A stretch of 64,000 nucleotides of DNA, taken from a virus. Its lineage: Duplodnaviria > Caudoviricetes. Within the stretch, counting starts at the first letter, position 1. Each line of letters begins with the position of its first letter. This document shows positions 1-64,000 of the stretch, piece by piece. Made by a program: the position numbers and the translations under genes. A model generated the notes under the pieces. It saw only the letters and a list, made by a program, of their open reading frames with translations. It had not been told where the DNA came from and searched no databases. The DNA lies in IMG/VR virus record IMGVR_UViG_3300045284_000385, positions 1,908-65,907 of that record. One strand, written 5' to 3'.

Positions 1-183
1 ATATCTTTCAAAAATAGACGAAAGCCGGTGTTCAAATAGAGGCAGTACGGTCGAGGAAGCTCGTTCGATGATTCCGAGGATTACTTCCGAAGTAAACTTT
101 TCCAACATTGCAGCCAATTCAGCCGGATTCTTTTGAAGCCTACGCCACCGTTTTATTTCACGCCTTCGTTGGCTCTTGCTCAT
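1..183 (-). CDS. Hypothetical protein, runs off window start
   Basis: ATG at 183-181 overlaps integrase stop (TGATG); frame open to base 1 (MSKSQRRREIKRW...). Confidence 0.6.
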   Translation of the reverse strand, partial: MSKSQRRREIKRWRRLQKNPAELAAMLEKFTSEVILGIIERASSTVLPLFEHRLSSIFERY

Positions 184-1400
184 CAATTGATACTACCCTT
201 AACTTCATCGTCAATCTGGTCCGGGAAAAGGTTTCTGCTCATATCCTCGACAGCCAGTTTGACTGACTCTGGGATGTCCTTTGTGTAAATCCCGAGAGTA
301 GTCTCGGCACTCGCGTGTCTCAGATGAGTCTGAACGTCCTTGATGGTACCGTGCGGAAGCATGAAGGTAGAGCACGTTCTTCTGAGGCACTGATGGGTTA
401 CTCCAAAAACTCCTAATTTGGCGCAGGACGGTTTGAAAACCCTTCTTAGGTAGTTGTGGGTGTCCAGCGGGGTACTTTGCCTGCCGTGGGCAGCGTGGAA
501 GAGGTAGCCGTTCTCCTGGGAGACCTCCCGGAAGAGAGTAAGTTCTTTTTGGATCATCCGAGGAAGCCAGACAAAGCTTTTGCTGGTTTCGGTCTTAGGC
601 TCTCCGATTTGACCACGATAGAGGGCGTTACCGATCAGAAGCTTTTCTCCCTGCCAATCGCTCCAACGTCGGGCGAATAGTTCACCCGGGCGGAGTCCGA
701 GCAAGACCAGCATCCGAAATACGAGGCGCTCCCGGCCGGTCAATCCTTTGTCAAGTATGTCAATCTCGGCGGCGCTGAGAACTCGGTCACAGGAACGCCT
801 GAGCTTTTTGGGTACCGTCAGCTTCGCCGCGGGATTCCTTCCGAGATATTCTAGGTCAACCGCCTTCTCCAGGATCATCCGTAAGAGTTTCTTTACATGC
901 TTTACAACTGATTCGCTATAGGTCTTCGCGAGCTCGTTGACGTGGTTCTGTAGCGAGAACGGTTCGAGGAAGCAAAGCGGGATCTCTCCGAAGCGGGCGA
1001 GTATATGCTTCTCGATCAGATAGGGAAAGCTCTTCTGTGTCGAGGGCCGCCAGTTGGCCTCAGCCAGCGGTTTGAACCGATGATGATAGAACCATTCTAA
1101 CGGTACCCTGGGATCCGGTTTGGCAAACTGCACCGATGGGTCTTGAGAGATGAGTTTCGAGAGAAGTTGCCGGGCCTGGTGCTTGGTCATCTTCGACTTC
1201 GAGCCGATGACCTTTTCCCGATTGCGCCGGATCTCCTTGCCGTCGTCCAGGCGGACGTAGATATCCCAATGCCCGATCCATTTCCCACGGGCGGATTCGA
1301 TCCAGCCATTCTGATGGCGAGGTCTCGGCAAATGCGCACCGATCTTTCTGAGATCTAGATCAAGTGGCAATTCTAATTCTTTAATTTCTGGGCTGTCCAT
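183..1400 (-). CDS. int: Tyrosine recombinase / phage integrase
   Basis: Catalytic motifs GLRPGE (R), K in PKT, HQCLRRT (HxxxR variant), HLRHAS..TTLGIY (H,Y). Confidence 0.95.
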   Translation of the reverse strand: MDSPEIKELELPLDLDLRKIGAHLPRPRHQNGWIESARGKWIGHWDIYVRLDDGKEIRRNREKVIGSKSKMTKHQARQLLSKLISQDPSVQFAKPDPRVPLEWFYHHRFKPLAEANWRPSTQKSFPYLIEKHILARFGEIPLCFLEPFSLQNHVNELAKTYSESVVKHVKKLLRMILEKAVDLEYLGRNPAAKLTVPKKLRRSCDRVLSAAEIDILDKGLTGRERLVFRMLVLLGLRPGELFARRWSDWQGEKLLIGNALYRGQIGEPKTETSKSFVWLPRMIQKELTLFREVSQENGYLFHAAHGRQSTPLDTHNYLRRVFKPSCAKLGVFGVTHQCLRRTCSTFMLPHGTIKDVQTHLRHASAETTLGIYTKDIPESVKLAVEDMSRNLFPDQIDDEVKGSIN

Positions 1401-1593
1401 TAGTTTTTGCGGTTAAGTCTTTAAGCCAAGCCTCAATCTCTTCCCTTGAAAATCTGTAAGTTGGTTTGACCTCGCCCTGCAGAATTATCGCCGGAAGGTA
1501 AGGACGGCGCCTGCGGGAAGCGTGGCTTCTTACCCACTCCGGGGATATCTTCAGCATCTTGGCAACGTCGGCTACTGTCAGAAGTGGGGTCAT
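1381..1593 (-). CDS. xis: Excisionase-like HTH protein
   Basis: LLTVADVAKMLKIS...YRFSREEIEAWL pattern, directly upstream of int. Confidence 0.8.
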   Translation of the reverse strand: MTPLLTVADVAKMLKISPEWVRSHASRRRRPYLPAIILQGEVKPTYRFSREEIEAWLKDLTAKTNGQPRN

Positions 1594-2090
1594 GATTCCC
1601 GTTGTGGCCGCTTCAGCAATCTTTTATCGAACAACTCTCGACGCTTCTCCTCTGGGAGCTTCTCCCACCATGAAATAGATTGATTGTGCGCCTCGATGAT
1701 TTCTCCGACGACGAGCCGAATGAAATCATCTTTGCTGTCCGCCTCAAGGGGTCCAGTGACCCTGGCCGAGTCCGGCGTTCCGGTTGGCTCTTCTGTTGGA
1801 GGAGAATTCCCGTTCTTGCGCCTCTTGGTGGAAGATTTTTCTGAAATCACTTTGACCTTTTCAGTGGATTCGAAAATGATTTCAACTATGCGTCCGTCTC
1901 CAAGATTGTAGAATTTGAGCTTGTTTTTCTTCATCACTTCCAGGAGCTTGGTCTGCAGTGCTACTTCCTGCTTAGTTAGTTCCATTCGGGAATCCCTGAC
2001 GCCTTCGTACTCTTCCGCTGCGTCGACGATCTCCTGGATCTTGACTGGCTTCATTTCGTCTGATAGGTACTGTTGCTTCAGTCTAGCCAT
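1590..2090 (-). CDS. Hypothetical phage protein
   Basis: AAGGAA RBS, ATGA overlap with xis, charged coiled-coil N-terminus. Confidence 0.7.
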   Translation of the reverse strand: MARLKQQYLSDEMKPVKIQEIVDAAEEYEGVRDSRMELTKQEVALQTKLLEVMKKNKLKFYNLGDGRIVEIIFESTEKVKVISEKSSTKRRKNGNSPPTEEPTGTPDSARVTGPLEADSKDDFIRLVVGEIIEAHNQSISWWEKLPEEKRRELFDKRLLKRPQRES

Positions 2091-2210
2091 GGCTTTCCTT
2101 TTTAACCGGCCATGGAACGCCTTAGACTTCGCTGGTCTTTCTAAGACCGCCCCATGGTATTTTGCAATTAACGCGGGAATCAGTTACCCAGCCCGCTTCG
2201 CGGTGTAACT

Positions 2211-2495
2211 TCAGTCATCAATATCAGGTGCTGCCTTAAGCTCCCAATGCGTTACCGGAATCGGCAATGACGCGAGCGCAACTTTCCTTGCGGTAGCCTC
2301 AGTGGTTGGGGTAAGACAATACAAGCTGCTCGGATGGTAGAACTGGGTCATCACAGTCTTCTTGCCATTTGGAATATCGACTCTGAGTAGCCCAGCTCCG
2401 GCAATGGTTTCCTCTTTGACGTATCCAGCAATTCTCCGATGTCCCATCAATTCCACAATTGCCCATCCCTCAAATCCGTTATGTTCTTCGCTCAT
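2211..2495 (-). CDS. Conserved phage hypothetical protein
   Basis: WAIVELMGHRRIAG...LLRVDIP motif typical of phage early genes; start MSEEHNG coupled to upstream stop. Confidence 0.75.
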   Translation of the reverse strand: MSEEHNGFEGWAIVELMGHRRIAGYVKEETIAGAGLLRVDIPNGKKTVMTQFYHPSSLYCLTPTTEATARKVALASLPIPVTHWELKAAPDIDD

Positions 2496-2974
2496 TAGAA
2501 AACCTCCGCTACTTCCTTCCTGCGCTCCATCTTGATCGGGGGTGGTAAGAGGCCAAGGTACTTTTCCCGTGCATATTTTGCGATGAGGATCGCGTCCGCT
2601 GTGCAATGGGTGATCTTGAATCCAGGGAACAACTGTTGAGCTTTGGCCTTCGAGATGTTCTTGTCGCCGTGGGTCAAACAATTCATATAGCGCTGCCACG
2701 TCTGTGGTGGACAATCCTCGAAGGGGATGCCAATGGATACGAGAATCCCTCTCAGGAGTCCATAGTGCATTCCGAACTTGAAACTTGAGGAGACCCCCTG
2801 CTCAGGGAAAGAATGCACGCGCTCAATGATAGCCAGGGCCAGCGGCGGGCACGCTGAGAAAATGTCCGAAGTGTCCTTTTCGGTTTCCGGCATCTTCTGA
2901 ATAGACTCCAATGTCCCGTCGTCATTCATGAAAGCTACTCCACCAGATAGACCTGGATCTATGCCTGCGAACAT
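2495..2974 (-). CDS. RuvC-like Holliday junction resolvase
   Basis: GIDPGLSGG, IIERV, SSFKFGMHYG, PQTWQ, ADAILIA RNase H-fold motifs. Confidence 0.88.
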   Translation of the reverse strand: MFAGIDPGLSGGVAFMNDDGTLESIQKMPETEKDTSDIFSACPPLALAIIERVHSFPEQGVSSSFKFGMHYGLLRGILVSIGIPFEDCPPQTWQRYMNCLTHGDKNISKAKAQQLFPGFKITHCTADAILIAKYAREKYLGLLPPPIKMERRKEVAEVF

Positions 2975-5949
2975 AAAGTCTCCTCCGAATCTGGTGCCTC
3001 TGAGATCTCTACCAAATCAAAAAGCGTAGGCGTTTCTTTCTTGCGCGAGGCCGCTTCGCAATACATGACGCCGTCTTTGAAGTAGTTCGGGTTCAGCTCA
3101 ATTCCAATTCCTCTGCGTCCCATCTGGATAGCGCAATAGGGCACCGTCATCAATCCGCCGAACGGATCAAGCACGGTATCTCCGGGCTGCGTGAACTGCC
3201 TGATCATCCGGTTTGCGATATCGAATTGCATCGGGCAGAGATGAAACTCTTTCCCCTTCTGCGCCTGGCTCATGTTCAGCGTGCGCATTCGGGCGATGTC
3301 TGTCCAGACATCTGGGTGCCAGGATGGCGGTTGTAAGAGCATGAAGGTGACTGGCAGCCTCTTGGCCTCTTCGAGAGCCTCACCTAGCTTGACGTGATAT
3401 TCATAGTCGTACACTTCCTCGAGTCCGTATTTCCTGAATAGCTTGAAGATGGCGTTGTGCTCGAGGGTCATCAACTCTTCTGGAAGAATCGGACGGTTTC
3501 CGTTAGACCGAGTGAACCCGTGGGCGTCGATCTGCCAGCGGGCTTTCGAATACTCATCCTTGCTCTTAACGACCGGCTCATCGGCGTAGCCGTTGCTGCG
3601 ATCGCTTGGAGGCTTCCTGAATAGGAGCATGTACTCAGGCATCCCGGCGCCCATGCGTGAGCCGTCCTTGCATTGCTCCGTCCAGCCGAGTCGATAGGTC
3701 TGATTGTTCTCTCTGACAACATCAGTGACGATGGTCTTTCTGGCCAGGAAAGCAAATCCGTGTTTGATGAAGTGGCGGACGGTGTCATCACTGAATGGGC
3801 TCACGGTCTGGAATCCTAAGCCAGTCAGACCGCCTGGGACGATCCGGTCCTTAACGTGGATCGCTGCGACCCTGCCTGGCTTCAGGGTGCGATACAGCTC
3901 CGTGGTAACGAAATCCAGGTGCTCGAAAAAATGAGCGTTATCGTTTGTGTGTCCTAGGTCTCGATAGGATGGCGTGTATTCGTATTGGGTAGAAAATGGG
4001 ATTGAGGTTAGAACGAAATCGATGCTGTTATTGTCCAGTGCCCGACACTCCTCTACAGCATCCGAATTGATCAGCCGATATCCTTCTCCATTCACTTCCA
4101 CTCTGTCGAAATCGATTGATCGAGTCATCTTCGAAGCAAGGCTGGCATGGCTCAGGCCGAATTCTCGAATGATCTTGCTCATCTCCTCAACCAGCTCTTT
4201 GTGTTGGTCCCACTTGCGCTGCAACGTCTGTCGCACTCCGCGCTCTGACTCTGAGTAAATGAGATCTATCCGCACCGGATGATTCTGCAGAAATCTATAT
4301 ATGCGGTGAATTGCTTGAATTGTGTCGGAGAACTTGAAAGTTATTCCTATGAAACACATTTTATGGCACTGCTGCAGGTTTATCCCCGCACCATACATTA
4401 CCGGCTTGGTGAGAAAAACCTTTGTCTTCTTGGAGCGCCAATCATCTAAGAGGAGCTCTCGCTCTTCGATAGTTTGTGATCCATAAAGAGATGAGAAAGA
4501 AATCCCTGCTCTGGAAAGAGCTCTTTCGATTGATGTTTGCTCTTCATTGAGGTCACACCAAACCACGATTTGGTCAGATAGGCCGCCGCTTTCAGCAACA
4601 GAGATGGATTGTCGTCCAGCATCCCGATTGCCGCATTGCACAGTCTGCAGAGTAGTCCTCTCACTTCTCCCGTCGTATGATCGTGATCTATCGCAGGCTT
4701 CGTCAGTAACCTCTGACAGATCGCACATTCCCAGTCCTGTATCATCAGGAGCCAATTGAACGCGTCTGGTGTTATTCCGTAAATACGATTTCTCTCCCTT
4801 TCTCTCTGCTTCTTCATTAGAACTGCTCTGTTCGCTTCCAAGTAAGCAGTCATGTAAGCCCGCCGGCCCGTTGAATTCCTGAAGGCCTCTGCTTTTTTCC
4901 TGTGCTGGTGGTAATACTGAAGTTGATACGTCCTCTGGTAGTCTTTGTATGCTTTCGTTTGGCGTCGGCGCGTCATTCGTTCCGATTCCTTCTCGAGTTT
5001 GTTCATGTATAAGCTCCATTAGTTTGCCAATTCGAGCGGGCAGACTGTCGCGCTTCTCCCTGGCTGCGTTCGATACTCCGATGGCTGAATCTTGGAACAG
5101 CCTGAGTTGGCCGTCCCTCTCTGAGCCAGCGTTGCTATGTGTGCTTGGGACCTCGTGCCAGCGAACATCGATTGGCGGAAGGTCGTATCCAGTATCGTCG
5201 AAGCCGATGTCAGAAGGGCGCTGCAGGAATATCGCCCAGGAAGCTACCCACAACCAGAACTCTCTGGTTTTGTGCCCGTGCAGAGTGAGGCGATCAGCGT
5301 GAACTGAGTCACGTTTGAAGAAGCGGGTCTTAGCCTGCCCAACATCCATGATGCCGAGGAAGGCGGCGTAGCTCAGCAATTCAATAAACTCGTTGGGTGA
5401 AGGGGTCGCCGTCGCAACGAATCGATATTTGACAGTTTCAAAGATCCGCATAAACTCCCGGAATGTTTTTGTTCCTCCGAAGCTCCGGAGCACGCTGGCC
5501 TCATCAAGTGAAGCGACCGTGAAAGCTGTGGCGTCCAGCTTCCCGTCGCGGACACTCTCATAGTTGGTAACGAAAATACCGATGGTCTTTTGCTCTTCCC
5601 ATTCAAGCGATAGCTGATCCGCTTCTTCAGTTCGGCGAATGAATCGGATCGGAATCCCAAGCATCTCAGCATCTCTCTTGAATTCCTGACGTACTCCGAG
5701 AGGGGCAACAATCAAGCCTCTTCCGCCAGACCGCTCAAGGACCAACCGAAGCGTTTCAAGCTGAATCATGGTCTTCCCAAGTCCGAAGGCTGCGAAGCAA
5801 GCGCGCCTTCCTCCAGTGGCCATCCATTCGACGATGACGCGCTGATGAGGCTTCAGGATAGGGTTGACCGCTCCGACGGCAACGCCACTCTGCTGCGCCA
5901 CGACCACTTTCATTTCTAGGAATTTCTGATAGCGCTCTCGTTCGTTCAT
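2959..5949 (-). CDS. SNF2-type helicase fused to N4/N6 DNA methyltransferase, with ~140-aa insertion
   Basis: FGLGKT, LDEAS, TATPSPN, GINLQ, QAIHRIYR helicase motifs; TSIPF and VLDPFGG...GIELN methylase motifs. Confidence 0.9.
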   Translation of the reverse strand: MNERERYQKFLEMKVVVAQQSGVAVGAVNPILKPHQRVIVEWMATGGRRACFAAFGLGKTMIQLETLRLVLERSGGRGLIVAPLGVRQEFKRDAEMLGIPIRFIRRTEEADQLSLEWEEQKTIGIFVTNYESVRDGKLDATAFTVASLDEASVLRSFGGTKTFREFMRIFETVKYRFVATATPSPNEFIELLSYAAFLGIMDVGQAKTRFFKRDSVHADRLTLHGHKTREFWLWVASWAIFLQRPSDIGFDDTGYDLPPIDVRWHEVPSTHSNAGSERDGQLRLFQDSAIGVSNAAREKRDSLPARIGKLMELIHEQTREGIGTNDAPTPNESIQRLPEDVSTSVLPPAQEKSRGLQEFNGPAGLHDCLLGSEQSSSNEEAERKGEKSYLRNNTRRVQLAPDDTGLGMCDLSEVTDEACDRSRSYDGRSERTTLQTVQCGNRDAGRQSISVAESGGLSDQIVVWCDLNEEQTSIERALSRAGISFSSLYGSQTIEERELLLDDWRSKKTKVFLTKPVMYGAGINLQQCHKMCFIGITFKFSDTIQAIHRIYRFLQNHPVRIDLIYSESERGVRQTLQRKWDQHKELVEEMSKIIREFGLSHASLASKMTRSIDFDRVEVNGEGYRLINSDAVEECRALDNNSIDFVLTSIPFSTQYEYTPSYRDLGHTNDNAHFFEHLDFVTTELYRTLKPGRVAAIHVKDRIVPGGLTGLGFQTVSPFSDDTVRHFIKHGFAFLARKTIVTDVVRENNQTYRLGWTEQCKDGSRMGAGMPEYMLLFRKPPSDRSNGYADEPVVKSKDEYSKARWQIDAHGFTRSNGNRPILPEELMTLEHNAIFKLFRKYGLEEVYDYEYHVKLGEALEEAKRLPVTFMLLQPPSWHPDVWTDIARMRTLNMSQAQKGKEFHLCPMQFDIANRMIRQFTQPGDTVLDPFGGLMTVPYCAIQMGRRGIGIELNPNYFKDGVMYCEAASRKKETPTLFDLVEISEAPDSEETLCSQA
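4446..5006 (-). CDS. Endonuclease VII-family (His-Me) homing endonuclease nested in the helicase-methylase gene
   Basis: YGIT...Q...CAIC...IDHDHTTGEVRGLLCRLCNAAIGMLDD signature; GGAG 7 nt before ATG. Confidence 0.88.
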   Translation of the reverse strand: MNKLEKESERMTRRRQTKAYKDYQRTYQLQYYHQHRKKAEAFRNSTGRRAYMTAYLEANRAVLMKKQRERERNRIYGITPDAFNWLLMIQDWECAICQRLLTKPAIDHDHTTGEVRGLLCRLCNAAIGMLDDNPSLLLKAAAYLTKSWFGVTSMKSKHQSKELFPEQGFLSHLFMDHKLSKSESSS

Positions 5950-6022
5950 AGTTTTGGTGGGCGGCTTCGAGGAGAGAGGGATGCGAAGCCCTTTTCTATC
6001 GAATTGTTGCGCCGCCCGTGAA

Positions 6023-7072
6023 TTACTCTGTCTTCGGCTCCCCGCCGATCGGAACGAATTTGACGGAGAATTTTCCTTTTGGATCGACCTGTTTGTATTG
6101 CTCTTTTATATTGGCCGGGACGTTGTACTTGGTAAACGCGGACCACTTTCCATCGATGAGGTAATGCCCGAGTATCCCCTGCTCGACTCCCCGGAACTGC
6201 TTTGAAAGATCTTCGTGTAAGGTGTCGTATTCTTTTGCGAAGGGCTTCAGTTCCTCATGCCTCTTGATCTGAGCCTCGATCTCATCGAATTCAGGTCCGG
6301 CGAAGATGCTTGCTCCGCTGCCGGCCAATGTGGGGGGTTGGCAGAAGCTTCCAAACCATTTACAGGACGGACAGAGAGTGCGCTCGACGGTGAAGTCTGG
6401 GATTGTGCCGCTTTCTTTGTATCGCATGGCTTGATCAGACTTTCCTAGGAATTCATCGAGTCGTAAGTAGTTCTCATCCGTCAATTCTGCGAGTAGAAGT
6501 TGAGGTATCCCGGAACGATCGATGATCAGAAGACCGTATTCAGAGCCAGAGCCGTACAGGTAAGAGAGCATTTGATAGCAGCCCGCGCGCGTCCATTTGT
6601 TCTCGAGCAGGTCTTCGAATCTCTTGACGCCTTGAACGAGCGTTGGAGACCACGCCTTGACTTCGAAGGGGGGCTCGGATAAACCTTTTCCGAAGTGTAG
6701 TCGCCCGTCTACCTTCCCGGTGATAACGACTCTCCCGGCAACTTCGAGAGCGAACCGTTCCTGCTGTTTGACTACTGAAAACGGCGGATCACATAGTCGC
6801 CCAATGCGATCGAGGTCTTGACGAATGTCGCGCTCCCGGTCGTTTCCTCTTCGAAATCTCGCTTTAACCTCAGCCGGGAACGGTGGGAGCTCATGGCTGT
6901 GAGTCAGGTTGTTGTAGAGATGCCGGGTGCAGGGGTGGTACTGAGAAGCCCAGACATTTTTCTGCGGCTCCTTCTGCTCGTCGCGACGCTCCTCTGCCTC
7001 GATGAATTGCTCCCAGGCCACACTGAGAGCCTTGGCGATTCCAGCGGGTGAGTCTGTGGTTGAGACGATCAT
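6023..7072 (-). CDS. PD-(D/E)XK (Cas4/RecB-like) exonuclease
   Basis: N-terminal Cys, GKVDG...FEVK, QMLSY, CPSCKWFGSFC cluster; ATGA overlap sets the start. Confidence 0.8.
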   Translation of the reverse strand: MIVSTTDSPAGIAKALSVAWEQFIEAEERRDEQKEPQKNVWASQYHPCTRHLYNNLTHSHELPPFPAEVKARFRRGNDRERDIRQDLDRIGRLCDPPFSVVKQQERFALEVAGRVVITGKVDGRLHFGKGLSEPPFEVKAWSPTLVQGVKRFEDLLENKWTRAGCYQMLSYLYGSGSEYGLLIIDRSGIPQLLLAELTDENYLRLDEFLGKSDQAMRYKESGTIPDFTVERTLCPSCKWFGSFCQPPTLAGSGASIFAGPEFDEIEAQIKRHEELKPFAKEYDTLHEDLSKQFRGVEQGILGHYLIDGKWSAFTKYNVPANIKEQYKQVDPKGKFSVKFVPIGGEPKTE

Positions 7073-7338
7073 GATTCCTTTTTTTCGCAAACGTCTTTGA
7101 CGAATCTGATTGCCATAGCCGCAATCTGAATCGCTTCCGACCTCATGTTAGAAAGGTCTCGCATGGAACGGCGCTTCTTGATTTCTTCCCAGAGCTCCTC
7201 GACTTCCTCAAGGATCACAGCCCAACCTTCGTGGGCCGAGTTGAGAGGTTTATGGTTTGTTACGGCTCGGTGTAATTCGTCGTCTATCTCTTCCGCGATT
7301 TTGTTACCGATAGTTGGGACCATCGTTGTATAGCTCAC
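7069..7338 (-). CDS. Small MazG-like all-helical protein
   Basis: LEEVEELWEE...EAIQIAAMAIR pattern. Confidence 0.55.
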   Translation of the reverse strand: MSYTTMVPTIGNKIAEEIDDELHRAVTNHKPLNSAHEGWAVILEEVEELWEEIKKRRSMRDLSNMRSEAIQIAAMAIRFVKDVCEKKES

Positions 7339-8102
7339 TTGAGCCTCCCGGAACTGAGGTCTTGCTTGCTGAAAAACTCGATGCCAGGAATATGCGTCTG
7401 CCCTTTACTGGTCCGGGCGACTGTGTTGAGCAGTGTTTCGTTGAGCAAGAGGTATGCTCTTGGAACATCGTTCAGTTCCTTGACACGCCATCTCCACACT
7501 GTTCTACTGCTGACACCCTGGATCTTCGGCGGTGGGGGCGGCAGAGGCCTCGGTGCTGGGAGCGTGGCGACCTTCGGAATCACGACTGGAATGGATTCTA
7601 CCTTGGCGGCTTCGGCGAGGAGTTCGTCTGCCGTTTGAGTGTCGCCTTCCTGCTCCGCTTCGAGGGCCATTTGGAGAGCCATCTCCGCTTGACGCTTCTG
7701 CTCTGCTGCTTCCTCTCTGGCCTTTCGCTCCGCGGTCTCTTGTTCCTCCCTGGCTTTGCGTTCCGATTCGCGTTGCTCCCGATCGGCTTGTTCCTTGGCC
7801 ATTCTCAGTACATTATCCCGCTGCAAGATCTTGTTCTTGAGTAATCCTTCTGTTTTTAGCAGAGGAGTTGCGTGTGCTGATTTTGCTAAGAGAGCTTGCT
7901 GGTGAGCTCGGTGGGCTGATTCTATGACAGGATCAAACGTTGCTTCAATTTCGGCCTGCAGGCTCTTCACAGCTTTCAATAATTGGCCGGCGAGCAGGTA
8001 GGTAGCATCGTCGACGATGATCAGGATTTCAGCCTGTTGGATAACTTCGGTGGAGCTTCTGATGATTCCCTGTGGGGCCGGGATTGCCAATATGGTGCTC
8101 AT
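7335..8102 (-). CDS. Coiled-coil phage protein of the recombination module
   Basis: Long E/R/A coiled coil; C-terminal VPRAYL...IPGIEF motif. Confidence 0.7.
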   Translation of the reverse strand: MSTILAIPAPQGIIRSSTEVIQQAEILIIVDDATYLLAGQLLKAVKSLQAEIEATFDPVIESAHRAHQQALLAKSAHATPLLKTEGLLKNKILQRDNVLRMAKEQADREQRESERKAREEQETAERKAREEAAEQKRQAEMALQMALEAEQEGDTQTADELLAEAAKVESIPVVIPKVATLPAPRPLPPPPPKIQGVSSRTVWRWRVKELNDVPRAYLLLNETLLNTVARTSKGQTHIPGIEFFSKQDLSSGRLK

Positions 8103-8563
8103 TGAACCCCCTTCCAGGATCTTCCATGTCGAATATGGCCGATCATTCCGTGCGAGACCCCGAATTGCCTGGCTAGATCTACCAACTTGCCTGGAGTTTT
8201 CTTGATCAATTTAACGGTCTCGGAGTCGAGTTTATAACCTCTACCCTTAGACATTCGGTCTTCGATATTGTCGATGTTTGTTCCTAAGAAAAAATGATCA
8301 GGTCTAACGCAAAGCGGTGTATCGCAATGGTGAAGAACGTCCATTCCGTCTGGAATAGGTCCATATACCAATGTGTAAGCGAGTCTCGGAGCTCTCCATT
8401 TCTTTCTTTCGGCTCGTGGAGCCCTCTCCCAAATATGGCCATATCCTTTCACAGTCGGGCCAGTCCAAAACCAGCACCCATCAGTCTTGTTGACTTGAGC
8501 CCAGAATCTAATCCCTAACTCTTCGAGTCTTTCTGATTCAGTTCTCTTGGGGCGTCCCATCAA
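8099..8563 (-). CDS. HNH endonuclease with C-terminal HTH
   Basis: CWFWTG..GYG, VLHHCDTPLCVRPDH..LGT..DN..D. Confidence 0.92.
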   Translation of the reverse strand: MMGRPKRTESERLEELGIRFWAQVNKTDGCWFWTGPTVKGYGHIWERAPRAERKKWRAPRLAYTLVYGPIPDGMDVLHHCDTPLCVRPDHFFLGTNIDNIEDRMSKGRGYKLDSETVKLIKKTPGKLVDLARQFGVSHGMIGHIRHGRSWKGVQ

Positions 8564-9567
8564 GCCTCCTCTCCTGGTTGTCTTTCTGGAGGTGAGATAG
8601 TGTCGTTCATCTGCTTCTGCAGAGTCTTGAGTTCTTCGATGGTCTTCGCCTTGAACACAAGATCTTTAAAGGCCTTGCGCTCTTCTTGTGTTGGAAGCTG
8701 AGTTATCAGTTCAAGCAGTTGGTTCTTGAAGTCTCCAACTTTGAGAGGTGGTTCTTCAGTGGTCTGAGAAGGAGACGCTTCAGACTTAGACTCTGATTCA
8801 ACCTTCTTCGCTGGAATCGTTTTTTGTCCGCAAGTTTTATATGACGGGCAGCCCCAGTAGGGGCTCGACTGGTCTTTGTCGAAGAGCCGCATTTTCGTCT
8901 TACACTTTGGGCAGTCGGGAGCGAGTCCGTAGTCTGCCTTGCTGCCGGAGGCGCCGTGGCGCTCAGTCTGCCTTCCGAAACCCTTGCCAAGATTGAACCC
9001 AACCAAGTCTTGAGGATCGGAACGGGAGAAAACCTTATTCAGTTCCTCGATTGGGACTGACGCTAAGCCAGCCAAATGCCTGACGATGGAGCCATCAAGA
9101 TTCGACCGAGCCGCTTTCATGGTCTCGATCTTCAGTTTCGCCGCGTTGACTTCGCGGCCCATCTCCATACTGCCCGTGTCGCGGGAGCCAAGCACTGCGA
9201 AGACATCTCGACCGGTTAGTCTGCTGTGGCCGTCTCCCATTACGATGTAGAGAACTGAGCCATCTTCCTGTGCTTCCTCTGAGAACCCGCTGATATTCGA
9301 TATTTCAATCCCCCATATATCCATCATCCGCTCGCAGCCTGAATCTTGCAGGTATGCGTACACTCCCGACTCACCCTTGAAGAGAGTCCAGTCTCTCGGA
9401 AAAGTTCGCGCAATCGAGCCACGACGCGCCAGCTCTAAGATTGCCATTCTCTTAGCAAGTAATTCCTCTCCGCGCTTCCCATCGAGTTGGGCAAGCTCAT
9501 CGGTAGAAATTGGAAGAGCTCTTCCGGTCAGTGCCATCTGCGGTTCAAGAACTTCTGTTTCATTCAT
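8560..9567 (-). CDS. Putative single-strand annealing/recombination protein with C4 zinc ribbon
   Basis: GGAGG RBS; CPKC...YWGCPSYKTC topoisomerase-type zinc finger; position near the exonuclease. SSAP call is inference. Confidence 0.55.
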   Translation of the reverse strand: MNETEVLEPQMALTGRALPISTDELAQLDGKRGEELLAKRMAILELARRGSIARTFPRDWTLFKGESGVYAYLQDSGCERMMDIWGIEISNISGFSEEAQEDGSVLYIVMGDGHSRLTGRDVFAVLGSRDTGSMEMGREVNAAKLKIETMKAARSNLDGSIVRHLAGLASVPIEELNKVFSRSDPQDLVGFNLGKGFGRQTERHGASGSKADYGLAPDCPKCKTKMRLFDKDQSSPYWGCPSYKTCGQKTIPAKKVESESKSEASPSQTTEEPPLKVGDFKNQLLELITQLPTQEERKAFKDLVFKAKTIEELKTLQKQMNDTISPPERQPGEEA

Positions 9568-9686
9568 AAAATGTCGCCTCCTTTGATTTTTTATTCCCCG
9601 ACCCGCTCCCCCATGAAGCGGGCCAGGACTCTTTGCAAATACGCACAATCACAGTTCTGTTCAAGCTCGCATCGCATCGCCTCCTT

Positions 9687-10658
9687 TCACATCGGAAGAT
9701 CTTCTTGGTGGCTACTTTCCAGGTCGAAGTAACGTCCTGTAAAAGCGTCGAATCTGAGTTGCACCATACCTGGCTTGCCGTTTTCTGAGAACCGAACCTT
9801 GTCAATATGGATCTGAGTGGGCTTAGCGACATTCTTCAAGTCCCTCCAAACACATATTCCGAAATCACATTTGTTGCGCCATGCGGCTGAACCGGAGATG
9901 TCGTAGAGCCCTGGTATTGGGTAACTGCCGTCTTTTTCTCGGAACAACTTCTGCGGGTGTGCCACTACCCACACGTGCACATTGTTGTTTCTTGAGAACC
10001 TTCTTATCTTGGTGAGGGATTGTGAAATGTACTCTGTTTCTGTCTGATATTGGCCTCTGCCGCTGTGGTCGATCTCGTTCCATGGGTCTAGGATCAGTCC
10101 GTCTATTTTCCTATCTCGAACCAAGTACAGACCGATATCGAGAAGGTATTCTAAATTCAAATGTTCGTCTGATGGGTTAATGAGCGAAATGGATTCCTTG
10201 ATACGACCGATGATAGAATCAATATCTGATTCCGACATTCGGTAAAATGGAACACCGGCGTACTTCGACAGCAGGTTCCTAGCGTACCGTTTGAGCGGCT
10301 GATTCTCGGCGGAGAATATCCCAAATTTCCATTTTGATTTCAGGATCAGGTTCACAATGACGCAGTCAAGCCAAGTTGTTTTTCCGTGTCCTGGTATCCC
10401 GGTTACCACGGTCCATTGGCCTCTTGTTGGACGGTAAAACGGTCTTAATGAATCCCAGCCTAGATACTCACCATCGTCGGTTTCATTCGCTACAAGTGAG
10501 CTTCGAAAGTCTTCAAGCGTTCTGATCTCACTATCGTACTCGCCAAATCCAGGAGGAATTGGACGTGCCGCTGCCTCTCTTGACACGGACTCGATGAGCT
10601 CTTTCGAGATTCTCCTGATTTTTGCTTCGAGGGTTTCTGTTTCAGATGTTTCATCCAT
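9687..10658 (-). CDS. SF4 (DnaB/T7 gp4/Twinkle-like) replicative helicase
   Basis: VTGIPGHGKT, FSAEN, ILDPWN, VVAHPQK, DISGSAAW..KCD. Confidence 0.92.
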   Translation of the reverse strand: MDETSETETLEAKIRRISKELIESVSREAAARPIPPGFGEYDSEIRTLEDFRSSLVANETDDGEYLGWDSLRPFYRPTRGQWTVVTGIPGHGKTTWLDCVIVNLILKSKWKFGIFSAENQPLKRYARNLLSKYAGVPFYRMSESDIDSIIGRIKESISLINPSDEHLNLEYLLDIGLYLVRDRKIDGLILDPWNEIDHSGRGQYQTETEYISQSLTKIRRFSRNNNVHVWVVAHPQKLFREKDGSYPIPGLYDISGSAAWRNKCDFGICVWRDLKNVAKPTQIHIDKVRFSENGKPGMVQLRFDAFTGRYFDLESSHQEDLPM

Positions 10659-10933
10659 TCGGTTTCAATCCTCTCCCTGTATTCGGGGTAAAACAAAACA
10701 TCCCTTTGCGCTTGTGAATGTAAAAGACTTTGAAGGGCGATATCGGATCGGATCTCGGCTTCTTTCCAGTGCTTGTAAAGCTCGTCATTAAACTTCTTGT
10801 CTGGCTGATCATCCCAGCGAATGAATAGCTTTTCCTGGTGGCTACAGAACTCTCCAAGAACTTGTTTTAGAGATTCGATCGCCACGTCGAGGTTATCTAT
10901 CGTAATGTCCCTGAATCGTGTCAGCTCATTCAC
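10490..10933 (-). CDS. Hypothetical protein
   Basis: GTG overlaps the initiator stop and fills the gap, but the 3' end overlaps the helicase by ~170 nt. Confidence 0.45.
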   Translation of the reverse strand: MNELTRFRDITIDNLDVAIESLKQVLGEFCSHQEKLFIRWDDQPDKKFNDELYKHWKEAEIRSDIALQSLLHSQAQRDVLFYPEYRERIETEWMKHLKQKPSKQKSGESRKSSSSPCQERQRHVQFLLDLASTIVRSERLKTFEAHL

Positions 10934-11660
10934 GCCAATTGTTTGGGTCATAGTCAGAGTTTTTTTGTAGTCCAGGATCATCTCCCCAGCGTTTCTGATT
11001 CAGCCAAGTTGACGGATTTGGAATGAATTGGCCGTCTTCCTTCAGCCATTGCTTGCACCGTTTTTGTTTTTCTACTGCCTGGAGGATCTCAGATAAAAGC
11101 GATTCAGACGGGTTGATACTGTTGAAGGATTTCTCAGCAGCGCCTTTCCCTACTTTCTTGGGATAGGCTGACCAAAATTTACTGAATCCATCGCGCGCGC
11201 GGATACGTTCTTCTTTCTTAGTACTACTATTAACATATACAGATACAGAGGAATGAAGTGGCGTTATGTCATGACTAGTGTCAGTAAGTTTTTCCTTACG
11301 CTTCCTTTCTCGGTACTCTTGTTGATATTTCCTGTTCAGTTCTTCTTGTCCAACTTGGTCTTTGACGTTCCTATAAGATTCAAAATTAAGGACAAGATAT
11401 CCACCAGCAACCTTCTCGATTCGTCTCCCTTCGTTGTCTGGATTGGCTGAGTTCTTGTCTGGAGCGATTAGACACTCTACGGCCTTTTCTGCATTCTGTG
11501 GGCTCACTCGAGCTCGATGCGCCAAGTTATTGATGCTGGCAAATTGAGCAAATCCGTTTCTATCCATGGCAGCAAGTAATGTTATCCAGACAATTCTGGT
11601 ACTCTCTGGCTCAAGCCAAATCGATGAGTCTAAGATCTTTGAGAATAGTTTGACGTACAA
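10926..11660 (-). CDS. Phage replication initiator protein
   Basis: YVKLFSKILDSSIW N-terminal wHTH; FWSAYPKKVGK...FIPNPSTWLNQKRW C-terminal domain. Confidence 0.88.
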   Translation of the reverse strand: MYVKLFSKILDSSIWLEPESTRIVWITLLAAMDRNGFAQFASINNLAHRARVSPQNAEKAVECLIAPDKNSANPDNEGRRIEKVAGGYLVLNFESYRNVKDQVGQEELNRKYQQEYRERKRKEKLTDTSHDITPLHSSVSVYVNSSTKKEERIRARDGFSKFWSAYPKKVGKGAAEKSFNSINPSESLLSEILQAVEKQKRCKQWLKEDGQFIPNPSTWLNQKRWGDDPGLQKNSDYDPNNWRE

Positions 11661-11814
11661 TTTTCTCGCAGAAAACTAAATATGCATTTGCCGATGGTCC
11701 CCTTTGGTGAACACGGTGGACTCGTTCCCTGACTACTCCAGATCAGAGGTTCACGATTTCTATCACTGGCCTCTCGTCAGGTACACTCGCATTGAACATG
11801 CACACCGGCAAATT

Positions 11815-11976
11815 CTAAATATCTTCTCTCAGTCCACAATCCTTACAGGTGGCTATCTCTACCCATAAGATCTCGTTGACACCGGAGTGTGAGACTCCGC
11901 TGAAATACGAGTGCTTCTCGGTGGTTACGTTCTCCGATCCACAGCGGGAGCAGGCCACGCCGTTTTCAGTTTCCAT
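11815..11976 (-). CDS. 53-aa zinc-ribbon protein (not in ORF track)
   Basis: Manual translation METENGVACSRCGS...ATCKDCGLREDI; two CxxC. Confidence 0.6.
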   Translation of the reverse strand: METENGVACSRCGSENVTTEKHSYFSGVSHSGVNEILWVEIATCKDCGLREDI

Positions 11977-12097
11977 GGAACACCGCCCAAACCAGAGGGA
12001 CCCCCCAGAGGATTAGAACAGCGACTGCGCAGAGCACCAGCAGGCCTCTGAGGAAGGACTCGTCAGGATCGGATTCGAGTAACTTCTTGAGATGCAT
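11966..12097 (-). CDS. 43-aa single-TM protein (not in ORF track)
   Basis: MHLKKLLESDPDESFLRGLLVLCAVAVLILWGVPLVWAVFHGN; overlaps next start. Confidence 0.5.
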   Translation of the reverse strand: MHLKKLLESDPDESFLRGLLVLCAVAVLILWGVPLVWAVFHGN

Positions 12098-12126
12098 GCT
12101 CGGGATTATTTCTTTCTGGGTTTTGC

Positions 12127-12489
12127 TCATTTGAATTTCTCCAGGGTCTCGTCAATCTTTCGAGCCAGGGAATCGCCAGTCTTGAGCACAATGCTCGTCT
12201 GACGGCCATCTGGTAAGACTAGCGTGAAATGCTTTCCGATTTGGTCTTCACCAATGGGCCGGCAGTGGACTTTAGGATTGAGCTCTCGTGCCGAATCAAT
12301 TGCTATGGAGAGCCAGTTCATCATCTCAGCACCAGCGCCAGGATTACCCACGGCGCGAGAACAATGATCAAAGACAGGTAGTCGAATCGGTTCATGGGGT
12401 TCTCCTTTTGGTCGCTGCGCTTCACGGTTGGCTTTGCGCTCAGCGATGATCCGGTCGAGTCGGCTTAGTTTTGGCGTTCCGTCTACCAT
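12127..12489 (-). CDS. Hypothetical protein
   Basis: 120-aa ORF with GGGAG RBS in the early operon. Confidence 0.65.
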   Translation of the reverse strand: MVDGTPKLSRLDRIIAERKANREAQRPKGEPHEPIRLPVFDHCSRAVGNPGAGAEMMNWLSIAIDSARELNPKVHCRPIGEDQIGKHFTLVLPDGRQTSIVLKTGDSLARKIDETLEKFK

Positions 12490-12622
12490 GCTCCCATTTC
12501 AAAAATGGCGGTCTCTCAGCGGGCCTGTGGAGGAGGTAGAAACACAGGCCGGTCGATCGGTGCGCAGCCAAACTTATGCAATCCGATTCCTCAGTCTGAT
12601 AAATTTCTACCCGACTAGACTG

Positions 12623-12865
12623 CTACCTCTTCGTCAACACGCTAGCAGTGGTGGTTTCGGAGTGGTCAGAGGATTGCAAGAGAATTTCAGACATCTCTAT
12701 ATCAAGGGCGTCGACCATCTTTTTGATGGTGACAACGTTCTCATTTTCTCCGCTCTCCACGCGCCCGATAACTGCTGGATCAACGCCGATGACTCTGGCC
12801 AGCTTGCTCTTATTCCATCCCTTTAAGATCCGAGCTCTCTCTAATTTCTTAATGTCATACTTCAT
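12623..12865 (-). CDS. cro: Cro-like XRE HTH regulator
   Basis: ARILKGWNKSKLARVIGV..AVIGRVESG; first gene of the early operon. Confidence 0.85.
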   Translation of the reverse strand: MKYDIKKLERARILKGWNKSKLARVIGVDPAVIGRVESGENENVVTIKKMVDALDIEMSEILLQSSDHSETTTASVLTKR

Positions 12866-12867
12866 GA

Positions 12868-12902
12868 TAAGAAATCTTTTCATAATCAAGATATCTTGTC
12901 AA
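12868..12902 (-). promoter_or_regulatory. Early promoter with operator-like palindrome
   Basis: Minus strand TTGACA (12902-12897)-17 nt-AAAGAT; perfect palindrome CAAGATATCTTG at 12887-12898 and related AAGAAATCTT at 12869-12878. Confidence 0.7.
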
Positions 12903-12947
12903 GACTTATTTTGAGTTTAAATGCCTTTTTTGAGAATATTCCCGCAT

Positions 12948-13388
12948 ATGGATCTGAAGCACAGAGTGAGACTTATGCGTATCGGTGCGAAATTCACCTC
13001 TCAAATATCTCTTTCTAAAAGGATTATGGAGTTAGCAAAGAAGAAACATTCGAAAGAGAGATTGAGTCGCACAAGCATCTCGTCTATCGAGAATGGTAAG
13101 CACAGTCCAAAGGAAAGCGTTTTGCGGCTGATCGTGGAGGCATGTGATAAGACCATGCAGGATCTGTACGAGTCCAGAGTTCCGTCGATGTATTCGAATC
13201 CTGATCATGAAAAAGTACATGAGGAGCTTCAGAGACTCATTGAGATTGACCCTGGCGGTAAGGGTAAATGGTTAGTCGATGCAATCGAGGTTCAATGGAA
13301 TGCTTTCTTAGAAGAGGCTGAGATTGAACGGCCAAAAAAAGAGAAAGAAACCCAGTTCTTACATTCAACGCTCGTTTTACCTTGGTAA
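12948..13388 (+). CDS. cI: CI-like XRE HTH repressor
   Basis: SQISLS...LSRTSISSIENGKHSP..VLRLI; divergent from cro; no S24 peptidase motif recognised. Confidence 0.8.
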   Translation: MDLKHRVRLMRIGAKFTSQISLSKRIMELAKKKHSKERLSRTSISSIENGKHSPKESVLRLIVEACDKTMQDLYESRVPSMYSNPDHEKVHEELQRLIEIDPGGKGKWLVDAIEVQWNAFLEEAEIERPKKEKETQFLHSTLVLPW

Positions 13389-13770
13389 TCGTGCTGTCGA
13401 AGAAAAATCTGTCGTCCAACAATTGATCGACCAGTACGAGTGGCCGGCGGTTGACTTACACAAGGGGATTAAGAAATTGTGGAGCGAGGACTTCATGGAT
13501 TCACCGTCTACTGGTTACAAGACGGCGGTTTCGACCGCTAGAGAAGCGATGGATGAAGAACGGGGAATAAAGGAATACAATCCAGTTCTTTATGAAGAAC
13601 TCCAGGAGTCGCCCTTGTTCAGTTCCTTATTTCAAATGGCCCCAGACCGAGGCCATAAGGTATCGGTTATGTCGGTTGATGCATCGCGCGGGTATATCGC
13701 GTTTCCACGATACTCAGAAAATGCCGCAGACACCCAGTTTGTTATACAAAAAATTCTTCAGAACAATTAG
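13324..13770 (+). CDS. Hypothetical protein, possibly a 5'-truncated fragment
   Basis: Protein-like ORF without a convincing start or RBS, overlapping the cI 3' end in the +1 frame. Confidence 0.5.
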   Translation: MNGQKKRKKPSSYIQRSFYLGNRAVEEKSVVQQLIDQYEWPAVDLHKGIKKLWSEDFMDSPSTGYKTAVSTAREAMDEERGIKEYNPVLYEELQESPLFSSLFQMAPDRGHKVSVMSVDASRGYIAFPRYSENAADTQFVIQKILQNN

Positions 13771-14116
13771 CAACCTTATTCCAGGAGATCCGTTGACTGG
13801 AAAAGAGGAATCACTCTCCCGACTCAACCCGAACAAGATCTACGTCGAGAACGTCCGAAGCCTACTAGACGTGTCGCATCAGCGAGCAGTGAGTTTTTGC
13901 GAAATTGCTGTGAGACAAGGTTGGTTCTCCCGGCACGTCGAGGTGCTGTGTCCCGATGGCAGTGTTGTGACTTCAGCCATCAATGAAACCGAACTTCCCA
14001 AGACCGTTCGATGTTGGAAAGAAGAAAACGGAAATCTTGAAGAAGTGGAGCTCGACACAGATTCTCTCCAGAAGGTTACCTTCTATCGGTTGAGCGATGA
14101 CGCAACGACGACTTGA
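13721..14116 (+). CDS. Hypothetical protein
   Basis: Overlap-coupled ORF with VLCPDG motif. Confidence 0.6.
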   Translation: MPQTPSLLYKKFFRTISNLIPGDPLTGKEESLSRLNPNKIYVENVRSLLDVSHQRAVSFCEIAVRQGWFSRHVEVLCPDGSVVTSAINETELPKTVRCWKEENGNLEEVELDTDSLQKVTFYRLSDDATTT

Positions 14117-14354
14117 CTACACAGAATCACAGCTCAAAACATTTGAGGTTTTACAACGGGTCAAGATGGCGTGGGTCGCCCTCATCTTCATGGTCATACT
14201 ATTCTCGATAGCATTTGTGGCATTTCTCATCGCACTTTTCTTCTACGAAAAAGACACAGCGACGACAATTCTCGGTGTTATCGACGGAATCCTCGCCTGG
14301 ACAATGAGGCAGGTCTACCGACACTTGTTCCCACCCAGAAAAGCTTCCTCGTAG
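14097..14354 (+). CDS. Two-TM membrane protein
   Basis: Two hydrophobic helices, basic C-terminus. Confidence 0.7.
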   Translation: MTQRRLDYTESQLKTFEVLQRVKMAWVALIFMVILFSIAFVAFLIALFFYEKDTATTILGVIDGILAWTMRQVYRHLFPPRKASS

Positions 14355-14581
14355 GATTCGTTTAACTGCCCTACATTCAAACTGAGACACTACCGAGAAG
14401 TCAGGGCACGCACTTGTCCATAAAGTCCGGAGGGATGCTTAGGACGCTAGTAAAGATTGATGAGAAACTATACGAGCTGATATGTTGCATTTTCGGTGCC
14501 ATTATTGACTGGCCAATATGATGCGATTTGATATTGCTTTCCGGGCCGCGTGGTGTTATAAGCATCCCAGAGGTAATTCCA

Positions 14582-15088
14582 ATGAAAATGAAAAAGTCCA
14601 TTCTCGTTGTTGGAGCAGTGTTGTTTCTTGCCGGGAGCCTGTTTGGGCAGGAAGTCAATCAGCCTTCTGGCCCGCCGGAATGCCGTCTTGTTTTCTTGCG
14701 TCCAGGCGGACATAGCGAAGGGGTTGGGAATCCGATCGTATTTTTAGATGGAGCTCCGCTGGCGAAGTTAACGAAGGGTAAATATTTTGCGGTGGTTATT
14801 CCTGCGGATCAGTGGGTGACAGCTCAGGTTCGACAGGCTGGAACTCCATCAGCGGAATTCCAGATCAAGCCAGTTCCAGGAAGGACTATTTTTATCCGGT
14901 TGTTTGGTCCAGGCTGGGGCCGCGGTGGACTGACGGGTTCTCTGATTAGGATAGACGGGTCGGATATTCAAAAGGCTATGAAGAAACTGGTGCCAGAGGA
15001 AAGGAAGAACGTCCATGCTGAGGATCGAGTATTGCTAGACGTGGTCACAATGGATTCAGTTCGTATAGAACAGGTCGCTGCGAAGTAG
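14582..15088 (+). CDS. Secreted DUF2846-like protein
   Basis: Signal peptide MKMKKSILVVGAVLFLAGSLFG; LVFLRP...VFLDG..LAKLTKGKYF. Confidence 0.7.
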   Translation: MKMKKSILVVGAVLFLAGSLFGQEVNQPSGPPECRLVFLRPGGHSEGVGNPIVFLDGAPLAKLTKGKYFAVVIPADQWVTAQVRQAGTPSAEFQIKPVPGRTIFIRLFGPGWGRGGLTGSLIRIDGSDIQKAMKKLVPEERKNVHAEDRVLLDVVTMDSVRIEQVAAK

Positions 15089-15106
15089 GCTCAATATCAA
15101 GAGTCC

Positions 15107-15400
15107 ATGCCCCTCTATCGCCGCTGTCCCCATTGCGGAGTTCAGATCAAGCGTGATGGGAAGCGGTGCCCAATCTGCTGCAAGCTGGTCCCCCTCCGAA
15201 AGAAAGTCCTCACCCGGGAACAAAAAGAGCTCCTCGACAAAGCGCTTTTCGTGATGCAGAATGGAACTGCACATGAGATGATTGCGATGAAGCAGGTGAT
15301 CGATGCTTTGTATCTGAAGGTCGTCGAAGGTCGGCCAGTGCTGGACGGGCAGGCCGAACTGATCGAAGTGAAGGAGCTGAGAGCAGGTGAAGAATTCTAA
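15107..15400 (+). CDS. Small zinc-finger protein
   Basis: CPHCG...CPIC. Confidence 0.7.
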   Translation: MPLYRRCPHCGVQIKRDGKRCPICCKLVPLRKKVLTREQKELLDKALFVMQNGTAHEMIAMKQVIDALYLKVVEGRPVLDGQAELIEVKELRAGEEF

Positions 15401-16061
15401 CTGGAAAAACAGAATCGTTGGCCAGGCCGCGGTCGATCCAAAGTCCCTCATTGGCAATCCGGACAATTGGAGAATCCATCCCCACTCGCAGGAGCAGGCA
15501 GTTAGCGGAATTCTCGAAGAAGTAGGTTGGGTCAAGCAGATCCTTGTCAACAAGCGCACGGGTAGAGTGGTCGACGGTCATCTCCGCTTGAAACTGGCGC
15601 TCCAAAAACAGGAAGCGAAAGTCCCGGTCTTATACGTCGACCTGACCGAAGACGAAGAGTCTCTAATCCTTCTGACTCTCGATCCAATGTCGGAGCTTGC
15701 GGTTTCCGATTCGGAAAAGCTTGATGCTCTCATGCGTCAAGTCGAGGTAGAGAACGACTCTGTTTTGGACTTCATCCAGGATATGAGCTTAGACGGTTTG
15801 ATGCCCGGTGAAGCCAGCGAGGAAGGATCGGATTCCGAAGGCGGCAGGAACCTGGGCCAGCCGCGCTATCAGATCAATCCGGTTCTCTATGCCGATCAGA
15901 TCGAGGTCTTCGAGGAAGCCCTAGCCTTGACCGATAATATGAATCGTGGAGAGGCTCTTCTCGAGGTCTGCCAATTCTATGTCGATCACAAAAAAGCAAA
16001 AGGACAACTCGACGCTAAAGCAAAAGGTCGAGCTAAGGACCAAGCTGCTGTCATTCATTGA
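15387..16061 (+). CDS. ParB/Srx-like domain protein
   Basis: NPDNWRIHP..Q, VGWV..ILVNKRTGRVVDGHLR. Confidence 0.85.
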   Translation: MKNSNWKNRIVGQAAVDPKSLIGNPDNWRIHPHSQEQAVSGILEEVGWVKQILVNKRTGRVVDGHLRLKLALQKQEAKVPVLYVDLTEDEESLILLTLDPMSELAVSDSEKLDALMRQVEVENDSVLDFIQDMSLDGLMPGEASEEGSDSEGGRNLGQPRYQINPVLYADQIEVFEEALALTDNMNRGEALLEVCQFYVDHKKAKGQLDAKAKGRAKDQAAVIH

Positions 16062-16587
16062 TCAGCCGGTGGTGATGGAGACCCATGGCGGAACTGGAAG
16101 GATCTTCTATCGCTGTTACTCGCATCTCAAGACTGGCGTGGTGTTCGAAAAGGATTCTGCGAAGACTGCGATCTTAGCGCAGCAAAGGCCGGGATGGGCT
16201 GTCTATGAGGGTGACTGCGAGCATGCGATCCGCGCCGGCGTGGGCTTTCATCTGCCAATCAATTTCGTTGACCTTGATTCTTATGGGGAACCCTGGAGGG
16301 TGATCGATGCGCTCTTTCAAAAAGAGCGGTGCTGGCCGGATAGGGTTGTCGTCGTGGTCAATGATGGGTTGAGACATAAATTGACAACCGGCTCAGCTTG
16401 GCATGTAGCCAGCCTTCAGTCGGTTGTCAGGCGTCATGGGAACGCGGCATTGTATCCCAAGTATCTGCAGATCTGCCGGGAGCTATTGGCCGAGAAAGTT
16501 GGACGTTGCGGGTTTAAGATAACCAAGTGGGCCGGCTACTATGTCGGACAGATGACCCACTATGGCGCCGTGCTTCAGAAGACTTGA
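15979..16587 (+). CDS. Class I SAM-dependent methyltransferase-like protein
   Basis: VMETHGGTG motif I variant, VFEKD, EGDC, VDLDSYGEP. Confidence 0.7.
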   Translation: MSITKKQKDNSTLKQKVELRTKLLSFIDQPVVMETHGGTGRIFYRCYSHLKTGVVFEKDSAKTAILAQQRPGWAVYEGDCEHAIRAGVGFHLPINFVDLDSYGEPWRVIDALFQKERCWPDRVVVVVNDGLRHKLTTGSAWHVASLQSVVRRHGNAALYPKYLQICRELLAEKVGRCGFKITKWAGYYVGQMTHYGAVLQKT

Positions 16588-17312
16588 ATCGGTTGGGCCA
16601 GGTCGCCTGGGTATTGGGCCCACTTCCAGCGGCTGCCGTCCTCTTCCTCTAGCCACGGTCGTGTCTCAGTCCGAAAAGCTGCTGACTGTTTGTAGAAATA
16701 CGCCACTCCTTGTTCCACACAAGCGTCACGGATGGACCGGGCCCAGCTCTGTTCCATGGGGCGAAATTTGGGACCGCTCTCTCCCCCGACGATCGCCCAG
16801 TGAATTCCTGATAGGTCTGGAGACTCGATCAGCTCGAGCAACGGTTCGAAAGAAACGAAGCGGGTAAGCGCGGGGACCTCGCGCAGATGGTCGAGACGAT
16901 AGAGAAACTTTGGAGATTCGATCGACACGCCCATCCAGATATTAGGACTCCATGGCCAGCTCTTTCGAAGCTGACTCAAGCGTTCGCTACGTTTCGTCAA
17001 AATCTGGAACGTGTGCCAGTGGGCCCGGTTCATCACGTCGAAGACTTTCAGAATGTTTTCATCTGGAACATCCTCCAGGAAAAGATCGCTCATCGAATTT
17101 ACGAAGATCCGCGAGGGCTCTTTGATCTTGAGCGGGTCGTTGAGCTTGTGCCAGCGGTAGGTGAGATCGAAGCCGTTTGGGAAAGCCCGGGTCCCTCGCT
17201 TGTTCTCGGCGATGGTATGAGCATAGCAGTGACCGCAGCCGGGGCTGATCTTCTTACAGCCTGACCAGACATTCCAGGTGAGATTTGTCCAGCTGATGAT
17301 GGTTTCGTTCAT
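16575..17312 (-). CDS. Phage Gp37/Gp68 (DUF5131) three-Cys, radical-SAM-like protein
   Basis: TWNVWSGCKKISPGCGHCYA, FVNSMSDLF, FQILTKR, SFEPLL, WAIVGGESG, FYKQ. Confidence 0.93.
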   Translation of the reverse strand: MNETIISWTNLTWNVWSGCKKISPGCGHCYAHTIAENKRGTRAFPNGFDLTYRWHKLNDPLKIKEPSRIFVNSMSDLFLEDVPDENILKVFDVMNRAHWHTFQILTKRSERLSQLRKSWPWSPNIWMGVSIESPKFLYRLDHLREVPALTRFVSFEPLLELIESPDLSGIHWAIVGGESGPKFRPMEQSWARSIRDACVEQGVAYFYKQSAAFRTETRPWLEEEDGSRWKWAQYPGDLAQPIQVF

Positions 17313-17611
17313 GATGATTTACCCTCGGCTCTACGGATTGTAAAATCCAGGATTTTTGCTAAGTCATGCAGGGCTTCGTCTGTAATGCCTTCTCGCACTG
17401 CCAACAACGATTGGATAGCGTGCCAAGAGGCTTTCGTAACTGCCAACAATTCCGGTGCCGTTGCGATTAGACGGGCGTTGGCATTTCCGGTCTTTTTCCC
17501 AAGCCCATAGACGGTGCATAGGGTTTCTATGCCATGAGAGACACTCACTCGATCAGATCTGTCAAGGACATTTAGATCCACGTGCCATGGTCCTTCAGTG
17601 TGCGTGCTCAT
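17309..17611 (-). CDS. Conserved phage hypothetical protein
   Basis: HTEGPW...ANARLIATAPELL motif. Confidence 0.8.
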   Translation of the reverse strand: MSTHTEGPWHVDLNVLDRSDRVSVSHGIETLCTVYGLGKKTGNANARLIATAPELLAVTKASWHAIQSLLAVREGITDEALHDLAKILDFTIRRAEGKSS

Positions 17612-17808
17612 TTTCTTTTCTCCTTTTTGGGTCTCCCCATTGGCCGATGCTTGACTGCTTTAAGATCGCTTTCCAGGATAACCCAGATCCCAGAAACCTG
17701 TTGAGCCGGGAGCCTGCCGGATTCGATTAAGACCCGGACGCGACGCTCCCCGATGTTTAGTTTCTTTGCTGCCTCCTGGGTGCTGAGAAGTTTTGTAACG
17801 GTTTTCAT
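17608..17808 (-). CDS. Excisionase/MerR-like HTH DNA-binding protein
   Basis: LLSTQEAAKKLNIGERRVRVLIESGRLPA...GRPKK. Confidence 0.85.
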   Translation of the reverse strand: MKTVTKLLSTQEAAKKLNIGERRVRVLIESGRLPAQQVSGIWVILESDLKAVKHRPMGRPKKEKRK

Positions 17809-17983
17809 TTCTTCTTTCCTCATCGATGTAGCCTTGCTGCCAGTAACGGCGCAAGACTTCCTGCTTGAAGTTTGAAAAATCATACGGGCAATCGGATGGA
17901 GGGGCGCCCGCCCGTTGGGCTTCCCGGCCTTGTTGCTCGGAGTGCAACTCTTCGGCTGTCGTGACGTTCATTTCTCGGGTCAA
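17660..17983 (-). CDS. Rmf/CrpP-like small protein
   Basis: QGREAQRAG...CPY...RRYWQQGY matches the RMF G..A...G....CPY....W..GW pattern; tail overlaps the HTH gene. Confidence 0.6.
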   Translation of the reverse strand: MTREMNVTTAEELHSEQQGREAQRAGAPPSDCPYDFSNFKQEVLRRYWQQGYIDEERRNENRYKTSQHPGGSKETKHRGASRPGLNRIRQAPGSTGFWDLGYPGKRS

Positions 17984-18180
17984 AATAGTTTCCTTTGGGA
18001 TTCCCCGAATAGCGGGGACCCGTCGAAGTCTCTGATCTTTCGCGCTGGTCCGTTCATCCCCTGTCTGCCGGCTGCTTTGTTCAAGTCCTGCTCCAGGGCT
18101 TTCTGTTGAAGAGTGTTGACCTCCGCGTTGAATTCCTGGAGCGTATTGGGGAGTGCTGCCTGTCCGTTAGTTCTTTTCAT
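17980..18180 (-). CDS. Hypothetical protein
   Basis: GGAGG RBS, 66 aa. Confidence 0.6.
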   Translation of the reverse strand: MKRTNGQAALPNTLQEFNAEVNTLQQKALEQDLNKAAGRQGMNGPARKIRDFDGSPLFGESQRKLF

Positions 18181-18613
18181 GATGCCTCCTAGCCTTACGG
18201 GTTTCCCATGCGTGCAGAGCCCGGATAGTTTTTTGTGCTGCCGTCAAGCTGCCGAAGACTCGGCGCGCTCGTTCTTGCTTCTCTGGGTCTTTGTCGGAAA
18301 CGTCGAAAAAGGATTCCTGCTCCCCCTGGCGGATCATCCGGCGGTGCTTCGTGGTTCTCTCGATCGCGCGATACATATCGCTAACCGATTCCAGGTCATG
18401 ACCGAAGTTGCTGTTAAGAGCGTCCCGGAGGGTATCAGGTGCAAGCCCGCTCCGCCGGATGAGTAGTTTGGTTTCCCCTTCGCCGATCGCGTCGTGGTAG
18501 CCGTCGTAAAGCCCGTTTTCGGGCTGCCCTTTGCGGCTTGGCCTGATGCCGCCCAGGTCGAAGATGTTTGTTAGAAGATCCTGCTGTCCACCTATCTGGA
18601 AGAGTTTGAACAT
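18167..18613 (-). CDS. Hypothetical protein
   Basis: ORF between DUF932 terminator and next gene; start uncertain. Confidence 0.55.
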   Translation of the reverse strand: MFKLFQIGGQQDLLTNIFDLGGIRPSRKGQPENGLYDGYHDAIGEGETKLLIRRSGLAPDTLRDALNSNFGHDLESVSDMYRAIERTTKHRRMIRQGEQESFFDVSDKDPEKQERARRVFGSLTAAQKTIRALHAWETRKARRHHEKN

Positions 18614-18616
18614 GAG

Positions 18617-18638
18617 AAAAAAGCCAGCCGAAGCTGGC
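18617..18638 (-). terminator. Intrinsic terminator after DUF932 gene
   Basis: GCCAGC-TTCG-GCTGGC-TTTTTT on minus strand. Confidence 0.8.
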
Positions 18639-18647
18639 CCCCTTTCG

Positions 18648-19739
18648 TTAGTTGGAAGAAATTGGTTGATCCAGGATGGTATCAAGAGAACTGCTTGGAC
18701 TCGAGAAGGTCTGGTTTCTCTTCAGAAACGTTCTCTGTGCTCCGGTGGTTTCCTGTAGAAGGACCTCGACGGCCTGTTGCTTCAGCTGATTGCCTACTCC
18801 GAAAAGGGCTGAGCTGGCTGCTCTCAGTTCATCCTCGCCGTAGCTTTTTCGGTGGTCAGTGTAGTTAGTGATTGCGTTCAGCATGTTGAAGGCAGACCCG
18901 CGAGTTTCAGGAAATGCGTTTCCGTCGTTGTCATCGTAAATGCTCAGGATCTCGGCGAGCAGGTTTTCTCTCTTCGTGAGGGAGGCCTTGATCGCTGGGC
19001 TCAGTTTGCCGCTCTCTGATTCGGGCAAGGGGAAGAGTTGATCAAAAACGCGCTTGCTGCTGGCGGTATCCATCTTTCGGCTGGCCAGTTCTTCAAGCTT
19101 TTCTTTGACCTTCGAAACGTTCGCCGCGGTGCCGGCCATCATGTCCCGAGCTGATTGCATCTTGATTTCCGAGTTCTTCGTATGGCGGATCTTGGCGACG
19201 GCGTTCTTCGACTGTCCATTAATGGCCATGTTCAAAGTGTTCTGGCAAACCACGCGAACCGTCGTTAACTGGCATTGACTGGCTGAACTGCCGTCATGAG
19301 AAGTGGTAAACAAGAGATAGGTCTGATGAGCATCCCCGGTTCCAGCTATGTCGAAATCAAAAGGAATCTTGGCAAGGCACCAAACTCGCTCACCACTGCC
19401 GAGGGCCCCGGCGCTTTCGTAATGGGCACCCTTCTCGACTTCCAGCAAGGTATCGATAAAGTCAAAGCCGGACTTGTTCTGAATTGGCTGGTAGGTAGAT
19501 CCGACCGCGCCTAAGAAAGAAGTGTTGTCATCTCGGAAGATACCCCAGGCCGGCACCGGCTGGCCGGCATAGTCTAATTGCCTTTTACTGACTGTCCAGT
19601 TCAGACCGGCTAACTCGATAGCCTGCTCCCAAGTTTGGCAACTTTGGACCAATTGGCCCAGTTTGTGCCAGGGCACCGAACCCGCTGCGAACATCTCATG
19701 CTTACCAGTGGTTTTGTTATAGGATAGATTGTGAGCCAT
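18648..19739 (-). CDS. DUF932 (phage/plasmid-like TIGR03299) protein
   Basis: MAH...PWHKLG, YQPIQN, ESAGALGSG, SHDGS, VRVVCQNTL, IRHT; AAGGAG RBS. Confidence 0.92.
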   Translation of the reverse strand: MAHNLSYNKTTGKHEMFAAGSVPWHKLGQLVQSCQTWEQAIELAGLNWTVSKRQLDYAGQPVPAWGIFRDDNTSFLGAVGSTYQPIQNKSGFDFIDTLLEVEKGAHYESAGALGSGERVWCLAKIPFDFDIAGTGDAHQTYLLFTTSHDGSSASQCQLTTVRVVCQNTLNMAINGQSKNAVAKIRHTKNSEIKMQSARDMMAGTAANVSKVKEKLEELASRKMDTASSKRVFDQLFPLPESESGKLSPAIKASLTKRENLLAEILSIYDDNDGNAFPETRGSAFNMLNAITNYTDHRKSYGEDELRAASSALFGVGNQLKQQAVEVLLQETTGAQRTFLKRNQTFSSPSSSLDTILDQPISSN

Positions 19740-19770
19740 GATCAAAGTCTCCTTTTTGATTGTGGTTTTT

Positions 19771-19813
19771 GGCCTGCTCGGTGTGAGCGCATCGGGCGGG
19801 CCTTATTTGTTTT
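19771..19813 (+). terminator. Possible plus-strand hairpin/terminator
   Basis: 13-bp stem (with G-U pairs, plus strand only) 19771-19783/19790-19802 followed by TTATTTGTTTT. Confidence 0.35.
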
Positions 19814-19840
19814 CCTACTGTTCTTCTCACTTACAAATCA

Positions 19841-19869
19841 ATAGTACCGTATACGGACCACTTACGCAA
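19841..19869 (-). promoter_or_regulatory. Sigma70-type promoter of the DUF932 operon with palindromic spacer
   Basis: TTGCGT-17 nt-TACTAT; CCGTATACGG palindrome at 19847-19856. Confidence 0.7.
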
Positions 19870-20178
19870 ATCAATTCAGCATGAATAATGTTGATAACAG
19901 GAGCGGGAAGCATAAGAAGAACTGGGGTCAGGAAATCACGGTTTGAAGGCTGAGTACTAGTCAATTAGTAGACGAGCATCCCAAGCGACTCTTGGCGAAT
20001 AAACTTGACAGGACTTTTGCGAAAGCGCAACTTCCTTACGCCGTGGCTGTAGTGAATCCATCAGATTCGATTTTGCCGTCGCCTTGAAAGAGCAGCTTCG
20101 CTGCGGGCTTGTAGAAATCGCGGGGCAAGACTGCGCCATCCTTCCTCTTTATCCATCGTCCCCCATCCATAAATTCTG

Positions 20179-20222
20179 TTGACAGTCAATCCATAAGAGC
20201 AGTTAATCGAAAGTGAGATCAG
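20179..20222 (+). promoter_or_regulatory. Putative late promoter 1
   Basis: TTGACA then TCGAAAGTGAGATCAG; motif shared with 26619-26663. Confidence 0.5.
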
Positions 20223-20590
20223 CATTAACGGGACTTCATCACATGAATCTCTCCGATTGTCGCTTCTATCACCACGGATATGCTCTCAGCTTCTCGGTGT
20301 TCTCAGACGTGCCCGCCCTCTGCCGATTCATTAATCATTTGGAATTCTTTGAAGAGTTGCGAGGGTTTTCAGGGGGAATTGATGTTTACGAGGTTCAGCC
20401 AAAAGCTGATGCTCATTGGGTTGTGATCGTCGAGAAGCGATATCAGGAGCGAGGTGATCAGCAAGAAAAGAAATATCGAGTCTTTGTTCGACATGGTCAC
20501 GAGTATCGAGAGTCGCACAACGCAAACGTTGAGGCTTTCGTGAAAGAGCATATCAAGAGCACGATCAGAGGTTTAGAGAGGGCGAGCTAA
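20213..20590 (+). CDS. Hypothetical protein
   Basis: First ORF of the rightward packaging operon; start may be 20243. Confidence 0.6.
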   Translation: MRSALTGLHHMNLSDCRFYHHGYALSFSVFSDVPALCRFINHLEFFEELRGFSGGIDVYEVQPKADAHWVVIVEKRYQERGDQQEKKYRVFVRHGHEYRESHNANVEAFVKEHIKSTIRGLERAS

Positions 20591-20606
20591 AGAAAAGGAG
20601 TTCGGC

Positions 20607-20963
20607 ATGGATCGACGAGATTTTTTCAAGAAGGCAGTTGGTGGTTTGACCGTTACCGCATTCTTGCCGGCCGCTTTGGTTCAGCTTGGAGCTGAGCACA
20701 AAGGTGGAAAGGAAACGAGAGATCCGATCGCATTGATCGGAATTGACAAGCATTCAGAATTCCAGCCGGTTTACGATCTGAAAGAACAGGATTATCATTC
20801 GTGGGTGTTCCCTGAGAAAGTTGATGAGGTCCGCGGCTTTGTGCTGCTTGATCCCAAAGTTCCTGGAAAGTTGCTCTTTCGCCACGATTTCGAGGGTGGC
20901 CCACATCATATTTTGCTGAATGGCGATGAGATCAGAGTAAAGCTCGATCTGCATTTGATTTGA
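20607..20963 (+). CDS. Protein with twin-arginine-like N-terminus
   Basis: MDRRDFFKKAVGGLTVTAFLPAA; AAGGAG RBS. Confidence 0.7.
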   Translation: MDRRDFFKKAVGGLTVTAFLPAALVQLGAEHKGGKETRDPIALIGIDKHSEFQPVYDLKEQDYHSWVFPEKVDEVRGFVLLDPKVPGKLLFRHDFEGGPHHILLNGDEIRVKLDLHLI

Positions 20964-20991
20964 CTTCAATCTATAAGGGGCTTCAAGGCGA

Positions 20992-21555
20992 ATGGGGATT
21001 CCGGTCAGCAAGACCAAAGAAGAGCGGGCTAAACGACTTGCAGAAGTGGCGAGCCTTTACCTTTCAGGAACGCGCCAAGGCAAGATCGCTGAGAAGATGG
21101 GTGTCGACCCGTCGCAAATCACCTACGACATTCGAGTCCTTCACAAGAAGTGGAAGGAATCATCTATCCGGGATTTCGACGAAGCTAGAGGCAAGGAGCT
21201 TGCCAAGATCGATGAGCTTGAGAGGGAATACTGGGAAGCCTGGACGCGGTCCCAGAGAATTCGGCAGATCACCAGCACGAAGAAAAAGCAGGGGACTCTT
21301 CAGAGCAGCAACGAGGCGTCTCTTAGAAAAGAAGAACACGACGGCGACCCGCGTTTCCTGCAGGGCGTGATGTCCTGCATTGTGAAACGTTGTGAGTTAT
21401 TAGGTCTGAATATGCCTGAGAAGGTGTCGTTGACCGATCCAACTGGGACCAAAGAATATGCTGCAATGCTCCTCACCGATGACGAGCGAGTGGCGCGACT
21501 TGTGGCCGTATTTGACGGAGCAAGAGAAAGAAGAGATCGACCTACTATTAACTAG
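20992..21555 (+). CDS. terS: Terminase small subunit
   Basis: N-terminal HTH, GDPRFL...RCELLGL; overlaps terL. Confidence 0.8.
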   Translation: MGIPVSKTKEERAKRLAEVASLYLSGTRQGKIAEKMGVDPSQITYDIRVLHKKWKESSIRDFDEARGKELAKIDELEREYWEAWTRSQRIRQITSTKKKQGTLQSSNEASLRKEEHDGDPRFLQGVMSCIVKRCELLGLNMPEKVSLTDPTGTKEYAAMLLTDDERVARLVAVFDGARERRDRPTIN

Positions 21556-22987
21556 TGGGTCGCTTCGATCCTTCATCCGTCGAGCCTGGCACGTAGTCGA
21601 ACCTTCGCGGGACTTTATCGCTTCCTGGCATATCGACGCCATTGCAGAACATCTCGAGGCAGTTAGCCGCGGCCAGATCCGAAACCTTCTCATCAACGTT
21701 CCACCTCGTCATTCGAAGAGTTTGTGTGTCTCGGTGTTTTGGCCGTGCTGGAATTGGTCACGCAAGCCTGAAGATGCCAAGACAATGATTGGGCCCGGGA
21801 CCCGTTGGCTCTTCACGTCGTTTGCTTTGGGTTTGGCAATTCGCGACTCGCTCAAATGCCGGCGCCTCATCGAGTCCCCGTGGTATCGATCCTATTGGGG
21901 TTCACTGTTCCGGTTGGTCAGCGATCAAAATCAGAAGTCTCGATTCGAAAACAGCCAAGGGGGGTACCGTCTATCGAAATCCGTCGGAGCTTCGGCGATC
22001 GGTGAAGGCGGCGACTTTGTGGTATGCGACGATCCGCATGATCCTCATGAGGTTCTTAGTGAGCTGCAACGTGAGACGGTGTTGACCTGGTGGGATGAAG
22101 TGATGTCAACGCGTATGAATGATCCGAAGCGCGGTGCGAAGGTCATCATCATGCAGCGAGTTCATGAAAAGGATTTGGCTGGGCATGTCTTACAACAGGG
22201 AGGCTACGAGCATCTTTGTTTACCTACGGAGTTTTCGATAGCGCGAAAATGTGTAACGTTTCTTGGTTGGTCAGATCCGCGCAAAGAGGAAGGCGAGTTG
22301 CTCTGCCCGCAGCGTTTCGGCGAGAACGAAGTCGCAGAGGCAAAGAAGACGCTGGGGTCTTTCGGTTATAGTGGCCAGCATCAGCAAAGACCATCGCCGG
22401 TCGAGGGCGGCCTGGTCAAACGCGCTTGGTGGAAATTCTACAACGGCAATCTGCCGAAGCGATGGGATGAAGTCATCCAATCTTGGGACATGGCTTTCAA
22501 GGATACGAAGGATTCGGCCTACGTGGTGGGCCAGGTTTGGGGGAGAAGAGGGGCTGACAAATACCTGCTCGATCAGATCCGAGAGAAAATGGATTTTGTT
22601 GCGAGTGTAAAAGCTGTGCGGACTCTGAGTGACAAATGGCCATCGGCTCACGCGAAGCTGGTAGAGGATAAGGCGAACGGGCCCGCGGTCATTGCGACTC
22701 TGAAACACGATATCCCTGGACTGATTCCGGTTGAGCCGCAAGGTGGCAAGGAAGCCCGGGCCTCTGCCGTGTCACCGGATATTGAGGCTGGCAATGTGTA
22801 CCTGCCAGACAAAGAGCAAGCCCCCTGGATTGATGATTTCATTGAAGAATGGGCGAGCGCACCGAACGGTGAATACTGGGACCAGATTGATGCCTCAAGT
22901 CAGGCGTTGCTCAGACTTAAACAAAGGACTATCCCGTCGATCGGAGAGAGTCAAACTCTGCACACTGCTTCGAAATGGAAAATATGA
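21479..22987 (+). CDS. terL: Terminase large subunit
   Basis: LINVPPRHSKS, VCDDPH, IIMQRVH, QSWDMAFK, VEDKANG, DQIDA. Confidence 0.96.
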   Translation: MTSEWRDLWPYLTEQEKEEIDLLLTSGSLRSFIRRAWHVVEPSRDFIASWHIDAIAEHLEAVSRGQIRNLLINVPPRHSKSLCVSVFWPCWNWSRKPEDAKTMIGPGTRWLFTSFALGLAIRDSLKCRRLIESPWYRSYWGSLFRLVSDQNQKSRFENSQGGYRLSKSVGASAIGEGGDFVVCDDPHDPHEVLSELQRETVLTWWDEVMSTRMNDPKRGAKVIIMQRVHEKDLAGHVLQQGGYEHLCLPTEFSIARKCVTFLGWSDPRKEEGELLCPQRFGENEVAEAKKTLGSFGYSGQHQQRPSPVEGGLVKRAWWKFYNGNLPKRWDEVIQSWDMAFKDTKDSAYVVGQVWGRRGADKYLLDQIREKMDFVASVKAVRTLSDKWPSAHAKLVEDKANGPAVIATLKHDIPGLIPVEPQGGKEARASAVSPDIEAGNVYLPDKEQAPWIDDFIEEWASAPNGEYWDQIDASSQALLRLKQRTIPSIGESQTLHTASKWKI

Positions 22988-23169
22988 TCCTTTACTGGCT
23001 GATCAAGAGAGCTTGGTACCGTCATCTCTGGAAACAGAGACGAATCAACGTTGGCCAGTTCTTTAAGGCAATGGACGGTTTGCCGTTCTGGCTTGATAGG
23101 GGCACGCAGACGGTGCTGTCCAAGATCAGTTGGAAGATTTACAGGTGGAAACATGAAACGCAACGGTGA
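22984..23169 (+). CDS. Small hypothetical protein
   Basis: ATGA-coupled between terL and portal. Confidence 0.45.
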   Translation: MILYWLIKRAWYRHLWKQRRINVGQFFKAMDGLPFWLDRGTQTVLSKISWKIYRWKHETQR

Positions 23170-24478
23170 TGCAGTCCTGAAAGCAGCCAAGCCTGATGAT
23201 GCCTTCAAAGAAATCGGGCTGAGCGGGTTAAACCGAATCTCTGGCTTCATTCAAGAAGAGTTTCTCCGTGACCTGAAAGGCCAGCGCGCGCTCAAGATCT
23301 TCAGAGAGATGGCGGACAACGATCCGATCATCGGAGCCATGCTGTTCGCGATGAAGACTCTGATTCGCCGTGTGCAATGGAACGTGCAGCCAGGCGGCCA
23401 GGATCAAGAGTCTTTACGCGTGGCGGATTTGGTAGAGACCTGCATGTCCGACATGTCAATGTCGTGGGATGATGTCATCTGCGAAATCTGTACCATGTTC
23501 GTGTTTGGCTACGCGCCGCTCGAGATCGTTTACAAGCTGCGCCAGGGCGAGAGCAATGATCCAATGCGTAATTCTCGTTTCACTGATGGCATGATCGGCT
23601 GGCGCAAACTTCCTATCCGTTCGCCTGAGTCTCGTTATCTCTGGGAGTTTGATGAGAATGGAGGGATCCAGGCCTTTTCGCAGATGCCCCCACCGGATTT
23701 CATGGTGCGAACGATTCCGATTGAGAAGTTGTTGCTCTTCAGGACCACGACCGAGAAGAACAACCCAGAGGGCAAGAGCCTTCTGCGAAACTGTTATCGA
23801 CCTTGGTATCTGAAGAAGAATATCGAGCAGATCGAGGCGATCGGCATTGAAAGAGATTTGGCCGGCCTTCCTGTTGGATGGGTGCCGGCTGAGATCCTGA
23901 GCAATACTCCCAGTGTAGAAGCAGCCGCAACAAAGACCAATCTTGAACAGATCATTCGGAATATTCGTCGAGACGAGCAAGAGGGCGTGCTCTGGCCTCT
24001 GTCTTATGATGCCGATGGTCATAAGATTTTCGATCTGACACTCCTGTCAACAGGCGGTGGTAGACAGTTCGATACCACAGCCATTATCACGCGCTACGAC
24101 CAACGGATTGCCCAGAGCGTAATGGCGGATGTCATCATGATTGGTCATCAGAAGGCCGGATCATTCGCTCTCACTGAATCCAAGATCGAACTGTTTGCCA
24201 GCGGGCTCAAGGCATTCGTCGATGGTATGGCGGACGTGTTCAATAGGTTTGCGGTTCCTCGCCTGCTAAGAATCAACGGGCTCCCCATCCAGAATCAGCC
24301 TATCCTGAAGCATGGGAGTGTCGAGCAGGTGGACCTGGACAAGCTTGGAACTTTCGTACAGTCACTTGCGGCTGCTGGCGCCCCACTCTTCCCGGATGAA
24401 GGTCTGGAAAACTATCTGCGCGAAGTTGCGAGTCTCCCACAACGGGAGGATACTGCGGATGGCGGTGTGCAGGGATGA
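23153..24478 (+). CDS. Portal protein (DUF935/Mu gp29-like)
   Basis: After terL; NPEGKSLLR.CY.PWY.K, IGIERDLAGLP, GSFAL. Confidence 0.9.
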   Translation: MKRNGDAVLKAAKPDDAFKEIGLSGLNRISGFIQEEFLRDLKGQRALKIFREMADNDPIIGAMLFAMKTLIRRVQWNVQPGGQDQESLRVADLVETCMSDMSMSWDDVICEICTMFVFGYAPLEIVYKLRQGESNDPMRNSRFTDGMIGWRKLPIRSPESRYLWEFDENGGIQAFSQMPPPDFMVRTIPIEKLLLFRTTTEKNNPEGKSLLRNCYRPWYLKKNIEQIEAIGIERDLAGLPVGWVPAEILSNTPSVEAAATKTNLEQIIRNIRRDEQEGVLWPLSYDADGHKIFDLTLLSTGGGRQFDTTAIITRYDQRIAQSVMADVIMIGHQKAGSFALTESKIELFASGLKAFVDGMADVFNRFAVPRLLRINGLPIQNQPILKHGSVEQVDLDKLGTFVQSLAAAGAPLFPDEGLENYLREVASLPQREDTADGGVQG

Positions 24479-24651
24479 AAGCAACTCAACTTATCAAAAG
24501 GCTTGAGGAGTTAATTGCGGAGCATGGAGACTGCGATATCTTCTCCGAAGCAGACTGGGAAGAAGTTGGGGTAGTAGAGCACTGCCCTAAAGGTGAGCAT
24601 GTAGCGGTTGATAAACCTTACTTTATACTTCAGTGGGCGAGAGAGGACTGA
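24475..24651 (+). CDS. 58-aa hypothetical protein (not in ORF track)
   Basis: ATGA overlap; MKATQLIKRLEELIAEHGD. Confidence 0.6.
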   Translation: MKATQLIKRLEELIAEHGDCDIFSEADWEEVGVVEHCPKGEHVAVDKPYFILQWARED

Positions 24652-24659
24652 GAGATCCC

Positions 24660-24899
24660 ATGACCAGTTCATTAGCGTTCCCTCCCGAAGAAACTCCCGA
24701 AGAGATGATTCGAAGAGCTGCCAAGCCAGACGGCAGTCTCGATGATCTTAGAGGTTATTTATGGTGGTATCCAAGGCTCGATCATCCTGAAGGAGCCACA
24801 TTAGATGGAGTCTTTACAGCAGGTGAACTGCGGGCGATTGCTGATTGGATGGATACCCATATGCCAGAAAAGAAAGATCAATTTCAGCCGAGATGCTAG
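24660..24899 (+). CDS. Hypothetical protein
   Basis: LDGVFTAGELRAIADWM phage motif. Confidence 0.6.
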   Translation: MTSSLAFPPEETPEEMIRRAAKPDGSLDDLRGYLWWYPRLDHPEGATLDGVFTAGELRAIADWMDTHMPEKKDQFQPRC

Positions 24900-25840
24900 T
24901 CTTCCCACGCCCATTGATGACTTGGCCCTCCGCTTCTTTCATCCAAAAGAAGACCGCTCCGACTCCACCATACAAGGTCATTCAGAATATCGCTGACAGC
25001 TTTGAACCGAAGCTGAGGAAGGCCATCATTGAATCCATTGCCGCAACCAAGGACGCCGTGGTCCTGGTGAAGGTTCAGCGAGCACTGGAGAGCGGTGACC
25101 TTGCAGCGGCTGAGGCTGCGATACCGTGGGACACGGTTTCGATTGACGATTTGCAAACCGAAGTCACGCGCGTGTTGCGCGATACGATGGAGCAATCCGG
25201 GATCGCTAGTGAGGACCTATTGCCATCAGCAACGGCTTTGCGATTCGACATCGTGAACCCTCGCGCGATCGAGTGGGCTCGGAACGAATCTGCGACTCTC
25301 GTGACTCAGGTGTCGGATGAGACGCAGCTTGCCATTCGAAACATCATCACTCGCGCATTCGAAGAAGGAATGCATCCGTATGTTTCGGCGCGACTGATCC
25401 GAGACCAGATTGGGTTGACGGATCGGCTAGCGGCCGCGGTGGACAATTATCGGAAGGGACAGATTGCCGCCGGGGTCAAGCAAGAGAAGGTAATCGCTCG
25501 CGCGGCGCGGTATGCCAGGCAACTACTGAACTATCGGGCAAAGAATATTGCCAGGACAGAAACACTTCGTGCTAGCAATATGGGACAACAGGAGCTCTGG
25601 CGCCAGGCTCGGGACGCAGGCCTGCTCGACTCTTCGTTCAAGAAGGTCTGGCTCACGACTGAAGATGATCGGACCTGTGATATTTGTATCGAGATGGACG
25701 GCCAGATAGTCAGCCTTGAAGGTAGTTTCACCGGCTACCGGAGGAATGCGCAGGAGCAGATCGCGGAGATCTACACCAGCCTGACGCCGCCGATCCATCC
25801 CAGTTGCCGTTGCGCGATAGTGGCTGATTTCGGAAAGTGA
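24893..25840 (+). CDS. Minor head protein (Mu gpF/SPP1 gp7-like)
   Basis: RAKNIARTE, KKVWLT..DDRTC..C, PPIHPSCRC. Confidence 0.92.
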   Translation: MLVFPRPLMTWPSASFIQKKTAPTPPYKVIQNIADSFEPKLRKAIIESIAATKDAVVLVKVQRALESGDLAAAEAAIPWDTVSIDDLQTEVTRVLRDTMEQSGIASEDLLPSATALRFDIVNPRAIEWARNESATLVTQVSDETQLAIRNIITRAFEEGMHPYVSARLIRDQIGLTDRLAAAVDNYRKGQIAAGVKQEKVIARAARYARQLLNYRAKNIARTETLRASNMGQQELWRQARDAGLLDSSFKKVWLTTEDDRTCDICIEMDGQIVSLEGSFTGYRRNAQEQIAEIYTSLTPPIHPSCRCAIVADFGK

Positions 25841-25847
25841 AGGGGAA

Positions 25848-26126
25848 ATGTACGAAGACAAATTGACCACGTTTAGCTATTACATAGGTCAGGATCTGAA
25901 CCCCCCTTTAACCTCTAATCAAACCGATGCCCTGGCTCAAGCTCTCCAGGTTACCTTAGACCAATTCCTCGCAGCCATTGCTGTGGAAAATGAGAAACCG
26001 GACGAACCCGTGGATCCAGAAATCACAGCAGCATTGACCGTGCTGAAGGAAAAAGGATGTACCGCAGAAGACATCATCAAGGGGATGGACGCCATTCCGG
26101 ATGTTCCAAGTGAAGTTGTCCCATGA
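25848..26126 (+). CDS. Hypothetical protein
   Basis: AGGGG RBS, acidic 92 aa. Confidence 0.6.
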   Translation: MYEDKLTTFSYYIGQDLNPPLTSNQTDALAQALQVTLDQFLAAIAVENEKPDEPVDPEITAALTVLKEKGCTAEDIIKGMDAIPDVPSEVVP

Positions 26127-26138
26127 CTCCTCAAAAAA

Positions 26139-26366
26139 ATGAAAATCTATATCGCCGTCTGCTGCAACCGTCATACTGATGATGATATCAAGCTGTTCAC
26201 CACCGCGGAGGCCGCCATTGTCTACTGCCAGAACTTTATCAGGGACCAAGAAGCACGACCATGCGACGTTGAGGAACAAGATGTCTCAGAAAATTGGATT
26301 TATTATTGCCTTTACACCGCCGAAGGGGACAGCGTGAGAGTCGAGGTTGCGGAGCTGGAAATATGA
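26139..26366 (+). CDS. Hypothetical protein
   Basis: 75-aa ORF coupled to the next. Confidence 0.6.
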   Translation: MKIYIAVCCNRHTDDDIKLFTTAEAAIVYCQNFIRDQEARPCDVEEQDVSENWIYYCLYTAEGDSVRVEVAELEI

Positions 26367-26608
26367 AAGTCATTTTCCGGTACAAGAAGAAAGTGCTTTG
26401 CAGCTATCCGGCTCAGTGCGGTGTCGTCGAGTTTACTTTCATGAATGGGAATAGTTTTCGACAGACACCGACTGAGAAAGATCTTAACTACGAGGCAACG
26501 TTTGATGTGGAGAATTTAGTGTCATACGAGGGTATGAGTCCGTTCAAGGGCATGATACCCGCAGAAATAAAACAGACTCTTGATAAACACTTTGGAGGAG
26601 GTCTCTAA
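26363..26608 (+). CDS. Hypothetical protein
   Basis: ATGA overlap, GGAG RBS. Confidence 0.55.
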   Translation: MKVIFRYKKKVLCSYPAQCGVVEFTFMNGNSFRQTPTEKDLNYEATFDVENLVSYEGMSPFKGMIPAEIKQTLDKHFGGGL

Positions 26609-26618
26609 AAAATACTTC

Positions 26619-26663
26619 TTGACAAAACTCCGCATTAACAGTGAAGGTCGAAAGTGGAATCAG
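26619..26663 (+). promoter_or_regulatory. Putative late promoter 2
   Basis: TTGACA then TCGAAAGTGGAATCAG. Confidence 0.5.
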
Positions 26664-26712
26664 TTTTAGTTATCATCTCTCTCCAATTCATAAGAAGTAT
26701 GAATACCTCAGA

Positions 26713-27105
26713 ATGAAGCTCAACACCAAAAGCGCGATCGTCAAGGTAGATCCTGATCAGCGGCTCGTCTTCGGATGGTTCTCAGTGATCGAGGAGAATG
26801 GCCAACCTGTAGTGGATTCGCAGGGAGATGTGATCGATGAGGTTGAGCTTGAAAAGGCTGCTTATGACTTCGTGTTGAACGCCCGGGTTGCCAGTGAGAT
26901 GCACAAGAACATCGGCATCGGTGACTTGGTTGAGAGCATGATGTTCACGAAAGAAAAGCAGAAAGTTCTTGGAATCGATCTTGGCAAGGTGGGCTGGTGG
27001 GGAGCCTTCAAAGTGAGTGATGATGCTGTCTGGGAATCGATCAAGAAGGGCGAGTATCCCGCGTTCTCAATCGGTGGCCAAGCTGAAAGTCGGGAGGCTG
27101 CCTGA
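26713..27105 (+). CDS. XkdF-like prohead protease domain protein
   Basis: QRLVFGW, VDSQGDVI..ELEKAAYDF, EMH, VES, IKKGEYPAFSIGG. Confidence 0.88.
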   Translation: MKLNTKSAIVKVDPDQRLVFGWFSVIEENGQPVVDSQGDVIDEVELEKAAYDFVLNARVASEMHKNIGIGDLVESMMFTKEKQKVLGIDLGKVGWWGAFKVSDDAVWESIKKGEYPAFSIGGQAESREAA

Positions 27106-28022
27106 TGGATAATAAAGCGAATCTGTTAGCAGCGATTCTTCCTGGAGCAGTCGTTAATTTGGCATGGGGAGCCTCAACCGATGATGTTGGAGTTGTTGGA
27201 TATGAGATTGAGAGATGTTCTGGAGTCAATTGCGCAGGATTCGCTAAGATAGGCACTGCTCCTGCTACTTCCTACATTGATTCTACTGTTATCGTGGGGA
27301 CTTCTTATTCCTACCGAGTGTTGGCAGTCGATACGGATGGGAATAAGTCGCCCTATTCCAATGTGGTGACTGTTCTGGTCCAAGACATATCTTCCGGCAC
27401 GGCGCCAACTGTGCCAGGTCAGTTAACTGTTTCGGTTACGATCTCAGCTATTCAACCGGTTACTCCGCCACCCCCACCGCTACCTCCACCTGCTTGGACA
27501 CATTCAGACATTGGGAATGTTGGCATCTCTGGAAGTGCCGACTTTGGAACTTCTACCTTGACCGTAGCCGGATCAGGTGCAGATATCTGGGGAGCAGCCG
27601 ACGCCTTCCATTTTCTCTATCGACCGCTAAATGGAGACGGCCAGCTTATCGCACGAGTCGCGAGTGTGCAGAATACTAACGTCTGGGCTAAGGCCGGAGT
27701 GATGATTCGAGAGACGCTGGCGCCATATTCCAGTAACGCTATTATGTATGTTGCACCTAACGGAGCCAATTTTCAGATCCGCCCTAAGACTGGGGACCCC
27801 AGCAGTTACATCGTTGGAACAACGTTGACAGCTCCATATTGGGTGAAGATTGTACGGTCTGGAAACGTTCTTACTGGCTACCATTCCGCTGATGGGATTA
27901 CCTGGAAGCTCGTTTCGTCCAGCACCATAGTAATGGTTCCAAATGTTTTCCTAGGTTTGGCGGTGACGGCGCACGACAATACTAAGCTCAATACTTCGAC
28001 ATTTGACAATGTGACACCATAA
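27105..28022 (+). CDS. FN3 + poly-Pro linker + ConA-like (DUF1349-type) protein
   Basis: VNLAW.ASTDDVGVVGY...YSYRVLAVD; orphan TAPTVPGQLTV strand; GSGADIWGAADAFHF...WAKAGVMIRE. Confidence 0.85.
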   Translation: MDNKANLLAAILPGAVVNLAWGASTDDVGVVGYEIERCSGVNCAGFAKIGTAPATSYIDSTVIVGTSYSYRVLAVDTDGNKSPYSNVVTVLVQDISSGTAPTVPGQLTVSVTISAIQPVTPPPPPLPPPAWTHSDIGNVGISGSADFGTSTLTVAGSGADIWGAADAFHFLYRPLNGDGQLIARVASVQNTNVWAKAGVMIRETLAPYSSNAIMYVAPNGANFQIRPKTGDPSSYIVGTTLTAPYWVKIVRSGNVLTGYHSADGITWKLVSSSTIVMVPNVFLGLAVTAHDNTKLNTSTFDNVTP

Positions 28023-29029
28023 TGGCAAGGAAACTCATCAATCTGAAGCTTGCTGAAGTTGCACTCGTCGATTCACCTGCCAATCCAGGGGCGACAGTGC
28101 TGCTGTACAAAAGGGCTGAAGAAGGCGGATCAGAATCTGTTCGCGTAGCGGAAATCCAAGGCAAGTCGGTAGTAATCGACAAAAACGGACATCCAATAGG
28201 ACGATTTATACGTTGGCAGGATATGAAGACAAAAGGTCAGCCGGTCGAGAAGGGAATTGACTTTGCCTGCCCGAACTGCGAAACGCCTTTGCAGAGCATG
28301 TATCAGGACGGAGAATATCAGATACCGAATTTTTGCGGAGAATGTGGAGCCTCGCTCAGCCTGATGGCTACGGGGGGCAATATGCAAAAGAAAAAGGAGA
28401 AATCTAAGATGCCTGAATTCAAGAAAGAAGATCTGACTCCCGAAGCCAAAGCTTATGTGGAAGGTATTGAGAAAGAATTGAAGGATTCCATAGTGGCTCA
28501 AGCGGAATTGAGCAAGAGGCTCGAAACCGCTACAAAGAAGGAAGAGCCAGAAGACATCTGGAAGGGCGTCAACCCAGCGGTCAAGAAACAGTTCGAAGAG
28601 ATGCAGACCAAGACCGCCGAAGCCGAGCGGATTGCCAAGTCTGAGCGCGAAGCCAGGGAGCTGTCAGAGTTCACTAAGAAAGCGGAGAAGGAATTCTCCT
28701 ATCTGCCAGGTGAAGCTGCGGCCAAGGGAAAGATCCTGCAGGCTGTCAATAGTAAGCTCTCGAAGGAAGAGACTGCAGAGCTTGAGAAGCTGCTCAAGGC
28801 TGCGGATGAGATTGCCAAGAGCGGCAAGGTCTTCTCCGAGATGGGCGCCACGGGAAGCGGAAACATTGCGGATTCCGATTCCGCTGAAGGCCAGATCAAT
28901 GCTCGTGCGGCAGAACTGGTTTCCAAAGGCGTTGTCAAAACAATCATAGAAGGGATTTCGAAAATCGCCAAAGAGGACCCCAGTCTTTACGAGAGTTATC
29001 GCAAAGAGGTCGTGCGACGCGCCAACTGA
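28022..29029 (+). CDS. Head scaffold/protease-associated protein with zinc ribbon
   Basis: LAEVALVDSPAN motif, CPNC/CGEC, coiled-coil C-half; probable internal start at 28409 (AAGGAG RBS). Confidence 0.75.
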   Translation: MARKLINLKLAEVALVDSPANPGATVLLYKRAEEGGSESVRVAEIQGKSVVIDKNGHPIGRFIRWQDMKTKGQPVEKGIDFACPNCETPLQSMYQDGEYQIPNFCGECGASLSLMATGGNMQKKKEKSKMPEFKKEDLTPEAKAYVEGIEKELKDSIVAQAELSKRLETATKKEEPEDIWKGVNPAVKKQFEEMQTKTAEAERIAKSEREARELSEFTKKAEKEFSYLPGEAAAKGKILQAVNSKLSKEETAELEKLLKAADEIAKSGKVFSEMGATGSGNIADSDSAEGQINARAAELVSKGVVKTIIEGISKIAKEDPSLYESYRKEVVRRAN

Positions 29030-29112
29030 ACAATTAGCTCTCCAGTATAAATAATTCTGGAGGTCGGAAGCCTTGAGCTCGGAACCCCGAAACAACGATG
29101 GAGGTTTCGACA

Positions 29113-29502
29113 ATGGCTTTCGAGCAACCAGGATTCAAAATCACTCTTCCGGCCGGTGGCGATCTTTCCAGCTCACAGTATAAATTCGTCAAACTGAACA
29201 CCAGCGGTCAGGCTGTTGATATCGCCGCTGCGACGGACATTCCTTGCGGTGTTCTTCAGAACAAACCAACATCAGGACAGGCAGCCGAGATCATGGTGGC
29301 TGGCATATCGAAGATACAAGGCGATGTGAACCTTGCCAAGGCCGATATGATCGGATGTTCTTCTGATGGTCAGGCCTCTGTTGTGGTGGCCGGCACCGAC
29401 ACGACAAAGTATGTCTTGGGCCAGGTGATCGATGACAATACTGTCGCCGCAGGTTTGATATCCGCGCTGATTCAATGCTACAACCCGCATCGAGGCGCTT
29501 AG
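29113..29502 (+). CDS. Capsid decoration/cement protein (DUF2190-like)
   Basis: DLSSSQYKFVKL, GVLQNKP..GQAAEIMVAGISK; upstream of the capsid gene. Confidence 0.8.
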   Translation: MAFEQPGFKITLPAGGDLSSSQYKFVKLNTSGQAVDIAAATDIPCGVLQNKPTSGQAAEIMVAGISKIQGDVNLAKADMIGCSSDGQASVVVAGTDTTKYVLGQVIDDNTVAAGLISALIQCYNPHRGA

Positions 29503-29690
29503 TGGACGTTTACAAAGAAGTTCGGTGTCAAATGTGTGGCAAGCTGCTCTGCAAGGTATCAGGCGAGGGGTGCAAAATAGAAATCAAGTGTCGCTGCAAA
29601 CGTCTTGTCATTGTTGAGACCAGCTCGCTTCAAGAACCCAATTTCGAAAGGGCCGTTGTTCCAAAAGAATTGAGGTCTGCGACGGTCTAG
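29502..29690 (+). CDS. Mu Com-like zinc-finger translational regulator
   Basis: EVRCQMCGKLL...IEIKCRCK; GTG coupled to upstream stop. Confidence 0.8.
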   Translation: MDVYKEVRCQMCGKLLCKVSGEGCKIEIKCRCKRLVIVETSSLQEPNFERAVVPKELRSATV

Positions 29691-29725
29691 GAAGCACCGC
29701 ACTAATTTATTGCCTGCCGAGATCT

Positions 29726-29776
29726 GAGTCCACGGGACCGGAATCCTAAAACCAATTCAGGAGGTTTTAGGTTTCC
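29726..29776 (+). promoter_or_regulatory. Hairpin occluding the capsid translation start region
   Basis: GGAATCCTAAAACC (29740-53) pairs with GGTTTTAGGTTTCC (29763-76), 13 of 14 pairs, enclosing AGGAGG and ending at the ATG. Confidence 0.7.
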
Positions 29777-30745
29777 ATGCCCAAACCAATTGTCATTCGC
29801 AAATCACAGCCTACGCAGTCCGATGTCCATATTGACGCGTTGCTCACGAACATTAGCGTCGCCTATGTACAGGCGGATTACGTCGCCGACCAGGTTTTTC
29901 CAGTCATTCCCGTTGATAAACAGAGCAACAAATACTTTATCTATACGAAGAATGATTGGTTCAGGGATGAAGCGCGCGCCCGCGCGGACTCGACTGAATC
30001 TGCCGGCTCCGGGTACGGACTTTCGACCGCTAGCTATTTTTCAGATGTCTTTGCTATCCATAAAGACGTCGGGGATCAGGTTCGCGGTAATACGGACTCT
30101 CCGCTTGATCCAGATCGGGATGCCACGCTGTTTCTTACGCAGCGGTTGCTTCTACGTCGCGAGATTCAATGGGTCGCTGACTTCTTTGCGACAAGCATCT
30201 GGGCGACCGATGCCACCCCGGCTAATCTCTGGTCTGACTATACCGCATCGGATCCCATCGATGACATCGAGCTCGGCAAGCAGACAATCCTGAGCACTAC
30301 TGGCTTTATGCCGAATACGCTCCTGCTCGGTTATCAGGTCTTCCGCAAGTTAAAGCATCATCCGGACATCGTCGACCGGTTCAAATATACCACCGCCAAT
30401 GTTGTGACCGAACAACTATTGGCCAGCCTTTTTGGAGTCGATCGGGTCCTCGTGGCCAAGGCCGTGAAGGCAACCAACGTCGAGGGTGAGACCGCAGCCT
30501 ATTCCTTCACTCACGGCAAGAACGCTTTGCTCTGTTACTCAAATCCAAGCCCTGGATTGCTGGCTCCCTCGGCTGGCTACATCTTCACATGGACTGGAGT
30601 AAGCGGCGGGCTTGGGACCAATATCGGAATTTCCCGTTTCCGCATGGAGCAGTTGAAGGCAGATCGAATCGAAGGTCAGCTTGCGTTTGATAACAAGGCT
30701 GTGGCGACCGACCTTGGGTACTTCTTTTCCGGAGCCGTCGCATAA
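29777..30745 (+). CDS. Major capsid protein
   Basis: HIDALLTNISVAY, ADQVFPVIPV, PSAGYIF; lambda gpE-like family and position. Confidence 0.9.
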   Translation: MPKPIVIRKSQPTQSDVHIDALLTNISVAYVQADYVADQVFPVIPVDKQSNKYFIYTKNDWFRDEARARADSTESAGSGYGLSTASYFSDVFAIHKDVGDQVRGNTDSPLDPDRDATLFLTQRLLLRREIQWVADFFATSIWATDATPANLWSDYTASDPIDDIELGKQTILSTTGFMPNTLLLGYQVFRKLKHHPDIVDRFKYTTANVVTEQLLASLFGVDRVLVAKAVKATNVEGETAAYSFTHGKNALLCYSNPSPGLLAPSAGYIFTWTGVSGGLGTNIGISRFRMEQLKADRIEGQLAFDNKAVATDLGYFFSGAVA

Positions 30746-30789
30746 GGAAGTTGGACTGATCAATCATCCTTAGTTTTTCGAGGTACTTT

Positions 30790-31170
30790 ATGACAGAGAA
30801 AGAAATCAGAGACTACTGTGCGGCCAATGGGGTTCCTATCTCTACGGTCAAGGTCAAGGGAAAGGATCATCTGCGGGTGCTCGATCTCACCCAGCTTTCA
30901 CAGACCATCCGAGAACATTTCGACGATCAGGGCATGTTTTCCCCTCAGTCCTCTCCGGTAGTGATCGAACCACAAGCCGAAGAAGTAAGTCACGCCAGGC
31001 ATACTGGACAGCTCCAAGATGGATTTCCGGGCAAGGCTGCGCTCGAGGAAGCTGGCCACAATACCTATGCCAAAGTTCGGAAGCTGCGCGATCAAGACAA
31101 GTTGTTGGATGTTCCGGGCATTGGTGAAGCCACGGCGTCCCATATCCAAGAAGCCTTACGGGAGGCCTAA
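30790..31170 (+). CDS. Protein with C-terminal helix-hairpin-helix
   Basis: LLDVPGIGEATA..I. Confidence 0.7.
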   Translation: MTEKEIRDYCAANGVPISTVKVKGKDHLRVLDLTQLSQTIREHFDDQGMFSPQSSPVVIEPQAEEVSHARHTGQLQDGFPGKAALEEAGHNTYAKVRKLRDQDKLLDVPGIGEATASHIQEALREA

Positions 31171-31171
31171 A

Positions 31172-31375
31172 ATGCTCTGCGTCGTTCGAAAGGAATTCGA
31201 TGGGCCCCAGGGTCCAATAGCCCGTGGCACCAAGCTTGATTCTGAAGACTTCCGCCTTGGGCGCCAGTTGATTGAACAGCGGTATCTCGAACCCGTTCTA
31301 GCTTCTGGAAAGACAGGAAGCGAAGAGCGAGATTCTAAGCACTCACGGAGAAAGAAAAATGCAGAGACTAACTAG
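31172..31375 (+). CDS. Small head-associated hypothetical protein
   Basis: GGAGG RBS; QLIEQRYLEP plus basic tail. Confidence 0.55.
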   Translation: MLCVVRKEFDGPQGPIARGTKLDSEDFRLGRQLIEQRYLEPVLASGKTGSEERDSKHSRRKKNAETN

Positions 31376-31790
31376 AGGTTCTGCTCTGGTAGGCCGGCTC
31401 CTGATGGGGGGCGGAAACAGGATGGTCAAAGTTGCCAAGGTGGCTCTGACGGCTCTGGATACGGGCGGAGGCGTTCTGGCATGGGCGAATCCGGAAACAG
31501 GATCGATCCTCATCAGCCGCATCGTGATCGATGTGACCACGAAGAGCACGGGTGCCTGCACTCTGGATATCGGGTCGACGGCAACAAGCGCTGCAACTTC
31601 TGCAAATAACCTGTTGACCGGTGTTGACGTTGGAACAGCCATCGGTGTCTTCGACAATATCACGAACAAGGGTGCAAGCGGAGTCAGCGTTGTAAAGCTA
31701 GCTTCTGGTAAGTGGGTCACAGCTTCGAAAGCTTCGGGTGCTGCTGCTGGTCTCGTTGGGTTTGCGTACATTCATTACTGCGACGTCTAA
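31359..31790 (+). CDS. Putative virion structural (decoration) protein
   Basis: A/G/T/V-rich beta protein after the capsid gene. Confidence 0.65.
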   Translation: MQRLTRGSALVGRLLMGGGNRMVKVAKVALTALDTGGGVLAWANPETGSILISRIVIDVTTKSTGACTLDIGSTATSAATSANNLLTGVDVGTAIGVFDNITNKGASGVSVVKLASGKWVTASKASGAAAGLVGFAYIHYCDV

Positions 31791-31802
31791 AGAGGTCCAC
31801 CT

Positions 31803-32243
31803 GTGTTTACGTTAGTCTCCTCCGCTGCACGAGTCGCAAGCGGCAACAGTGGCGATCTGAATCAGAGCAATACGACCGGATTCAAGCCGGAACGGACGCT
31901 GGGAGCAATCCTGGTCCTGACGGTTTCGGTCGCTGCCACGGACGCCGGAGACACGCTCGACGTGTACGTTCAAAACAGCATTGATGCCGGTGCCACCTAT
32001 GATGACTTCATCCACTTCACGCAAGTCTTAGGTAATGGCGGCGCTAAAACTTTTGTTGCCAAGTGGCATCGGGATCTGACGCCAGAACGAGAGCTTGGAG
32101 CGATTCAAGATGCTGCAATGGCCGCCGGAGTTAACCAGGGGGTTGTCGGGCCAAACTGGCGGGTGAAGTGGGTGATCGTCGATGCTGGCACAGTCAACGT
32201 TTCCTTCACCTTCAAGGTTGAGATGCTCCCGATTTATCGATAA
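31803..32243 (+). CDS. Putative virion structural protein
   Basis: TLDVYVQNSIDAG..YDD..HFTQV...WRVKWVI jelly-roll-like pattern. Confidence 0.65.
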   Translation: MFTLVSSAARVASGNSGDLNQSNTTGFKPERTLGAILVLTVSVAATDAGDTLDVYVQNSIDAGATYDDFIHFTQVLGNGGAKTFVAKWHRDLTPERELGAIQDAAMAAGVNQGVVGPNWRVKWVIVDAGTVNVSFTFKVEMLPIYR

Positions 32244-32261
32244 CAAGGAGAACTGAACGTT

Positions 32262-32558
32262 ATGAAACGCACGGTTGAAATCAATTTTGAGTTTACCTCG
32301 AAGGCCGCATTGAGAAGCGATGGGACCCTGGCTTATTCGCTCACCGTCACAGTCCCGCGGATGGAAGGGAAAGGGGCCGATGTCGGTTATACCGAACATG
32401 CCATCTCTCCAGAGATTCAAGCAGAGTTGACGGCGGTTCTCCAGAAGGCGGCTGATTCAGTCCTCGAGACGACGCTTTCAAAAGCGCAAAGGGGGGCAGC
32501 TGTGACTCCTCCCTATGAGATTGTTGAGGATGCGGAGGCAACAGCTAAGACGAAATAG
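32262..32558 (+). CDS. Hypothetical protein
   Basis: AAGGAG RBS, 98 aa. Confidence 0.65.
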   Translation: MKRTVEINFEFTSKAALRSDGTLAYSLTVTVPRMEGKGADVGYTEHAISPEIQAELTAVLQKAADSVLETTLSKAQRGAAVTPPYEIVEDAEATAKTK

Positions 32559-32605
32559 AAAGGCATTCATTTTTCTTTCAATCTTCGAAAGTTAAGGAGT
32601 GGGGA

Positions 32606-33331
32606 ATGTTAGAACTCACAGCAAGAGAAGTTGAGCGAATGGAAATTGGATCTTTTGGAAACAGTCGTGTCGACAGCAAGGTAATCAATAAGGTAATCCG
32701 AGCTGTTCCGGAACTTCCGAAGGCCGTCACCGTTTGGCAGAAGGTAAAATATTTCGGCATCCCAAAAGCTGGAGTTGACCGAAGCCTCAATGCCTGGCGC
32801 TTTCGGAATCTGGTGAATCTCAAACGGGCATTCTTCAAAATTGCCTTGGCGGAATTTGTCGGTATCCCACACTTTTATGGAGAGCTGTACCTCAAAAAGA
32901 TATCCGCCGGCCAAGTCGATGATCTCGGTCTTGCGTCTCTCCGCTTGATCACGACCAACGGTGTCGGCTTCATCGTTGATGCCTTCGAAAATCTTGTGGA
33001 ACTAGAGATCATGAAGTTCCACGGCATAGGGACCGGTACCAATGCTGAAAACGCCTCCGACTCAGCCCTCCAGACCGAGTTGACCACTCAGTACAACCCA
33101 GACAACACACGGGCGACCGGGACCACGTCTGAAACATCCTCAAACATCTATCAATCGATCGGGACCAATGCAGTTGATGCCGGCGTAGCCATTACGGAGC
33201 ATGGGCTCATGAGCGTATCGACTTCTGGGTCCGGAGTACTCTTCGATCGCAGTGTGTTCTCCGCTGTGAACCTGGCGTCGGGAGATTCTTTACAATCAAC
33301 CTATCTTGGGACTTTCAACTCTGGTGGTTAA
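32606..33331 (+). CDS. Fibre/structural subunit (module 1)
   Basis: LITTNG, GIGTGT..ASDSALQTE, ITEHGL, LFDRSVFSAVNL.SGDSLQ.TY phage fibre-associated pattern. Confidence 0.7.
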   Translation: MLELTAREVERMEIGSFGNSRVDSKVINKVIRAVPELPKAVTVWQKVKYFGIPKAGVDRSLNAWRFRNLVNLKRAFFKIALAEFVGIPHFYGELYLKKISAGQVDDLGLASLRLITTNGVGFIVDAFENLVELEIMKFHGIGTGTNAENASDSALQTELTTQYNPDNTRATGTTSETSSNIYQSIGTNAVDAGVAITEHGLMSVSTSGSGVLFDRSVFSAVNLASGDSLQSTYLGTFNSGG

Positions 33332-33495
33332 TGATGGCTGAAGAACCCATCATACAGCACACTCCCACTGATAAACCTGGCGAAACATTTCATGCGCCAG
33401 GGAGCATCATGGAGTTGCCGCACGGGAAGAAATATCGCCTCACTGAAAAGGGTTGGGAATTGATCGATGAAAAAAACATTCCTCCTGCTGCTTAA
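33331..33495 (+). CDS. 54-aa protein (not in ORF track)
   Basis: TAATG coupling; MMAEEPIIQH...LPHGKKYRLTEKGWELI. Confidence 0.55.
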   Translation: MMAEEPIIQHTPTDKPGETFHAPGSIMELPHGKKYRLTEKGWELIDEKNIPPAA

Positions 33496-36448
33496 CCTGC
33501 TGGTCAGTTCCTACTCGTTTGCTCAGATTCCTTCTACTTTGGGCTGGTATGACATCCCGAACAGCAAGATCCGGCCTGTCTGCTCAACCGATCCAACTGT
33601 TCAGGGAATTGACGGTTGCCCCGGTGTGACGATTGCGTGGAACAGTGGAGTAATGGACACGCTTCGGAATCGTCTGATTGTTTGGGGCGGCGGACATGGC
33701 GATTATTTCGGCAATGAAATCTACGCGGTCAATCTGAGTACTCTAACCACAACTCGAATCACCAATCCAGGCTTACCAGTGGCTCCGAGCGGGCAGAATC
33801 CAGAAGCGATTGCTGGAGGAACTCAGCCTAATAGTCGGCACACTTACGATGGTATCTCTTATATGGCGAACATCGATAAGATGTTTGTTTATGGAGGGTC
33901 ATTAGCCCAATTAGGATTTGCTTCTCGCGGTACGTGGCTTTTCAATTTCGCCACGAATCTTTGGGAAGATCGCACCAACGCAACCGGCACGATTCCAAAC
34001 GGAGATTACGGCATCGTCTCTGCCTATGACCCCAACACAGGCCTGGTGTTCCTCCACGACAACTACAACCTGTTTTCCTACAACGCCAGCACAAACGCCT
34101 ACACGCGACTGACGAACAATGCCAGTGCGGCCATCGACTACCACTGTGCGGCGGCAATCGATCCGGTCCTGAAGAGGTTCGTGATTGTCGGTGGGAATCT
34201 GACCTGGTCATGGTACGACATTGCGCCTGGAAGCTCTTATGTCATACAAACCCTACCTCAGACAGGAGCCGGTAGTTTGGTTGGTGCAGGCTATCCAGGT
34301 TTTGATTGGGATTCTATAACCGGACATCTTGTTGGATGGCCTGGAGGAAACAGCGTCTACGCCTACAACTGGACAACTTCATCCTGGACGACTCAGACCT
34401 TTACAGGCGGACCAGCCGCTTTGAGCAACGGCACGATGGGCCGATTCAGTTTCTCTCCAGCTACTGGAGTATTTGTTGTTTACGGTTCAGTCGATGCCGA
34501 TGCGTTCGTTTTACGGACGGAGTTTCCGACTTCTTTCCAGGTTACATCGACGAATACGGGAACTCTTCCGTTCATGGTTGGGCTAGTCTTTAAGAAAGGC
34601 GATTTCCCTAGCAACGCCGTTCTGGATATCACCGATCAACAGGTCATCATTAAGCGCAGGTGGAACGATGGGAGTGTCAAGCATGCCATTGCCTCTGGAC
34701 AGGTGGCGCTGACGGCGAATACCCCCAAAACTGTTAACGTCTTAACCTCTTCCGCAAGCGTCCCCGCGGGTCTTACTTCTGCCAATATTACGGCGGCTGC
34801 TCCCTCGGCCAGTGTGCAACTTGGGGCGATAGGAACGGTTAATCTCTCTTCTTTGCTTGCCGCTCCCTTCAGGACTTGGATCACCGGTCCTGAGATGGTG
34901 GAGTGTCACTACCGATCGAATGTTGGGAGCGACACTTCGCTTAATGTCTGGTTCCACGTTCGTCTTTATAAGGCTGGCCGGATCTGGGTTCGAGCCATCG
35001 TCGAGAACGGTTATGTGGGCGTGTCGGTAGGAAAATCCTATATTCCCACGATCATCATTGGGGGAACGACGGTCTACAACAATGGCGGCGCGACGCTGAA
35101 TCATTATGCAAATACGCGATACAGCTCTGAGGGATGGATCGGAGGAAACCCTGCGGTAACTCCAAAACACGTCACGCAATATCTGATCGATACGAAGCTT
35201 GTTCCGAATTACTGGAAGCGAAATCCAAGTAACCTGAACGGCCTCTTGCAGGTTTACACCCCCATGTCAAACGGAAGTCTGGAGGCCACAATGGGGAATG
35301 CTGGTTATCAGCCAGGGATAGGATTGCTTCCTCAGTGGGATGCTCTTTACATTACGAGCACAGACGCTAGAGCGTTTAGATCCTGTTTGGCTAATTCCTC
35401 ACATCTGAATAGTTACGGAATCGTTTGGAGAAACTCTTCCACTCAGCTTGTTGTTAAGCCTTCTGACAATCCTACCCCGTTAAACGCTTATGGCTGGGTA
35501 GCTGGTCCGTTAACGTGGGAGATGAATCATTACCCGTCTGAGGGCTACACCGCTTACTTGGTCAGCGGTGACTATTGGCACTATGAGACGATGCTTTTCA
35601 ACACAGCCATGTCGCTGATGCTACTGAATGGTGTTGGCGGAAGAGGCAACGGAGTGAGTTGTCTTCTAACTGGAGAAACGCGCGGGACGGCCTGGAATCT
35701 TCGGACACTCTCACAATATGATGGGATATTCCCGGCTGGCGATCCTATCGGAACTGAGTATCAAACGCTCCTAGCCAATAACATGACTTTTTGGCAAACT
35801 GTTAAAAACTCACTCACAGCTCCAGGTCTGGGAGATGTCTATGAATATGGTTTCCCGTATGGGGATGGAACGATAGCTCCGTGGCAGCAACACTTCTTTG
35901 ATCAGTCTGTAGGTATGGGCTCAGACCTTGAACCTCTCGCGAACATGACGGTTTATAACGATGTCCGAACGTTTCTGGACAAGTGGCCTGTCGGTATATT
36001 GGGAGATGCAACAGGATTCTTTTTCAATTATGCCAGTGCTTACAATGCCAAGATTTCAGACTCCGCTGGCGGTGGGGACCCATTAACTTTTTATCCAACC
36101 TGGCTACAGGTCTGGAATGCAAGCAAGGCAAATGGAACTATTCCTCCAAGTCCAGTATTCGACAACATTCTAAAGGGAAGTTCTGGCAGCGATCCGGGCA
36201 TAGCCACGCAAGGTTACTGGGGCAATCTGATGCCCGCCATTGCCTACGCGGTGGATCATGGAGCGGCTGGAGCATCTGCTGCGTGGGCGCGCTTAATTGG
36301 AGCAACTAATTTTTATGGGGCACCAGGAAGCGCAACGGTTGAGGGTAGTGGCTTCGACGACACCCCGCAATGGGGCATTGTGCCGCGTTCAACGGTTCAA
36401 AGTTCAATCCCGACAGCTCCGACCAACGTTCGTGTGATTGGGAACTGA
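33467..36448 (+). CDS. Secreted beta-propeller + polysaccharide-lyase-like (RIFT barrel/alpha-toroid) protein with C-terminal PTAPTNVRV tag
   Basis: Signal peptide ending SFA|Q; WGGGH.DY.GNEIY and SRHTYDG propeller motifs; LPF..G..F.KGD..RWNDGSVKHA; ETRGTAWNLR. Confidence 0.7.
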   Translation: MKKTFLLLLNLLVSSYSFAQIPSTLGWYDIPNSKIRPVCSTDPTVQGIDGCPGVTIAWNSGVMDTLRNRLIVWGGGHGDYFGNEIYAVNLSTLTTTRITNPGLPVAPSGQNPEAIAGGTQPNSRHTYDGISYMANIDKMFVYGGSLAQLGFASRGTWLFNFATNLWEDRTNATGTIPNGDYGIVSAYDPNTGLVFLHDNYNLFSYNASTNAYTRLTNNASAAIDYHCAAAIDPVLKRFVIVGGNLTWSWYDIAPGSSYVIQTLPQTGAGSLVGAGYPGFDWDSITGHLVGWPGGNSVYAYNWTTSSWTTQTFTGGPAALSNGTMGRFSFSPATGVFVVYGSVDADAFVLRTEFPTSFQVTSTNTGTLPFMVGLVFKKGDFPSNAVLDITDQQVIIKRRWNDGSVKHAIASGQVALTANTPKTVNVLTSSASVPAGLTSANITAAAPSASVQLGAIGTVNLSSLLAAPFRTWITGPEMVECHYRSNVGSDTSLNVWFHVRLYKAGRIWVRAIVENGYVGVSVGKSYIPTIIIGGTTVYNNGGATLNHYANTRYSSEGWIGGNPAVTPKHVTQYLIDTKLVPNYWKRNPSNLNGLLQVYTPMSNGSLEATMGNAGYQPGIGLLPQWDALYITSTDARAFRSCLANSSHLNSYGIVWRNSSTQLVVKPSDNPTPLNAYGWVAGPLTWEMNHYPSEGYTAYLVSGDYWHYETMLFNTAMSLMLLNGVGGRGNGVSCLLTGETRGTAWNLRTLSQYDGIFPAGDPIGTEYQTLLANNMTFWQTVKNSLTAPGLGDVYEYGFPYGDGTIAPWQQHFFDQSVGMGSDLEPLANMTVYNDVRTFLDKWPVGILGDATGFFFNYASAYNAKISDSAGGGDPLTFYPTWLQVWNASKANGTIPPSPVFDNILKGSSGSDPGIATQGYWGNLMPAIAYAVDHGAAGASAAWARLIGATNFYGAPGSATVEGSGFDDTPQWGIVPRSTVQSSIPTAPTNVRVIGN

Positions 36449-36452
36449 ATGA

Positions 36453-37106
36453 ATGGCTGCGCGAGTTCTGATAGCCAGCGACGATTTCAATAGAGCAGAC
36501 GGCGCTCTAGGAGCTAATTGGGCGGATATAGATCCAACTTGGGGAACAGTCTCCATAACATCTAACAAAGTCGGAGGGGGATCGGGTGAAGGCGCCGCAT
36601 CTCGATGGATTGGCGCCGGATCATTTATTGATGACCAGTATGCCAGCGTTGTTGTAGGTGGAATTGCGACTACAAATGATTGGGTCGGAGCAATGGTACG
36701 GGTTGGGGCTGGTACTAATGCCTCCAGAAGTTATTATCTACTAGCGTTTACCGATACCGCACCACAGCAGACATATTTGGTCAAGGTAGTAGTTGGCACA
36801 AGTACCACGCTAAAAACTGATACTTCTGTCAGTTGGGCAAATGGAGACAGGATCGAGATAGAGGTAGAAGGAACAACCCTTCGTGGCATGAAAAACGGCG
36901 TGGCTCTTGGCGGAGGTTATACAGTAACGGATTCTAGTATATCTAGCGGATTGCCTGGAATATGGTGTAACAGCAACACACACTTAATAACTGGAGATGA
37001 TTGGCAGGGAGGAAACCTGGTAGCAGCTCTACCATTCTTTATGCCGGCTATGAAGTATCGGCCTTTCCCGTTCAAGCCAGGAAGTTCAAATTTATCGAGG
37101 TTTTAG
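36453..37106 (+). CDS. ConA/lectin-like virion protein
   Basis: SDDFNRADGALGANW...DSSISSGLPGI...DDWQGG. Confidence 0.65.
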   Translation: MAARVLIASDDFNRADGALGANWADIDPTWGTVSITSNKVGGGSGEGAASRWIGAGSFIDDQYASVVVGGIATTNDWVGAMVRVGAGTNASRSYYLLAFTDTAPQQTYLVKVVVGTSTTLKTDTSVSWANGDRIEIEVEGTTLRGMKNGVALGGGYTVTDSSISSGLPGIWCNSNTHLITGDDWQGGNLVAALPFFMPAMKYRPFPFKPGSSNLSRF

Positions 37107-37111
37107 AAAAT

Positions 37112-37690
37112 ATGCCATCTCAATCTTGGGTTCAGCTTGTAAGTGGACAAAGAGCTGCTGGAGCGCTCTACAATACATATACGGCGGCTAAGAGTGTCAT
37201 TAACCAACAAGACCTTTACACGTTCGCGCCAAATTTCTTCCAGATAGGACAAAAGTTAAGAATTACGATCGACGCTGGATTAAGCAATATTGCCACGACG
37301 CCGGGCACGGTCACGTTCCAGGTAATGTTGGGAAGCATTGCTGTTTGGACATCAGGTGCAATCCAGCTTAACGCTACGGCTCACACGCTGTTACCAATCA
37401 GGTTAGTTGTAGGTCTAACTTGCCAACTTGCCAACACTACCGTTGCCGGGGCTGTGGCTAAGCTCATGGGGCAAGGAGTATTGACGGGCGTGATGTTCAC
37501 TTTGACGGCTGGACAGGTGGACGCTGTCAATTGTCCTGGAGCATTTCCTGTGCCTGCTACGGCTCCAGCTCTGGGAACAGCTTTCGATGGAACACTCTCG
37601 CAAACTCTGGATTTCTGGGCAGGCTTCAGCATCTCGAACGCTGGCAACGGAATTCAAGTTGCTCAATATGATCCAGAGGTTACGAACTAA
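37112..37690 (+). CDS. Putative virion structural protein
   Basis: Beta-rich, A/T/G-rich, tightly packed in the module. Confidence 0.65.
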   Translation: MPSQSWVQLVSGQRAAGALYNTYTAAKSVINQQDLYTFAPNFFQIGQKLRITIDAGLSNIATTPGTVTFQVMLGSIAVWTSGAIQLNATAHTLLPIRLVVGLTCQLANTTVAGAVAKLMGQGVLTGVMFTLTAGQVDAVNCPGAFPVPATAPALGTAFDGTLSQTLDFWAGFSISNAGNGIQVAQYDPEVTN

Positions 37691-37692
37691 CG

Positions 37693-38274
37693 ATGCGAAT
37701 CTATCTCATGCCGATAGCGATTATTCCCATACCGATTGCGGCTTCTGCTCGGCAGCCTAAATATGTGGCTGATTTCGGAGTAGCCACTTGGGGAATGATG
37801 GATTATGGAGACGAGCCTATCTGTCTATGCGCCGTAGAGGCTGATGCTGCTCTCCATGCAACCTTGACCGCTCACGCCGACGTGACGGCGCTTCCCGCCG
37901 ACATTACTCAGGCTATTGGGGCCGGGCCGTTGACAGCTGTTACAAATGCCCTCGATGCTCTTAATATTCCTTCGAATTGGATTCTCTCAACTCACACATA
38001 TCGACAGGTGCTGCGAGTTGTCTGTCTGGTATTTCAGTTTCATCAGCGGCTGCAGGGACTTGGATTCGGAAGAATCTTCACTGCCGGAGTTACCTTGAGC
38101 ACTCAGTTCAATCAACTTGCTGTCGGCGTTAGAAATAACATGATTGCAGCAGCACAGAGCTTGAATTTCGATACCAGCGGATTGACAGGGGCTAGCACGC
38201 TCCGGGCTATCCTGAAGTCTTTGGCGGATCAATTCAACATCCCCCAAGTATTTTTTGGGGCAAACGTGCTTTGA
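37693..38274 (+). CDS. Hypothetical protein of the fibre module
   Basis: 193 aa, tightly packed. Confidence 0.65.
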   Translation: MRIYLMPIAIIPIPIAASARQPKYVADFGVATWGMMDYGDEPICLCAVEADAALHATLTAHADVTALPADITQAIGAGPLTAVTNALDALNIPSNWILSTHTYRQVLRVVCLVFQFHQRLQGLGFGRIFTAGVTLSTQFNQLAVGVRNNMIAAAQSLNFDTSGLTGASTLRAILKSLADQFNIPQVFFGANVL

Positions 38275-38286
38275 GAATAGGCTGAC

Positions 38287-40080
38287 ATGGGATTCCAGCA
38301 ACGGCGCACACGGCCTCAACCGGTAACTCCAAACAATGTGCTTCCGGTTGTCTATACGCAGACCTTGACGGGCTCGATATCTTCTTCTGGGACAACGGCC
38401 TTACAGTCTCAACGAATCTATCCAGGCTCGGTTTCTCCTAGTGGAGCACTGGCAAGGAAAATATTCTCTAATTATTTCGGATCCGAGACTACTACGGGAG
38501 CGATTCTCAAGGCAATGACGGGCCGAATATTTTCTGGCACCGTCTCCCCCTCCGGGGCAATGGCAAATCTAGCAGTGAAGGTTCGTGCATTCGCTGGAAC
38601 GGTCACCTCCTCTGGAGCCTTGGCCGAGAAAGTTTTAAGGGGATTTTCCGGGACAGTCACGTCTTCCGGCGCCTTGATTAAGAAAGCTTTCAGAAATTTC
38701 GCTGGAACGGTCACCCCGAGCGCAACGCTTACAGCCTTCAAGTCTTTCTTTACAATAGCTGGGACCGTCACCTCGTCCGGCCTGCTCATCAGGAAGCCCG
38801 TGATTATCAGGAGCGGTACGGTCACATCTTCTGGAATAGCTGGTCGAAGTTTCTCAAAGCTACTTTCCGGGGTCTTCAGTGCTGGAGCAACGACGATTGC
38901 ATGGGATGCAGTTTCCGGGGCTACAGGTTACAAATTTTACATTGGCACGGCGACAGGCCTCTACATCTATGACGGCTCGCCGATTGATGTCGGCAATGTC
39001 TTGCAATACCGAATTACTAATCTGCCGAACAATCCCTACTTCATAGCCATCACTGCCTATAACGGGTCTGGTGAATCAGGTTTCTCATCCGAGATCAGCG
39101 TTACGATTGCAGGCGGGCTCTATTCGGCACTGACTCAATTAAAGGTCAGCGTCAAATCTATCGGCGGGGTCCTGACGCCGGCAGCGGCCATCATCAAGCG
39201 CGTTTCTAAGGGATTTGCAGGCACGAACACATCGAGCGGACTCTCAAGTAATTTTGCTATTGCCAAGCGCAGCTATCAGGGGACGGTCACTTCCTCCGGT
39301 GCCATAATCAGACAGCCGGTCAAGGCTATTTTTGCAGCGGTCAATAGTTCAGGCGCGCTCATCAAGAAGGCGATCCGGAATATCTCCGGGGCTGTTACTC
39401 CTGCTGGAGCACGAATCTCTAAGTCGCTCAAGGGCTTTGCTGGCACGGTCACCTCTTCCGGCGCATTGTCCTCAAGCAAACTTACCAATCTTTTCACGAT
39501 CACACTGAGTGGCGGGATTTCTTCTGTCGGAACATTGGCAAAGATGGCGAAGCGGATCTGGGGCGGAACTATCGCGTCTATCGCTTCGGTTCAGACCATG
39601 GCGAGCAAGACCATGGTGGGGACCGTGACGGCTTCAGGATCGGCTGCCATGCTTTGCAATAAGCTCACAGCCGGACTCGTCAATTTGGCTGGATCCATAG
39701 TCAAAATACCTACGAGAATTTCAAGCGGAGTTCTTCAGCCGATCGGAAACATCGTACTCTCTTCGATCTCGGGCCTAAAGCTGATCGTTCTTGTTGGAGT
39801 TGTAACAGCGTCTGGTGCGATCGTGAAATATGTTTCGGCTATCAAGTCGGGAGCTATCAATTATTCCGGGATTCTTGCTAATCGCATCGGCAAGAGTTTT
39901 GACGGGTCGGTCTCACTTGCAGGTACCGTACAAATTAGGCGGATGGTTAATATTGCGCTGGACGGTGTTGTCACTTTATTCGGAACACTGATAACACTTC
40001 TTTCTCAAGCCCATTTTGAGATTGTGCGCACTCGAGTGATAAGCCTGGTGCGAAGAACAAAAGCGAAATTGATAGGGTAA
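38287..40080 (+). CDS. Repeat-rich virion protein with inserted FN3 domain
   Basis: About 25 degenerate ~19-aa repeats (FxGTVTSSGAL); FN3 TIAWDAVSGATGY...YFIAITAYN..GES..S.E at ~38890-39110. Confidence 0.8.
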   Translation: MGFQQRRTRPQPVTPNNVLPVVYTQTLTGSISSSGTTALQSQRIYPGSVSPSGALARKIFSNYFGSETTTGAILKAMTGRIFSGTVSPSGAMANLAVKVRAFAGTVTSSGALAEKVLRGFSGTVTSSGALIKKAFRNFAGTVTPSATLTAFKSFFTIAGTVTSSGLLIRKPVIIRSGTVTSSGIAGRSFSKLLSGVFSAGATTIAWDAVSGATGYKFYIGTATGLYIYDGSPIDVGNVLQYRITNLPNNPYFIAITAYNGSGESGFSSEISVTIAGGLYSALTQLKVSVKSIGGVLTPAAAIIKRVSKGFAGTNTSSGLSSNFAIAKRSYQGTVTSSGAIIRQPVKAIFAAVNSSGALIKKAIRNISGAVTPAGARISKSLKGFAGTVTSSGALSSSKLTNLFTITLSGGISSVGTLAKMAKRIWGGTIASIASVQTMASKTMVGTVTASGSAAMLCNKLTAGLVNLAGSIVKIPTRISSGVLQPIGNIVLSSISGLKLIVLVGVVTASGAIVKYVSAIKSGAINYSGILANRIGKSFDGSVSLAGTVQIRRMVNIALDGVVTLFGTLITLLSQAHFEIVRTRVISLVRRTKAKLIG

Positions 40081-40088
40081 AAAAAGGG

Positions 40089-40442
40089 ATGCCAAACTTT
40101 ACGCCATTGGTAGAAGTAGTTGAGGGCTGGACGGATCCACTTGAGTTTCAGCTCGTGGCGATAGATCCGGTGAGTAGTGCCGATATCGTTTTGAATCTTG
40201 TGGGAAGAGATTTCACCCTAATTCTGGCTGGCAATGATAAGACTCTCGTAGATGTCTCCGGAAAGCTTCAGGCGGCCGATGCCTTGACCGGCAAGGTGAA
40301 ATTCTTCCCTGACCAAACCGATCTGAAGGCATCTTTGAGCCCTTATCGCGCGCGTTGGAAGATAACGGATTCCGGGAAAGACTATTTTCTCCCAAATGGT
40401 CCTGCAGACTATTGGGATGTGTATCCGGTGACCGAACAATGA
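40089..40442 (+). CDS. BppU-like adaptor domain protein
   Basis: GKVKFFP..TDL....YRARWKIT...FLPN. Confidence 0.6.
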   Translation: MPNFTPLVEVVEGWTDPLEFQLVAIDPVSSADIVLNLVGRDFTLILAGNDKTLVDVSGKLQAADALTGKVKFFPDQTDLKASLSPYRARWKITDSGKDYFLPNGPADYWDVYPVTEQ

Positions 40443-40879
40443 CCTGGAGCTATGATCACGCGCTGACCCAGAGCAAAGATAAGGTCAGATTCCATATAGG
40501 GGATACCGACCCTGGGAGTCGCAATAATTGGCTTGTTCAGGATGAAGAGATTATGTTCGCTTTGAGTCAGGAAGGGACCGTCAGAGATGCCGCGGCTTTG
40601 ATGTGCGAGCACCTTGCCGCTCGTTTTGCGAAGGATGCGGACAAGCAAGTCGGAGACCTACGGATTAGCCTCTCACAGAGGGCGGAGGCTTATGCCAAGA
40701 CGGCGGGGAGATTGAGGAATCGCAATTCTATCTTTGTCACTCCGTCTGCCGGCGGGATCGTGATCGCTGAGAAGCAGGCTCAGGAGCAGGATGACAGCAA
40801 GGTCAAGCCATTCTTCGGGCGGGACATGATGGACAACGAGGGAGCAGTTGATTCCAGCGCGCAGATGACCGAGGATTGA
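40439..40879 (+). CDS. Head-tail connector/adaptor
   Basis: MTWSY...DKVRFHIGDTD...DEEI, VGDLRIS. Confidence 0.8.
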   Translation: MTWSYDHALTQSKDKVRFHIGDTDPGSRNNWLVQDEEIMFALSQEGTVRDAAALMCEHLAARFAKDADKQVGDLRISLSQRAEAYAKTAGRLRNRNSIFVTPSAGGIVIAEKQAQEQDDSKVKPFFGRDMMDNEGAVDSSAQMTED

Positions 40880-40886
40880 TAATGCC

Positions 40887-41213
40887 ATGGCTTTTGAGGA
40901 TGACTTCACAGAGTTTTTTGCTCACGTTGTCAATATCGCTCCTTATGCTTCTCAGGATGGCTATGGAGCAGCGGCCTATGGAACTGGGATTGATTACCCG
41001 GCGAGGATCGTTAACACGGTGAAGATGATTCGAGCGGCTGACGGACAAGAGAGGGTTTCTAATACGAGCATCTGGATCGGCACGGATGCTGCGATTTCTC
41101 CGAAGGACAAATTGACGTTGCCAAGCGCGTTCAGTCCGCAGACTCCACCGATATTGAGGGTCGATCGAGTCACCGACGACGAGGGGATCCACCACACGAA
41201 ACTATATGCCTAA
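40887..41213 (+). CDS. Head closure/stopper protein
   Basis: DGYG, DGQERVS, DKLTLP; position. Confidence 0.7.
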   Translation: MAFEDDFTEFFAHVVNIAPYASQDGYGAAAYGTGIDYPARIVNTVKMIRAADGQERVSNTSIWIGTDAAISPKDKLTLPSAFSPQTPPILRVDRVTDDEGIHHTKLYA

Positions 41214-41607
41214 GTTCATCGAGTTTGGGTTCACGAATTTGAATGAAACCTTGCAGAAGCTCAGCAAGCTTGGAGATCGAGCTAACTTCGAGTTGAGCAA
41301 GGCTCTCTTTCAAGAGGCTGAAAAGGTCATGGCGGTCAGCAAGGAATACGTTCCTGTTGATACTGGGGCTTTGAGGAGCTCCGGCCATGTGCAGCAGCCG
41401 AGCGTCAACGGGAATGTTGCAGAGGTAACCATGAGCTATGGCGGGCCATCTGTTGATTATGCCGTGATAGTTCATGAGGATCTGAACGCGCATCATCCGC
41501 ATGGCGTCAGTAAATATTTGGAAACTCCGTTGAATGCAGCTCTGCCACAGCTCGACGAGAACCTCTCGAAGGCCTTGCAGACGGCGATTGATACAACGAT
41601 GGGATGA
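41206..41607 (+). CDS. HK97 gp10-like neck/tail protein
   Basis: VPVDTGALRSS, YAVIVHE, KYLETP. Confidence 0.88.
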   Translation: MPKFIEFGFTNLNETLQKLSKLGDRANFELSKALFQEAEKVMAVSKEYVPVDTGALRSSGHVQQPSVNGNVAEVTMSYGGPSVDYAVIVHEDLNAHHPHGVSKYLETPLNAALPQLDENLSKALQTAIDTTMG

Positions 41608-41610
41608 GGA

Positions 41611-42015
41611 ATGCTTTTAGATGAACTTGCACTGTATTTGCAAACTCAGGGACTCGGGACGGTCGGGACAACGATCTTTAAGGGGACCCTCCCGGACCAA
41701 CCCGACGCCTGCACCGCCGTCTTCGAGTACGCTGGGCTGCCGAGTGAAAAGACCTTCAGTCCTACACCGGGCGCAGCAGTCGAGGAAAAGCCAAGAGTGC
41801 AGATCGTTTGTCGTGGCATCAAGCAGGACTATCAGACTCCGAGAACTCAGGCCGATGCGATCTGGAAAGCCCTCGATGGGCTTGGGAACGTGACGATGAG
41901 TGGGACCGGTTATCTTTGGATTGAGGCTTTGCAATCTCCGTTTCTGATGCGCAGAGACGAGAACGAAAGGGTGTACATCGCGGTCAATTATCAGGTCATG
42001 AAGAGGCTAAGCTGA
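41611..42015 (+). CDS. Tail terminator (minor capsid family)
   Basis: IFKGTLPDQPD, PRVQIVCRG, LQSPF..RDENER. Confidence 0.8.
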   Translation: MLLDELALYLQTQGLGTVGTTIFKGTLPDQPDACTAVFEYAGLPSEKTFSPTPGAAVEEKPRVQIVCRGIKQDYQTPRTQADAIWKALDGLGNVTMSGTGYLWIEALQSPFLMRRDENERVYIAVNYQVMKRLS

Positions 42016-42281
42016 TGGAACGAACAACCGAAGGCGTACTAGGTAAGCCAGTCTGCAATTGGTGCGGAACCATCCATCAGGGGACCTGCCCGCGGATCAA
42101 AGCGATGGACTTTCATCTTAATGGTAGCTTGAGCCGGATCGAGTTTCATGAGCCGAAGCAGGAAGCTCAGAAAGATCAAGGCTGCCAGCATTCGAATCGA
42201 GCAGACGTGAGCGTGATGGGTAGCCCGCGCTGGATGTGTAAGGATTGCGGATTCGTAAAAGAGGAAATAACGAGGCACTAA
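42015..42281 (+). CDS. Small Cys/His-rich protein
   Basis: CNWCG..H.G.CPRIKA, CQH...CKDCG. Confidence 0.6.
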   Translation: MERTTEGVLGKPVCNWCGTIHQGTCPRIKAMDFHLNGSLSRIEFHEPKQEAQKDQGCQHSNRADVSVMGSPRWMCKDCGFVKEEITRH

Positions 42282-42309
42282 TTTCTAGGTTCCAAAGGAG
42301 ATTCAGACC

Positions 42310-43035
42310 ATGGGCTTTCCAATTCATTACCGTGATGCCAAAGTTTTCTTGGCTCAATTCAACCTTTCGGGCGATCTGAACAGTATTTCACTCACTCAGA
42401 GTGTCGACATAAACGATGGCACACAATTTGGAGCAAGTTCAAAAGTGCGCCTGCCGGGAATGTATACCGCGCAGTGGGATCTGAAAGGCTTCTCGCAGTT
42501 CGGGACCGGGCTCAATGATGAATTAATCCAGGCGCGCGTTGGTCAAATAGATCTGCCCATGACGATCATCCCTGAAGGCCTGGTCTATGCCAATCCAGCT
42601 CTTTTTTTCAAGGCTGCCCTTGGCATGTACAAATGGGGAGCTCCTCAAGGCGGGTTGATTGGGTTCGAAGCGTCTGGGCAAACCAGCGGCTGGCAGATCA
42701 TCAATGGCAAGGTCGAGGAATTGGGGGCCGTCGCTAGGACAGCGACCGGGAATAGTGCCGGTACAACCGCTGTTGGCGCCGTCTCTGCGACTCAGTATCT
42801 CTATGGAATTGTCCATGTTTTGTCGGCTACGGGGACGCTGGACTTGGTTATTGAAAGCTATACCACTGGCGCCTTTACGAGCCCAACAACGCGGCTCACG
42901 TTCCCACAGATTACAGCGGTAGGCTCGAACATCCTTCGCGCTGCCGGACCCATCACGGATACATTTTTCCGCTTCAAATGGACGTTGGCCGCCTCGCCGT
43001 CTTTCACGTTCCTTGCGGCGTTGGGAATTTTCTAA
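42310..43035 (+). CDS. Tail tube-like protein with extra C-terminal domain
   Basis: NLSGDLNSISL...DGTQFG...RLPGM tube-like N-half. Confidence 0.7.
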   Translation: MGFPIHYRDAKVFLAQFNLSGDLNSISLTQSVDINDGTQFGASSKVRLPGMYTAQWDLKGFSQFGTGLNDELIQARVGQIDLPMTIIPEGLVYANPALFFKAALGMYKWGAPQGGLIGFEASGQTSGWQIINGKVEELGAVARTATGNSAGTTAVGAVSATQYLYGIVHVLSATGTLDLVIESYTTGAFTSPTTRLTFPQITAVGSNILRAAGPITDTFFRFKWTLAASPSFTFLAALGIF

Positions 43036-43039
43036 AAAA

Positions 43040-43354
43040 ATGAGCCTGACCTTAGATCGGAATGACCCAAAGTTAAAGCAAATCAGACCGGATGGTCAGC
43101 AGGAGGCTTACCTTGTGCTGTCCGATGAGGAAAGGGCTAAGGGGTTCGTGAGACCGCTGCGCAATTCTTACAAGCATTTAGCGTGCGGTACGGTTACCAC
43201 CATGGGGCAGGCTCTTTCGGAAACATACGCCAGAGATCCGGAGTTCTATGGAGGCACGTTTTGCTGCGCTTGCGGAACTCATTTCAGGCTGATTGATGAG
43301 AATGGGAATCCAGCCTTTATCTGGACAGAAGACGGACAAGCGGTAGGAAGCTAA
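43040..43354 (+). CDS. Conserved phage zinc-binding hypothetical protein
   Basis: YLVLSDEERAKGFVRPLR..Y.H..CG..T.M...ETYARDP.FYG.TFC..C. Confidence 0.75.
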   Translation: MSLTLDRNDPKLKQIRPDGQQEAYLVLSDEERAKGFVRPLRNSYKHLACGTVTTMGQALSETYARDPEFYGGTFCCACGTHFRLIDENGNPAFIWTEDGQAVGS

Positions 43355-43379
43355 AAAGTATAAAAGGGAGTTAATCACA

Positions 43380-43793
43380 ATGACAACGCCTATTACATTC
43401 GTTAACGGAATGGTCGTCATAAATGGCGTAGATCTTTCCGATCACGCCACGCAAGGCACCTTCACCGAGAACGCCGATATGCTGGATTCGAGCAAGTTCG
43501 GAGATCGCGCGCACGCGAAGACGCCAGGCCTGCTCGATTCACAATTGCAAATCGACTTCCTGCAAGACTTCGCGGCCAGCAAGGTGCATCAAACTCTGTT
43601 CCCGCTTGTCGGAGCTGCTCCATTCACCGTGGCTTTTAGACCGGTCAATGCGGCCAAGTCCGTGACAAATCCTGAATACACTTTCCAGGCGATCCTCCAA
43701 AATTTTGACCCATCATCGGGCCAGGTCGGGACTTTGCTGAAAACTTCCGTAACGTTCCTCAGTGCGGGGGATGTAACGAGAGCAATTGCGTAG
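43380..43793 (+). CDS. Major tail tube protein
   Basis: INGVDLSDH, DSSKFG, PGL, FLQDFAA, SVTNPEY, GQVG. Confidence 0.8.
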   Translation: MTTPITFVNGMVVINGVDLSDHATQGTFTENADMLDSSKFGDRAHAKTPGLLDSQLQIDFLQDFAASKVHQTLFPLVGAAPFTVAFRPVNAAKSVTNPEYTFQAILQNFDPSSGQVGTLLKTSVTFLSAGDVTRAIA

Positions 43794-43814
43794 AAAATAA
43801 ACGAGAGGTCTTTT

Positions 43815-44621
43815 ATGTCTGAACCCCAATCAGCCGTCGCCCTCATCAAAGACGTTCCCCACTATGAATTGACGGCGCAGGAACTTGTCTTCCCTCTGAA
43901 GGTCGAGCAGGATGGCGGAGAATTCGTCGTATTGTTCCACGTGGCACCTTATCTGGGATCCGAGCTGAAAGATTTGCTCAATGCTCTGGGCAGAAGGTTC
44001 GTCACGACCGGGCGAGCCACGGTCCGAATGGAACCCGGAAGCCGGGAAGCCACAAAGCCGTTTTTCGACCGCTACTTTCTGAAGATGGGAGGGATTGCTG
44101 GAAACAATGGAGACGGTCCCCCCAGTCTTGAAATGCAGAAGGCTTTTCTTGCCGACAATGATTATCTCAAATCGCGTGCAGTCCTCGAGGGGTATGGGGG
44201 AATAATTATCGAGGACGCGGAAGAGTCAGAAGCAAAACCAAAAGTCTTTCGTCTCGACATGGCGAAGAACCGAATTGTCAAGACTGGCTTCACGCTCTAT
44301 TCAGTGGAACGCAATGCCTCCTACAAGATCGGAATCGATCATACCCTGAAAAAAGAAAGCGCTGCAGACCTGGCCAAGTATGAGAAGGCAACCTCGCTGG
44401 GCGAGATGAATATTCGAAAGCAGGAATGGCGCTCCTTGGAAGATTACGAGGCTATCGAAAAGCTCTATGACTCCTTGATTCTCAGTGTATCCGGCGCCGT
44501 GGTCAATGGGACCATCTGCACTGAGGAGAATCAGAAAGAGTGGGTCCGGCTAATTCCTTTCTGGTTCAAGAGCGCCACGATTGATGAAGCATTTAGGCGG
44601 GTTCGAATAAAAAACGTCTGA
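43815..44621 (+). CDS. Tail assembly chaperone (G-like)
   Basis: Between tail tube and tape measure; ends in a slippery site. Confidence 0.75.
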   Translation: MSEPQSAVALIKDVPHYELTAQELVFPLKVEQDGGEFVVLFHVAPYLGSELKDLLNALGRRFVTTGRATVRMEPGSREATKPFFDRYFLKMGGIAGNNGDGPPSLEMQKAFLADNDYLKSRAVLEGYGGIIIEDAEESEAKPKVFRLDMAKNRIVKTGFTLYSVERNASYKIGIDHTLKKESAADLAKYEKATSLGEMNIRKQEWRSLEDYEAIEKLYDSLILSVSGAVVNGTICTEENQKEWVRLIPFWFKSATIDEAFRRVRIKNV

Positions 44622-44650
44622 TCGCGGAAGGCCTGCCGTTGGCCTTTCGC
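44609..44650 (+). promoter_or_regulatory. Programmed -1 frameshift signal
   Basis: A AAA AAC at 44609-44615, 10-bp hairpin 44624-44650, -1 frame open to 45082. Confidence 0.88.
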
Positions 44651-45082
44651 GCGTACTTCGAGGGAATCGGAGCTAAATGCGACAGGGAGCCAGACTTCGA
44701 AGAGCTCTTCACCATTCTCGGAGATCGAAAGCAGCAAGAGGCCATCAGGCTGGAACACCCGGGCAGGCATTGCGAGATTCTGAAAAAATATCCGGTTGCT
44801 TGCCGAGAGTGCCCATTCAGTCCGTACAACGGCCCACAGAAGGAACTGATCGAGGCTTCCGAGGTGTACGGTGGCCTGATTGAGCAGTCGATCTTGCTGC
44901 ATGATTGTCAGGAGTTAGGGGTTGGACAGAGTCAGGAAGAGATGATGCCGGAAGAATTCATGATGCTCAGGATCGCTCATCGGGAATTGGACCAGGCGAA
45001 GCTGAATGTCCAGGCCAAGCACATGGCTGCAAACATGGCTGAGATCATCGGGAAGATGTTTAGCGGTAGCGGTCAATCGTAA
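44615..45082 (+). CDS. Tail chaperone frameshift extension (GT-like)
   Basis: -1 frame relative to the 43815 ORF, weak own start, TAATG-coupled to tape measure. Confidence 0.8.
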   Translation, partial: RLIAEGLPLAFRAYFEGIGAKCDREPDFEELFTILGDRKQQEAIRLEHPGRHCEILKKYPVACRECPFSPYNGPQKELIEASEVYGGLIEQSILLHDCQELGVGQSQEEMMPEEFMMLRIAHRELDQAKLNVQAKHMAANMAEIIGKMFSGSGQS

Positions 45083-48000
45083 TGGATACCATTCTAAATT
45101 TCAGCATTAAGGCTGATACACAGCAGGGTCAGGCAGCTCTCGCTAAATTTACTGATGCCCTGAAAACTACGGGGGCAGCGGCGGAGAGTTCTGCTCAGCA
45201 GGGTCATGCGGCCTACGAGAAGTTTACGGGAGGGGTCTCCCAATTGGGCGATGTCGTGGTTGAGAACAGCAAAAAAATCGCTGCTGGAATGGCTATTGCC
45301 GGAACTGCCATTGAGGCTTTTATGGGGCTTGCTGTTAAAGCATTCTCGCAGGCTGAGGAAGCATCGCTCCTATTTGAAAACGCTTTAAAAGCCACGGGCG
45401 GCGTGGCTGGAGTTACCACGGGTCAGATAAATGCCCTCGCTGCCGAGTTGCAGAGAACAACAAAATTTCAAGACGACGCGGTAGTTTCGGCTGGGGCGTT
45501 GCTGCTGAGGTTCAAGAATATAGGGAGTGATATTTTCCCGCAGGTTATCAAGACGGCGGCGAACCTGGCTGTAGTTATGGGAACGGATTTGCAAGAGGCC
45601 ACGTTCAAATTGGGTAGGGCCCTAGATATGCCGGCAGAAGGGTTTACTCTTTTACAGCGGGCTGGCATTCGATTCACAGATGCTGAGAAGGACCTCATCA
45701 AGAACATGGCTGAGGCCGGGGATGTGGCCGGAGCTCAGGGAGTAATTCTGCAACGACTGGCCGTAATGAATGATGCAGCAACCGATCAGGCCAAAGGATT
45801 CGCGGGACAATTGTCTCAGCTTGCGAATGAATTCAATAACGTTCAAGAGGTTATTGGAGGAGTGATCGCCGGAGCTCTGGCCCCGCTGGTGTTAAAGCTC
45901 AAGGAGGCTATGATTACGGCTCAAGACTGGGCCAAGGAAAATCCTAATCTCACATCCGGCGTAGTGCTGATGACCGGAGCAGTCGGAGGCCTTCTCTTAG
46001 GCTTGGCCCCGATCGTGGCGATCCTGCCGAATTTGGTAAATGGTTTTACGGTGCTCGGTGCTGCATTCGGTTTGACGGCCGGCGGCGGGTTGGCCGTGTT
46101 AATAGCCGGCGTGGCCGCTGCCTTTGCCCTGCTCTGGGTGAAGATGGATGACATCAAGACTCAATTTGCCGTGACTACTGAGGGCATTAAGAACTTGATT
46201 TCCGCGCTCAAGAATTCTAGCGATGCGATTCCTAGTTGGGCAAAAGGGTTTCTCGATGCGTTTGCAGCTCTCAAGCCCTATCTGGATGCCCTGAGATTGC
46301 TGGGCGCGTTTGTGAAGAGCAGCAATGATGAAATCAATGATGCCGTGTTCATCGGGACGAAGATGCAGAGCGTCATGAAAGAATCGGCGGCGATCACAGA
46401 TAAATGGAGCCGTAGCCTAGCAGATGAAGCTATGGCGGTTGGGAAAGTAACAGCGGCTCATGTCAAGACCACTGCGGAACTTAAGGCCGAAGATGCTGCT
46501 GCGAAACTATTCGCAAAAACTCAGGAAGAGATGAACAAGTTGCTCATCGATTCCTTCAATCTTCAGGAGAAAGTCGGTGTCTCGGCGTTCGACACCGCTG
46601 AGGACTATAAGGACTTCGCCAAGGCCAGCGAAGATCTGGCGATGAAGCAAATCAATTTGGGCGAAGAGACCAAGCGCACGGCTGATGCGCAGACGTTTAT
46701 AGCAGCGATTCTGTCGGGAGACGTGAAACGTGGAGTGGAAGTTGTTTCAGACAAAATAGCCGGTCCGGCAGGACTCACTGACGCATGGAAAACTCTTGGC
46801 ACGATCAGTGTTGATGAAGCGCGCAGGATGAAGGATGGGGCGGATTTAGCATTCAAGGCGGTCGCGCTCGATGCGGCGTCTACCGCACAGGATATAGTAA
46901 ATGCCTTCGAGGTCAGAAATCAGAAGATCGCCGCAATCGACGCCCAATTAGGAGTGCAGGCAAAGGCGGCCTCGAAGGAAGTCAGCAATGCCTGGCTCAC
47001 GCAGGTCTCGACCATCTTCACAGATATGAGCCGTGGGATGGCAAAGAGCATCGTCGAATGGAAGGGGTTTGGGCAGACGCTGATCGATGTGGCGAAGACG
47101 TTCGCGGAGGGGATGCTACGAATCCTTTTCGAGAATCTGTTCAAGCCATTTCAGAATGCTCTGTCAGGGCTGTTTGGCGGCGCCTCGACGGCGGGGGGCT
47201 CAGCAACCGGTGGAGGCGGTCTTTTCGCCGGTCTGCTGGGATCCGGTGGTGGCCTTGGGTCTTTGATTGGATTGAATGCGGTCGGGAAATTTAATACGGG
47301 TTCGTTTTCGTCGGCAAGTGGAGCTCTGGGAGCTGGCGGAGGCGCACTGGGCGGCGGCCTTGGCGGTGCGTTGTTTGGATTGTCAGGCACTGGCACAGGG
47401 ATTTCATCAGGCATTGGGGCGGGCGGCGGTTTGTTGGCTGGACTTCTAGGGGCAGGTTCCTTTGCTGGGCCTATTGGACTGGCAGTCGGATTGGCCGCGG
47501 CGGGCATTACGGCTTTGATTACGAAAGTATTCGGGGAAAAGGGACGTGAAAAGACGGCTGCGAGTCAACAGGCGAATGCATTCGCAGATACAACTTGGAA
47601 TCAAATCATCCCGGGGGTCACAGGCGGCACAATGACCAGCGCTGAGGGGATGAAGGAACTGATCGCAGCCCACGAGGCCTACAACGCATGGCTGAAGACC
47701 AATACTAACAATCAAGATGTATTTAATCGGTCTGTGGCAAATGGGAATGTCACGTTCGAATCGGCAGCGGCGCAACTCAAGGATCTTGGAGAGAAGGCGG
47801 CAGTGGCAGCGGACGCCCAACACTTCGGCGCCCTGGCGGATGACTTCATAAAGACCGGGAAAATGTCTGATGAGTTTGCTAGCGCCATCACGAAGGCGGG
47901 GGGGAGCTTCCAGATGTTCACGGAAGCTGCCGGAAAGATCCAAGGGCTTCAAGGGGTCCGTACTGAATTCCAATCCCTTAACGACGAGATCAAGAAGCTT

Positions 48001-48891
48001 CTCCCTCAGCAGACCACCATGATCCAGAACTTCCTGACTACGGGAGTTGTTACTGCCGAGATGGCGGCAAAGATCAAGTTGGCCGGAGGGAACCTGGCAG
48101 ACTTCCAGAAATTCGCAGATGTGAAAAAGGTCAAGGATGGTTTCCAAGGGCTCATCGATACCTTTACGCAGACAGGACAGATTTCAGGCGATCTCGTAAA
48201 GACGATTCAGCAATATGGCGGTCCACAGACCATGGCTCAACTGCAGAATTTGCAGAAACTTATGCAGCAGAGCGGCTTTAATATGAAAGACCTATCCGAT
48301 ACCAGCACGGCTGCTGGAAAGGCCTTGAAAGACCTCTTCGATGCGACCAGCACTGGCATTAACAAGGCATTTACCGATTCAGCCACGAAGCTGTCCGATA
48401 CCCTGGACAAGATGGATCAGAACCTCGGCGCCGCCATTGGGAAGCTTCAGACGGCCATGGTCACGATGATCAACGATCTCATCAATGTGATTCTGAAAAT
48501 CCCTGGAGCGGCGGAGCAGGCTACGAAGGATGCCAACGCATTCCTCGCCGGCCTGCATGCGGTGAACATCCCTATTCATTATGTGCCGGACTATAGAACG
48601 GAACCGGGAGATTTGCCAGGCGGATCTTATCAAACGCCTCCAGCTCGAATGGCAAGGGGCGGGATTGTCACCGGTCCCACCGTGGCATTGATCGGAGAGG
48701 CCGGGCCCGAGGCGGTTGTGCCACTCAAGAAGGGGGGGATGATGGGAACGATGGTCATCAATATCCATGCTCCGAACGTCGTAGATACGGCTGGACTTTC
48801 TAAGCTGGTCGTCAAGGCAGTTGATGAAATAAGAAGAAGTGGGACAAATCAGAAACGACTTCGCCAGGCTCTTGGGTTGCAAGGGGTTTAA
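45082..48891 (+). CDS. Tape measure protein
   Basis: 1269 aa helical A/G-rich, hydrophobic segments, C-terminal MARGGIVTGPT.ALIGEAGPEAVVPL. Confidence 0.93.
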   Translation: MDTILNFSIKADTQQGQAALAKFTDALKTTGAAAESSAQQGHAAYEKFTGGVSQLGDVVVENSKKIAAGMAIAGTAIEAFMGLAVKAFSQAEEASLLFENALKATGGVAGVTTGQINALAAELQRTTKFQDDAVVSAGALLLRFKNIGSDIFPQVIKTAANLAVVMGTDLQEATFKLGRALDMPAEGFTLLQRAGIRFTDAEKDLIKNMAEAGDVAGAQGVILQRLAVMNDAATDQAKGFAGQLSQLANEFNNVQEVIGGVIAGALAPLVLKLKEAMITAQDWAKENPNLTSGVVLMTGAVGGLLLGLAPIVAILPNLVNGFTVLGAAFGLTAGGGLAVLIAGVAAAFALLWVKMDDIKTQFAVTTEGIKNLISALKNSSDAIPSWAKGFLDAFAALKPYLDALRLLGAFVKSSNDEINDAVFIGTKMQSVMKESAAITDKWSRSLADEAMAVGKVTAAHVKTTAELKAEDAAAKLFAKTQEEMNKLLIDSFNLQEKVGVSAFDTAEDYKDFAKASEDLAMKQINLGEETKRTADAQTFIAAILSGDVKRGVEVVSDKIAGPAGLTDAWKTLGTISVDEARRMKDGADLAFKAVALDAASTAQDIVNAFEVRNQKIAAIDAQLGVQAKAASKEVSNAWLTQVSTIFTDMSRGMAKSIVEWKGFGQTLIDVAKTFAEGMLRILFENLFKPFQNALSGLFGGASTAGGSATGGGGLFAGLLGSGGGLGSLIGLNAVGKFNTGSFSSASGALGAGGGALGGGLGGALFGLSGTGTGISSGIGAGGGLLAGLLGAGSFAGPIGLAVGLAAAGITALITKVFGEKGREKTAASQQANAFADTTWNQIIPGVTGGTMTSAEGMKELIAAHEAYNAWLKTNTNNQDVFNRSVANGNVTFESAAAQLKDLGEKAAVAADAQHFGALADDFIKTGKMSDEFASAITKAGGSFQMFTEAAGKIQGLQGVRTEFQSLNDEIKKLLPQQTTMIQNFLTTGVVTAEMAAKIKLAGGNLADFQKFADVKKVKDGFQGLIDTFTQTGQISGDLVKTIQQYGGPQTMAQLQNLQKLMQQSGFNMKDLSDTSTAAGKALKDLFDATSTGINKAFTDSATKLSDTLDKMDQNLGAAIGKLQTAMVTMINDLINVILKIPGAAEQATKDANAFLAGLHAVNIPIHYVPDYRTEPGDLPGGSYQTPPARMARGGIVTGPTVALIGEAGPEAVVPLKKGGMMGTMVINIHAPNVVDTAGLSKLVVKAVDEIRRSGTNQKRLRQALGLQGV

Positions 48892-48894
48892 CTC

Positions 48895-49668
48895 ATGGTC
48901 GCGAATCTCACCTATCTCAGACATGATCAGAACAACCTGAGCGGATCTGCCATTACGGCTAGCTCTTCGAACAGCTCTTACCCGCTGTCGAATCTTAACT
49001 CGCTACCCATCAGCAAGCCATTCCGTTTCACCGGGGCGACCTCCGAGAATCTGCAAATCGATCTAGGGTCGGCGAAAACAATCAGTCTTGTCGCCCTTGT
49101 AAACCATAACCTGACAAGCGCTGCGACCATCACGATCAACGCCGGTGCTTCGGCCAATCCGGATGGATCCACTTTCACGACGACTATTCCGTGGAAACTT
49201 TACGATGCCTGGAAAGTTCTCAATCCAGCGCAGACCTATCGCTATTGGAAAATTATCATCGCGGATAGCTCTAACCCAAATGCCTTCATCCAGCTTGGCT
49301 ACGGTCTGATGGGTACTGCCATTGTCTTGAGCGCAAACTTTTCTAATCAATGGCAGTTTTCGGAGCAGTATGAAAACCTTGAGGTGCAAAGCGAGTATGG
49401 GACCCCTCACGTGGTGAAGCTCTTCAAGCGAATCCAGTTAGATCTGCCCTTTCAAAATATACAGGAAGCCGATGGGGCTGTTCTTCGAGCTCTGATTACT
49501 GCACTCAATCGGAATGTGACTCCCCTGTTTCTTATCCCGGACTCATCGCGTACAGATGCGATCTTCTGCCGGTTGGAATCGAATCTGGATCGCACAATTG
49601 ATGTGAATTATCTTCAGACCACCACATTGAGTTTTGTTGAGGAAGGAAGAGGCAAGCTACTGAACTAA
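48895..49668 (+). CDS. Distal tail protein-like with galactose-binding-like insert
   Basis: Directly after tape measure; LQIDLGS, YRYWKI. Confidence 0.65.
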   Translation: MVANLTYLRHDQNNLSGSAITASSSNSSYPLSNLNSLPISKPFRFTGATSENLQIDLGSAKTISLVALVNHNLTSAATITINAGASANPDGSTFTTTIPWKLYDAWKVLNPAQTYRYWKIIIADSSNPNAFIQLGYGLMGTAIVLSANFSNQWQFSEQYENLEVQSEYGTPHVVKLFKRIQLDLPFQNIQEADGAVLRALITALNRNVTPLFLIPDSSRTDAIFCRLESNLDRTIDVNYLQTTTLSFVEEGRGKLLN

Positions 49669-49731
49669 ACAATCTTGGACCCTCCGATGCCCGGCCAGGC
49701 TAGGAGCTACGGTCCACCCCCAAGAAGTACT

Positions 49732-49778
49732 AAAGGCTTGGTTCTCGTATACGAGCGAGGATCAGGCCTTTTTTATTT
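49732..49778 (+). terminator. Intrinsic terminator within the tail operon
   Basis: 16-bp stem with G-U pairs, 49732-47/49756-71, followed by a T-run. Confidence 0.75.
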
Positions 49779-49810
49779 GGGGGCAAGAAAACAACGAGGG
49801 CTCGATCGTC

Positions 49811-50269
49811 ATGATTCTCACAATCTTTTATCTCATCAAGTTGTTTTGGGTCTGCTCGGCTTTTGTTCTTGGCTCGCTTCTGCTTGAGGACCATGGGGAA
49901 CAACTAATCCTAGAGCGGTCGCTCAATGCCAACGCCACGCCGGCGCTAACTCTCCGGTTGTTTACCAATAACATCACCCCGGCCGAGGGAGATACATTCG
50001 CGACCTACACCGAGGCCTCTGGCAATGGATATGCGAGCAAGACGCTCAGCGGTGGGTCATGGACCGTCACGACAACTTCGGGGACTACTGAGGCAGCGTA
50101 CGCTCAGCAGACATTTACTTTCACGGGAGCCCTTGGGAACGTCTACGGTTACTTCGTGGTGGATTCCACGACAAAGCTGTTCTGGAGTGAGAGGTTCTCC
50201 GACGGGCCGTACAATATCACGGCGAACGGCGACGCAATAAAAATTACCCCCAAGATCCAGGCAGCTTAA
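49811..50269 (+). CDS. Fibre/structural subunit (module 2)
   Basis: LRLFTNN.TP, YTEA..GYA...L...W, YAQQTFTF, VYGYFV, GDAIKITP. Confidence 0.7.
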   Translation: MILTIFYLIKLFWVCSAFVLGSLLLEDHGEQLILERSLNANATPALTLRLFTNNITPAEGDTFATYTEASGNGYASKTLSGGSWTVTTTSGTTEAAYAQQTFTFTGALGNVYGYFVVDSTTKLFWSERFSDGPYNITANGDAIKITPKIQAA

Positions 50270-50282
50270 AAAGGAGCAAGCC

Positions 50283-50606
50283 ATGATTATGAATCTCAAG
50301 ACAGGACGTCTGGTCAAGCTGCCAGACGGAAAGCGGGGCGTTATCGATTTCATAAGCGGGGTATCGCCCATTCCGACTGGAAGGGATGGTGTCCCAATCG
50401 AACGTTTGAAGTCCATCCCCTTCGGAGTCGTGGTCTGTCATGAGCTTGATGAGAACGGCGAGACAGTCATGGTTCCGAATTATAAAACCATGAAGTTTGA
50501 CACGAAGGAAGTGCTCATCGCGGTCGGTGTGCTCGAGGAGCTTTCAGAGGAAGAGAAGGCAGAGGTTCATGCCTCGCGAATCCGACCTCCCGCTGAGGAA
50601 GCATAA
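50283..50606 (+). CDS. Hypothetical protein
   Basis: AAGGAG RBS. Confidence 0.65.
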   Translation: MIMNLKTGRLVKLPDGKRGVIDFISGVSPIPTGRDGVPIERLKSIPFGVVVCHELDENGETVMVPNYKTMKFDTKEVLIAVGVLEELSEEEKAEVHASRIRPPAEEA

Positions 50607-50800
50607 TGGAAGTCATTGATGGATTAACAAAGCAGCTCCGCGAGTTGAAAGCGGGAGAGACGGTTCAATACCGCGATGGGACCGTACTGAAAATGCTTCC
50701 GAATGGTTCGCTAATGCACGCGAATCGGAGTCGACAAGAGAAGTTGAATAAGAAGCAGAGAGTCAAGCTTCGAAGACTCGCACAGACAGAGAGGTTATAA
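50606..50800 (+). CDS. Small basic hypothetical protein
   Basis: TAATG-coupled. Confidence 0.6.
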   Translation: MEVIDGLTKQLRELKAGETVQYRDGTVLKMLPNGSLMHANRSRQEKLNKKQRVKLRRLAQTERL

Positions 50801-50805
50801 CCATA

Positions 50806-52311
50806 ATGATCAAAAGACTCTTTCTAGTTTTCCTTTTGCTTCAATCACAGCTTGCGTTCTCAGCCACGTACTATGTCCGCAAGGATGGATCAGACGCAAA
50901 TTGCAATGGGTCCGCAAACGTAGCGGACTCTGTCGGAGTACGCCCGAATTGTGCTGAACTCACGATCGGGGCTGGAGTTGGCCATGCTGTCAATCCGGAT
51001 GACATTGTGCAGGTCTGGACTGGAACATGGGATGAGAGTGTCTCGAATTGGACTTCTGGAACAATTGGTCATCCGATCTGGATCAAAGGGCAAGGCCTGA
51101 CGACGATCTGGCATCATATCGGCCACTGCAATGGGTATACGAGCGCTCCGGTGAATATGTCCAATAAGAGCTATATCCGAATTTCAAATTTTAATTTCGA
51201 TGGAACAGATGGCGGAGCGACCTTCTACAGTTTGGCTAACGGGGGAGCAGTGAAGGGCCTCGAAATTCTGAACAATTTTTTCTCCCATAATGGGAATGAT
51301 GGCATAAACGAGGCCTGCACGCCCGCGCTAACCTTCAACTCGAAAGTCATCTACCTCAACAATGCGAATAGTCCAGCGAATACCAATGAAGGCCATATTA
51401 TTGACGGCAATGCTTTCGACACGAACAAGGGCTACAACATTCTCTTAAACGGAATTACGGCCAATCTTGCTCCCGACGGGACAACCGGAGCAGGGATCAT
51501 TATCCGGAACAATACCGCTAAGAATCTGTCGCCTAGTGCTCAGATCGTTTTATACTCCGGCCTCGAGTTCGTCCATGCAGGGAGTGGGAGTCATAATATT
51601 TGGGTCTATGGAAATGAAACAGGCCCATCGGCTAGCGGAGGAGGATTGAAATTTGATGCTACGGTTACTTATTCTCTAGTCGAGCTAAACAAGTTCCACG
51701 ATATGGGTTATGGGACAGGAAAAAACACAGTTGGAATTGAGTACGAGTCGGATTGCCATGACAATACGATTCAGTTCAATCAAGTTTATCGGATGGGTCT
51801 AGAAGGCATTCGCGCTGGGTCATACGGGACGACCAATGCTGCTCGCATGAAGGTAATCGGAAACACGATTTGGGATTGTCCTTGTGGGATTGTGGTTGCT
51901 AACTCTTCAGGCTCAATTTTTCAAGACAACATCATTTCACTTAACACCGGAATTGGCAACGCGATTTCGACGACGGATCATTCCGTGAATAATATCTTCC
52001 GGAACAACATTCAGTGGCGGAATGGGGCGGCCAACGTTGCCTACAAAAACTTCCCGGGGAGCAGTCTATGCACGACCACTCCCAATCTCACTCTGGCTCA
52101 ATGGTCTGCAGCAATGGGGGATACAGGCTCGATCTGGGCTGATCCTAAGTTTGTTTCGGTAGCCGCGGGATCTGTAAATTTGAACTTACAGGCCAGCAGT
52201 CCGGCGATCAGGGCAGGTTTTGCAGGTAACGATATGGGAGCTTTGCAATCCGGAACAGCTCCGGACACTACTCCTCCATCGGCACCGACCGGGTTGATCA
52301 AGATTAAGTAA
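50806..52311 (+). CDS. Secreted parallel beta-helix (pectin lyase-like) protein with C-terminal PSAPTGL tag
   Basis: Signal peptide ending AFS|ATYYV; Asn-rich coils; DPKFV...LQASSPAI.AG..DMGA; DTTPPSAPTGLIKIK stop. Confidence 0.82.
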   Translation: MIKRLFLVFLLLQSQLAFSATYYVRKDGSDANCNGSANVADSVGVRPNCAELTIGAGVGHAVNPDDIVQVWTGTWDESVSNWTSGTIGHPIWIKGQGLTTIWHHIGHCNGYTSAPVNMSNKSYIRISNFNFDGTDGGATFYSLANGGAVKGLEILNNFFSHNGNDGINEACTPALTFNSKVIYLNNANSPANTNEGHIIDGNAFDTNKGYNILLNGITANLAPDGTTGAGIIIRNNTAKNLSPSAQIVLYSGLEFVHAGSGSHNIWVYGNETGPSASGGGLKFDATVTYSLVELNKFHDMGYGTGKNTVGIEYESDCHDNTIQFNQVYRMGLEGIRAGSYGTTNAARMKVIGNTIWDCPCGIVVANSSGSIFQDNIISLNTGIGNAISTTDHSVNNIFRNNIQWRNGAANVAYKNFPGSSLCTTTPNLTLAQWSAAMGDTGSIWADPKFVSVAAGSVNLNLQASSPAIRAGFAGNDMGALQSGTAPDTTPPSAPTGLIKIK

Positions 52312-52318
52312 AAGGGAT

Positions 52319-55300
52319 ATGGAACACTCGACCAAAACATTTCAGGTTCCTTCAGGAGCCATAGGAACAACGGTGAGCGTTGCGCATGGCCTCTCGGTTG
52401 CGCCGAAATTCGCAATACTAAAATGGACGAACCGGACTGAAGGTACTGATACTGCAGGAAGATCCGATCAGTTGCGCGGCCTTGCGTTTTTGGCTTCTCC
52501 AACTAATAGGGCTGCGGCATGTACTCGATCAACGGATAACGTGTCCACCACGTCAACGGGCAAGAGGTATCACGAAGATGCCTGCGTGATGGCCTGCACC
52601 AACAATGGCGGTCTTGATGGCCTGATGGATCTGCAAAGTTGGGATGCAACCAACGCGGTGTTTGTCGTCGATGATCAGTTTTCTCAATCGGCGAACATTC
52701 GGGTGATCGTGGATTTCTTTACTGGAGACGATATCACGAACGTGACAATTGTCGATTTCCTTCATCCGACCAGCACGGGAAATCAAGACATCACAACCCC
52801 CGGATTCCAGGCGGATCAAGTTTTTATTATGAGTACGGGTGCAACGGCTGTCGCTCCTATTGGTACTGATGACTCATTGATATGTTTTGGCGCCGGACAT
52901 TCTTCGAGCAAGCGAGGAGTCTGGGTTGGAGATGCGAATGATGGCATTGTGCTAGGAAATACGGTGACGCGGAGCTATTGCAACGGATCCGAAATTGCGG
53001 CCATGTTCGACACCGGAGCGGTCAACATCATCGAAAGGGCCGATTACTCGGGAGGAATAACGAATGGCTTCCGCTTGAATTGGCTTGAAGTATCAGGCAC
53101 TCAAAAACATTGGATTGCGCTTGTCATCCAGGGGGGGAATTGGACCGTTGAATCGTTCAATACCAAAACGGATGGCACCGATATTGTGGTTACGGGTGGA
53201 TTCAATGCTCTTGGCGGATTCTTGGTCTCAGCATTTAAGGCTGTAGATGCCGCCGATACTCCAAGCATTCAGGATCGAATTTCGATGGGCTCTTTTGCGG
53301 GTTTGTCTGCTAGAGCTGCTCTTGCCACAAGTGACCGGCACGGGGCCACCACTGCGACGCATGGCACAACAGCGATTAGCTACACTGCGGTTGCTATACG
53401 ATTGGACGAGACGAGTGATGCCGTGCTGGCAGCGATGGATATTAAGTCAATGTCGGATGGCAGCAGTACAGGGGTCACGTTTGTAATGGATACTCCCGAA
53501 CCGACAGCGGCCTCTTTTGGATGGGTCGTTCTGTTCGGATCGAGTAGTAGCACTTTCGCCTATATCGGTGGAGGAGCCGCGGTAATGAGTGGCGCCGCTG
53601 CTACCCTGTACAGCCGGGCCGCTATGACGTTCACCTATATCCCCGTGTTTCCTGGAGAAATTACTCTCGGCTGGAATCCAAACCCCGAGCCAGATGTGGC
53701 TGGCTATATCGTCCGATGGGGAACTCAGTCAAGGATTTATACGAACAGTCAGAATGTTGGCCTTGTTAGCCAGGTCACGATCGGCGGTTTGACGAGGGGC
53801 GTGACGTATTATTTCGTTCTCGCAGCCTATGATACCTCTAACAATGTCGGACCCAATTCCGCAGAATTTTCAGCTCAACCCACTGTTGGGGCTCTGGAAA
53901 TTGGAGGCGCTGCTCTCACTCAGGTATTAAGCGGATTCAATTATTCCCCATCCGGTGGCGTGGCTGTGGCCGGCGCTGCTGATTATTCGCGTGATCTGTT
54001 TTTCAATATCTCTGGCGGAGCGGTTATGGGCGGGGGAGCTCAATGCAATCGGGAGTGGGCCCGTAACATGTCTGGCGGATTGAACGTTTTTGGGAATGCC
54101 TTCACTGGCTATCAAGCGTTTGGAGTTAGTACGTTTGTTTATGCAGGCAGCGGAAATGTCCTGATATCCGGGGATGCTCTCATCAATCATGTCTGGGACT
54201 ATGTTGGTGGAGGATCATTTTCCATTCTGGGATCGGCTTTAACAGCCTTTCCGAGAGGCGGTGAGGATGCGGTTATCGTATGCGTCGAAATCGACTTCGA
54301 CAACGGGACTCAATATTTCGGATTCGAGGGAATCTCAACTCCGTCTCAATGGTACCAAGACGAACTGGTAAGCATCGGACAAATCCGGCGTGAGGTCCCA
54401 CTGCTGCCCGGGGAATTTCAGGTTGCCGATGTGGAGCTTGTCTTCAACAATGTGGGGAATAAGTTCTCGATTCTGAAGGCGGCTCAGCCATTTCGAAATC
54501 GCACGGCCAGAATTAAATGCGGATTACTAAGCAATGGGTTCGCAGGCCTCTCGACTCTTTTCACCGGGAAAATTAGCAGTTGGACTTTCTCCGATTCTCT
54601 TTGCCATGTCGTTGTGCGGGATGTGAGCCTGGATAGATTCCGAGTCAATCTTTCTGGCCAGCTCGGCAAAACCGATTTCCCGAATCTCCCCGATGGCCAA
54701 ACGCTTTATCTCATCCCTAGAATTTACGGAACCGTCAGCTCAGCTATGGGGGCCCTGCCTGCCTATCGGACCAATCAGGTGAGCCCTTTTCGCTACGTGG
54801 TCGCCCGCCATGCCTGCAAGTCAGTCTTACAGGTCTACAATTATGGGACTCTGATGACCAGCGGCTATTCCATTGTGACCACTTCCATAAATGGCACGAC
54901 GATGACTTGCCTCGATTTCTTGACTGATCCACAAATTTCAAGTCGGACGAACGAATTTGAGATTACTGTGAACGTCTCTGGGAAAATAGATGCCAGCCTT
55001 AACCTGATCACTAATCCAGTGGCTCAGCTTCAGGACTATCTTTTGAATGAGGTTGGGGTCCCAAGTGGAGATATCGATTCGACCGTATTTAATGCGATGC
55101 AAATCGCCGCCGCGGATCAAGAACTATTTGGTGATTTTGCGATAACTGACAGTGGGCTCACGCATATGGATGTGGTCACCCGTTTCTCTGAATCCTTCGG
55201 GATGCCGTTCTATGTGTCTCGAGCTGGCCAATATCGGGTGTTCTTGTTCTCCGGGGCCGCGCTCGTCGACTTAGAATCTATCCCGCTACTCAGTGACAGT

Positions 55301-55918
55301 GATGATATCCTGCGCAATAGTTTCAAAATCGATTACAACGTTGATGTCGCCTCACGCCTTCAGTACAACTATGCCTATCAATATGTCCTGAATTACTTCG
55401 AACATCAGCCAGACCTAATCGATGCAAACGAGCTAGCCAATATTGGTTTTGACGTGCGTCTGAACACCGATCTGTGGCATGTCAGAGATTTAGGGACGGC
55501 TCTATCAACGGCCTCTGATCGCATGGCTTATTTGCGCGAGAACGTTCAACTGGCTTCGTTCGATTTGCCAATCTATCAATATGCGCTCGACCTCAATGAT
55601 TACTTCCGGCTCACTCATTATCAGGGCGTCTCATCGGACGGGCTTGGATATGCTGCCATCCTCTTCAGAATTTTAAGTCTCACGATTTCTTTGCAGCCGA
55701 AGTCGATGCAGGTATCTGTGATGGGGTACAAGTTTGGCGAAAACATTCCTTTCTGGAGGAGATATATCAAGCTAGGGGATGAATCGGCGATCTCTCCGCT
55801 TTGGACAACGGCAACATCGAGCGATAAGGATTATGGATACCTGGCAGATGAGTCCGATCCAACCGGGTCGCCTGAAGGAACACTCGGAACAAGCGATCCG
55901 GCGAAACTATTACTGTGA
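52319..55918 (+). CDS. Tail tip/hub protein with N-terminal beta domain, repeats and inserted FN3
   Basis: FN3 ITLGWNPN.EPDVAGY...YYFVLAAYD at ~53653-53880 within FxYxxSGGxxxxGxA repeats; C-half IPRIYG, NPVAQL hub motifs. Confidence 0.75.
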   Translation: MEHSTKTFQVPSGAIGTTVSVAHGLSVAPKFAILKWTNRTEGTDTAGRSDQLRGLAFLASPTNRAAACTRSTDNVSTTSTGKRYHEDACVMACTNNGGLDGLMDLQSWDATNAVFVVDDQFSQSANIRVIVDFFTGDDITNVTIVDFLHPTSTGNQDITTPGFQADQVFIMSTGATAVAPIGTDDSLICFGAGHSSSKRGVWVGDANDGIVLGNTVTRSYCNGSEIAAMFDTGAVNIIERADYSGGITNGFRLNWLEVSGTQKHWIALVIQGGNWTVESFNTKTDGTDIVVTGGFNALGGFLVSAFKAVDAADTPSIQDRISMGSFAGLSARAALATSDRHGATTATHGTTAISYTAVAIRLDETSDAVLAAMDIKSMSDGSSTGVTFVMDTPEPTAASFGWVVLFGSSSSTFAYIGGGAAVMSGAAATLYSRAAMTFTYIPVFPGEITLGWNPNPEPDVAGYIVRWGTQSRIYTNSQNVGLVSQVTIGGLTRGVTYYFVLAAYDTSNNVGPNSAEFSAQPTVGALEIGGAALTQVLSGFNYSPSGGVAVAGAADYSRDLFFNISGGAVMGGGAQCNREWARNMSGGLNVFGNAFTGYQAFGVSTFVYAGSGNVLISGDALINHVWDYVGGGSFSILGSALTAFPRGGEDAVIVCVEIDFDNGTQYFGFEGISTPSQWYQDELVSIGQIRREVPLLPGEFQVADVELVFNNVGNKFSILKAAQPFRNRTARIKCGLLSNGFAGLSTLFTGKISSWTFSDSLCHVVVRDVSLDRFRVNLSGQLGKTDFPNLPDGQTLYLIPRIYGTVSSAMGALPAYRTNQVSPFRYVVARHACKSVLQVYNYGTLMTSGYSIVTTSINGTTMTCLDFLTDPQISSRTNEFEITVNVSGKIDASLNLITNPVAQLQDYLLNEVGVPSGDIDSTVFNAMQIAAADQELFGDFAITDSGLTHMDVVTRFSESFGMPFYVSRAGQYRVFLFSGAALVDLESIPLLSDSDDILRNSFKIDYNVDVASRLQYNYAYQYVLNYFEHQPDLIDANELANIGFDVRLNTDLWHVRDLGTALSTASDRMAYLRENVQLASFDLPIYQYALDLNDYFRLTHYQGVSSDGLGYAAILFRILSLTISLQPKSMQVSVMGYKFGENIPFWRRYIKLGDESAISPLWTTATSSDKDYGYLADESDPTGSPEGTLGTSDPAKLLL

Positions 55919-55924
55919 AACATC

Positions 55925-56203
55925 ATGGCCTATAGTTGGGTAGAAGTCGCTGACAAATTAAAGAATTACGTTTTCGGTTCGGCCTCGCACAACAAGCTGA
56001 ACAACAATGATCACTATCTGAAACAGCAGCTCGAGATAGTCGTCGACCCAGGGGCAACATCCGCCAAGGATGGTTCGATTCCAGAGACCGCTCTGGCTGT
56101 GGACAATGTTCCGCAGAATCAAAAAATATTGATGGTTAGAGCTGGCGGCCTGCACTGGGATGCTCCACACAAGAATCGAGCTTACTGGATTGGAAGGAGA
56201 TAG
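55925..56203 (+). CDS. Small tail protein
   Basis: HNKLNNNDHYLK fibre-attachment-like helix. Confidence 0.55.
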   Translation: MAYSWVEVADKLKNYVFGSASHNKLNNNDHYLKQQLEIVVDPGATSAKDGSIPETALAVDNVPQNQKILMVRAGGLHWDAPHKNRAYWIGRR

Positions 56204-56210
56204 GTAGAAA

Positions 56211-56585
56211 ATGTCTCAAGGGGATATCGTCACAGTTGACATTATAGACCAGCTTCTGCCAGCCACTCCTATTGTTATTTATACGGTTCCGATCTCCGGC
56301 GGTGGAAACGTTGCGAAGAAAACCGTCTTCATTGAAATCGATCTCTGCAACACGGATAACATAAGCGACGACAACTTGCAGCTTTATTTTGTTCCGGCTG
56401 CGGGGTCACCTGGTCCTACAAACCAGCGGCTTAATTTGATTTCTGGCATCAATTCTCTGCAGCGCGGCGAGTCAAGACAGTATGTTTGGAATAGGGCACT
56501 ATCGGCCGGAATGACGATTTGGGCGGCTGCTTCGAGCGCGAACAAGGTCAGCCTTGGGGGAATGGTCGTAGAGGAAGAGGTCTAA
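56211..56585 (+). CDS. Small tail fibre-associated protein
   Basis: IYTVP, IDLCNTD, LYFVPAAGSPG. Confidence 0.65.
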   Translation: MSQGDIVTVDIIDQLLPATPIVIYTVPISGGGNVAKKTVFIEIDLCNTDNISDDNLQLYFVPAAGSPGPTNQRLNLISGINSLQRGESRQYVWNRALSAGMTIWAAASSANKVSLGGMVVEEEV

Positions 56586-56590
56586 AAAAA

Positions 56591-57538
56591 ATGGGTTTCG
56601 TAACTTCTGACTATGCGCCTGTAGCCATGCAAACCATTTTTGGTGAGCTCGGTCTGAGCTTTCCATATATCAACAACGCCGGGGATGCCACGATATCGGT
56701 CAATTCCACGATAAGTTCGGTCTTCCAGGTTTATCGAGACTTGACAATCAATGCAGGAATCATCCTGACTGCCTTCGCAAGTCCACAGATTGTGGTCTGT
56801 CGGAATCTGACTTTTGGGAATACTAATTCTCAGATTTCGATAAACAGCATGGGCGCGAATGGTGGATCTGGCCAGGCTTCAGGTGCAGGCGTGGGCGGGG
56901 AAGGTGGAATGTTTGGCGCGCAGAGTGTCGCCGTTATAGGAGATAACTACACCGATTATCTCAGACTTTTTGCGATAGGTGGAGCGGCTCAGGCTGGAGG
57001 CGCGGTTGGGCTTCCAGGAGCAAGTTTGGCCGCATGGTTGAGTCCAATGTCGTTGATGCATTTGATCAGGCTGGGGGCACTTGGCGGCGGAGGCGGCGGA
57101 GCTGGTGCTGGTGGGACTGCATCAGGTACGGCCACAGGCGGGACGGCGGGACGGCTAGGGGCTGCGGGAGGTGCTACTGGAGTCGCCGGTGGTGGAGGTT
57201 CAGGTATTGGAGCGGGAGGTTCTGGTGGAGGAAATGTTACGAGCACTGGCACGGGCGGTCAAGGTGGACCGGGCGGAGGGATATTGCTCGTTATCTGTGA
57301 TCAAATTTTGAACGCTGGCGGTTTGATTAGCGCCGATGGGGCCAACGGGTCTCCTGGAATCAGCAATGCTGGAGGCGGAGGCGGCGGCGGCGGTGGTGCC
57401 GTGTGGGTCATTGCCAATAAAGCAATAGTGCCTCCATCTGTTCGGGCAATGGGCGGCAGCTCAGGATCAGGCGTTGGAACAGGCACCGCTGGGGGCGCAG
57501 GTGGTTCTGGAGTCACTTTCTTAATGAGGGCCGCATAA
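56591..57538 (+). CDS. Glycine-rich tail fibre protein
   Basis: Poly-Gly runs, ISADGANG..GGGGGG.VW. Confidence 0.75.
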   Translation: MGFVTSDYAPVAMQTIFGELGLSFPYINNAGDATISVNSTISSVFQVYRDLTINAGIILTAFASPQIVVCRNLTFGNTNSQISINSMGANGGSGQASGAGVGGEGGMFGAQSVAVIGDNYTDYLRLFAIGGAAQAGGAVGLPGASLAAWLSPMSLMHLIRLGALGGGGGGAGAGGTASGTATGGTAGRLGAAGGATGVAGGGGSGIGAGGSGGGNVTSTGTGGQGGPGGGILLVICDQILNAGGLISADGANGSPGISNAGGGGGGGGGAVWVIANKAIVPPSVRAMGGSSGSGVGTGTAGGAGGSGVTFLMRAA

Positions 57539-57551
57539 GGAGATATTTGAA

Positions 57552-57953
57552 ATGAAGAAAATTCTAGCATGCTTTTTACTATGGGTTGCTATCGCGCAAG
57601 CGCAGGTGCCCAGTCAGGTCACTTTGGGATGGTTTCCGGTTACTACCTTATCGACTGGGGAGCCATTGCCGGCAGGCCTGGTGCTCAAATACCACTTGTA
57701 TAGGGGCAAGGTTCAGGCGGGTCCGTGGGCAGAGGTCACTCCGGTTGGCGGCATTACCGCTCCATCGGTATTGGATCCAGCCGGGAGAATGACGTTTACG
57801 GCCGATGTGGTAGCTGGAGAGCCATTCTATGGTGTCGTGGTGGATGCACCCGGGAGATTGCCATCGCTAGGAAGATGGATAGATCTGACCGGAGCAGCGG
57901 ATGTGCTCAATGATATTTCGGTGACTGTTTCGAAGACCGTTACCATTCCATGA
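57552..57953 (+). CDS. Secreted FN3-like small protein
   Basis: Signal peptide ending AQA|Q; VTLGW.PVT...G.PL....YHLYRG; AAGGAG RBS. Confidence 0.7.
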   Translation: MKKILACFLLWVAIAQAQVPSQVTLGWFPVTTLSTGEPLPAGLVLKYHLYRGKVQAGPWAEVTPVGGITAPSVLDPAGRMTFTADVVAGEPFYGVVVDAPGRLPSLGRWIDLTGAADVLNDISVTVSKTVTIP

Positions 57954-57963
57954 GAATGCGCTT

Positions 57964-58146
57964 ATGGATACGCAATCGGGGATAATCAAGCAAGCAATTG
58001 AGCTTGGTCTCAAAATCAAAAACATGGAAGACGAGATTCGGGGAATAGACTTTCAGATTGAGATGCTCAAGAAAACCAGAGAGCAGATAGAGTTTCTCTT
58101 ATCTAAGCTTTGGGATGCTGAGGGAAAGTTGAAGCGGGGAGCATGA
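57964..58146 (+). CDS. Small coiled-coil protein
   Basis: 60 aa heptad pattern. Confidence 0.55.
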   Translation: MDTQSGIIKQAIELGLKIKNMEDEIRGIDFQIEMLKKTREQIEFLLSKLWDAEGKLKRGA

Positions 58147-58229
58147 CAAACCAAGAACTGGTTCCTGACATCATTGCGCCGACTCCTCCGGTGACTTTGA
58201 TTGTTGTGGTGCCACCTCCAGGGCCGTAG
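58143..58229 (+). CDS. 28-aa peptide resembling an isolated FN3 A-strand (not in ORF track)
   Basis: GGGGAG RBS-like, ATGA coupling; MTNQELVPDIIAPTPPVTLIVVVPPPGP; fills the gap to the next RBS. Confidence 0.6.
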   Translation: MTNQELVPDIIAPTPPVTLIVVVPPPGP

Positions 58230-58237
58230 GAGTTGAT

Positions 58238-58975
58238 ATGGTTAAAGAGCAAGGCGACGACGATGTCGAGCTTATAAGCAGCAACTCCGGCAGAGTTCCA
58301 GTTCCTGATCCGACCATACTGACTACAGCAGCTCTTCTCAGGGAAATCGCCGCCTTGAAAGAGTCCACCAATATCAGGGTTAACGGCATCGAGCAGCGTA
58401 TGGTGGAGATGGTTTCCGGTGCTATCAAAGCACTGGAAGGCGTCATTATCACACGTCTGGAGGGAATGGATAGGGCTCTTGAGCTTCTGCAATCTACCGC
58501 GGATAAGTTTCCGCAGAGGATTGATGAGAAAATCGGATCTCTTGGAAAAGTTCACGAGGAAAAGTTCCACTCCATTCAGACTCAATTTACCGAGCGGGAT
58601 GTAAGAACAGAACAAACCTCTAGGGATAGCAAAGTAGCGGTCGATGCTGCCTTGCAAGCTGCTAAAGAAGCTGTCGGAGAGCAGAACAGATCCTCAGCGT
58701 TGGCCATCGCAAAAAGTGAAGCTGCTACTTCTAAGCAAATCGATCAGATGGGATCATTGATTCAGCAGAACACGAACACTTCGAACGATAAGATTCAGGA
58801 TCTAAAGGACAGGCTGACACGGCTAGAAGGAACCGGCCAAGGGACTCAACAAGAATCCTCAAGGGGGAAGACAGCGACTCGAGACATGATTGGAGTCATG
58901 GGATTTATTTTGGCTCTTTTGATCGGGATTGGAACGATTATTCTTTCTATTGCTAGATCTAGGGGCGGCCCGTGA
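58238..58975 (+). CDS. Coiled-coil protein with C-terminal TM (lysis region)
   Basis: AGGAG RBS; PVPDPTILT, AVDAALQAAKEAV, C-terminal hydrophobic helix. Confidence 0.75.
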   Translation: MVKEQGDDDVELISSNSGRVPVPDPTILTTAALLREIAALKESTNIRVNGIEQRMVEMVSGAIKALEGVIITRLEGMDRALELLQSTADKFPQRIDEKIGSLGKVHEEKFHSIQTQFTERDVRTEQTSRDSKVAVDAALQAAKEAVGEQNRSSALAIAKSEAATSKQIDQMGSLIQQNTNTSNDKIQDLKDRLTRLEGTGQGTQQESSRGKTATRDMIGVMGFILALLIGIGTIILSIARSRGGP

Positions 58976-59310
58976 AAGTCCCCGAACCATATGTTTACGA
59001 CCGGGTGACGGTGGTCAAGACTCATGACGGGGATACCTGCACGGTGGATATCGATCTTGGGTTCTCGGTCATCTTTCGAAATCAGATCATCAGGCTTGCG
59101 AGGATCAATGCTCCGGAGCTTGCCACGCCAGGGGGTCCCCCAGCACAGGTGGCATTATCGGGTATGATTTCAGGGAAGCCTATTACGCTAAAGACGACGC
59201 TTGACCGCAAGGAAAAGTTTGGCCGCTATCTTGGAGAAATCTGGGTTGGCGGATTGAATGTCAACGATGAAATGGTAAGACTCGGTTTTGCAGTTCCTTA
59301 TTTTGGATGA
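58972..59310 (+). CDS. Thermonuclease (SNase) family protein
   Basis: HDGDT..DIDLGF, IRLARINAPE, EKFGRYLG, VNDEMV..G.A. Confidence 0.92.
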   Translation: MKVPEPYVYDRVTVVKTHDGDTCTVDIDLGFSVIFRNQIIRLARINAPELATPGGPPAQVALSGMISGKPITLKTTLDRKEKFGRYLGEIWVGGLNVNDEMVRLGFAVPYFG

Positions 59311-59319
59311 GGAGGTTTT

Positions 59320-59604
59320 ATGAACTTAGCAAACTGGAAACCTATGACATTCGGGTTGATCGCTGGGATCTGTGGGATTCTGACCCAGGAAGGAATCGGG
59401 ATTCTTCCTCTCGGGAAAACCACGCTGGTCGGGTTAATCGGTTCGATTTCTGTTTTCCTATTGGGGTTCTTCGCTAAGGATAGTGCGACTACTGGAGGGA
59501 CCGTTCCAGTTACTAAAGAAGCGGCGGTGCGCGTTGAACAGGGAACCAAGGCGCTTGATCCGGTTGCGGTGTCCAAGGTAGCCGAGAAGATCGATCATCC
59601 CTGA
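59320..59604 (+). CDS. Holin-like membrane protein
   Basis: NWK.T..G, two TMs, LGFFAKD..TTGG; GGAGG RBS. Confidence 0.65.
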   Translation: MNLANWKPMTFGLIAGICGILTQEGIGILPLGKTTLVGLIGSISVFLLGFFAKDSATTGGTVPVTKEAAVRVEQGTKALDPVAVSKVAEKIDHP

Positions 59605-59687
59605 GCAATATTGGCCACATAGGTGAGCAAAGTTGAACTGACCGGCGATCTTCAAAACGGTAGAATCTTGGCAGGTGAGGAGTGATT

Positions 59688-59843
59688 ATGCTCTATACAA
59701 TTCTGATCATAGTTTTGATTTTGTTGGTTTTTGGGGCGCTCCCGTCCTGGCCACACTCAGCGAATTGGGGATATGCTCCAAGCGGTCTTCTCGGAACGAT
59801 CCTTATCGTGATCCTCATCCTTTTCTTGCTTGGAAAACTTTAA
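59688..59843 (+). CDS. DUF3309-family small membrane protein (not in ORF track)
   Basis: MLYTILIIVLILLVFGALPSWPHSANWGYAPSGLLGTILIVILILFLLGKL; GAGGAG RBS; TAGAAT at 59661. Confidence 0.85.
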   Translation: MLYTILIIVLILLVFGALPSWPHSANWGYAPSGLLGTILIVILILFLLGKL

Positions 59844-59853
59844 AGGGGGAACC

Positions 59854-59994
59854 ATGTTGACAGTGTTTCTGGTGCTCGCTTTGGCAGCTTTCATCTGCAC
59901 AATCTTGGTCGCTCTCAACAAATGCGCCGTCTGGATTCCGATAATTTTGCTCGTCATCATCGAACTATTGCGGGCTCTACCACTGGGCAGATAA
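59854..59994 (+). CDS. 46-aa two-TM protein (not in ORF track)
   Basis: MLTVFLVLALAAFICTILVALNKCAVWIPIILLVIIELLRALPLGR; GGGGG RBS. Confidence 0.7.
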   Translation: MLTVFLVLALAAFICTILVALNKCAVWIPIILLVIIELLRALPLGR

Positions 59995-60005
59995 AGGAGG
60001 TGATC

Positions 60006-60332
60006 GTGAAACCGAAATTGAAAACTGAATCGAAAAAAGAAAAAGTCGTCTTCGATAGCGACGGGATAATCAAAAATCTGATTGGCGGAGTTCAGAGAGA
60101 CCTGAAGGAAATCGATGCTAAGCTGGATCGCATGGACAGGCGGGAGCGTGATGTAATAGTCCCGGCACTCCGGGCGATTCTACAGGCAAGCCAAGGGATA
60201 GACCCAGCTATTTTGCAAGAGTTGCAGGCCGCGGATGAGAAGTTAAATGCTTCATCGGATTCCTTGCAGGCATCGGTTGATGCAGCAAAGCAGCCTCCGT
60301 TGGAAATGTCTTATCCAGTCTATCCTGACTAG
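60006..60332 (+). CDS. Coiled-coil hypothetical protein
   Basis: AGGAGGT RBS before GTG. Confidence 0.6.
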   Translation: MKPKLKTESKKEKVVFDSDGIIKNLIGGVQRDLKEIDAKLDRMDRRERDVIVPALRAILQASQGIDPAILQELQAADEKLNASSDSLQASVDAAKQPPLEMSYPVYPD

Positions 60333-60501
60333 GAGGATAACCAAATGGGGTGAATCCACACAAACCGCCGAATGGAGTGACTCCGCATCGAATTCTTTCA
60401 GACCAGGACTATTGGAAAATAGGCCGCATCTTTCACGGGAAAACGGGAGTCACTCATTCAGAATTCAGGAGCATCACTTTCCTCATGCCAAAGGAGAAAC
60501 C

Positions 60502-60909
60502 ATGCCAAAAGAATTAAAGCTGTCACCATTTGATCTAACAGAAGGCCCGTACATCGTACGGACAGTGAAAGGCCCTTACGATCCCAGCAAGAAGATCAAG
60601 CGATGGATCGATACCCGCGCGAACGATTCTTCCAACACTCAGCAGATTTTCGCGTATCACACTTACATTCGCGGTCCACAAGGTGGAGTCGAGATTAGCC
60701 GTTTTGAAATGGGCAGAGCGGAAGCAAGTTTGGCTAACATTCCAGGAACGGCGGACAAGAACCTGCAGGAATGGACTGTGCCAATGCGCTATTTGAGGAC
60801 TGGAGAGGATCTGACCATTAGCCCGGAAGGGGATTATGTTATTGTAACGGTCTCCTTGGCTGAAGTTCTTCGGGTTTGTAACGAGATCTTAGGATACGTC
60901 ATTAAGTGA
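60502..60909 (+). CDS. Hypothetical protein
   Basis: AAGGAG RBS; GTGA overlap with endolysin. Confidence 0.65.
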   Translation: MPKELKLSPFDLTEGPYIVRTVKGPYDPSKKIKRWIDTRANDSSNTQQIFAYHTYIRGPQGGVEISRFEMGRAEASLANIPGTADKNLQEWTVPMRYLRTGEDLTISPEGDYVIVTVSLAEVLRVCNEILGYVIK

Positions 60910-61409
60910 GGCCGGATCAGGTTCACGAGTTCAGCGAGCATGGAAGGAATTTCCTCGTCGGGTTAGAGGAGGTGAAGAATAAATCCTACCTAGATTCAGG
61001 CGGAGCGCCCAGCATTGGCATTGGGCACCTTCTTACGAAGTCGGAGCGGTCCTCCGGGAAGATTCACATCATGGGGCAGTTCTCCATCGAATACGAAGAT
61101 GGTCTCACCGACGATCAGGTGATGGCGCTCTTCGATCAGGATCTCGGAGACCTGGACGCGGAAGTAGACCGGCGCCTCTCCAGCCCGGCAAGTCTCAATC
61201 AAAATCAGTTCGATGCGCTCTGTTGCTTCACGTTCAACGTGGGGTTGGATGCCTTCACGAAGAGCACCTTACTACGAGTCATCAATGAGGGAATGTTGGA
61301 TCAGGTTCCGACGCAGATGAGACGATGGATCTTCGACAACGGAGTTAAAGTTGCGGGATTGCAGAATCGCCGAGATAAAGAAATACTTATTTGGGAGGGA
61401 CTTGTTTAG
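60906..61409 (+). CDS. Endolysin, GH24 lysozyme
   Basis: E..K..SYLDSGG.PSIGIGH, LNQNQFDAL..FTFNVG, STLLR, GLQNRR.KE. Confidence 0.93.
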   Translation: MRPDQVHEFSEHGRNFLVGLEEVKNKSYLDSGGAPSIGIGHLLTKSERSSGKIHIMGQFSIEYEDGLTDDQVMALFDQDLGDLDAEVDRRLSSPASLNQNQFDALCCFTFNVGLDAFTKSTLLRVINEGMLDQVPTQMRRWIFDNGVKVAGLQNRRDKEILIWEGLV

Positions 61410-61581
61410 GCTGATGCTCTCCGCACCAATCAAAACTTTCCACAATCAGCCAATGAGATTTATCAACAAGCAGTACGGGCGGAAATCTTCGGCATGATCC
61501 AGCGTCCACAAGAAGATGAAAAAATCTGCAATTCTCGCATGTCTCTTTCTCGTGCGGATATTCTACCGGTAGATCACTCAC
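61387..61581 (-). CDS. Small Cys-rich phage protein
   Basis: CENCRF...CRRFPP...DWCGEH. Confidence 0.75.
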   Translation of the reverse strand: MSDLPVEYPHEKETCENCRFFHLLVDAGSCRRFPPVLLVDKSHWLIVESFDWCGEHQPKQVPPK

Positions 61582-62312
61582 TCAATTTTTCCCCCTCCCA
61601 CCCATTTTACTTTGGAAGTCTTATGCTGAATCCTAGCAGTGCGCTGTGCCCTCATACTGGCCACCGCCTGGCCTGCATCGGCGTTCATCGCCTGTAACCC
61701 GCCTTGCAGTGTTCCTGCGTAAAACAGCTCTACAAGCTTGATCCATCCCTGCTCCAGGGAGAACTCAGAGACCGGCAACGCCATCTGCTGCTCAAGCTCA
61801 GTCGAGAGCGTATCCCGCAAGACTTCCATCTTGGCGATGATCATCGGGATCGAATGCTCGCGGAAGAAATTCCGGTCAATGGATAGACGGGTGCCTTGGA
61901 AACCTGTCAGGATGCCGGCCAGTATCGTCTTAGTACCTGGGGCTCCGGCGAGGGTCGCGGCAGTAGAGAGACCGAGAGCAACCGTATCCATGCCCACGTT
62001 GTAGCCTGCGTTGCCCAGGAAGAGCTGCGACTCAAATCCCCAGTAATTGAGGTCGACATCGAGCTTGACCCGATTCAAGATTCTGTCTCTCAAATCCTTC
62101 GCGGTGCACTCCTGAAGAGCTGACGGTTTCGAGCAAACTGTCAAGGCCAGCTTATAGGCCGCGTAGTCGTTCGAAAAGTCCTGCGATGTGTAAAGCGTGA
62201 GAGGGCTCGAAGAACTAAGCAGCGACGGGGTTTTCGGCTTCAGGTTCGAGGAAGCGCAGGAGGTTAGGACCAGAAACAAAATAGTGCGAATAAAATTTTT
62301 CAGAATTTCCAT
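61578..62312 (-). CDS. Putative lipoprotein
   Basis: Lipobox LTSC after a hydrophobic stretch; GAGGTG RBS. Confidence 0.7.
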   Translation of the reverse strand: MEILKNFIRTILFLVLTSCASSNLKPKTPSLLSSSSPLTLYTSQDFSNDYAAYKLALTVCSKPSALQECTAKDLRDRILNRVKLDVDLNYWGFESQLFLGNAGYNVGMDTVALGLSTAATLAGAPGTKTILAGILTGFQGTRLSIDRNFFREHSIPMIIAKMEVLRDTLSTELEQQMALPVSEFSLEQGWIKLVELFYAGTLQGGLQAMNADAGQAVASMRAQRTARIQHKTSKVKWVGGGKIE

Positions 62313-62491
62313 CTTCTCACCTCTAAAGACTCAGCAGGTTCCCTTTTTTCTGCTCCATATCCCTCCGCCTCCAACAGTTCTAGAATCTCGGCGAGTATTA
62401 GAAGCTGTTTAGGGTCGGTAAGGTCTTCGAATTCAATGGTACATTTCGGCTTGATGCCGTTCTCCATTGTGATCTTGGCTAATTTGTCCAT
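62300..62491 (-). CDS. Hypothetical protein
   Basis: GGAGGTG RBS. Confidence 0.6.
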   Translation of the reverse strand: MDKLAKITMENGIKPKCTIEFEDLTDPKQLLILAEILELLEAEGYGAEKREPAESLEVRRWKF

Positions 62492-62514
62492 TTCACCTCC
62501 AAAGACTCAACAGG
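62317..62514. repeat. 22-nt direct repeat at consecutive gene starts
   Basis: 62317-62338 vs 62493-62514, 2 mismatches. Confidence 0.7.
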
Positions 62515-62609
62515 GCAGCCTGCCACTCCCTAATTTACTTTCCCCAACCCTCCGAGAAACCGGGGGGATTTCATTAAAAGGAGCCGTCTCGAATCGTTGG
62601 AAGGCTGCC

Positions 62610-62984
62610 CTATTCAATCTTCGCTTTTTCCTTCTTGGCGCCGGCTAGGAATTCTTTCACAGCGAACCGTAGATGCTCAGAAATAAACCAGCTCTGCGAA
62701 AGATACTTCCGCGCTTCGGCCAGCTCGGCTTTGGTATTGATCTGGTCAATGTTGCAGAGTCTGACTTGTTCCTCAAGCCGGTCGCGCTCAGCGGTGAGTT
62801 CCCGACAATGTTGCTCTATTTCTTCCCAAGCCAAGGCGGATGGACCTTTCCGAAGTTCCGCAATCCTCTCCAGCAGCGGAATAACATCTATCTCTTCAAT
62901 AGCACAAGCTGTCTCGTACCAATCATCAGCGTGCATTCCCGCTTCAACTGCTTCCTTGCTTGGCAGCCCTTCTGGAAGTCTCAT
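62610..62984 (-). CDS. Coiled-coil hypothetical protein
   Basis: 124 aa, ATGA-coupled. Confidence 0.65.
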   Translation of the reverse strand: MRLPEGLPSKEAVEAGMHADDWYETACAIEEIDVIPLLERIAELRKGPSALAWEEIEQHCRELTAERDRLEEQVRLCNIDQINTKAELAEARKYLSQSWFISEHLRFAVKEFLAGAKKEKAKIE

Positions 62985-63160
62985 GGCTTAGACTCACTCA
63001 ATTTGATGACAGATCCATCTGATTCATAGACATTCTCTTTGACTGGAAACTTGCCATTCCATATCAGCCCGCACCTTGGGCACACATATGAATAAAGGGG
63101 CCAACTCCATTTGAATTCTTGTAACTGGTCTTTTGGACAATAAACCGGACCATCACTCAT
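62981..63160 (-). CDS. 59-aa zinc-ribbon protein (not in ORF track)
   Basis: MSDGPVYCPKD...YVCPRCGL...SESKP; GAGGAG RBS. Confidence 0.6.
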   Translation of the reverse strand: MSDGPVYCPKDQLQEFKWSWPLYSYVCPRCGLIWNGKFPVKENVYESDGSVIKLSESKP

Positions 63161-63163
63161 GGC

Positions 63164-63364
63164 TTAGGCTCCTCTTCCTGAAGCAAGACGCTCCAATCTC
63201 AAAGATTCATTGGCATTCCATCCAGCTTGAAAAGCCTTTTCTAGCCTGTTAGACAGATAGAATCCCGTTGCGGTGCCGGAGAATGTTTCCGGGCTTTCTT
63301 CTTTGAAGCTATTCCAACCAACTGCCATTGGATGTTGCTTAAGTCTAGTTGGTTTTCTTCTCAT
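63164..63364 (-). CDS. Hypothetical protein
   Basis: RLEKAFQAGWNA motif; GGAGGAG RBS. Confidence 0.65.
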   Translation of the reverse strand: MRRKPTRLKQHPMAVGWNSFKEESPETFSGTATGFYLSNRLEKAFQAGWNANESLRLERLASGRGA

Positions 63365-63648
63365 AGCTTAGGCTCCTCCTCAATCCCCAGCTCTCGGCAG
63401 ATTTCAGTGAAAGCGTCTCTAACAAGTTCTGCACTAATACGACGGTTCGAAAATGGATAAGGCTCGTCTTGTTGTTTTAATATTTCAGCTCGCTCCCGCA
63501 CCAGCTTGGCGAAGGCGCGGAGATTTCCATAAGTGCAGCATGGTTGATTGCAATTACTTATCAAGCATGGACCTCCCCGCGGTGGTCGCTCTCGGTTAAC
63601 TTTCTCAGTGAACTCTTTAATCGTCATCTCATCATCCAAAAAGTTCAT
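63361..63648 (-). CDS. Hypothetical protein
   Basis: Overlap-coupled ORF. Confidence 0.55.
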   Translation of the reverse strand: MNFLDDEMTIKEFTEKVNRERPPRGGPCLISNCNQPCCTYGNLRAFAKLVRERAEILKQQDEPYPFSNRRISAELVRDAFTEICRELGIEEEPKL

Positions 63649-64000
63649 CGCTAGCCTTGATCATTCCCGGACCGGCGTCCGAGACAAGTTCCTTGGCTGA
63701 GAGCCTGGCCAGGTAAGCATCGCGAGAAGATCTTTTGTATTCGGTTGCGTCATCGATATCAGTTCGCGAAATCGATTTTGGATAGGCTGCGATCAGGCAT
63801 TCCAGAACTGTCCTTTCTCCAAGAGGTAATCTGGCAAGCCAGTATTCCTGCAACGCCTCTCCGGTCGGCAATGGCTCTGCGTTGGGCAAAGCGGAAACGC
63901 CTTGCCCAGTTGCCAAGACTCTCTCTCCGTTCGATTCCACGAAGCCTTTTTCCTTGAGCCTAGCAATGTATGCATCCCTGCTGCTGCGCTTATACCCGGT
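63632..64000 (-). CDS. C-terminal winged-helix region of a larger protein starting outside the window
   Basis: Duplicated YKRSSRDAY[IL]ARL wHTH motif; frame open at the window edge. Confidence 0.65.
   Translation of the reverse strand, partial: TGYKRSSRDAYIARLKEKGFVESNGERVLATGQGVSALPNAEPLPTGEALQEYWLARLPLGERTVLECLIAAYPKSISRTDIDDATEYKRSSRDAYLARLSAKELVSDAGPGMIKASDELFG

Follow-up and report, generated by a model that had tools for sequence, protein, structure and literature searches.

In T4-like phages, free-standing endonucleases encoded by the seg and mob genes are reportedly capable of intronless homing, as Edgell et al. are said to have described in 2010. Another group of free-standing homing endonucleases, the F-CphI or 'DHHRN' family, carries the endonuclease VII catalytic motif, according to the accessible part of Fang et al. 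(2018, Mob DNA 9:27, PMC6083498). A third arrangement dispenses with a separate gene altogether. The accessible part of Arsenault, Gosselin and Gogarten (2025, Genes 16:178, PMC11855218) describes HNH insertions of the 'ShiLan-domain' type lying out of frame in actinobacteriophage DNA methylases, including gp60 of Pacc40. The element type, a stop-free out-of-frame nuclease insertion in a phage methylase, is therefore one that was already published in 2025. Out-of-frame endonuclease VII genes, by comparison, have previously been reported only within inteins, the hosts listed being DNA polymerase, minor capsid, terminase and thymidylate synthase. Searches of the openly accessible literature, covering main texts, turned up no report of an intein-free helicase that harbours an endonuclease VII gene out of frame.

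The locus described here lies in a window of 64,000 nucleotides of tailed phage DNA, which is the whole stretch that was analysed. An ORF on the minus strand (2959..5949; 996 aa, a single open frame in the ORF list) encodes an SNF2-type helicase fused to an N4/N6 DNA methylase. Its Pfam domains are SNF2-rel_dom/DEAD at residues 34-206, Helicase_C at 459-553 and N6_N4_Mtase at 643-958; its PHROG matches are 16 and 62 (DNA helicase) and 67 (methyltransferase), and it has thousands of homologs. By alignment to insert-free homologs, helicase lobe 1 occupies residues 1-313 (5011..5949, minus strand) and ends in the helix ...ARIGKLMELI. The start of lobe 2, which is of the 'VVWCDLN' allele type, occupies residues 459-600 in the same alignment (4150..4575, minus strand), and the methylase domain at residues 643-958 follows (3076..4023, minus strand; PF01555, E=4.9e-17). 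Between the lobes is an insertion of 435 nt, or 145 codons, covering host residues 314-458 (4576..5010, minus strand). It sits in the linker, flanked by KLMELI and DQIVVWCDLNEEQ, and its junctions were placed by alignment and tblastn. An initial annotation had guessed them at about 4575 and about 5005, and alignment to the insert-free homologs puts them at 4576 and 5010. The same annotation had described about 140 aa of non-helicase-like sequence after KLMELI. This stretch, read in the host frame, matches no Pfam family and is missing from the insert-free homologs, which have only a short linker here and no segment of comparable length. In L210 and L211, the linker is longer by 180 nt and has no nuclease ORF; it is possibly a remnant.

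The nested ORF is of the endonuclease VII (His-Me finger) type and is 186 aa long (4446..5006). It is on the minus strand, as is the host ORF, and in frame +1 relative to it. Its match to PF02945 Endonuclease_7 scores 73.2 bits (cut-off 23.6; E=1.6e-20), the catalytic domain taking up ORF residues 70-145 (4572..4799, minus strand; Pfam envelope), and the ORF also matches PHROG 2914 'endonuclease VII' at 2.9e-29. Profile matches in the PDB are Hpy99I (4e-14) and T4 endonuclease VII (9e-11). No HNH Pfam family was matched by the ORF at E<=0.01; the endonuclease VII type is a different family from HNH, though within the broad His-Me finger fold class. The residues C94, C97, D107, H108, H110, R116, C120, C123 and N124 are invariant in all six aligned nuclease copies, and the nuclease motif regex is satisfied by 15 of 15. 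The window nuclease is the most divergent of the copies, with an end branch of 2.96 and at most 35% identity to the others. Its ATG is at 5006..5004. Located 7 nt upstream is a Shine-Dalgarno-like GGAG motif (5014..5017, minus strand), the predicted ribosome-binding site. The motif is made by the host Met-Glu codons of KLMELI, and the host codons ATGGAG stand ahead of the putative nuclease start in 7 of 15 copies examined. At its other end, the nuclease ORF overprints the start of helicase lobe 2 with its last 43 codons (4446..4575, including the stop). The initial annotation had recognised both this nested ORF and its GGAG from the sequence.

Two other descriptions of the nested ORF were considered and set aside. 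A free-standing homing endonuclease gene does not describe an ORF wholly within the host ORF. Production of the nuclease as a frameshifted extension of lobe 1 is also rejected. A stop codon lies in the window nuclease frame 12 nt ahead of the ATG, and the copies have starts of their own; hence, separate initiation is the simpler account.

The insertion recurs at the identical site in 22 contigs, comprising the window and 21 others, as located by tblastn anchoring. The viral contigs with the insert number 10, with 9 distinct sequences (window, L002, L003=L173, L004, L005=L176, L022=L223, L156=L228, L167, L168, L212). Ten of 71 bacterial-genome loci have it, in prophages whose bacterial hosts belong to the Proteobacteria, Acidobacteria and Actinobacteria. 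Two cultured Gordonia phages, Malisha and Squiddly, also carry it. Gordonia phage Holliday, also cultured, is without it. The insert is 417-585 nt long (139-195 codons), always a multiple of 3, and the host frame has no stop in any of the 22. The nuclease is in frame +1 relative to the host in 20 contigs and in frame +2 in Malisha and Squiddly, and its ORF overlaps conserved host sequence by 4-43 codons. Every insert-bearing contig has the nuclease motifs intact. Loci of the same allele type mostly lack the insert (absent from 69 of 79 and from 61 of 71). Among proteins, the insert always goes with the VVWCDLN type: of 41 such proteins, 23 have it, with 3 more aligned in part, versus none of 75 of the other type. 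These frequencies are biased, since similarity to an insert-bearing query determined the ranking of the 120 proteins underlying them.

The absence of stops in the host frame, noted already in the initial annotation, is not what the coding of the nuclease would be expected to produce. Synonymous-codon shuffles of the inner ORF of the window gave a mean of 9.7 host-frame stops and left that frame open in 0 of 2000 cases, so it is stop-free beyond chance. The third frame of the same ORF has 15 stops. Across 18 distinct copies, the shuffles predict an average of 1.2-9.7 host-frame stops per copy, and the third frame has 3-16. The probability of an open host frame by shuffling ranges from 0 to 0.245 per copy, with 14 of the 18 copies at 0.02 or less; the test is weak alone for the most GC-rich copies (L274, 0.245; L243, 0.096; L252, 0.086). 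A control set of 80 endonuclease VII relatives was drawn from viral contigs searched with the endonuclease alignment, and the matches lie almost all outside this host gene. Only one of the 80 keeps the equivalent frame open over the matched region, and that one is in the same host gene; the other 79 have no spanning ORF in another frame. Identity among the insert-borne copies is 0.53, 0.57 and 0.41 at the first, second and third codon positions. Translated in the nuclease frame, the copies share an amino acid identity of 0.40; translation in the host frame gives 0.245 and in the third frame 0.25. The third codon position being the most variable indicates purifying selection on the nuclease frame. 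Judged from these comparisons of sequence, selection keeps the host frame open yet ignores what it spells, with conservation in the nuclease frame only.

What the host frame spells is modeled by AlphaFold2 as coil without secondary structure over residues 318-457 (pLDDT of ~25), with a helix at 303-320 before it and a strand at 461-464 after it. In this model, the host-frame read of the insert is probably an unstructured loop between the RecA-like lobes. We consider it likely that an endonuclease VII homing-type gene having neither intron nor intein invaded the inter-lobe linker, and that the host frame is read through as a loop. This was one of two explanations offered by the initial annotation, namely a selfish insertion tolerated by keeping both frames open between the RecA domains. 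It agrees with the host frames open in 22 of 22, the short linker of the insert-free homologs and the predicted coil.

The divergence of the window nuclease raises the question of whether it is a dead relic, with its insert kept since precise removal is hard and the loop harmless. Its end branch and low identity to the other copies would suit a relic, as would a tail into lobe 2 that is unusually long at 43 codons. However, every catalytic and zinc-binding residue is retained, and the ORF is intact with its ATG and GGAG. The third codon position varies most across the copies, and no decayed nuclease was seen among the 22 contigs, although the 180-nt linker of L210 and L211 might be a remnant. 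We therefore regard a relic as highly improbable.

The other explanation of the initial annotation was that the insert is removed by an unrecognised splicing or bypass mechanism, and that one found no support. An E-value scan of positions 3500-6000 on both strands with Rfam 15 returned three chance-level matches (E of 4 or more), none of them an intron. Group I and group II introns were rejected on the lack of a covariance-model match in this permissive scan, in keeping with the annotation having seen no group I core. It had also seen no intein termini. The termini (C/S/T at 1, terminal HN, C/S/T at +1) are absent in 18 of the 18 copies displayed, the window junctions reading ...MELI/HEQ... 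and ...GGLS/DQI... in the host frame; Pfam matches to the host ORF included neither Hint nor intein families. An intein was rejected on these grounds and because identity in the host frame equals that in the non-coding frame. In addition, the insert of 139-195 codons is essentially occupied by the nuclease ORF, which leaves no space for a splicing domain. In the absence of such a domain, the insert would have to remain in the protein. Programmed bypass of the T4 gene 60 type requires a stop after the take-off codon and a skipped non-coding gap. It was rejected because the host frame has no stop in the insert for a bypass to skip. Group I introns are variable in sequence and may evade covariance models, but removal at the RNA level needs neither a length in multiples of 3 nor an open frame, and both are found in 22 of 22 against the shuffle expectation. 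It is thus very unlikely, in our estimation, that the insert is removed before maturation, be it as an unrecognised intron, as a degenerate intein or by a bypass like that of T4 gene 60.

The distribution of the insert on the host tree, which was built on whole ORFs by a quick search with SH-aLRT support only, is patchy. It is in 10 of 29 rows in one clade, with at least seven changes, at least four of which are forced by well-supported branches. The window protein is also a mosaic. P0002, which is insert-free and otherwise the closest homolog, is 84-100% identical to it in most 25-aa windows; in residues 476-525, the identity of P0002 is 28-36% versus 68-76% for insert-bearing proteins. By sliding identity, the tract in which P0002 is no longer the closest relative spans host residues ~251-550 (4300..5199, minus strand). 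We read this tract as putative co-converted flanks, a pattern that fits gain or loss of the insert alike. Between Malisha and Squiddly, identity is 98-100% in the insert with its adjacent flanks and 64-93% farther away. The patchy distribution together with near-identical tracts of insert plus flank indicates homing with co-conversion. The endonuclease tree of nine copies is poorly resolved, with no starred branch and the window nuclease on a very long branch. For three host-tree pairs, AU tests of congruence with the endonuclease tree returned p values of 0.053, 0.086 and 0.050, which are borderline and suggestive only.

These same patterns bear on whether the nested nuclease is selfish at all. 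It might instead serve the phage in packaging or resolution, or it might supply the cleavage activity in a restriction-modification-like pairing with the methylase, in which case nesting would secure co-inheritance and coupled expression. Its top solved-structure match is the restriction enzyme Hpy99I, the host protein is a methylase-helicase, and all the copies seen are intact, as for a useful gene. Against this, the insert is missing from most loci of the same allele type (69/79 and 61/71) and from 75 of 75 proteins of the other type, and its distribution is patchy. The near-identical insert-plus-flank tracts stand in diverged backgrounds, which is typical of homing, and the host gene also carries an out-of-frame HNH elsewhere and classical inteins. 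As to resolution, the phage encodes a separate RuvC-like resolvase (2495..2974), so the nested ORF is not required as one. We judge a useful partner to be unlikely. In a related proposal, the nuclease and the surrounding methylase would be a functional pair, methylation shielding the phage's own and other insert-bearing genomes while unmethylated relatives are cut. We hold this to be quite unlikely. The sole positive hint of such a pair is that the closest structural relative of the nuclease is a restriction enzyme. If it were true, a homing endonuclease would obtain its self-immunity from the gene it inhabits, and not from target disruption or polymorphism. The result would be a restriction-modification-like weapon between rival phages made of one gene in two frames.

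The preferred reading, homing into the linker with read-through of the host frame, would work as follows. An F-CphI-like His-Me finger homing-type gene would have entered the linker between the RecA-like lobes of a phage SNF2-helicase/DNA-methylase gene. Since the insert is a multiple of 3 and the host frame is stop-free, ribosomes on the host gene would traverse it, giving a helicase-methylase with an extra unstructured inter-lobe loop of ~145 aa. From the anatomy of the locus, we infer that translation of the nuclease would begin independently on the same mRNA, in frame +1, at the ATG of the 5' junction. The GGAG supplied by the conserved Met-Glu codons of the host would act as its ribosome-binding site, and its ORF would terminate at the out-of-frame stop within lobe 2. 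The distribution and mosaicism suggest that the nuclease probably cleaves insert-free alleles of co-infecting relatives. Repair would then copy the insert plus flanking host sequence, which is intronless homing with co-conversion. Cultured Gordonia phages with the insert (Malisha, Squiddly) and without it (Holliday) make the model directly testable.

The host gene family carries at least three out-of-frame nuclease arrangements: the endonuclease VII at the linker, an HNH at a different position, and a DUF559 nuclease within an intein. The family also has classical inteins. With the HNH at another site and classical inteins in the same gene, it resembles a hot spot for selfish elements, and the family offers a natural test bed for the colonisation of coding sequence by homing endonucleases. 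The nested nucleases are unlisted because annotation pipelines call only the long ORF.

Among the known systems, the insertion compares most extensively with the ShiLan-domain elements, as these are described in the accessible part of Arsenault et al. (PMC11855218). Both are inside a phage DNA-modification gene with the host frame open and the nuclease on the same strand in another frame. In both, there is no intron or intein signature, and the in-frame read is predicted to be a loop or disordered. Both have a disjunct distribution interpreted as homing. Pacc40 gp60 is itself a member of the helicase-methylase family to which the host gene in the window belongs. The differences are that the nuclease here is of the endonuclease VII type (PF02945) rather than HNH, and that the site is the inter-lobe linker. 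The Pacc40 insert is at reference residue ~250, a site also occupied in L204 and L208, whose inserts carry HNH and are likewise not at the linker. The text of that article gives no detectable ribosome-binding site for its elements and proposes leaderless initiation, whereas here a GGAG in host codons precedes the start. Also unlike the elements as described there, the nuclease ORF here extends over 4-43 codons of conserved host sequence, and carriers are found outside actinophages too, among prophages of Proteobacteria and Acidobacteria (PMC11855218).

The intein-borne out-of-frame endonuclease VII elements have the same nuclease family in a same-strand insertion in a phage gene, again with the host frame open, but they have a splicing domain that excises the insertion, and there is none here. 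With F-CphI, as covered by the accessible part of Fang et al. (PMC6083498), the likeness is at the motif level, D/H/H/R/N of the endonuclease VII type being invariant in the copies here, and in the putative role as a phage homing endonuclease without an intron or intein of its own. F-CphI is a separate gene beside its target, whereas here the nuclease is nested in the host coding sequence (PMC6083498). What is new is a second nuclease family, the endonuclease VII type, using this stop-free mode of hiding, in which the insert is probably translated as a loop. Also new are its insertion site in a helicase inter-lobe linker, the occurrence of this mode among phages and prophages whose hosts span at least three bacterial phyla, and quantitative evidence that openness of the host frame, and not its sequence, is selected. 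As in the intronless homing of the T4 seg and mob genes, the insert appears to be inherited with flanking host sequence in co-conversion tracts, but those genes lie between genes or split one in two, and the host gene here stays a single ORF.

The virus record is 65.9 kb long with direct terminal repeats, and the window covers nearly all of it. Its minus strand carries a 996-aa ORF (2959..5949) identified by the ORF list, Pfam and PHROG as a SNF2-type helicase fused to an N4/N6 DNA methylase. Wholly within it, on the same strand in frame +1, lies a 186-aa ORF (4446..5006) that matches Pfam Endonuclease_7 (E=1.6e-20) and PHROG 'endonuclease VII' families; a profile search of solved structures with this ORF returned Hpy99I and T4 endonuclease VII. 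The nuclease start codon, read from the sequence, is an ATG at 5006..5004 (minus), and 7 nt 5' of it is a GGAG (5017..5014, minus) made of the host Met-Glu codons in KLMELI. The host frame contains no stop. The initial annotation had described this nesting, with an RBS belonging to the nuclease ORF and a stop-free host frame across it. The observation is real in each of these respects, to which we add the strand, missing there. The phage encodes a RuvC-like Holliday junction resolvase separately (2495..2974, minus), in a gene that shares 16 nt with the 3' end of the helicase-methylase gene; therefore, the nested ORF was rejected as the phage's resolvase. Upstream of the host gene, at a distance of about 2 kb, is a free-standing HNH_3 endonuclease ORF (8099..8563, minus; E=2e-10).

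Alignment with 14 homologs and tblastn anchoring place an insertion of 435 nt, or 145 codons, at 4576..5010 (minus), near the junctions guessed initially at ~4575 and ~5005. It is flanked by the last helix of the first RecA-like helicase lobe (...KLMELI) and the first strand of the second (DQIVVWCDLN...). Homologs lacking the endonuclease have a short linker of a few residues here rather than an equally long segment. The nuclease ORF begins 4 nt past the 5' junction and ends 43 codons (stop included) beyond the 3' junction, with its tail overprinting conserved sequence of the host gene. In an AlphaFold2 model built from a 15-sequence alignment, with an only moderate whole-model mean pLDDT of 61.9, residues 318-457 have a pLDDT of ~25 and no secondary structure, and are flanked by a helix (303-320) and a strand (461-464).

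The same-site insertion with an out-of-frame endonuclease VII ORF occurs in 22 contigs, the window included. Nine others are viral contigs (L002, L003=L173, L004, L005=L176, L022=L223, L156=L228, L167, L168 and L212, with L168 identical to L167). Ten of 71 bacterial-genome loci carry it: Gellertiella, Acidovorax, Azospirillum, an Acidobacteria MAG, two Variovorax, Dactylosporangium, Microbacterium jejuense, an uncultured bacterium and a Caulobacter MAG. It is also present in the cultured Gordonia phages Malisha (gp71; L313) and Squiddly (gp64; L316), where the nuclease is in frame +2 and ends with its own stop at the 3' junction; the gene carries only the annotation 'DNA helicase', and the nested nuclease is unannotated. 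In these two phages and in Holliday (gp68; L315), which has the empty allele without the insert, helicase and methylase are separate overlapping genes. Among the viral carriers, the host frame of L002 stops at ~6670, about 350 nt short of the end of the tblastn methylase match, which could be a frame break or a two-gene split as in the Gordonia phages. In L210 and L211, the inter-lobe site contains 180 nt of additional linker (~2824-3003) in which none of the frames has a nuclease ORF; this may be what is left of an insert that decayed or was deleted, or else a linker variant of unrelated origin. In Mycobacterium sp. 48b (L273:5046-5363), an endonuclease VII match in a frame different from the host gene's lies about 2 kb downstream of the lobe-2 anchor.

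The viral copies were found by two host-gene-motif searches and the bacterial ones by genome search, all three independent of frame openness. All 22 contigs have an insert whose length (417-585 nt) is divisible by 3 and whose host frame contains zero stops. Synonymous-codon shuffles of the nuclease ORF in 18 distinct copies gave means of 1.2-9.7 host-frame stops per copy. For the window, the mean was 9.7 and none of 2000 shuffles was open; the weakest case was L274, with P(open) = 0.245. The third frame has 3-16 stops. As a control, the equivalent frame was open across the match in only 1 of 80 endonuclease VII relatives from viral contigs, and that one, L156, is a nuclease within the same host gene. 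These results show that openness of the host frame is selected. Across 129 ungapped codon columns of the insert in nine copies, nucleotide identity at the first, second and third codon positions of the nuclease frame is 0.53, 0.57 and 0.41; at the amino-acid level, identity is 0.40 for the nuclease frame, 0.245 for the host frame and 0.25 for the third. Therefore, purifying selection acts on the nuclease frame, and the only selection on the host frame is against stops. One expects this pattern if ribosomes must cross the insert while the peptide is a mere spacer.

The alternative raised initially was that the insert is removed by an unrecognised splicing or bypass mechanism. Scanning both strands of 3500-6000 against Rfam at a permissive threshold returned three matches, all E>=4 and none an intron. 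The host protein has no match to a Hint/intein family, and the 18 copies whose host-frame read was inspected lack intein termini (C/S/T as first insert residue, HN last, C/S/T after), which upholds the initial remark that neither these nor an obvious group I core could be seen. The nuclease ORF takes up essentially the whole insert, leaving no room for a splicing domain. The intron/intein reading was rejected on these grounds. Gene-60-type translational bypass requires a stop codon to skip, and the host frame of the insert has none, so that reading was rejected as well.

The distribution and flanks of the insert bear on its mobility. On a quick IQ-TREE host tree with SH-aLRT support, made from 69 proteins of the insert-carrying lobe-2 type, the 10 insert-bearing rows are confined to one 29-row clade and scattered inside it; presence of the insert requires no fewer than 7 changes, and well-supported branches force 4 of these. 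Among 117 of the 120 best protein matches, ranked by likeness to the query, the insert is in 23 of 41 'VVWCDLN' lobe-2 proteins, plus 3 with partly aligned inserts, and in 0 of 75 of the other lobe-2 type. The three proteins excluded for exceeding 1100 aa are P0049 (1706 aa), P0034 (1339 aa) and P0104 (1198 aa); P0049 has a precomputed Hint_2 domain and therefore holds at least one intein. The closest homolog of the window protein, the insert-free P0002, is 84-100% identical to it in most 25-residue windows, dropping to 28-36% across residues 476-525. From about residue 251 to 550, it is no longer the closest, and the best there (68-80%) are mostly insert-bearing proteins. Across the insert and its immediate flanks (alignment positions 660-1620), Malisha and Squiddly share 98-100% identity, compared with 64-93% elsewhere in the gene; identity of the insert-free Holliday allele to Malisha is 80-90% distally and 57-65% beside the site. 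Both mosaics are signs that the insert was transferred along with host sequence on either side. Incongruence tests of the nuclease tree against the host tree were only borderline (p = 0.05-0.09).

We propose that a homing-type endonuclease gene established itself in the permissive linker between domains. The host protein would be made with an extra disordered loop, and the nuclease through internal initiation at the 5' junction; in 7 of 15 copies examined, the host codons ATGGAG precede the putative nuclease start by 7-10 nt. We infer that the nuclease is active on insert-free alleles, in which case it would spread by cleaving them, with repair then co-converting the flanks. The main initial interpretation, a selfish insertion tolerated as a loop between the lobes with both frames open, is right, judged by the 22 open frames, the shuffles and the AlphaFold2 model.

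Other insertions occur in this host gene family. A second stop-free site follows ...RPSDL at reference residue ~250, with inserts of ~480-490 nt; 157-aa HNH ORFs of PHROG 374 occupy it in frame +2 in L204 (2310-2780, E=4e-61) and L208 (2316-2786, E=3e-63). The published out-of-frame insert of Pacc40 gp60 (L314, about 5861-6343) is at this site, and gp60 has no linker-site insert. A classical intein with weak Hint matches interrupts the helicase DEAD-box in L068 (433-1539, =L187; LDEAA/C...VHN/C). Its middle is low-complexity in frame. In frame +1, a 347-aa ORF combines CxxC pairs resembling a zinc ribbon with a DUF559/Vsr-like nuclease domain (E=2.2e-11): an intein housing an out-of-frame nuclease on the sense strand. 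In-frame insertions of ~910-1120 nt without host-frame stops are seen at reference residue ~760, within the methylase, in L193, L195, L253, L262 and L314 (Pacc40), and at reference residue ~206 in L283; that of L193 looks like a classical intein containing a LAGLIDADG-like segment. A low-GC (0.35) relative, L230, has ~1 kb between helicase and methylase parts (3393-4438) with stops in all frames; by eye, an ORF there looked like a radical-SAM-type protein.

The element belongs to a recently described kind. [quoted passage not shown] A second hidden-HNH case is the helicase-methylase Pacc40 gp60 (Arsenault, Gosselin & Gogarten 2025, PMC11855218). Pacc40 gp60 is of the same protein family as the window's host gene, but its insert is at residue ~250, as in L204 and L208, and the window's is at the linker. 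Homing endonucleases with an endonuclease VII motif are established by the account of Fang et al. (2018, PMC6083498; F-CphI, 'DHHRN'). In the main text of the openly accessible papers searched, we found no account of endonuclease VII sitting out of frame in a helicase linker where no intein is present. The present element departs from the described kind in its nuclease family and its insertion site, and its host range is much wider; we add quantitative evidence of selection on frame openness.

What the first reader, a model, noticed from the sequence alone, without database searches (positions are those of the whole stretch)
27105..58229. Candidate split-FN3 (donor-strand) docking system for loading accessory enzymes onto the virion
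Seen: two large proteins stop right after a lone motif, 33467-36448 (SIPTAPTNVRVIGN*) and 50806-52311 (DTTPPSAPTGLIKIK*). The same motif occurs as an orphan inside 27105-28022 (TAPTVPGQLTVSV) and as a free peptide at 58143 (DIIAPTPPVTLIVVV). Established: PxAPxxL is the usual first (A) strand of bacterial FN3 domains. Seen: the FN3 domains in the repeat-rich proteins 38287-40080 (~38890-39110) and 52319-55918 (~53653-53880), and in secreted 57552-57953, begin directly at the B strand (TIAW / ITLGW / VTLGW) with no PxAP strand before it. In both repeat proteins the FN3 appears inserted in the middle of a repeat unit. Each tagged protein lies upstream of one incomplete FN3 in the same module. Inference: the tags complete the incomplete FN3 folds in trans, as in pilus donor-strand complementation. 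That would give modular display of depolymerases or lectins on head and tail fibres, with 27105 and 57552 as possible chain extenders. I do not know of this being described for phages.
Basis: partly seen in the sequence, partly recalled or inferred. Interest (0 to 1): 0.9.

Follow-up and report, generated by a model that had tools for sequence, protein, structure and literature searches.

The report
Strand-tag and open FN3 docking pair
Two exported sugar-degrading enzymes of this phage end in a short conserved tail that looks like the first strand missing from FN3 domains encoded next to them, a pairing that also recurs in bacterial operons and may be an undescribed way of clipping proteins together.

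Summary
The window is a complete 65.9-kb siphovirus-like phage. The tails are real: P0002 ends PTAPTNVRVIGN*, P0004 ends PSAPTGLIKIK*. The FN3 domains of P0003 and P0005 start at strand B.

The tails are neither chance nor decay:
- 19 of 120 homologues of the P0002 enzyme end the same way.
- Unrelated secreted neighbours in the same loci do too.
- In a Kelch-like family, 56 of 72 members end DTTPPxxPxGLxVx*, and 54 of the 56 stop exactly six residues after the last proline.

In four bacterial genomes, a lipoprotein whose C-terminal domain is an FN3 without strand A sits directly upstream of such a tagged protein.

AlphaFold2 leaves the P0002 tail free and the P0005 FN3 six-stranded. A complex prediction gave weak support only (0.46 against 0.01).

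Points against:
- Both tagged phage enzymes carry signal peptides, whereas P0003 and P0005 do not.
- FN3 domains of this subfamily that lack strand A are common without any tag nearby.
- The 57552 protein is not a confirmed FN3, and the 28-aa ORF is unsupported.

Verdict: trans-complementation is plausible (about 0.45). Loading onto the virion is unproven (about 0.2).

The parts
33467..36448 (+). P0002, an exported enzyme of 993 aa. Signal peptide residues 1-20, Kelch-type beta-propeller about 21-350, then a beta-sandwich plus alpha/alpha-barrel domain about 355-974.
   Evidence: Translation. Pfam Kelch-type hits, E 1e-10, below the curated cut-off. AlphaFold2 on residues 345-993 with 120 sequences: pLDDT 94.4. 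Foldseek best match is a PL26 exo-rhamnogalacturonan lyase, E 1.4e-6. 264 homologues at E<=1e-10.
36389..36445 (+). C-terminal tail of P0002: STVQSSIPTAPTNVRVIGN. It is a linker followed by an A-strand-like tag.
   Evidence: The tail has pLDDT 51-65 and no secondary structure in the model. 19 of 120 family members end with the same kind of tail straight after the conserved WGIVPR motif.
50806..52311 (+). P0004, an exported right-handed beta-helix protein of 501 aa with signal peptide residues 1-20.
   Evidence: Translation. Weak NosD and parallel beta-helix repeat hits. Relatives P0007, P0008 and P0012 share the region just after a signal peptide. The source's own gene call (P0006, 434 aa) starts further downstream.
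52261..52308 (+). C-terminal tail of P0004: PDTTPPSAPTGLIKIK.
   Evidence: It is nearly the same as the tail APPTGLIKIN* of the fused enzyme in phage contigs L002/L005.
38287..40080 (+). P0003, 597 aa, no signal peptide. It is an array of roughly 18-residue repeats with an inserted FN3 lacking strand A (nt 38890-39108).
   Evidence: HMM E 1.4e-13, starting at strand B; repeat spacing. No Pfam or PHROG family found.
52319..55918 (+). P0005, 1199 aa, no signal peptide. It lies in the position of a tail-tip or central-fibre protein and has an inserted FN3 lacking strand A (nt 53660-53881).
   Evidence: fn3 profile positions 13-78 of 84, 21.3 bits, below the cut-off of 25; 14,696 representatives at E<=1e-3; six strands, core pLDDT above 90. 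The virion role is inferred only from its position after the tape measure gene. No family was found for the rest of the protein.
57552..57953 (+). Small exported beta-sandwich protein of 133 aa.
   Evidence: Signal peptide followed by QVTLGW. FN3 identity is not confirmed. The nearest Atlas clusters are viral, and one is named 'secreted protein family'.
27105..28022 (+). P0001: N-terminal FN3, an internal A-strand-like segment (nt 27399-27437), a proline linker, then a DUF1349-like domain.
   Evidence: DUF1349 E 3.9e-5, below the cut-off. Hoc-like head decoration phrog_10993, E 7e-11. The internal segment is not C-terminal and does not fit the fixed-length tail.
58143..58229 (+). 28-aa ORF carrying APTPPVTLIVVV. 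Its status as a gene is unsupported.
36453..37106 (+). 217-aa protein. By eye, its N-terminus (DDFNRADGALGANW) resembles the N-terminus of the FN3-bearing protein that follows the tagged enzyme in L002.
   Evidence: compared by eye only. PHROG 2804, 'virion structural protein', E 1e-7.

Best explanation
The short C-terminal tails are donor strands. Each is a flexible proline-rich linker followed by the canonical first (A) strand of an FN3 domain. It ends with a free carboxyl group a fixed few residues after the strand. The tail pairs in trans with an FN3 of the 'xVxLxW...GYxVYYG' subfamily that lacks its own A strand (the 'socket'). That clips the tagged protein non-covalently to whatever carries the socket.

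In bacteria the socket is the C-terminal domain of a lipoprotein. The tagged partner is a secreted Kelch-like protein encoded by the next, overlapping gene, beside a polysaccharide-lyase-like enzyme.

The phage carries both halves. The tags are on two Sec-exported glycan-active enzymes. The sockets are inserted in two large repeat proteins encoded just downstream.

Shown here:
- The tails exist, are conserved and have a fixed length.
- The FN3 domains lack strand A.
- The two parts are encoded next to each other.

Inferred:
- That they bind each other.
- That in the phage the enzymes end up on fibre proteins. This would have to happen outside the cytoplasm, for instance after lysis. Otherwise the exported enzymes dock on host or phage-exported sockets instead.

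My odds are about 0.45 for trans-complementation in general and about 0.2 for virion loading.
For: 1. Selection on the tail.
- In the Kelch-like family, 56 of 72 homologues (down to about 31% identity) end DTTPPxxPx[GSN][LVI]x[VI]x*.
- 54 of those 56 stop exactly six residues after the last proline.

2. Portability.
- 19 of 120 members of the P0002 enzyme family carry the tail, one of them doubtful.
- In L082, L085, L103, L113 and L135, neighbouring secreted proteins of other folds carry it too.
- In L053 and L084 the tagged protein sits beside an untagged enzyme homologue.
- Tails within one locus resemble each other by eye, for example three ending RIR/RIR/RVR in L135 and RVIP/RIVP in L082. 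I ran no test on this.

3. A conserved operon.
- In L053, L044 and L145 the order is lipoprotein, then proline/alanine linker, then an FN3 without strand A at the extreme C-terminus.
- This is followed, with overlapping stop and start, by a secreted Kelch-like protein with the tail.
- In L053 and L044 the lyase-like enzyme comes next. L058 is a variant of the same arrangement.
- Pfam fn3 matches three of these sockets above its cut-off, but only from profile positions 12-15 of 84.
- L113 has one protein with a signal peptide, an FN3 without strand A, and a C-terminal tail.

4. Co-occurrence.
- All 6 non-window loci with such an FN3 fall among the 14 tagged loci of 122.
- The hypergeometric p is 7e-7, or 4e-6 after merging duplicates. 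These values are overstated; see evidence against.

5. A related phage.
- L002/L005 has a fused beta-helix, Kelch, FN3 and lyase enzyme ending APPTGLIKIN*.
- It is followed at once by a protein with an inserted FN3 without strand A, and then by connector genes.

6. Structure.
- The P0002 tail is free in a pLDDT-94 model.
- The P0005 FN3 is six-stranded.

7. Complex prediction (ESMFold2): P0005 432-528 with the last 32 residues of P0004.
- Verdict: weak support. Score 0.46, best of 3 controls 0.01.
- The mark was reached by 58 of 80 solved complexes and 2 of 110 mismatched pairs.
- At 0.60 or under, it was reached by only 7 of those 80 and by both mismatches that passed.
- The runs agree in at least 93% of contacts, and the partner's pLDDT is at least 59.
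- The pass may be from memory, because every complete FN3 structure holds this strand pairing within one chain.
Against: 1. P0002 and P0004 have Sec signal peptides and P0003 and P0005 have none. In the infected cell, tag and proposed socket are therefore in different compartments.

2. Lacking strand A is the usual state of the first or only unit of this FN3 subfamily.
- 50 of 149 top representatives have their first unit within 70 residues of the start.
- By eye, at least 19 of those 50 begin 2-4 residues after a signal-peptide cleavage site.
- The domain may simply be complete with six strands.
- Without strand A, both ends of the domain lie at the same pole. That alone would explain its use as an insertion. 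This point is my inference from the known FN3 topology.

3. I found 11 viral loci by a DNA pattern for this subfamily.
- 10 gave a domain hit. In 9 of these the start of the domain could be read, and I saw no clear A strand (two are ambiguous).
- None has a tail-like C-terminus in the DNA fetched, which was only 1-14 kb.

4. Five tagged loci (L082, L084, L085, L103, L135) have no such FN3 within 6-24 kb.

5. The co-occurrence count rests on few independent origins. L053, L044 and L145 are one orthologous operon, and all loci were sampled through one enzyme family.

6. No pairing was shown physically. The only complex prediction is weak, and no interface was reported.

7. The flank of the P0005 FN3 had no alignment depth, so an intramolecular strand cannot be excluded. 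One beta-bridge appears at residue 441.
Confidence: 0.45

Rival explanations
1. The tail is a conserved C-terminal signal with another partner or purpose. Candidates are recognition by a secretion, sorting, processing or glycosylation system of exopolysaccharide loci, or binding to a non-FN3 partner. On this view the neighbouring FN3 domains are ordinary glycan-binding or spacer modules that belong to the same kind of locus.
For: - All tagged proteins are exported. Many lie in XrtA/PEP-CTERM exopolysaccharide loci: PrsT at E 5e-124 and PEP_O_lig_1 at E 2e-93 and 1.5e-115.
- The fixed distance to the C-terminus would suit any reader of a free C-terminus.
- Five tagged loci have no FN3 without strand A nearby.
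- Other equally conserved tail types exist in the same families: GxGGT* in 24 of 120 and [IL]FADSFE...* in 15 of 120. Four proteins of genome G934 end ...F.D.FE*.
Against: - The tail has no membrane helix or basic cluster, and no curated sorting-signal model matches it.
- Its sequence is exactly the conserved start of an FN3 (DTTPPxxPxGL).
- This view does not explain the gene pairing with a lipoprotein whose only recognised domain is an FN3 that begins at strand B.
Confidence: 0.28
2. The tail acts within or between copies of the tagged protein itself. It could fold back on its own domain, close the Kelch propeller, or mediate homo-oligomerisation. It would not dock on another gene's product.
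For: - Many tagged proteins contain Kelch propellers or their own complete FN3.
- The L113 protein has both the tail and an FN3 without strand A, so self-association is conceivable.
Against: - In the AlphaFold2 model of P0002 345-993 the tail is unstructured with pLDDT 51-65, while the rest scores 94. The Kelch domain was not included in that model.
- The tail sits on at least four unrelated folds.
- 650-aa family members with no Kelch and no FN3 carry it.
Confidence: 0.1
3. The tails are non-functional leftovers of C-terminal FN3 domains lost by truncation or recombination, and their nearness to FN3 genes is coincidental.
For: - The tail is identical in kind to the start of the complete FN3 domains seen in the same loci. 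20 of 29 HMM hits are preceded by DTTPPSxPxxL.
- P0001 has an internal copy that looks like a deletion scar.
Against: - 54 of 56 tails in one family have the same length, with D, T, T, P, P each kept in 46-55 of 56 sequences at down to about 31% identity.
- By eye, none of the 120 enzyme homologues has a full FN3 directly after the catalytic domain that could be the ancestor.
- Random truncation would not stop 2-7 residues after the [GN][LV] position in every case.
Confidence: 0.05

Closest known systems
Type V pili of Bacteroidota (FimA/Mfa1)
   Same: An Ig-like fold loses its N-terminal strand. The groove is then filled by a C-terminal strand of another polypeptide, outside the cytoplasm, and the subunits are made as lipoproteins. 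I know this partly from recall. From the papers I saw only the search listing and the starts of the abstracts of PMC13655056, PMC5954841 and PMC9046445.
   Different: - In type V pili the strand is removed by a protease and the result is a homopolymeric fibre. Here the FN3 is encoded without the strand, and the partners are different proteins (enzyme and anchor).
- I looked for no protease. One protein with both parts (L113) is the only hint of polymerisation.
- There is no sequence relationship.
Donor-strand complementation and exchange in chaperone-usher pili and in TasA fibres
   Same: An incomplete beta-sandwich is completed by a strand from another chain. For TasA I saw only the listing and the start of the abstract of PMC9674648. 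The chaperone-usher case is recalled.
   Different: - In those systems the missing strand is the last one or a different one, the donor is N-terminal, and fibres are formed with a dedicated chaperone and usher.
- Here the fold is FN3, the donor is C-terminal, and the apparent use is to tether enzymes.
Cohesin-dockerin pairs of cellulosomes
   Same: Glycan-active enzymes carry a small portable C-terminal module. It docks them onto a scaffold or cell-surface anchor encoded nearby.
   Different: - A dockerin is a folded calcium-binding domain of about 70 residues that binds the face of a complete cohesin.
- Here the tag is about 14 residues and would become part of the partner's fold.
- Pfam found no cohesin or dockerin.
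Ig-like and FN3 domains on phage structural proteins (Hoc-like decoration)
   Same: FN3 and Ig-like domains are inserted in or appended to head and tail proteins. P0001 matches a Hoc-like PHROG. The general literature on these domains is recalled. The review PMC8718954 was seen only in a listing.
   Different: Those domains are regarded as complete, weakly glycan-binding accessories. A role as a receptacle for a strand from another protein has not been proposed in anything my searches found.
Engineered split Ig-like pairs such as SpyTag/SpyCatcher (recalled, not searched)
   Same: A short peptide tag completes a truncated Ig-like domain supplied on another protein.
   Different: SpyTag/SpyCatcher is man-made, from a CnaB2 domain, and is locked by an isopeptide bond. 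Nothing here suggests a covalent link.

Membership tests
Fibronectin type III domain (Pfam PF00041) | Significant match to the family profile | tested here: met
   - Bacterial sockets: 38.8, 35.3 and 27.1 bits against a cut-off of 25.
- P0005 scores only 21.3 bits in Pfam, but 14,696 representatives match at E<=1e-3 by phmmer and my own subfamily HMM gives E 5.5e-29.
- P0003 scores E 1.4e-13 with that HMM.
Fibronectin type III domain (Pfam PF00041) | Seven-stranded sandwich including the N-terminal A strand | tested here: not met
   - Profile alignments start at position 12-15 of 84.
- AlphaFold2 gives six confident strands for P0005. The flank has pLDDT 49-68 with a single bridge.
- P0003 and the bacterial sockets were not folded.
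Fibronectin type III domain (Pfam PF00041), for the 57552-57953 protein | Significant match to the family profile, or an FN3 fold | tested here: not met
   - No Pfam hit at E<=0.01.
- hhalign probability 1.6%.
- The Atlas model has pLDDT 0.61 and its nearest folds are CarboxypepD_reg-like sandwiches. One feature hit at 0.89 went to a cluster in which 27% of members carry fn3.
Donor-strand complementation systems | An Ig-like fold encoded or matured without one edge strand | tested here: met
   This rests on prediction and profile alignment, not on a solved structure.
Donor-strand complementation systems | The missing strand is supplied by another polypeptide and binds in the groove | tested here: inconclusive
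   - A matching strand sits at the C-terminus of neighbouring gene products.
- The complex prediction gave weak support only: 0.46 against a best control of 0.01. The mark was reached by 58 of 80 solved complexes and 2 of 110 mismatched pairs. At 0.60 or under it was reached by only 7 of those 80 and by both mismatches that passed.
- No interface was reported.
Donor-strand complementation systems | A dedicated assembly factor (chaperone and usher, or a maturation protease) and fibre formation | not tested
   I made no search for such factors. Only the L113 protein has both socket and tail.
C-terminal sorting signals (LPXTG, PEP-CTERM, GlyGly-CTERM, T9SS C-terminal domain) | A motif followed by a membrane helix and a basic cluster, or a folded sorting domain of about 80 residues, matching curated models | tested here: not met
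   - The tails end 6-8 residues after the last proline.
- No NCBIfam or Pfam sorting model matches P0002, P0004 or the L044 Kelch protein.
- Other homologues do carry a T9SS domain (PF18962) in place of the tail.
Cohesin-dockerin | Dockerin calcium-binding repeats on the enzyme and a cohesin domain on the scaffold | tested here: not met
   No such Pfam hits.
Polysaccharide lyase family 26-like fold (for the P0002 catalytic part) | A beta-sandwich plus alpha/alpha-barrel architecture similar to a solved PL26 enzyme | tested here: inconclusive
   Foldseek gave E 1.4e-6 and probability 1.0, but TM only 0.33-0.37 and 10% identity. I did not examine catalytic residues.

The most novel reading that the evidence does not exclude
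A widespread, undescribed two-part docking system, a 'split FN3'. Exported proteins that end in DTTPPxxPxGLxVx-COOH donate the missing first strand to FN3 domains encoded without it. Bacteria would use it to tether soluble Kelch-like and glycan-degrading proteins to lipoprotein anchors in exopolysaccharide loci. This phage would have captured both halves, so that its fibre proteins can be armed outside the cell, after lysis, with exchangeable exported depolymerases. A second tail type (...IFxDxFE-COOH) hints that strand-tag docking may be a general principle.
Probability: 0.2. Interest if true: 0.9.

Novelty: new variant of a known kind. Interest (0 to 1): 0.75.

Why it matters
If the tail really completes the open FN3, three things follow.

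1. It would be a natural, genetically compact way to clip enzymes onto anchors. That explains a conserved but unannotated C-terminal tail on exported proteins. Here it was seen on 56 of 72 members of one family and 19 of 120 of another.

2. It would give a function to the very common FN3 domains that start at strand B.

3. For phages it would mean that depolymerases can be attached to fibres non-covalently and swapped between phages as tag-bearing cassettes. It would also mean that virions could be armed after lysis. That bears on host-range evolution and on how phage enzymes are annotated.

It also offers a natural peptide-and-domain pair for protein engineering. Even if binding fails, the fixed-length tail remains an unexplained conserved feature.

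Tried and rejected
- **Read-through or frameshift into the next gene.** The sequence after each stop does not continue an FN3. P0002 is followed by MAARVLIASDDFNRADG... and P0004 by MEHSTKTFQ.... Rejected.

- **Intramolecular docking of the tail.** The tail is free in the AlphaFold2 model. The Kelch domain was not in that model.

- **Decaying remnant.** Rejected.

- **Known sorting signals.** No model matches.

- **Close relatives of P0004, P0003 and P0005 in viral contigs.**
  - None for P0004 and P0003.
  - Only FN3-level matches for P0005.
  - P0004 has 3 database hits, one of which is the window's own protein.

- **Bacterial genome scan with the enzyme alignment.** 0 of 34 enzyme homologues analysed carry the tail. 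Eight weaker loci of the 42, L071-L078, were not analysed.

- **First ORF filter.** It hid L044's tagged gene behind a spurious antisense ORF and trimmed ORFs cut by contig ends. I redid the scan on stop-to-stop frames.

- **L085.** The FN3 domains that my first HMM aligned only from position 21 turned out to have their own A strands, so this locus is not a socket case.

- **A second FN3 site in genome G001.** It is a 5843-aa protein with canonical A strands and is irrelevant.

- **Searches for more Kelch operons.**
  - 1 of 201 genomes of the family of G001, the query's own genome only.
  - 3 of 401 of the order of G202: the query's own genome, G498 and G229.
  - 2 of 401 of the order of G001: the query's own genome and G934, which carries the other tail type.
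  - 1 of 400 of the class of G202, the already known G202 only.

- **Solved-structure and Pfam searches of the rest of P0005.** Nothing found.

- **Literature.** Three searches found no description of FN3 strand complementation in trans in phages or lipoproteins:
  - 'donor strand' + 'fibronectin type III' + 'bacteriophage': 1 paper, a biofilm-matrix review seen in the listing only.
  - 'strand complementation' + 'FN3': 1 unrelated paper.
  - 'donor strand' + 'fibronectin type III' + 'lipoprotein': 0 papers.
  
  Subscription journals are not covered, and supplements were not consulted.

- **Not done.** No genomic context for the tagged database proteins.

Full report
**What the window is.** The window is nearly all of a 65,907-bp IMG/VR virus record with direct terminal repeats. 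PHROG matches place a major head protein at 29777-30745 (E 3e-92), a major tail protein at 42310-43035 (E 5e-30) and a tape measure protein at 45082-48891. It is therefore a siphovirus-like phage. The finding spans its head-to-tail-tip structural region.

**Checking the observation.**
- The two tails are as described. P0002 (33467-36448) ends SIPTAPTNVRVIGN* and P0004 (50806-52311) ends DTTPPSAPTGLIKIK*.
- The ORFs that follow do not continue an FN3, so read-through or frameshifting is not the explanation.
- The internal segment in P0001 and the 28-aa ORF are present as sequence.
- The FN3 of P0005 aligns to Pfam fn3 only from profile position 13 of 84. A subfamily HMM that I built starts at strand B in both P0003 and P0005.
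- In P0003 the domain interrupts an array of roughly 18-residue repeats.
- The 57552 protein could not be confirmed as an FN3.
- P0002, P0004 and the 57552 protein all begin with typical Sec signal peptides. P0003 and P0005 do not. This finding does not mention it.

**What the tagged proteins are.**
- P0002 is a Kelch-type propeller fused to a domain that AlphaFold2 models at pLDDT 94.4 as a beta-sandwich plus alpha/alpha barrel. The nearest solved fold is a PL26 rhamnogalacturonan lyase, at low TM-score.
- P0004 is a right-handed beta-helix protein.
- Both look like polysaccharide-active enzymes.
- In the P0002 model the last 19 residues are unstructured with pLDDT 51-65.

**The tail is a family feature, not an accident.**
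- The catalytic domain of P0002 has 264 database homologues at E<=1e-10.
- I placed the end of the conserved WGIVPR motif in the 120 best. Of these:
  - 19 (one doubtful) end a few residues later with a proline-rich linker plus P-x-[AP]-P-x-[NG]-L-x-[VIL]-x*;
  - 24 end in G-x-G-G-T* or G-T-L-G-T*;
  - 15 end in ...[IL]F-A-D-[SG]-F-E...*;
  - the rest stop at once or continue into other domains, none of which is, by eye, an FN3 directly after the catalytic domain.
- The tail was found on the enzyme in 2 of 28 viral loci, which are one lineage (L009/L013 = L002/L005).
- It was found on the enzyme in 0 of 34 genome loci analysed.
- It was found on the enzyme in 7 of the 46 metagenome loci (of 60 fetched) where the domain end could be placed.

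**The tail is portable.**
- In the metagenome loci, neighbouring exported proteins of other folds end the same way.
  - In L135 a beta-helix protein, a third protein and the enzyme fragment end PPAAPSGLRIR*, APAAPAHLRVR* and APAAPSGLRIR*.
  - Similar pairs occur in L082, L085, L103 and L113.
  - Tagged neighbours sit beside untagged enzymes in L053 and L084.
- A strict pattern hit 16 of 1442 retained ORFs against 2 of 2976 shadow ORFs.
- L103 and L113 are XrtA/PEP-CTERM exopolysaccharide loci.

**The tail is under selection.**
- I searched with the Kelch-like protein of L044, which is 381 aa.
- 56 of 72 homologues, down to about 31% identity, end DTTPPxxPx[GSN][LVI]x[VI]x*.
- D, T, T, P and P are each present in 46-55 of the 56.
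- 54 of the 56 stop exactly six residues after the last proline.
- A decaying remnant would not keep both its sequence and its exact length.

**The matching half.**
- The P0005-type FN3 (xVxLxW...GYxVYYG) is very common, with 14,696 representatives at E<=1e-3.
- In L053, L044 and L145 a lipoprotein (lipobox, proline/alanine linker, and in L145 two further Ig-like repeats) ends in one such FN3 that starts at strand B and stops 1-4 residues after the domain.
- The next gene overlaps it. That gene is the exported Kelch-like protein with the tail.
- In L053 and L044 the lyase-like enzyme, itself a lipoprotein, follows. The N-terminus of the L044 socket protein is cut off by the contig end.
- L058 has a lipoprotein-FN3 followed by two exported proteins ending LPTSGV* and LPPSGVQVR*.
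- Pfam fn3 matches these sockets above its cut-off, but only from profile positions 12-15.
- In L113 one protein has a signal peptide, an FN3 without strand A, a complete FN3 and the tail.
- A Kelch homologue without the tail (L144) has no such FN3 in its 3-kb locus.
- In phage L002/L005 the tagged fused enzyme is followed at once by a protein with an inserted FN3 lacking strand A, and then by adaptor-like and head-closure-like genes.
- Across the 122 non-window loci sampled through the enzyme family, all 6 with such an FN3 are among the 14 tagged loci. The hypergeometric p is 7e-7, or 4e-6 after merging duplicates.

**Structure and complex.**
- AlphaFold2 on P0005 405-560 with 37 sequences gives a confident six-stranded core (pLDDT above 90).
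- It gives a poorly defined flank (pLDDT 49-68) with one bridge at residue 441.
The flank had no alignment depth, so it is not excluded either.
- The single complex job paired P0005 432-528 with the last 32 residues of P0004. It returned 'weak support':
  - score 0.46, best of 3 controls 0.01;
  - the mark was reached by 58 of 80 solved complexes and 2 of 110 mismatched pairs;
  - at 0.60 or under it was reached by only 7 of those 80 and by both mismatches that passed;
  - the runs agree in at least 93% of contacts, and the partner's pLDDT is at least 59.
- Every complete FN3 structure contains this strand pairing within one chain, so the pass may reflect memory of the fold.

**What speaks against the reading.**
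- The compartments differ: the enzymes are exported, and the fibre-like proteins are not.
- Lacking strand A is the normal state of the first unit of this subfamily. 50 of 149 top representatives have the first unit within 70 residues of the start. By eye, at least 19 of those begin right after a signal-peptide cleavage site. Internal units of tandem arrays often have a proline-rich A-strand-like segment (520 of 1004).
- I found 11 further viral loci by a DNA pattern. 10 gave a domain hit, and in 9 the start of the domain could be read. All 9 lack a clear A strand (two are ambiguous). No tail-like C-terminus is present, although the flanks were only 1-14 kb.
- Five tagged loci show no such FN3 nearby.
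- The co-occurrence statistic rests on few independent origins.
- An FN3 without strand A has both termini at the same pole. That by itself explains its use as an insertion. This point is my inference from the known topology.

**Most likely mechanism.** I take the tail to be a donor strand for FN3 domains without strand A (about 0.45). Shown: the conserved tail, the missing strand and the gene adjacency. Inferred: the binding. In the phage, three arrangements remain open:
- enzymes clipped to P0005 or P0003 after lysis (about 0.2);
- exported enzymes docking on host lipoprotein sockets;
- exported enzymes docking on the phage's own exported 57552 protein.

The rivals are a C-terminal signal of another kind (0.28), self-association (0.1) and a remnant (0.05).

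**Comparison with what is known.**
- The principle is that of type V pili, chaperone-usher pili and TasA: donor-strand completion of an Ig-like fold. In use it resembles cohesin-dockerin pairs.
- It is not a member of any of these families. The fold, the polarity of the donor, the absence of fibres and the absence of known assembly factors all differ. Pfam found no cohesin or dockerin.
- Three literature searches found no description of FN3 completion in trans. The papers named as analogues were seen only as search listings and starts of abstracts. Supplements were not consulted.

**Verdict.** The mechanism is plausible but unproven, and virion display is speculative. No claim here rests on the unpublished genome G229.

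Noticed in passing
Proteins P0049-P0118; loci L147-L149 of genome G934: There is a second conserved C-terminal tail type...[IL][IV]F-x-D-[GSE]-F-E(x)*. It ends 15 of 120 homologues of the P0002 enzyme. It also ends four different exported proteins of one genome (G934). A third type, G-x-G-G-T*, ends 24 of 120. These may be further portable strand tags.
   Followed up: partly
L113:8428-9738 (- strand): One exported protein has both an FN3 without strand A just after its signal peptide and a C-terminal PAPTNVRVR* tail. It could in principle close on itself or polymerise head to tail.
   Followed up: no
L085:8322-24256: A low-GC contig carries a twice-repeated cassette. Each copy has a large protein with a type IV pilin-like N-terminus, then one or two exported enzymes with the tail, then an FN3-rich protein ending in what looks by eye like a peptidoglycan-binding domain. 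These FN3 domains have their own A strands.
   Followed up: partly
L014-L036 (viral loci): Most viral homologues of the P0002 catalytic domain have no signal peptide and carry long extra C-terminal parts. They look like virion-borne fibre or spike proteins. The signal-peptide form in this window and in L002, L003 and L011 is the minority.
   Followed up: no
window 38287-40080: P0003 is almost entirely an array of at least 20 repeats of about 18 residues (G-T-V-T-S-S-G-A-L-x-K-K...). It has no Pfam, PHROG or NCBIfam family. P0005 has looser glycine- and alanine-rich repeats around its FN3.
   Followed up: partly
window 56519-57538: A 339-aa ORF is extremely rich in glycine and alanine (long GGxGG runs). 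No Pfam family was found. It lies between the tail-tip gene and the small exported protein.
   Followed up: no
window 50806-52311: The database copy of this gene product (P0006, 434 aa) starts 67 codons downstream and so lacks the signal peptide. Relatives conserve the region just after a signal peptide, so the longer ORF is probably the right one.
   Followed up: partly
L007:7839-8804 and L008:7926-8339: Two other viral contigs encode proteins with a signal peptide or membrane anchor followed directly by a P0005-type FN3 starting at strand B. A further domain follows, which I did not identify.
   Followed up: no
L152, L159, L157, L156/L158: In other viral contigs the same FN3 subfamily sits at the extreme C-terminus of proteins of about 320-340 aa, or directly after a signal peptide. 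This is the same placement as in the bacterial lipoprotein sockets.
   Followed up: no
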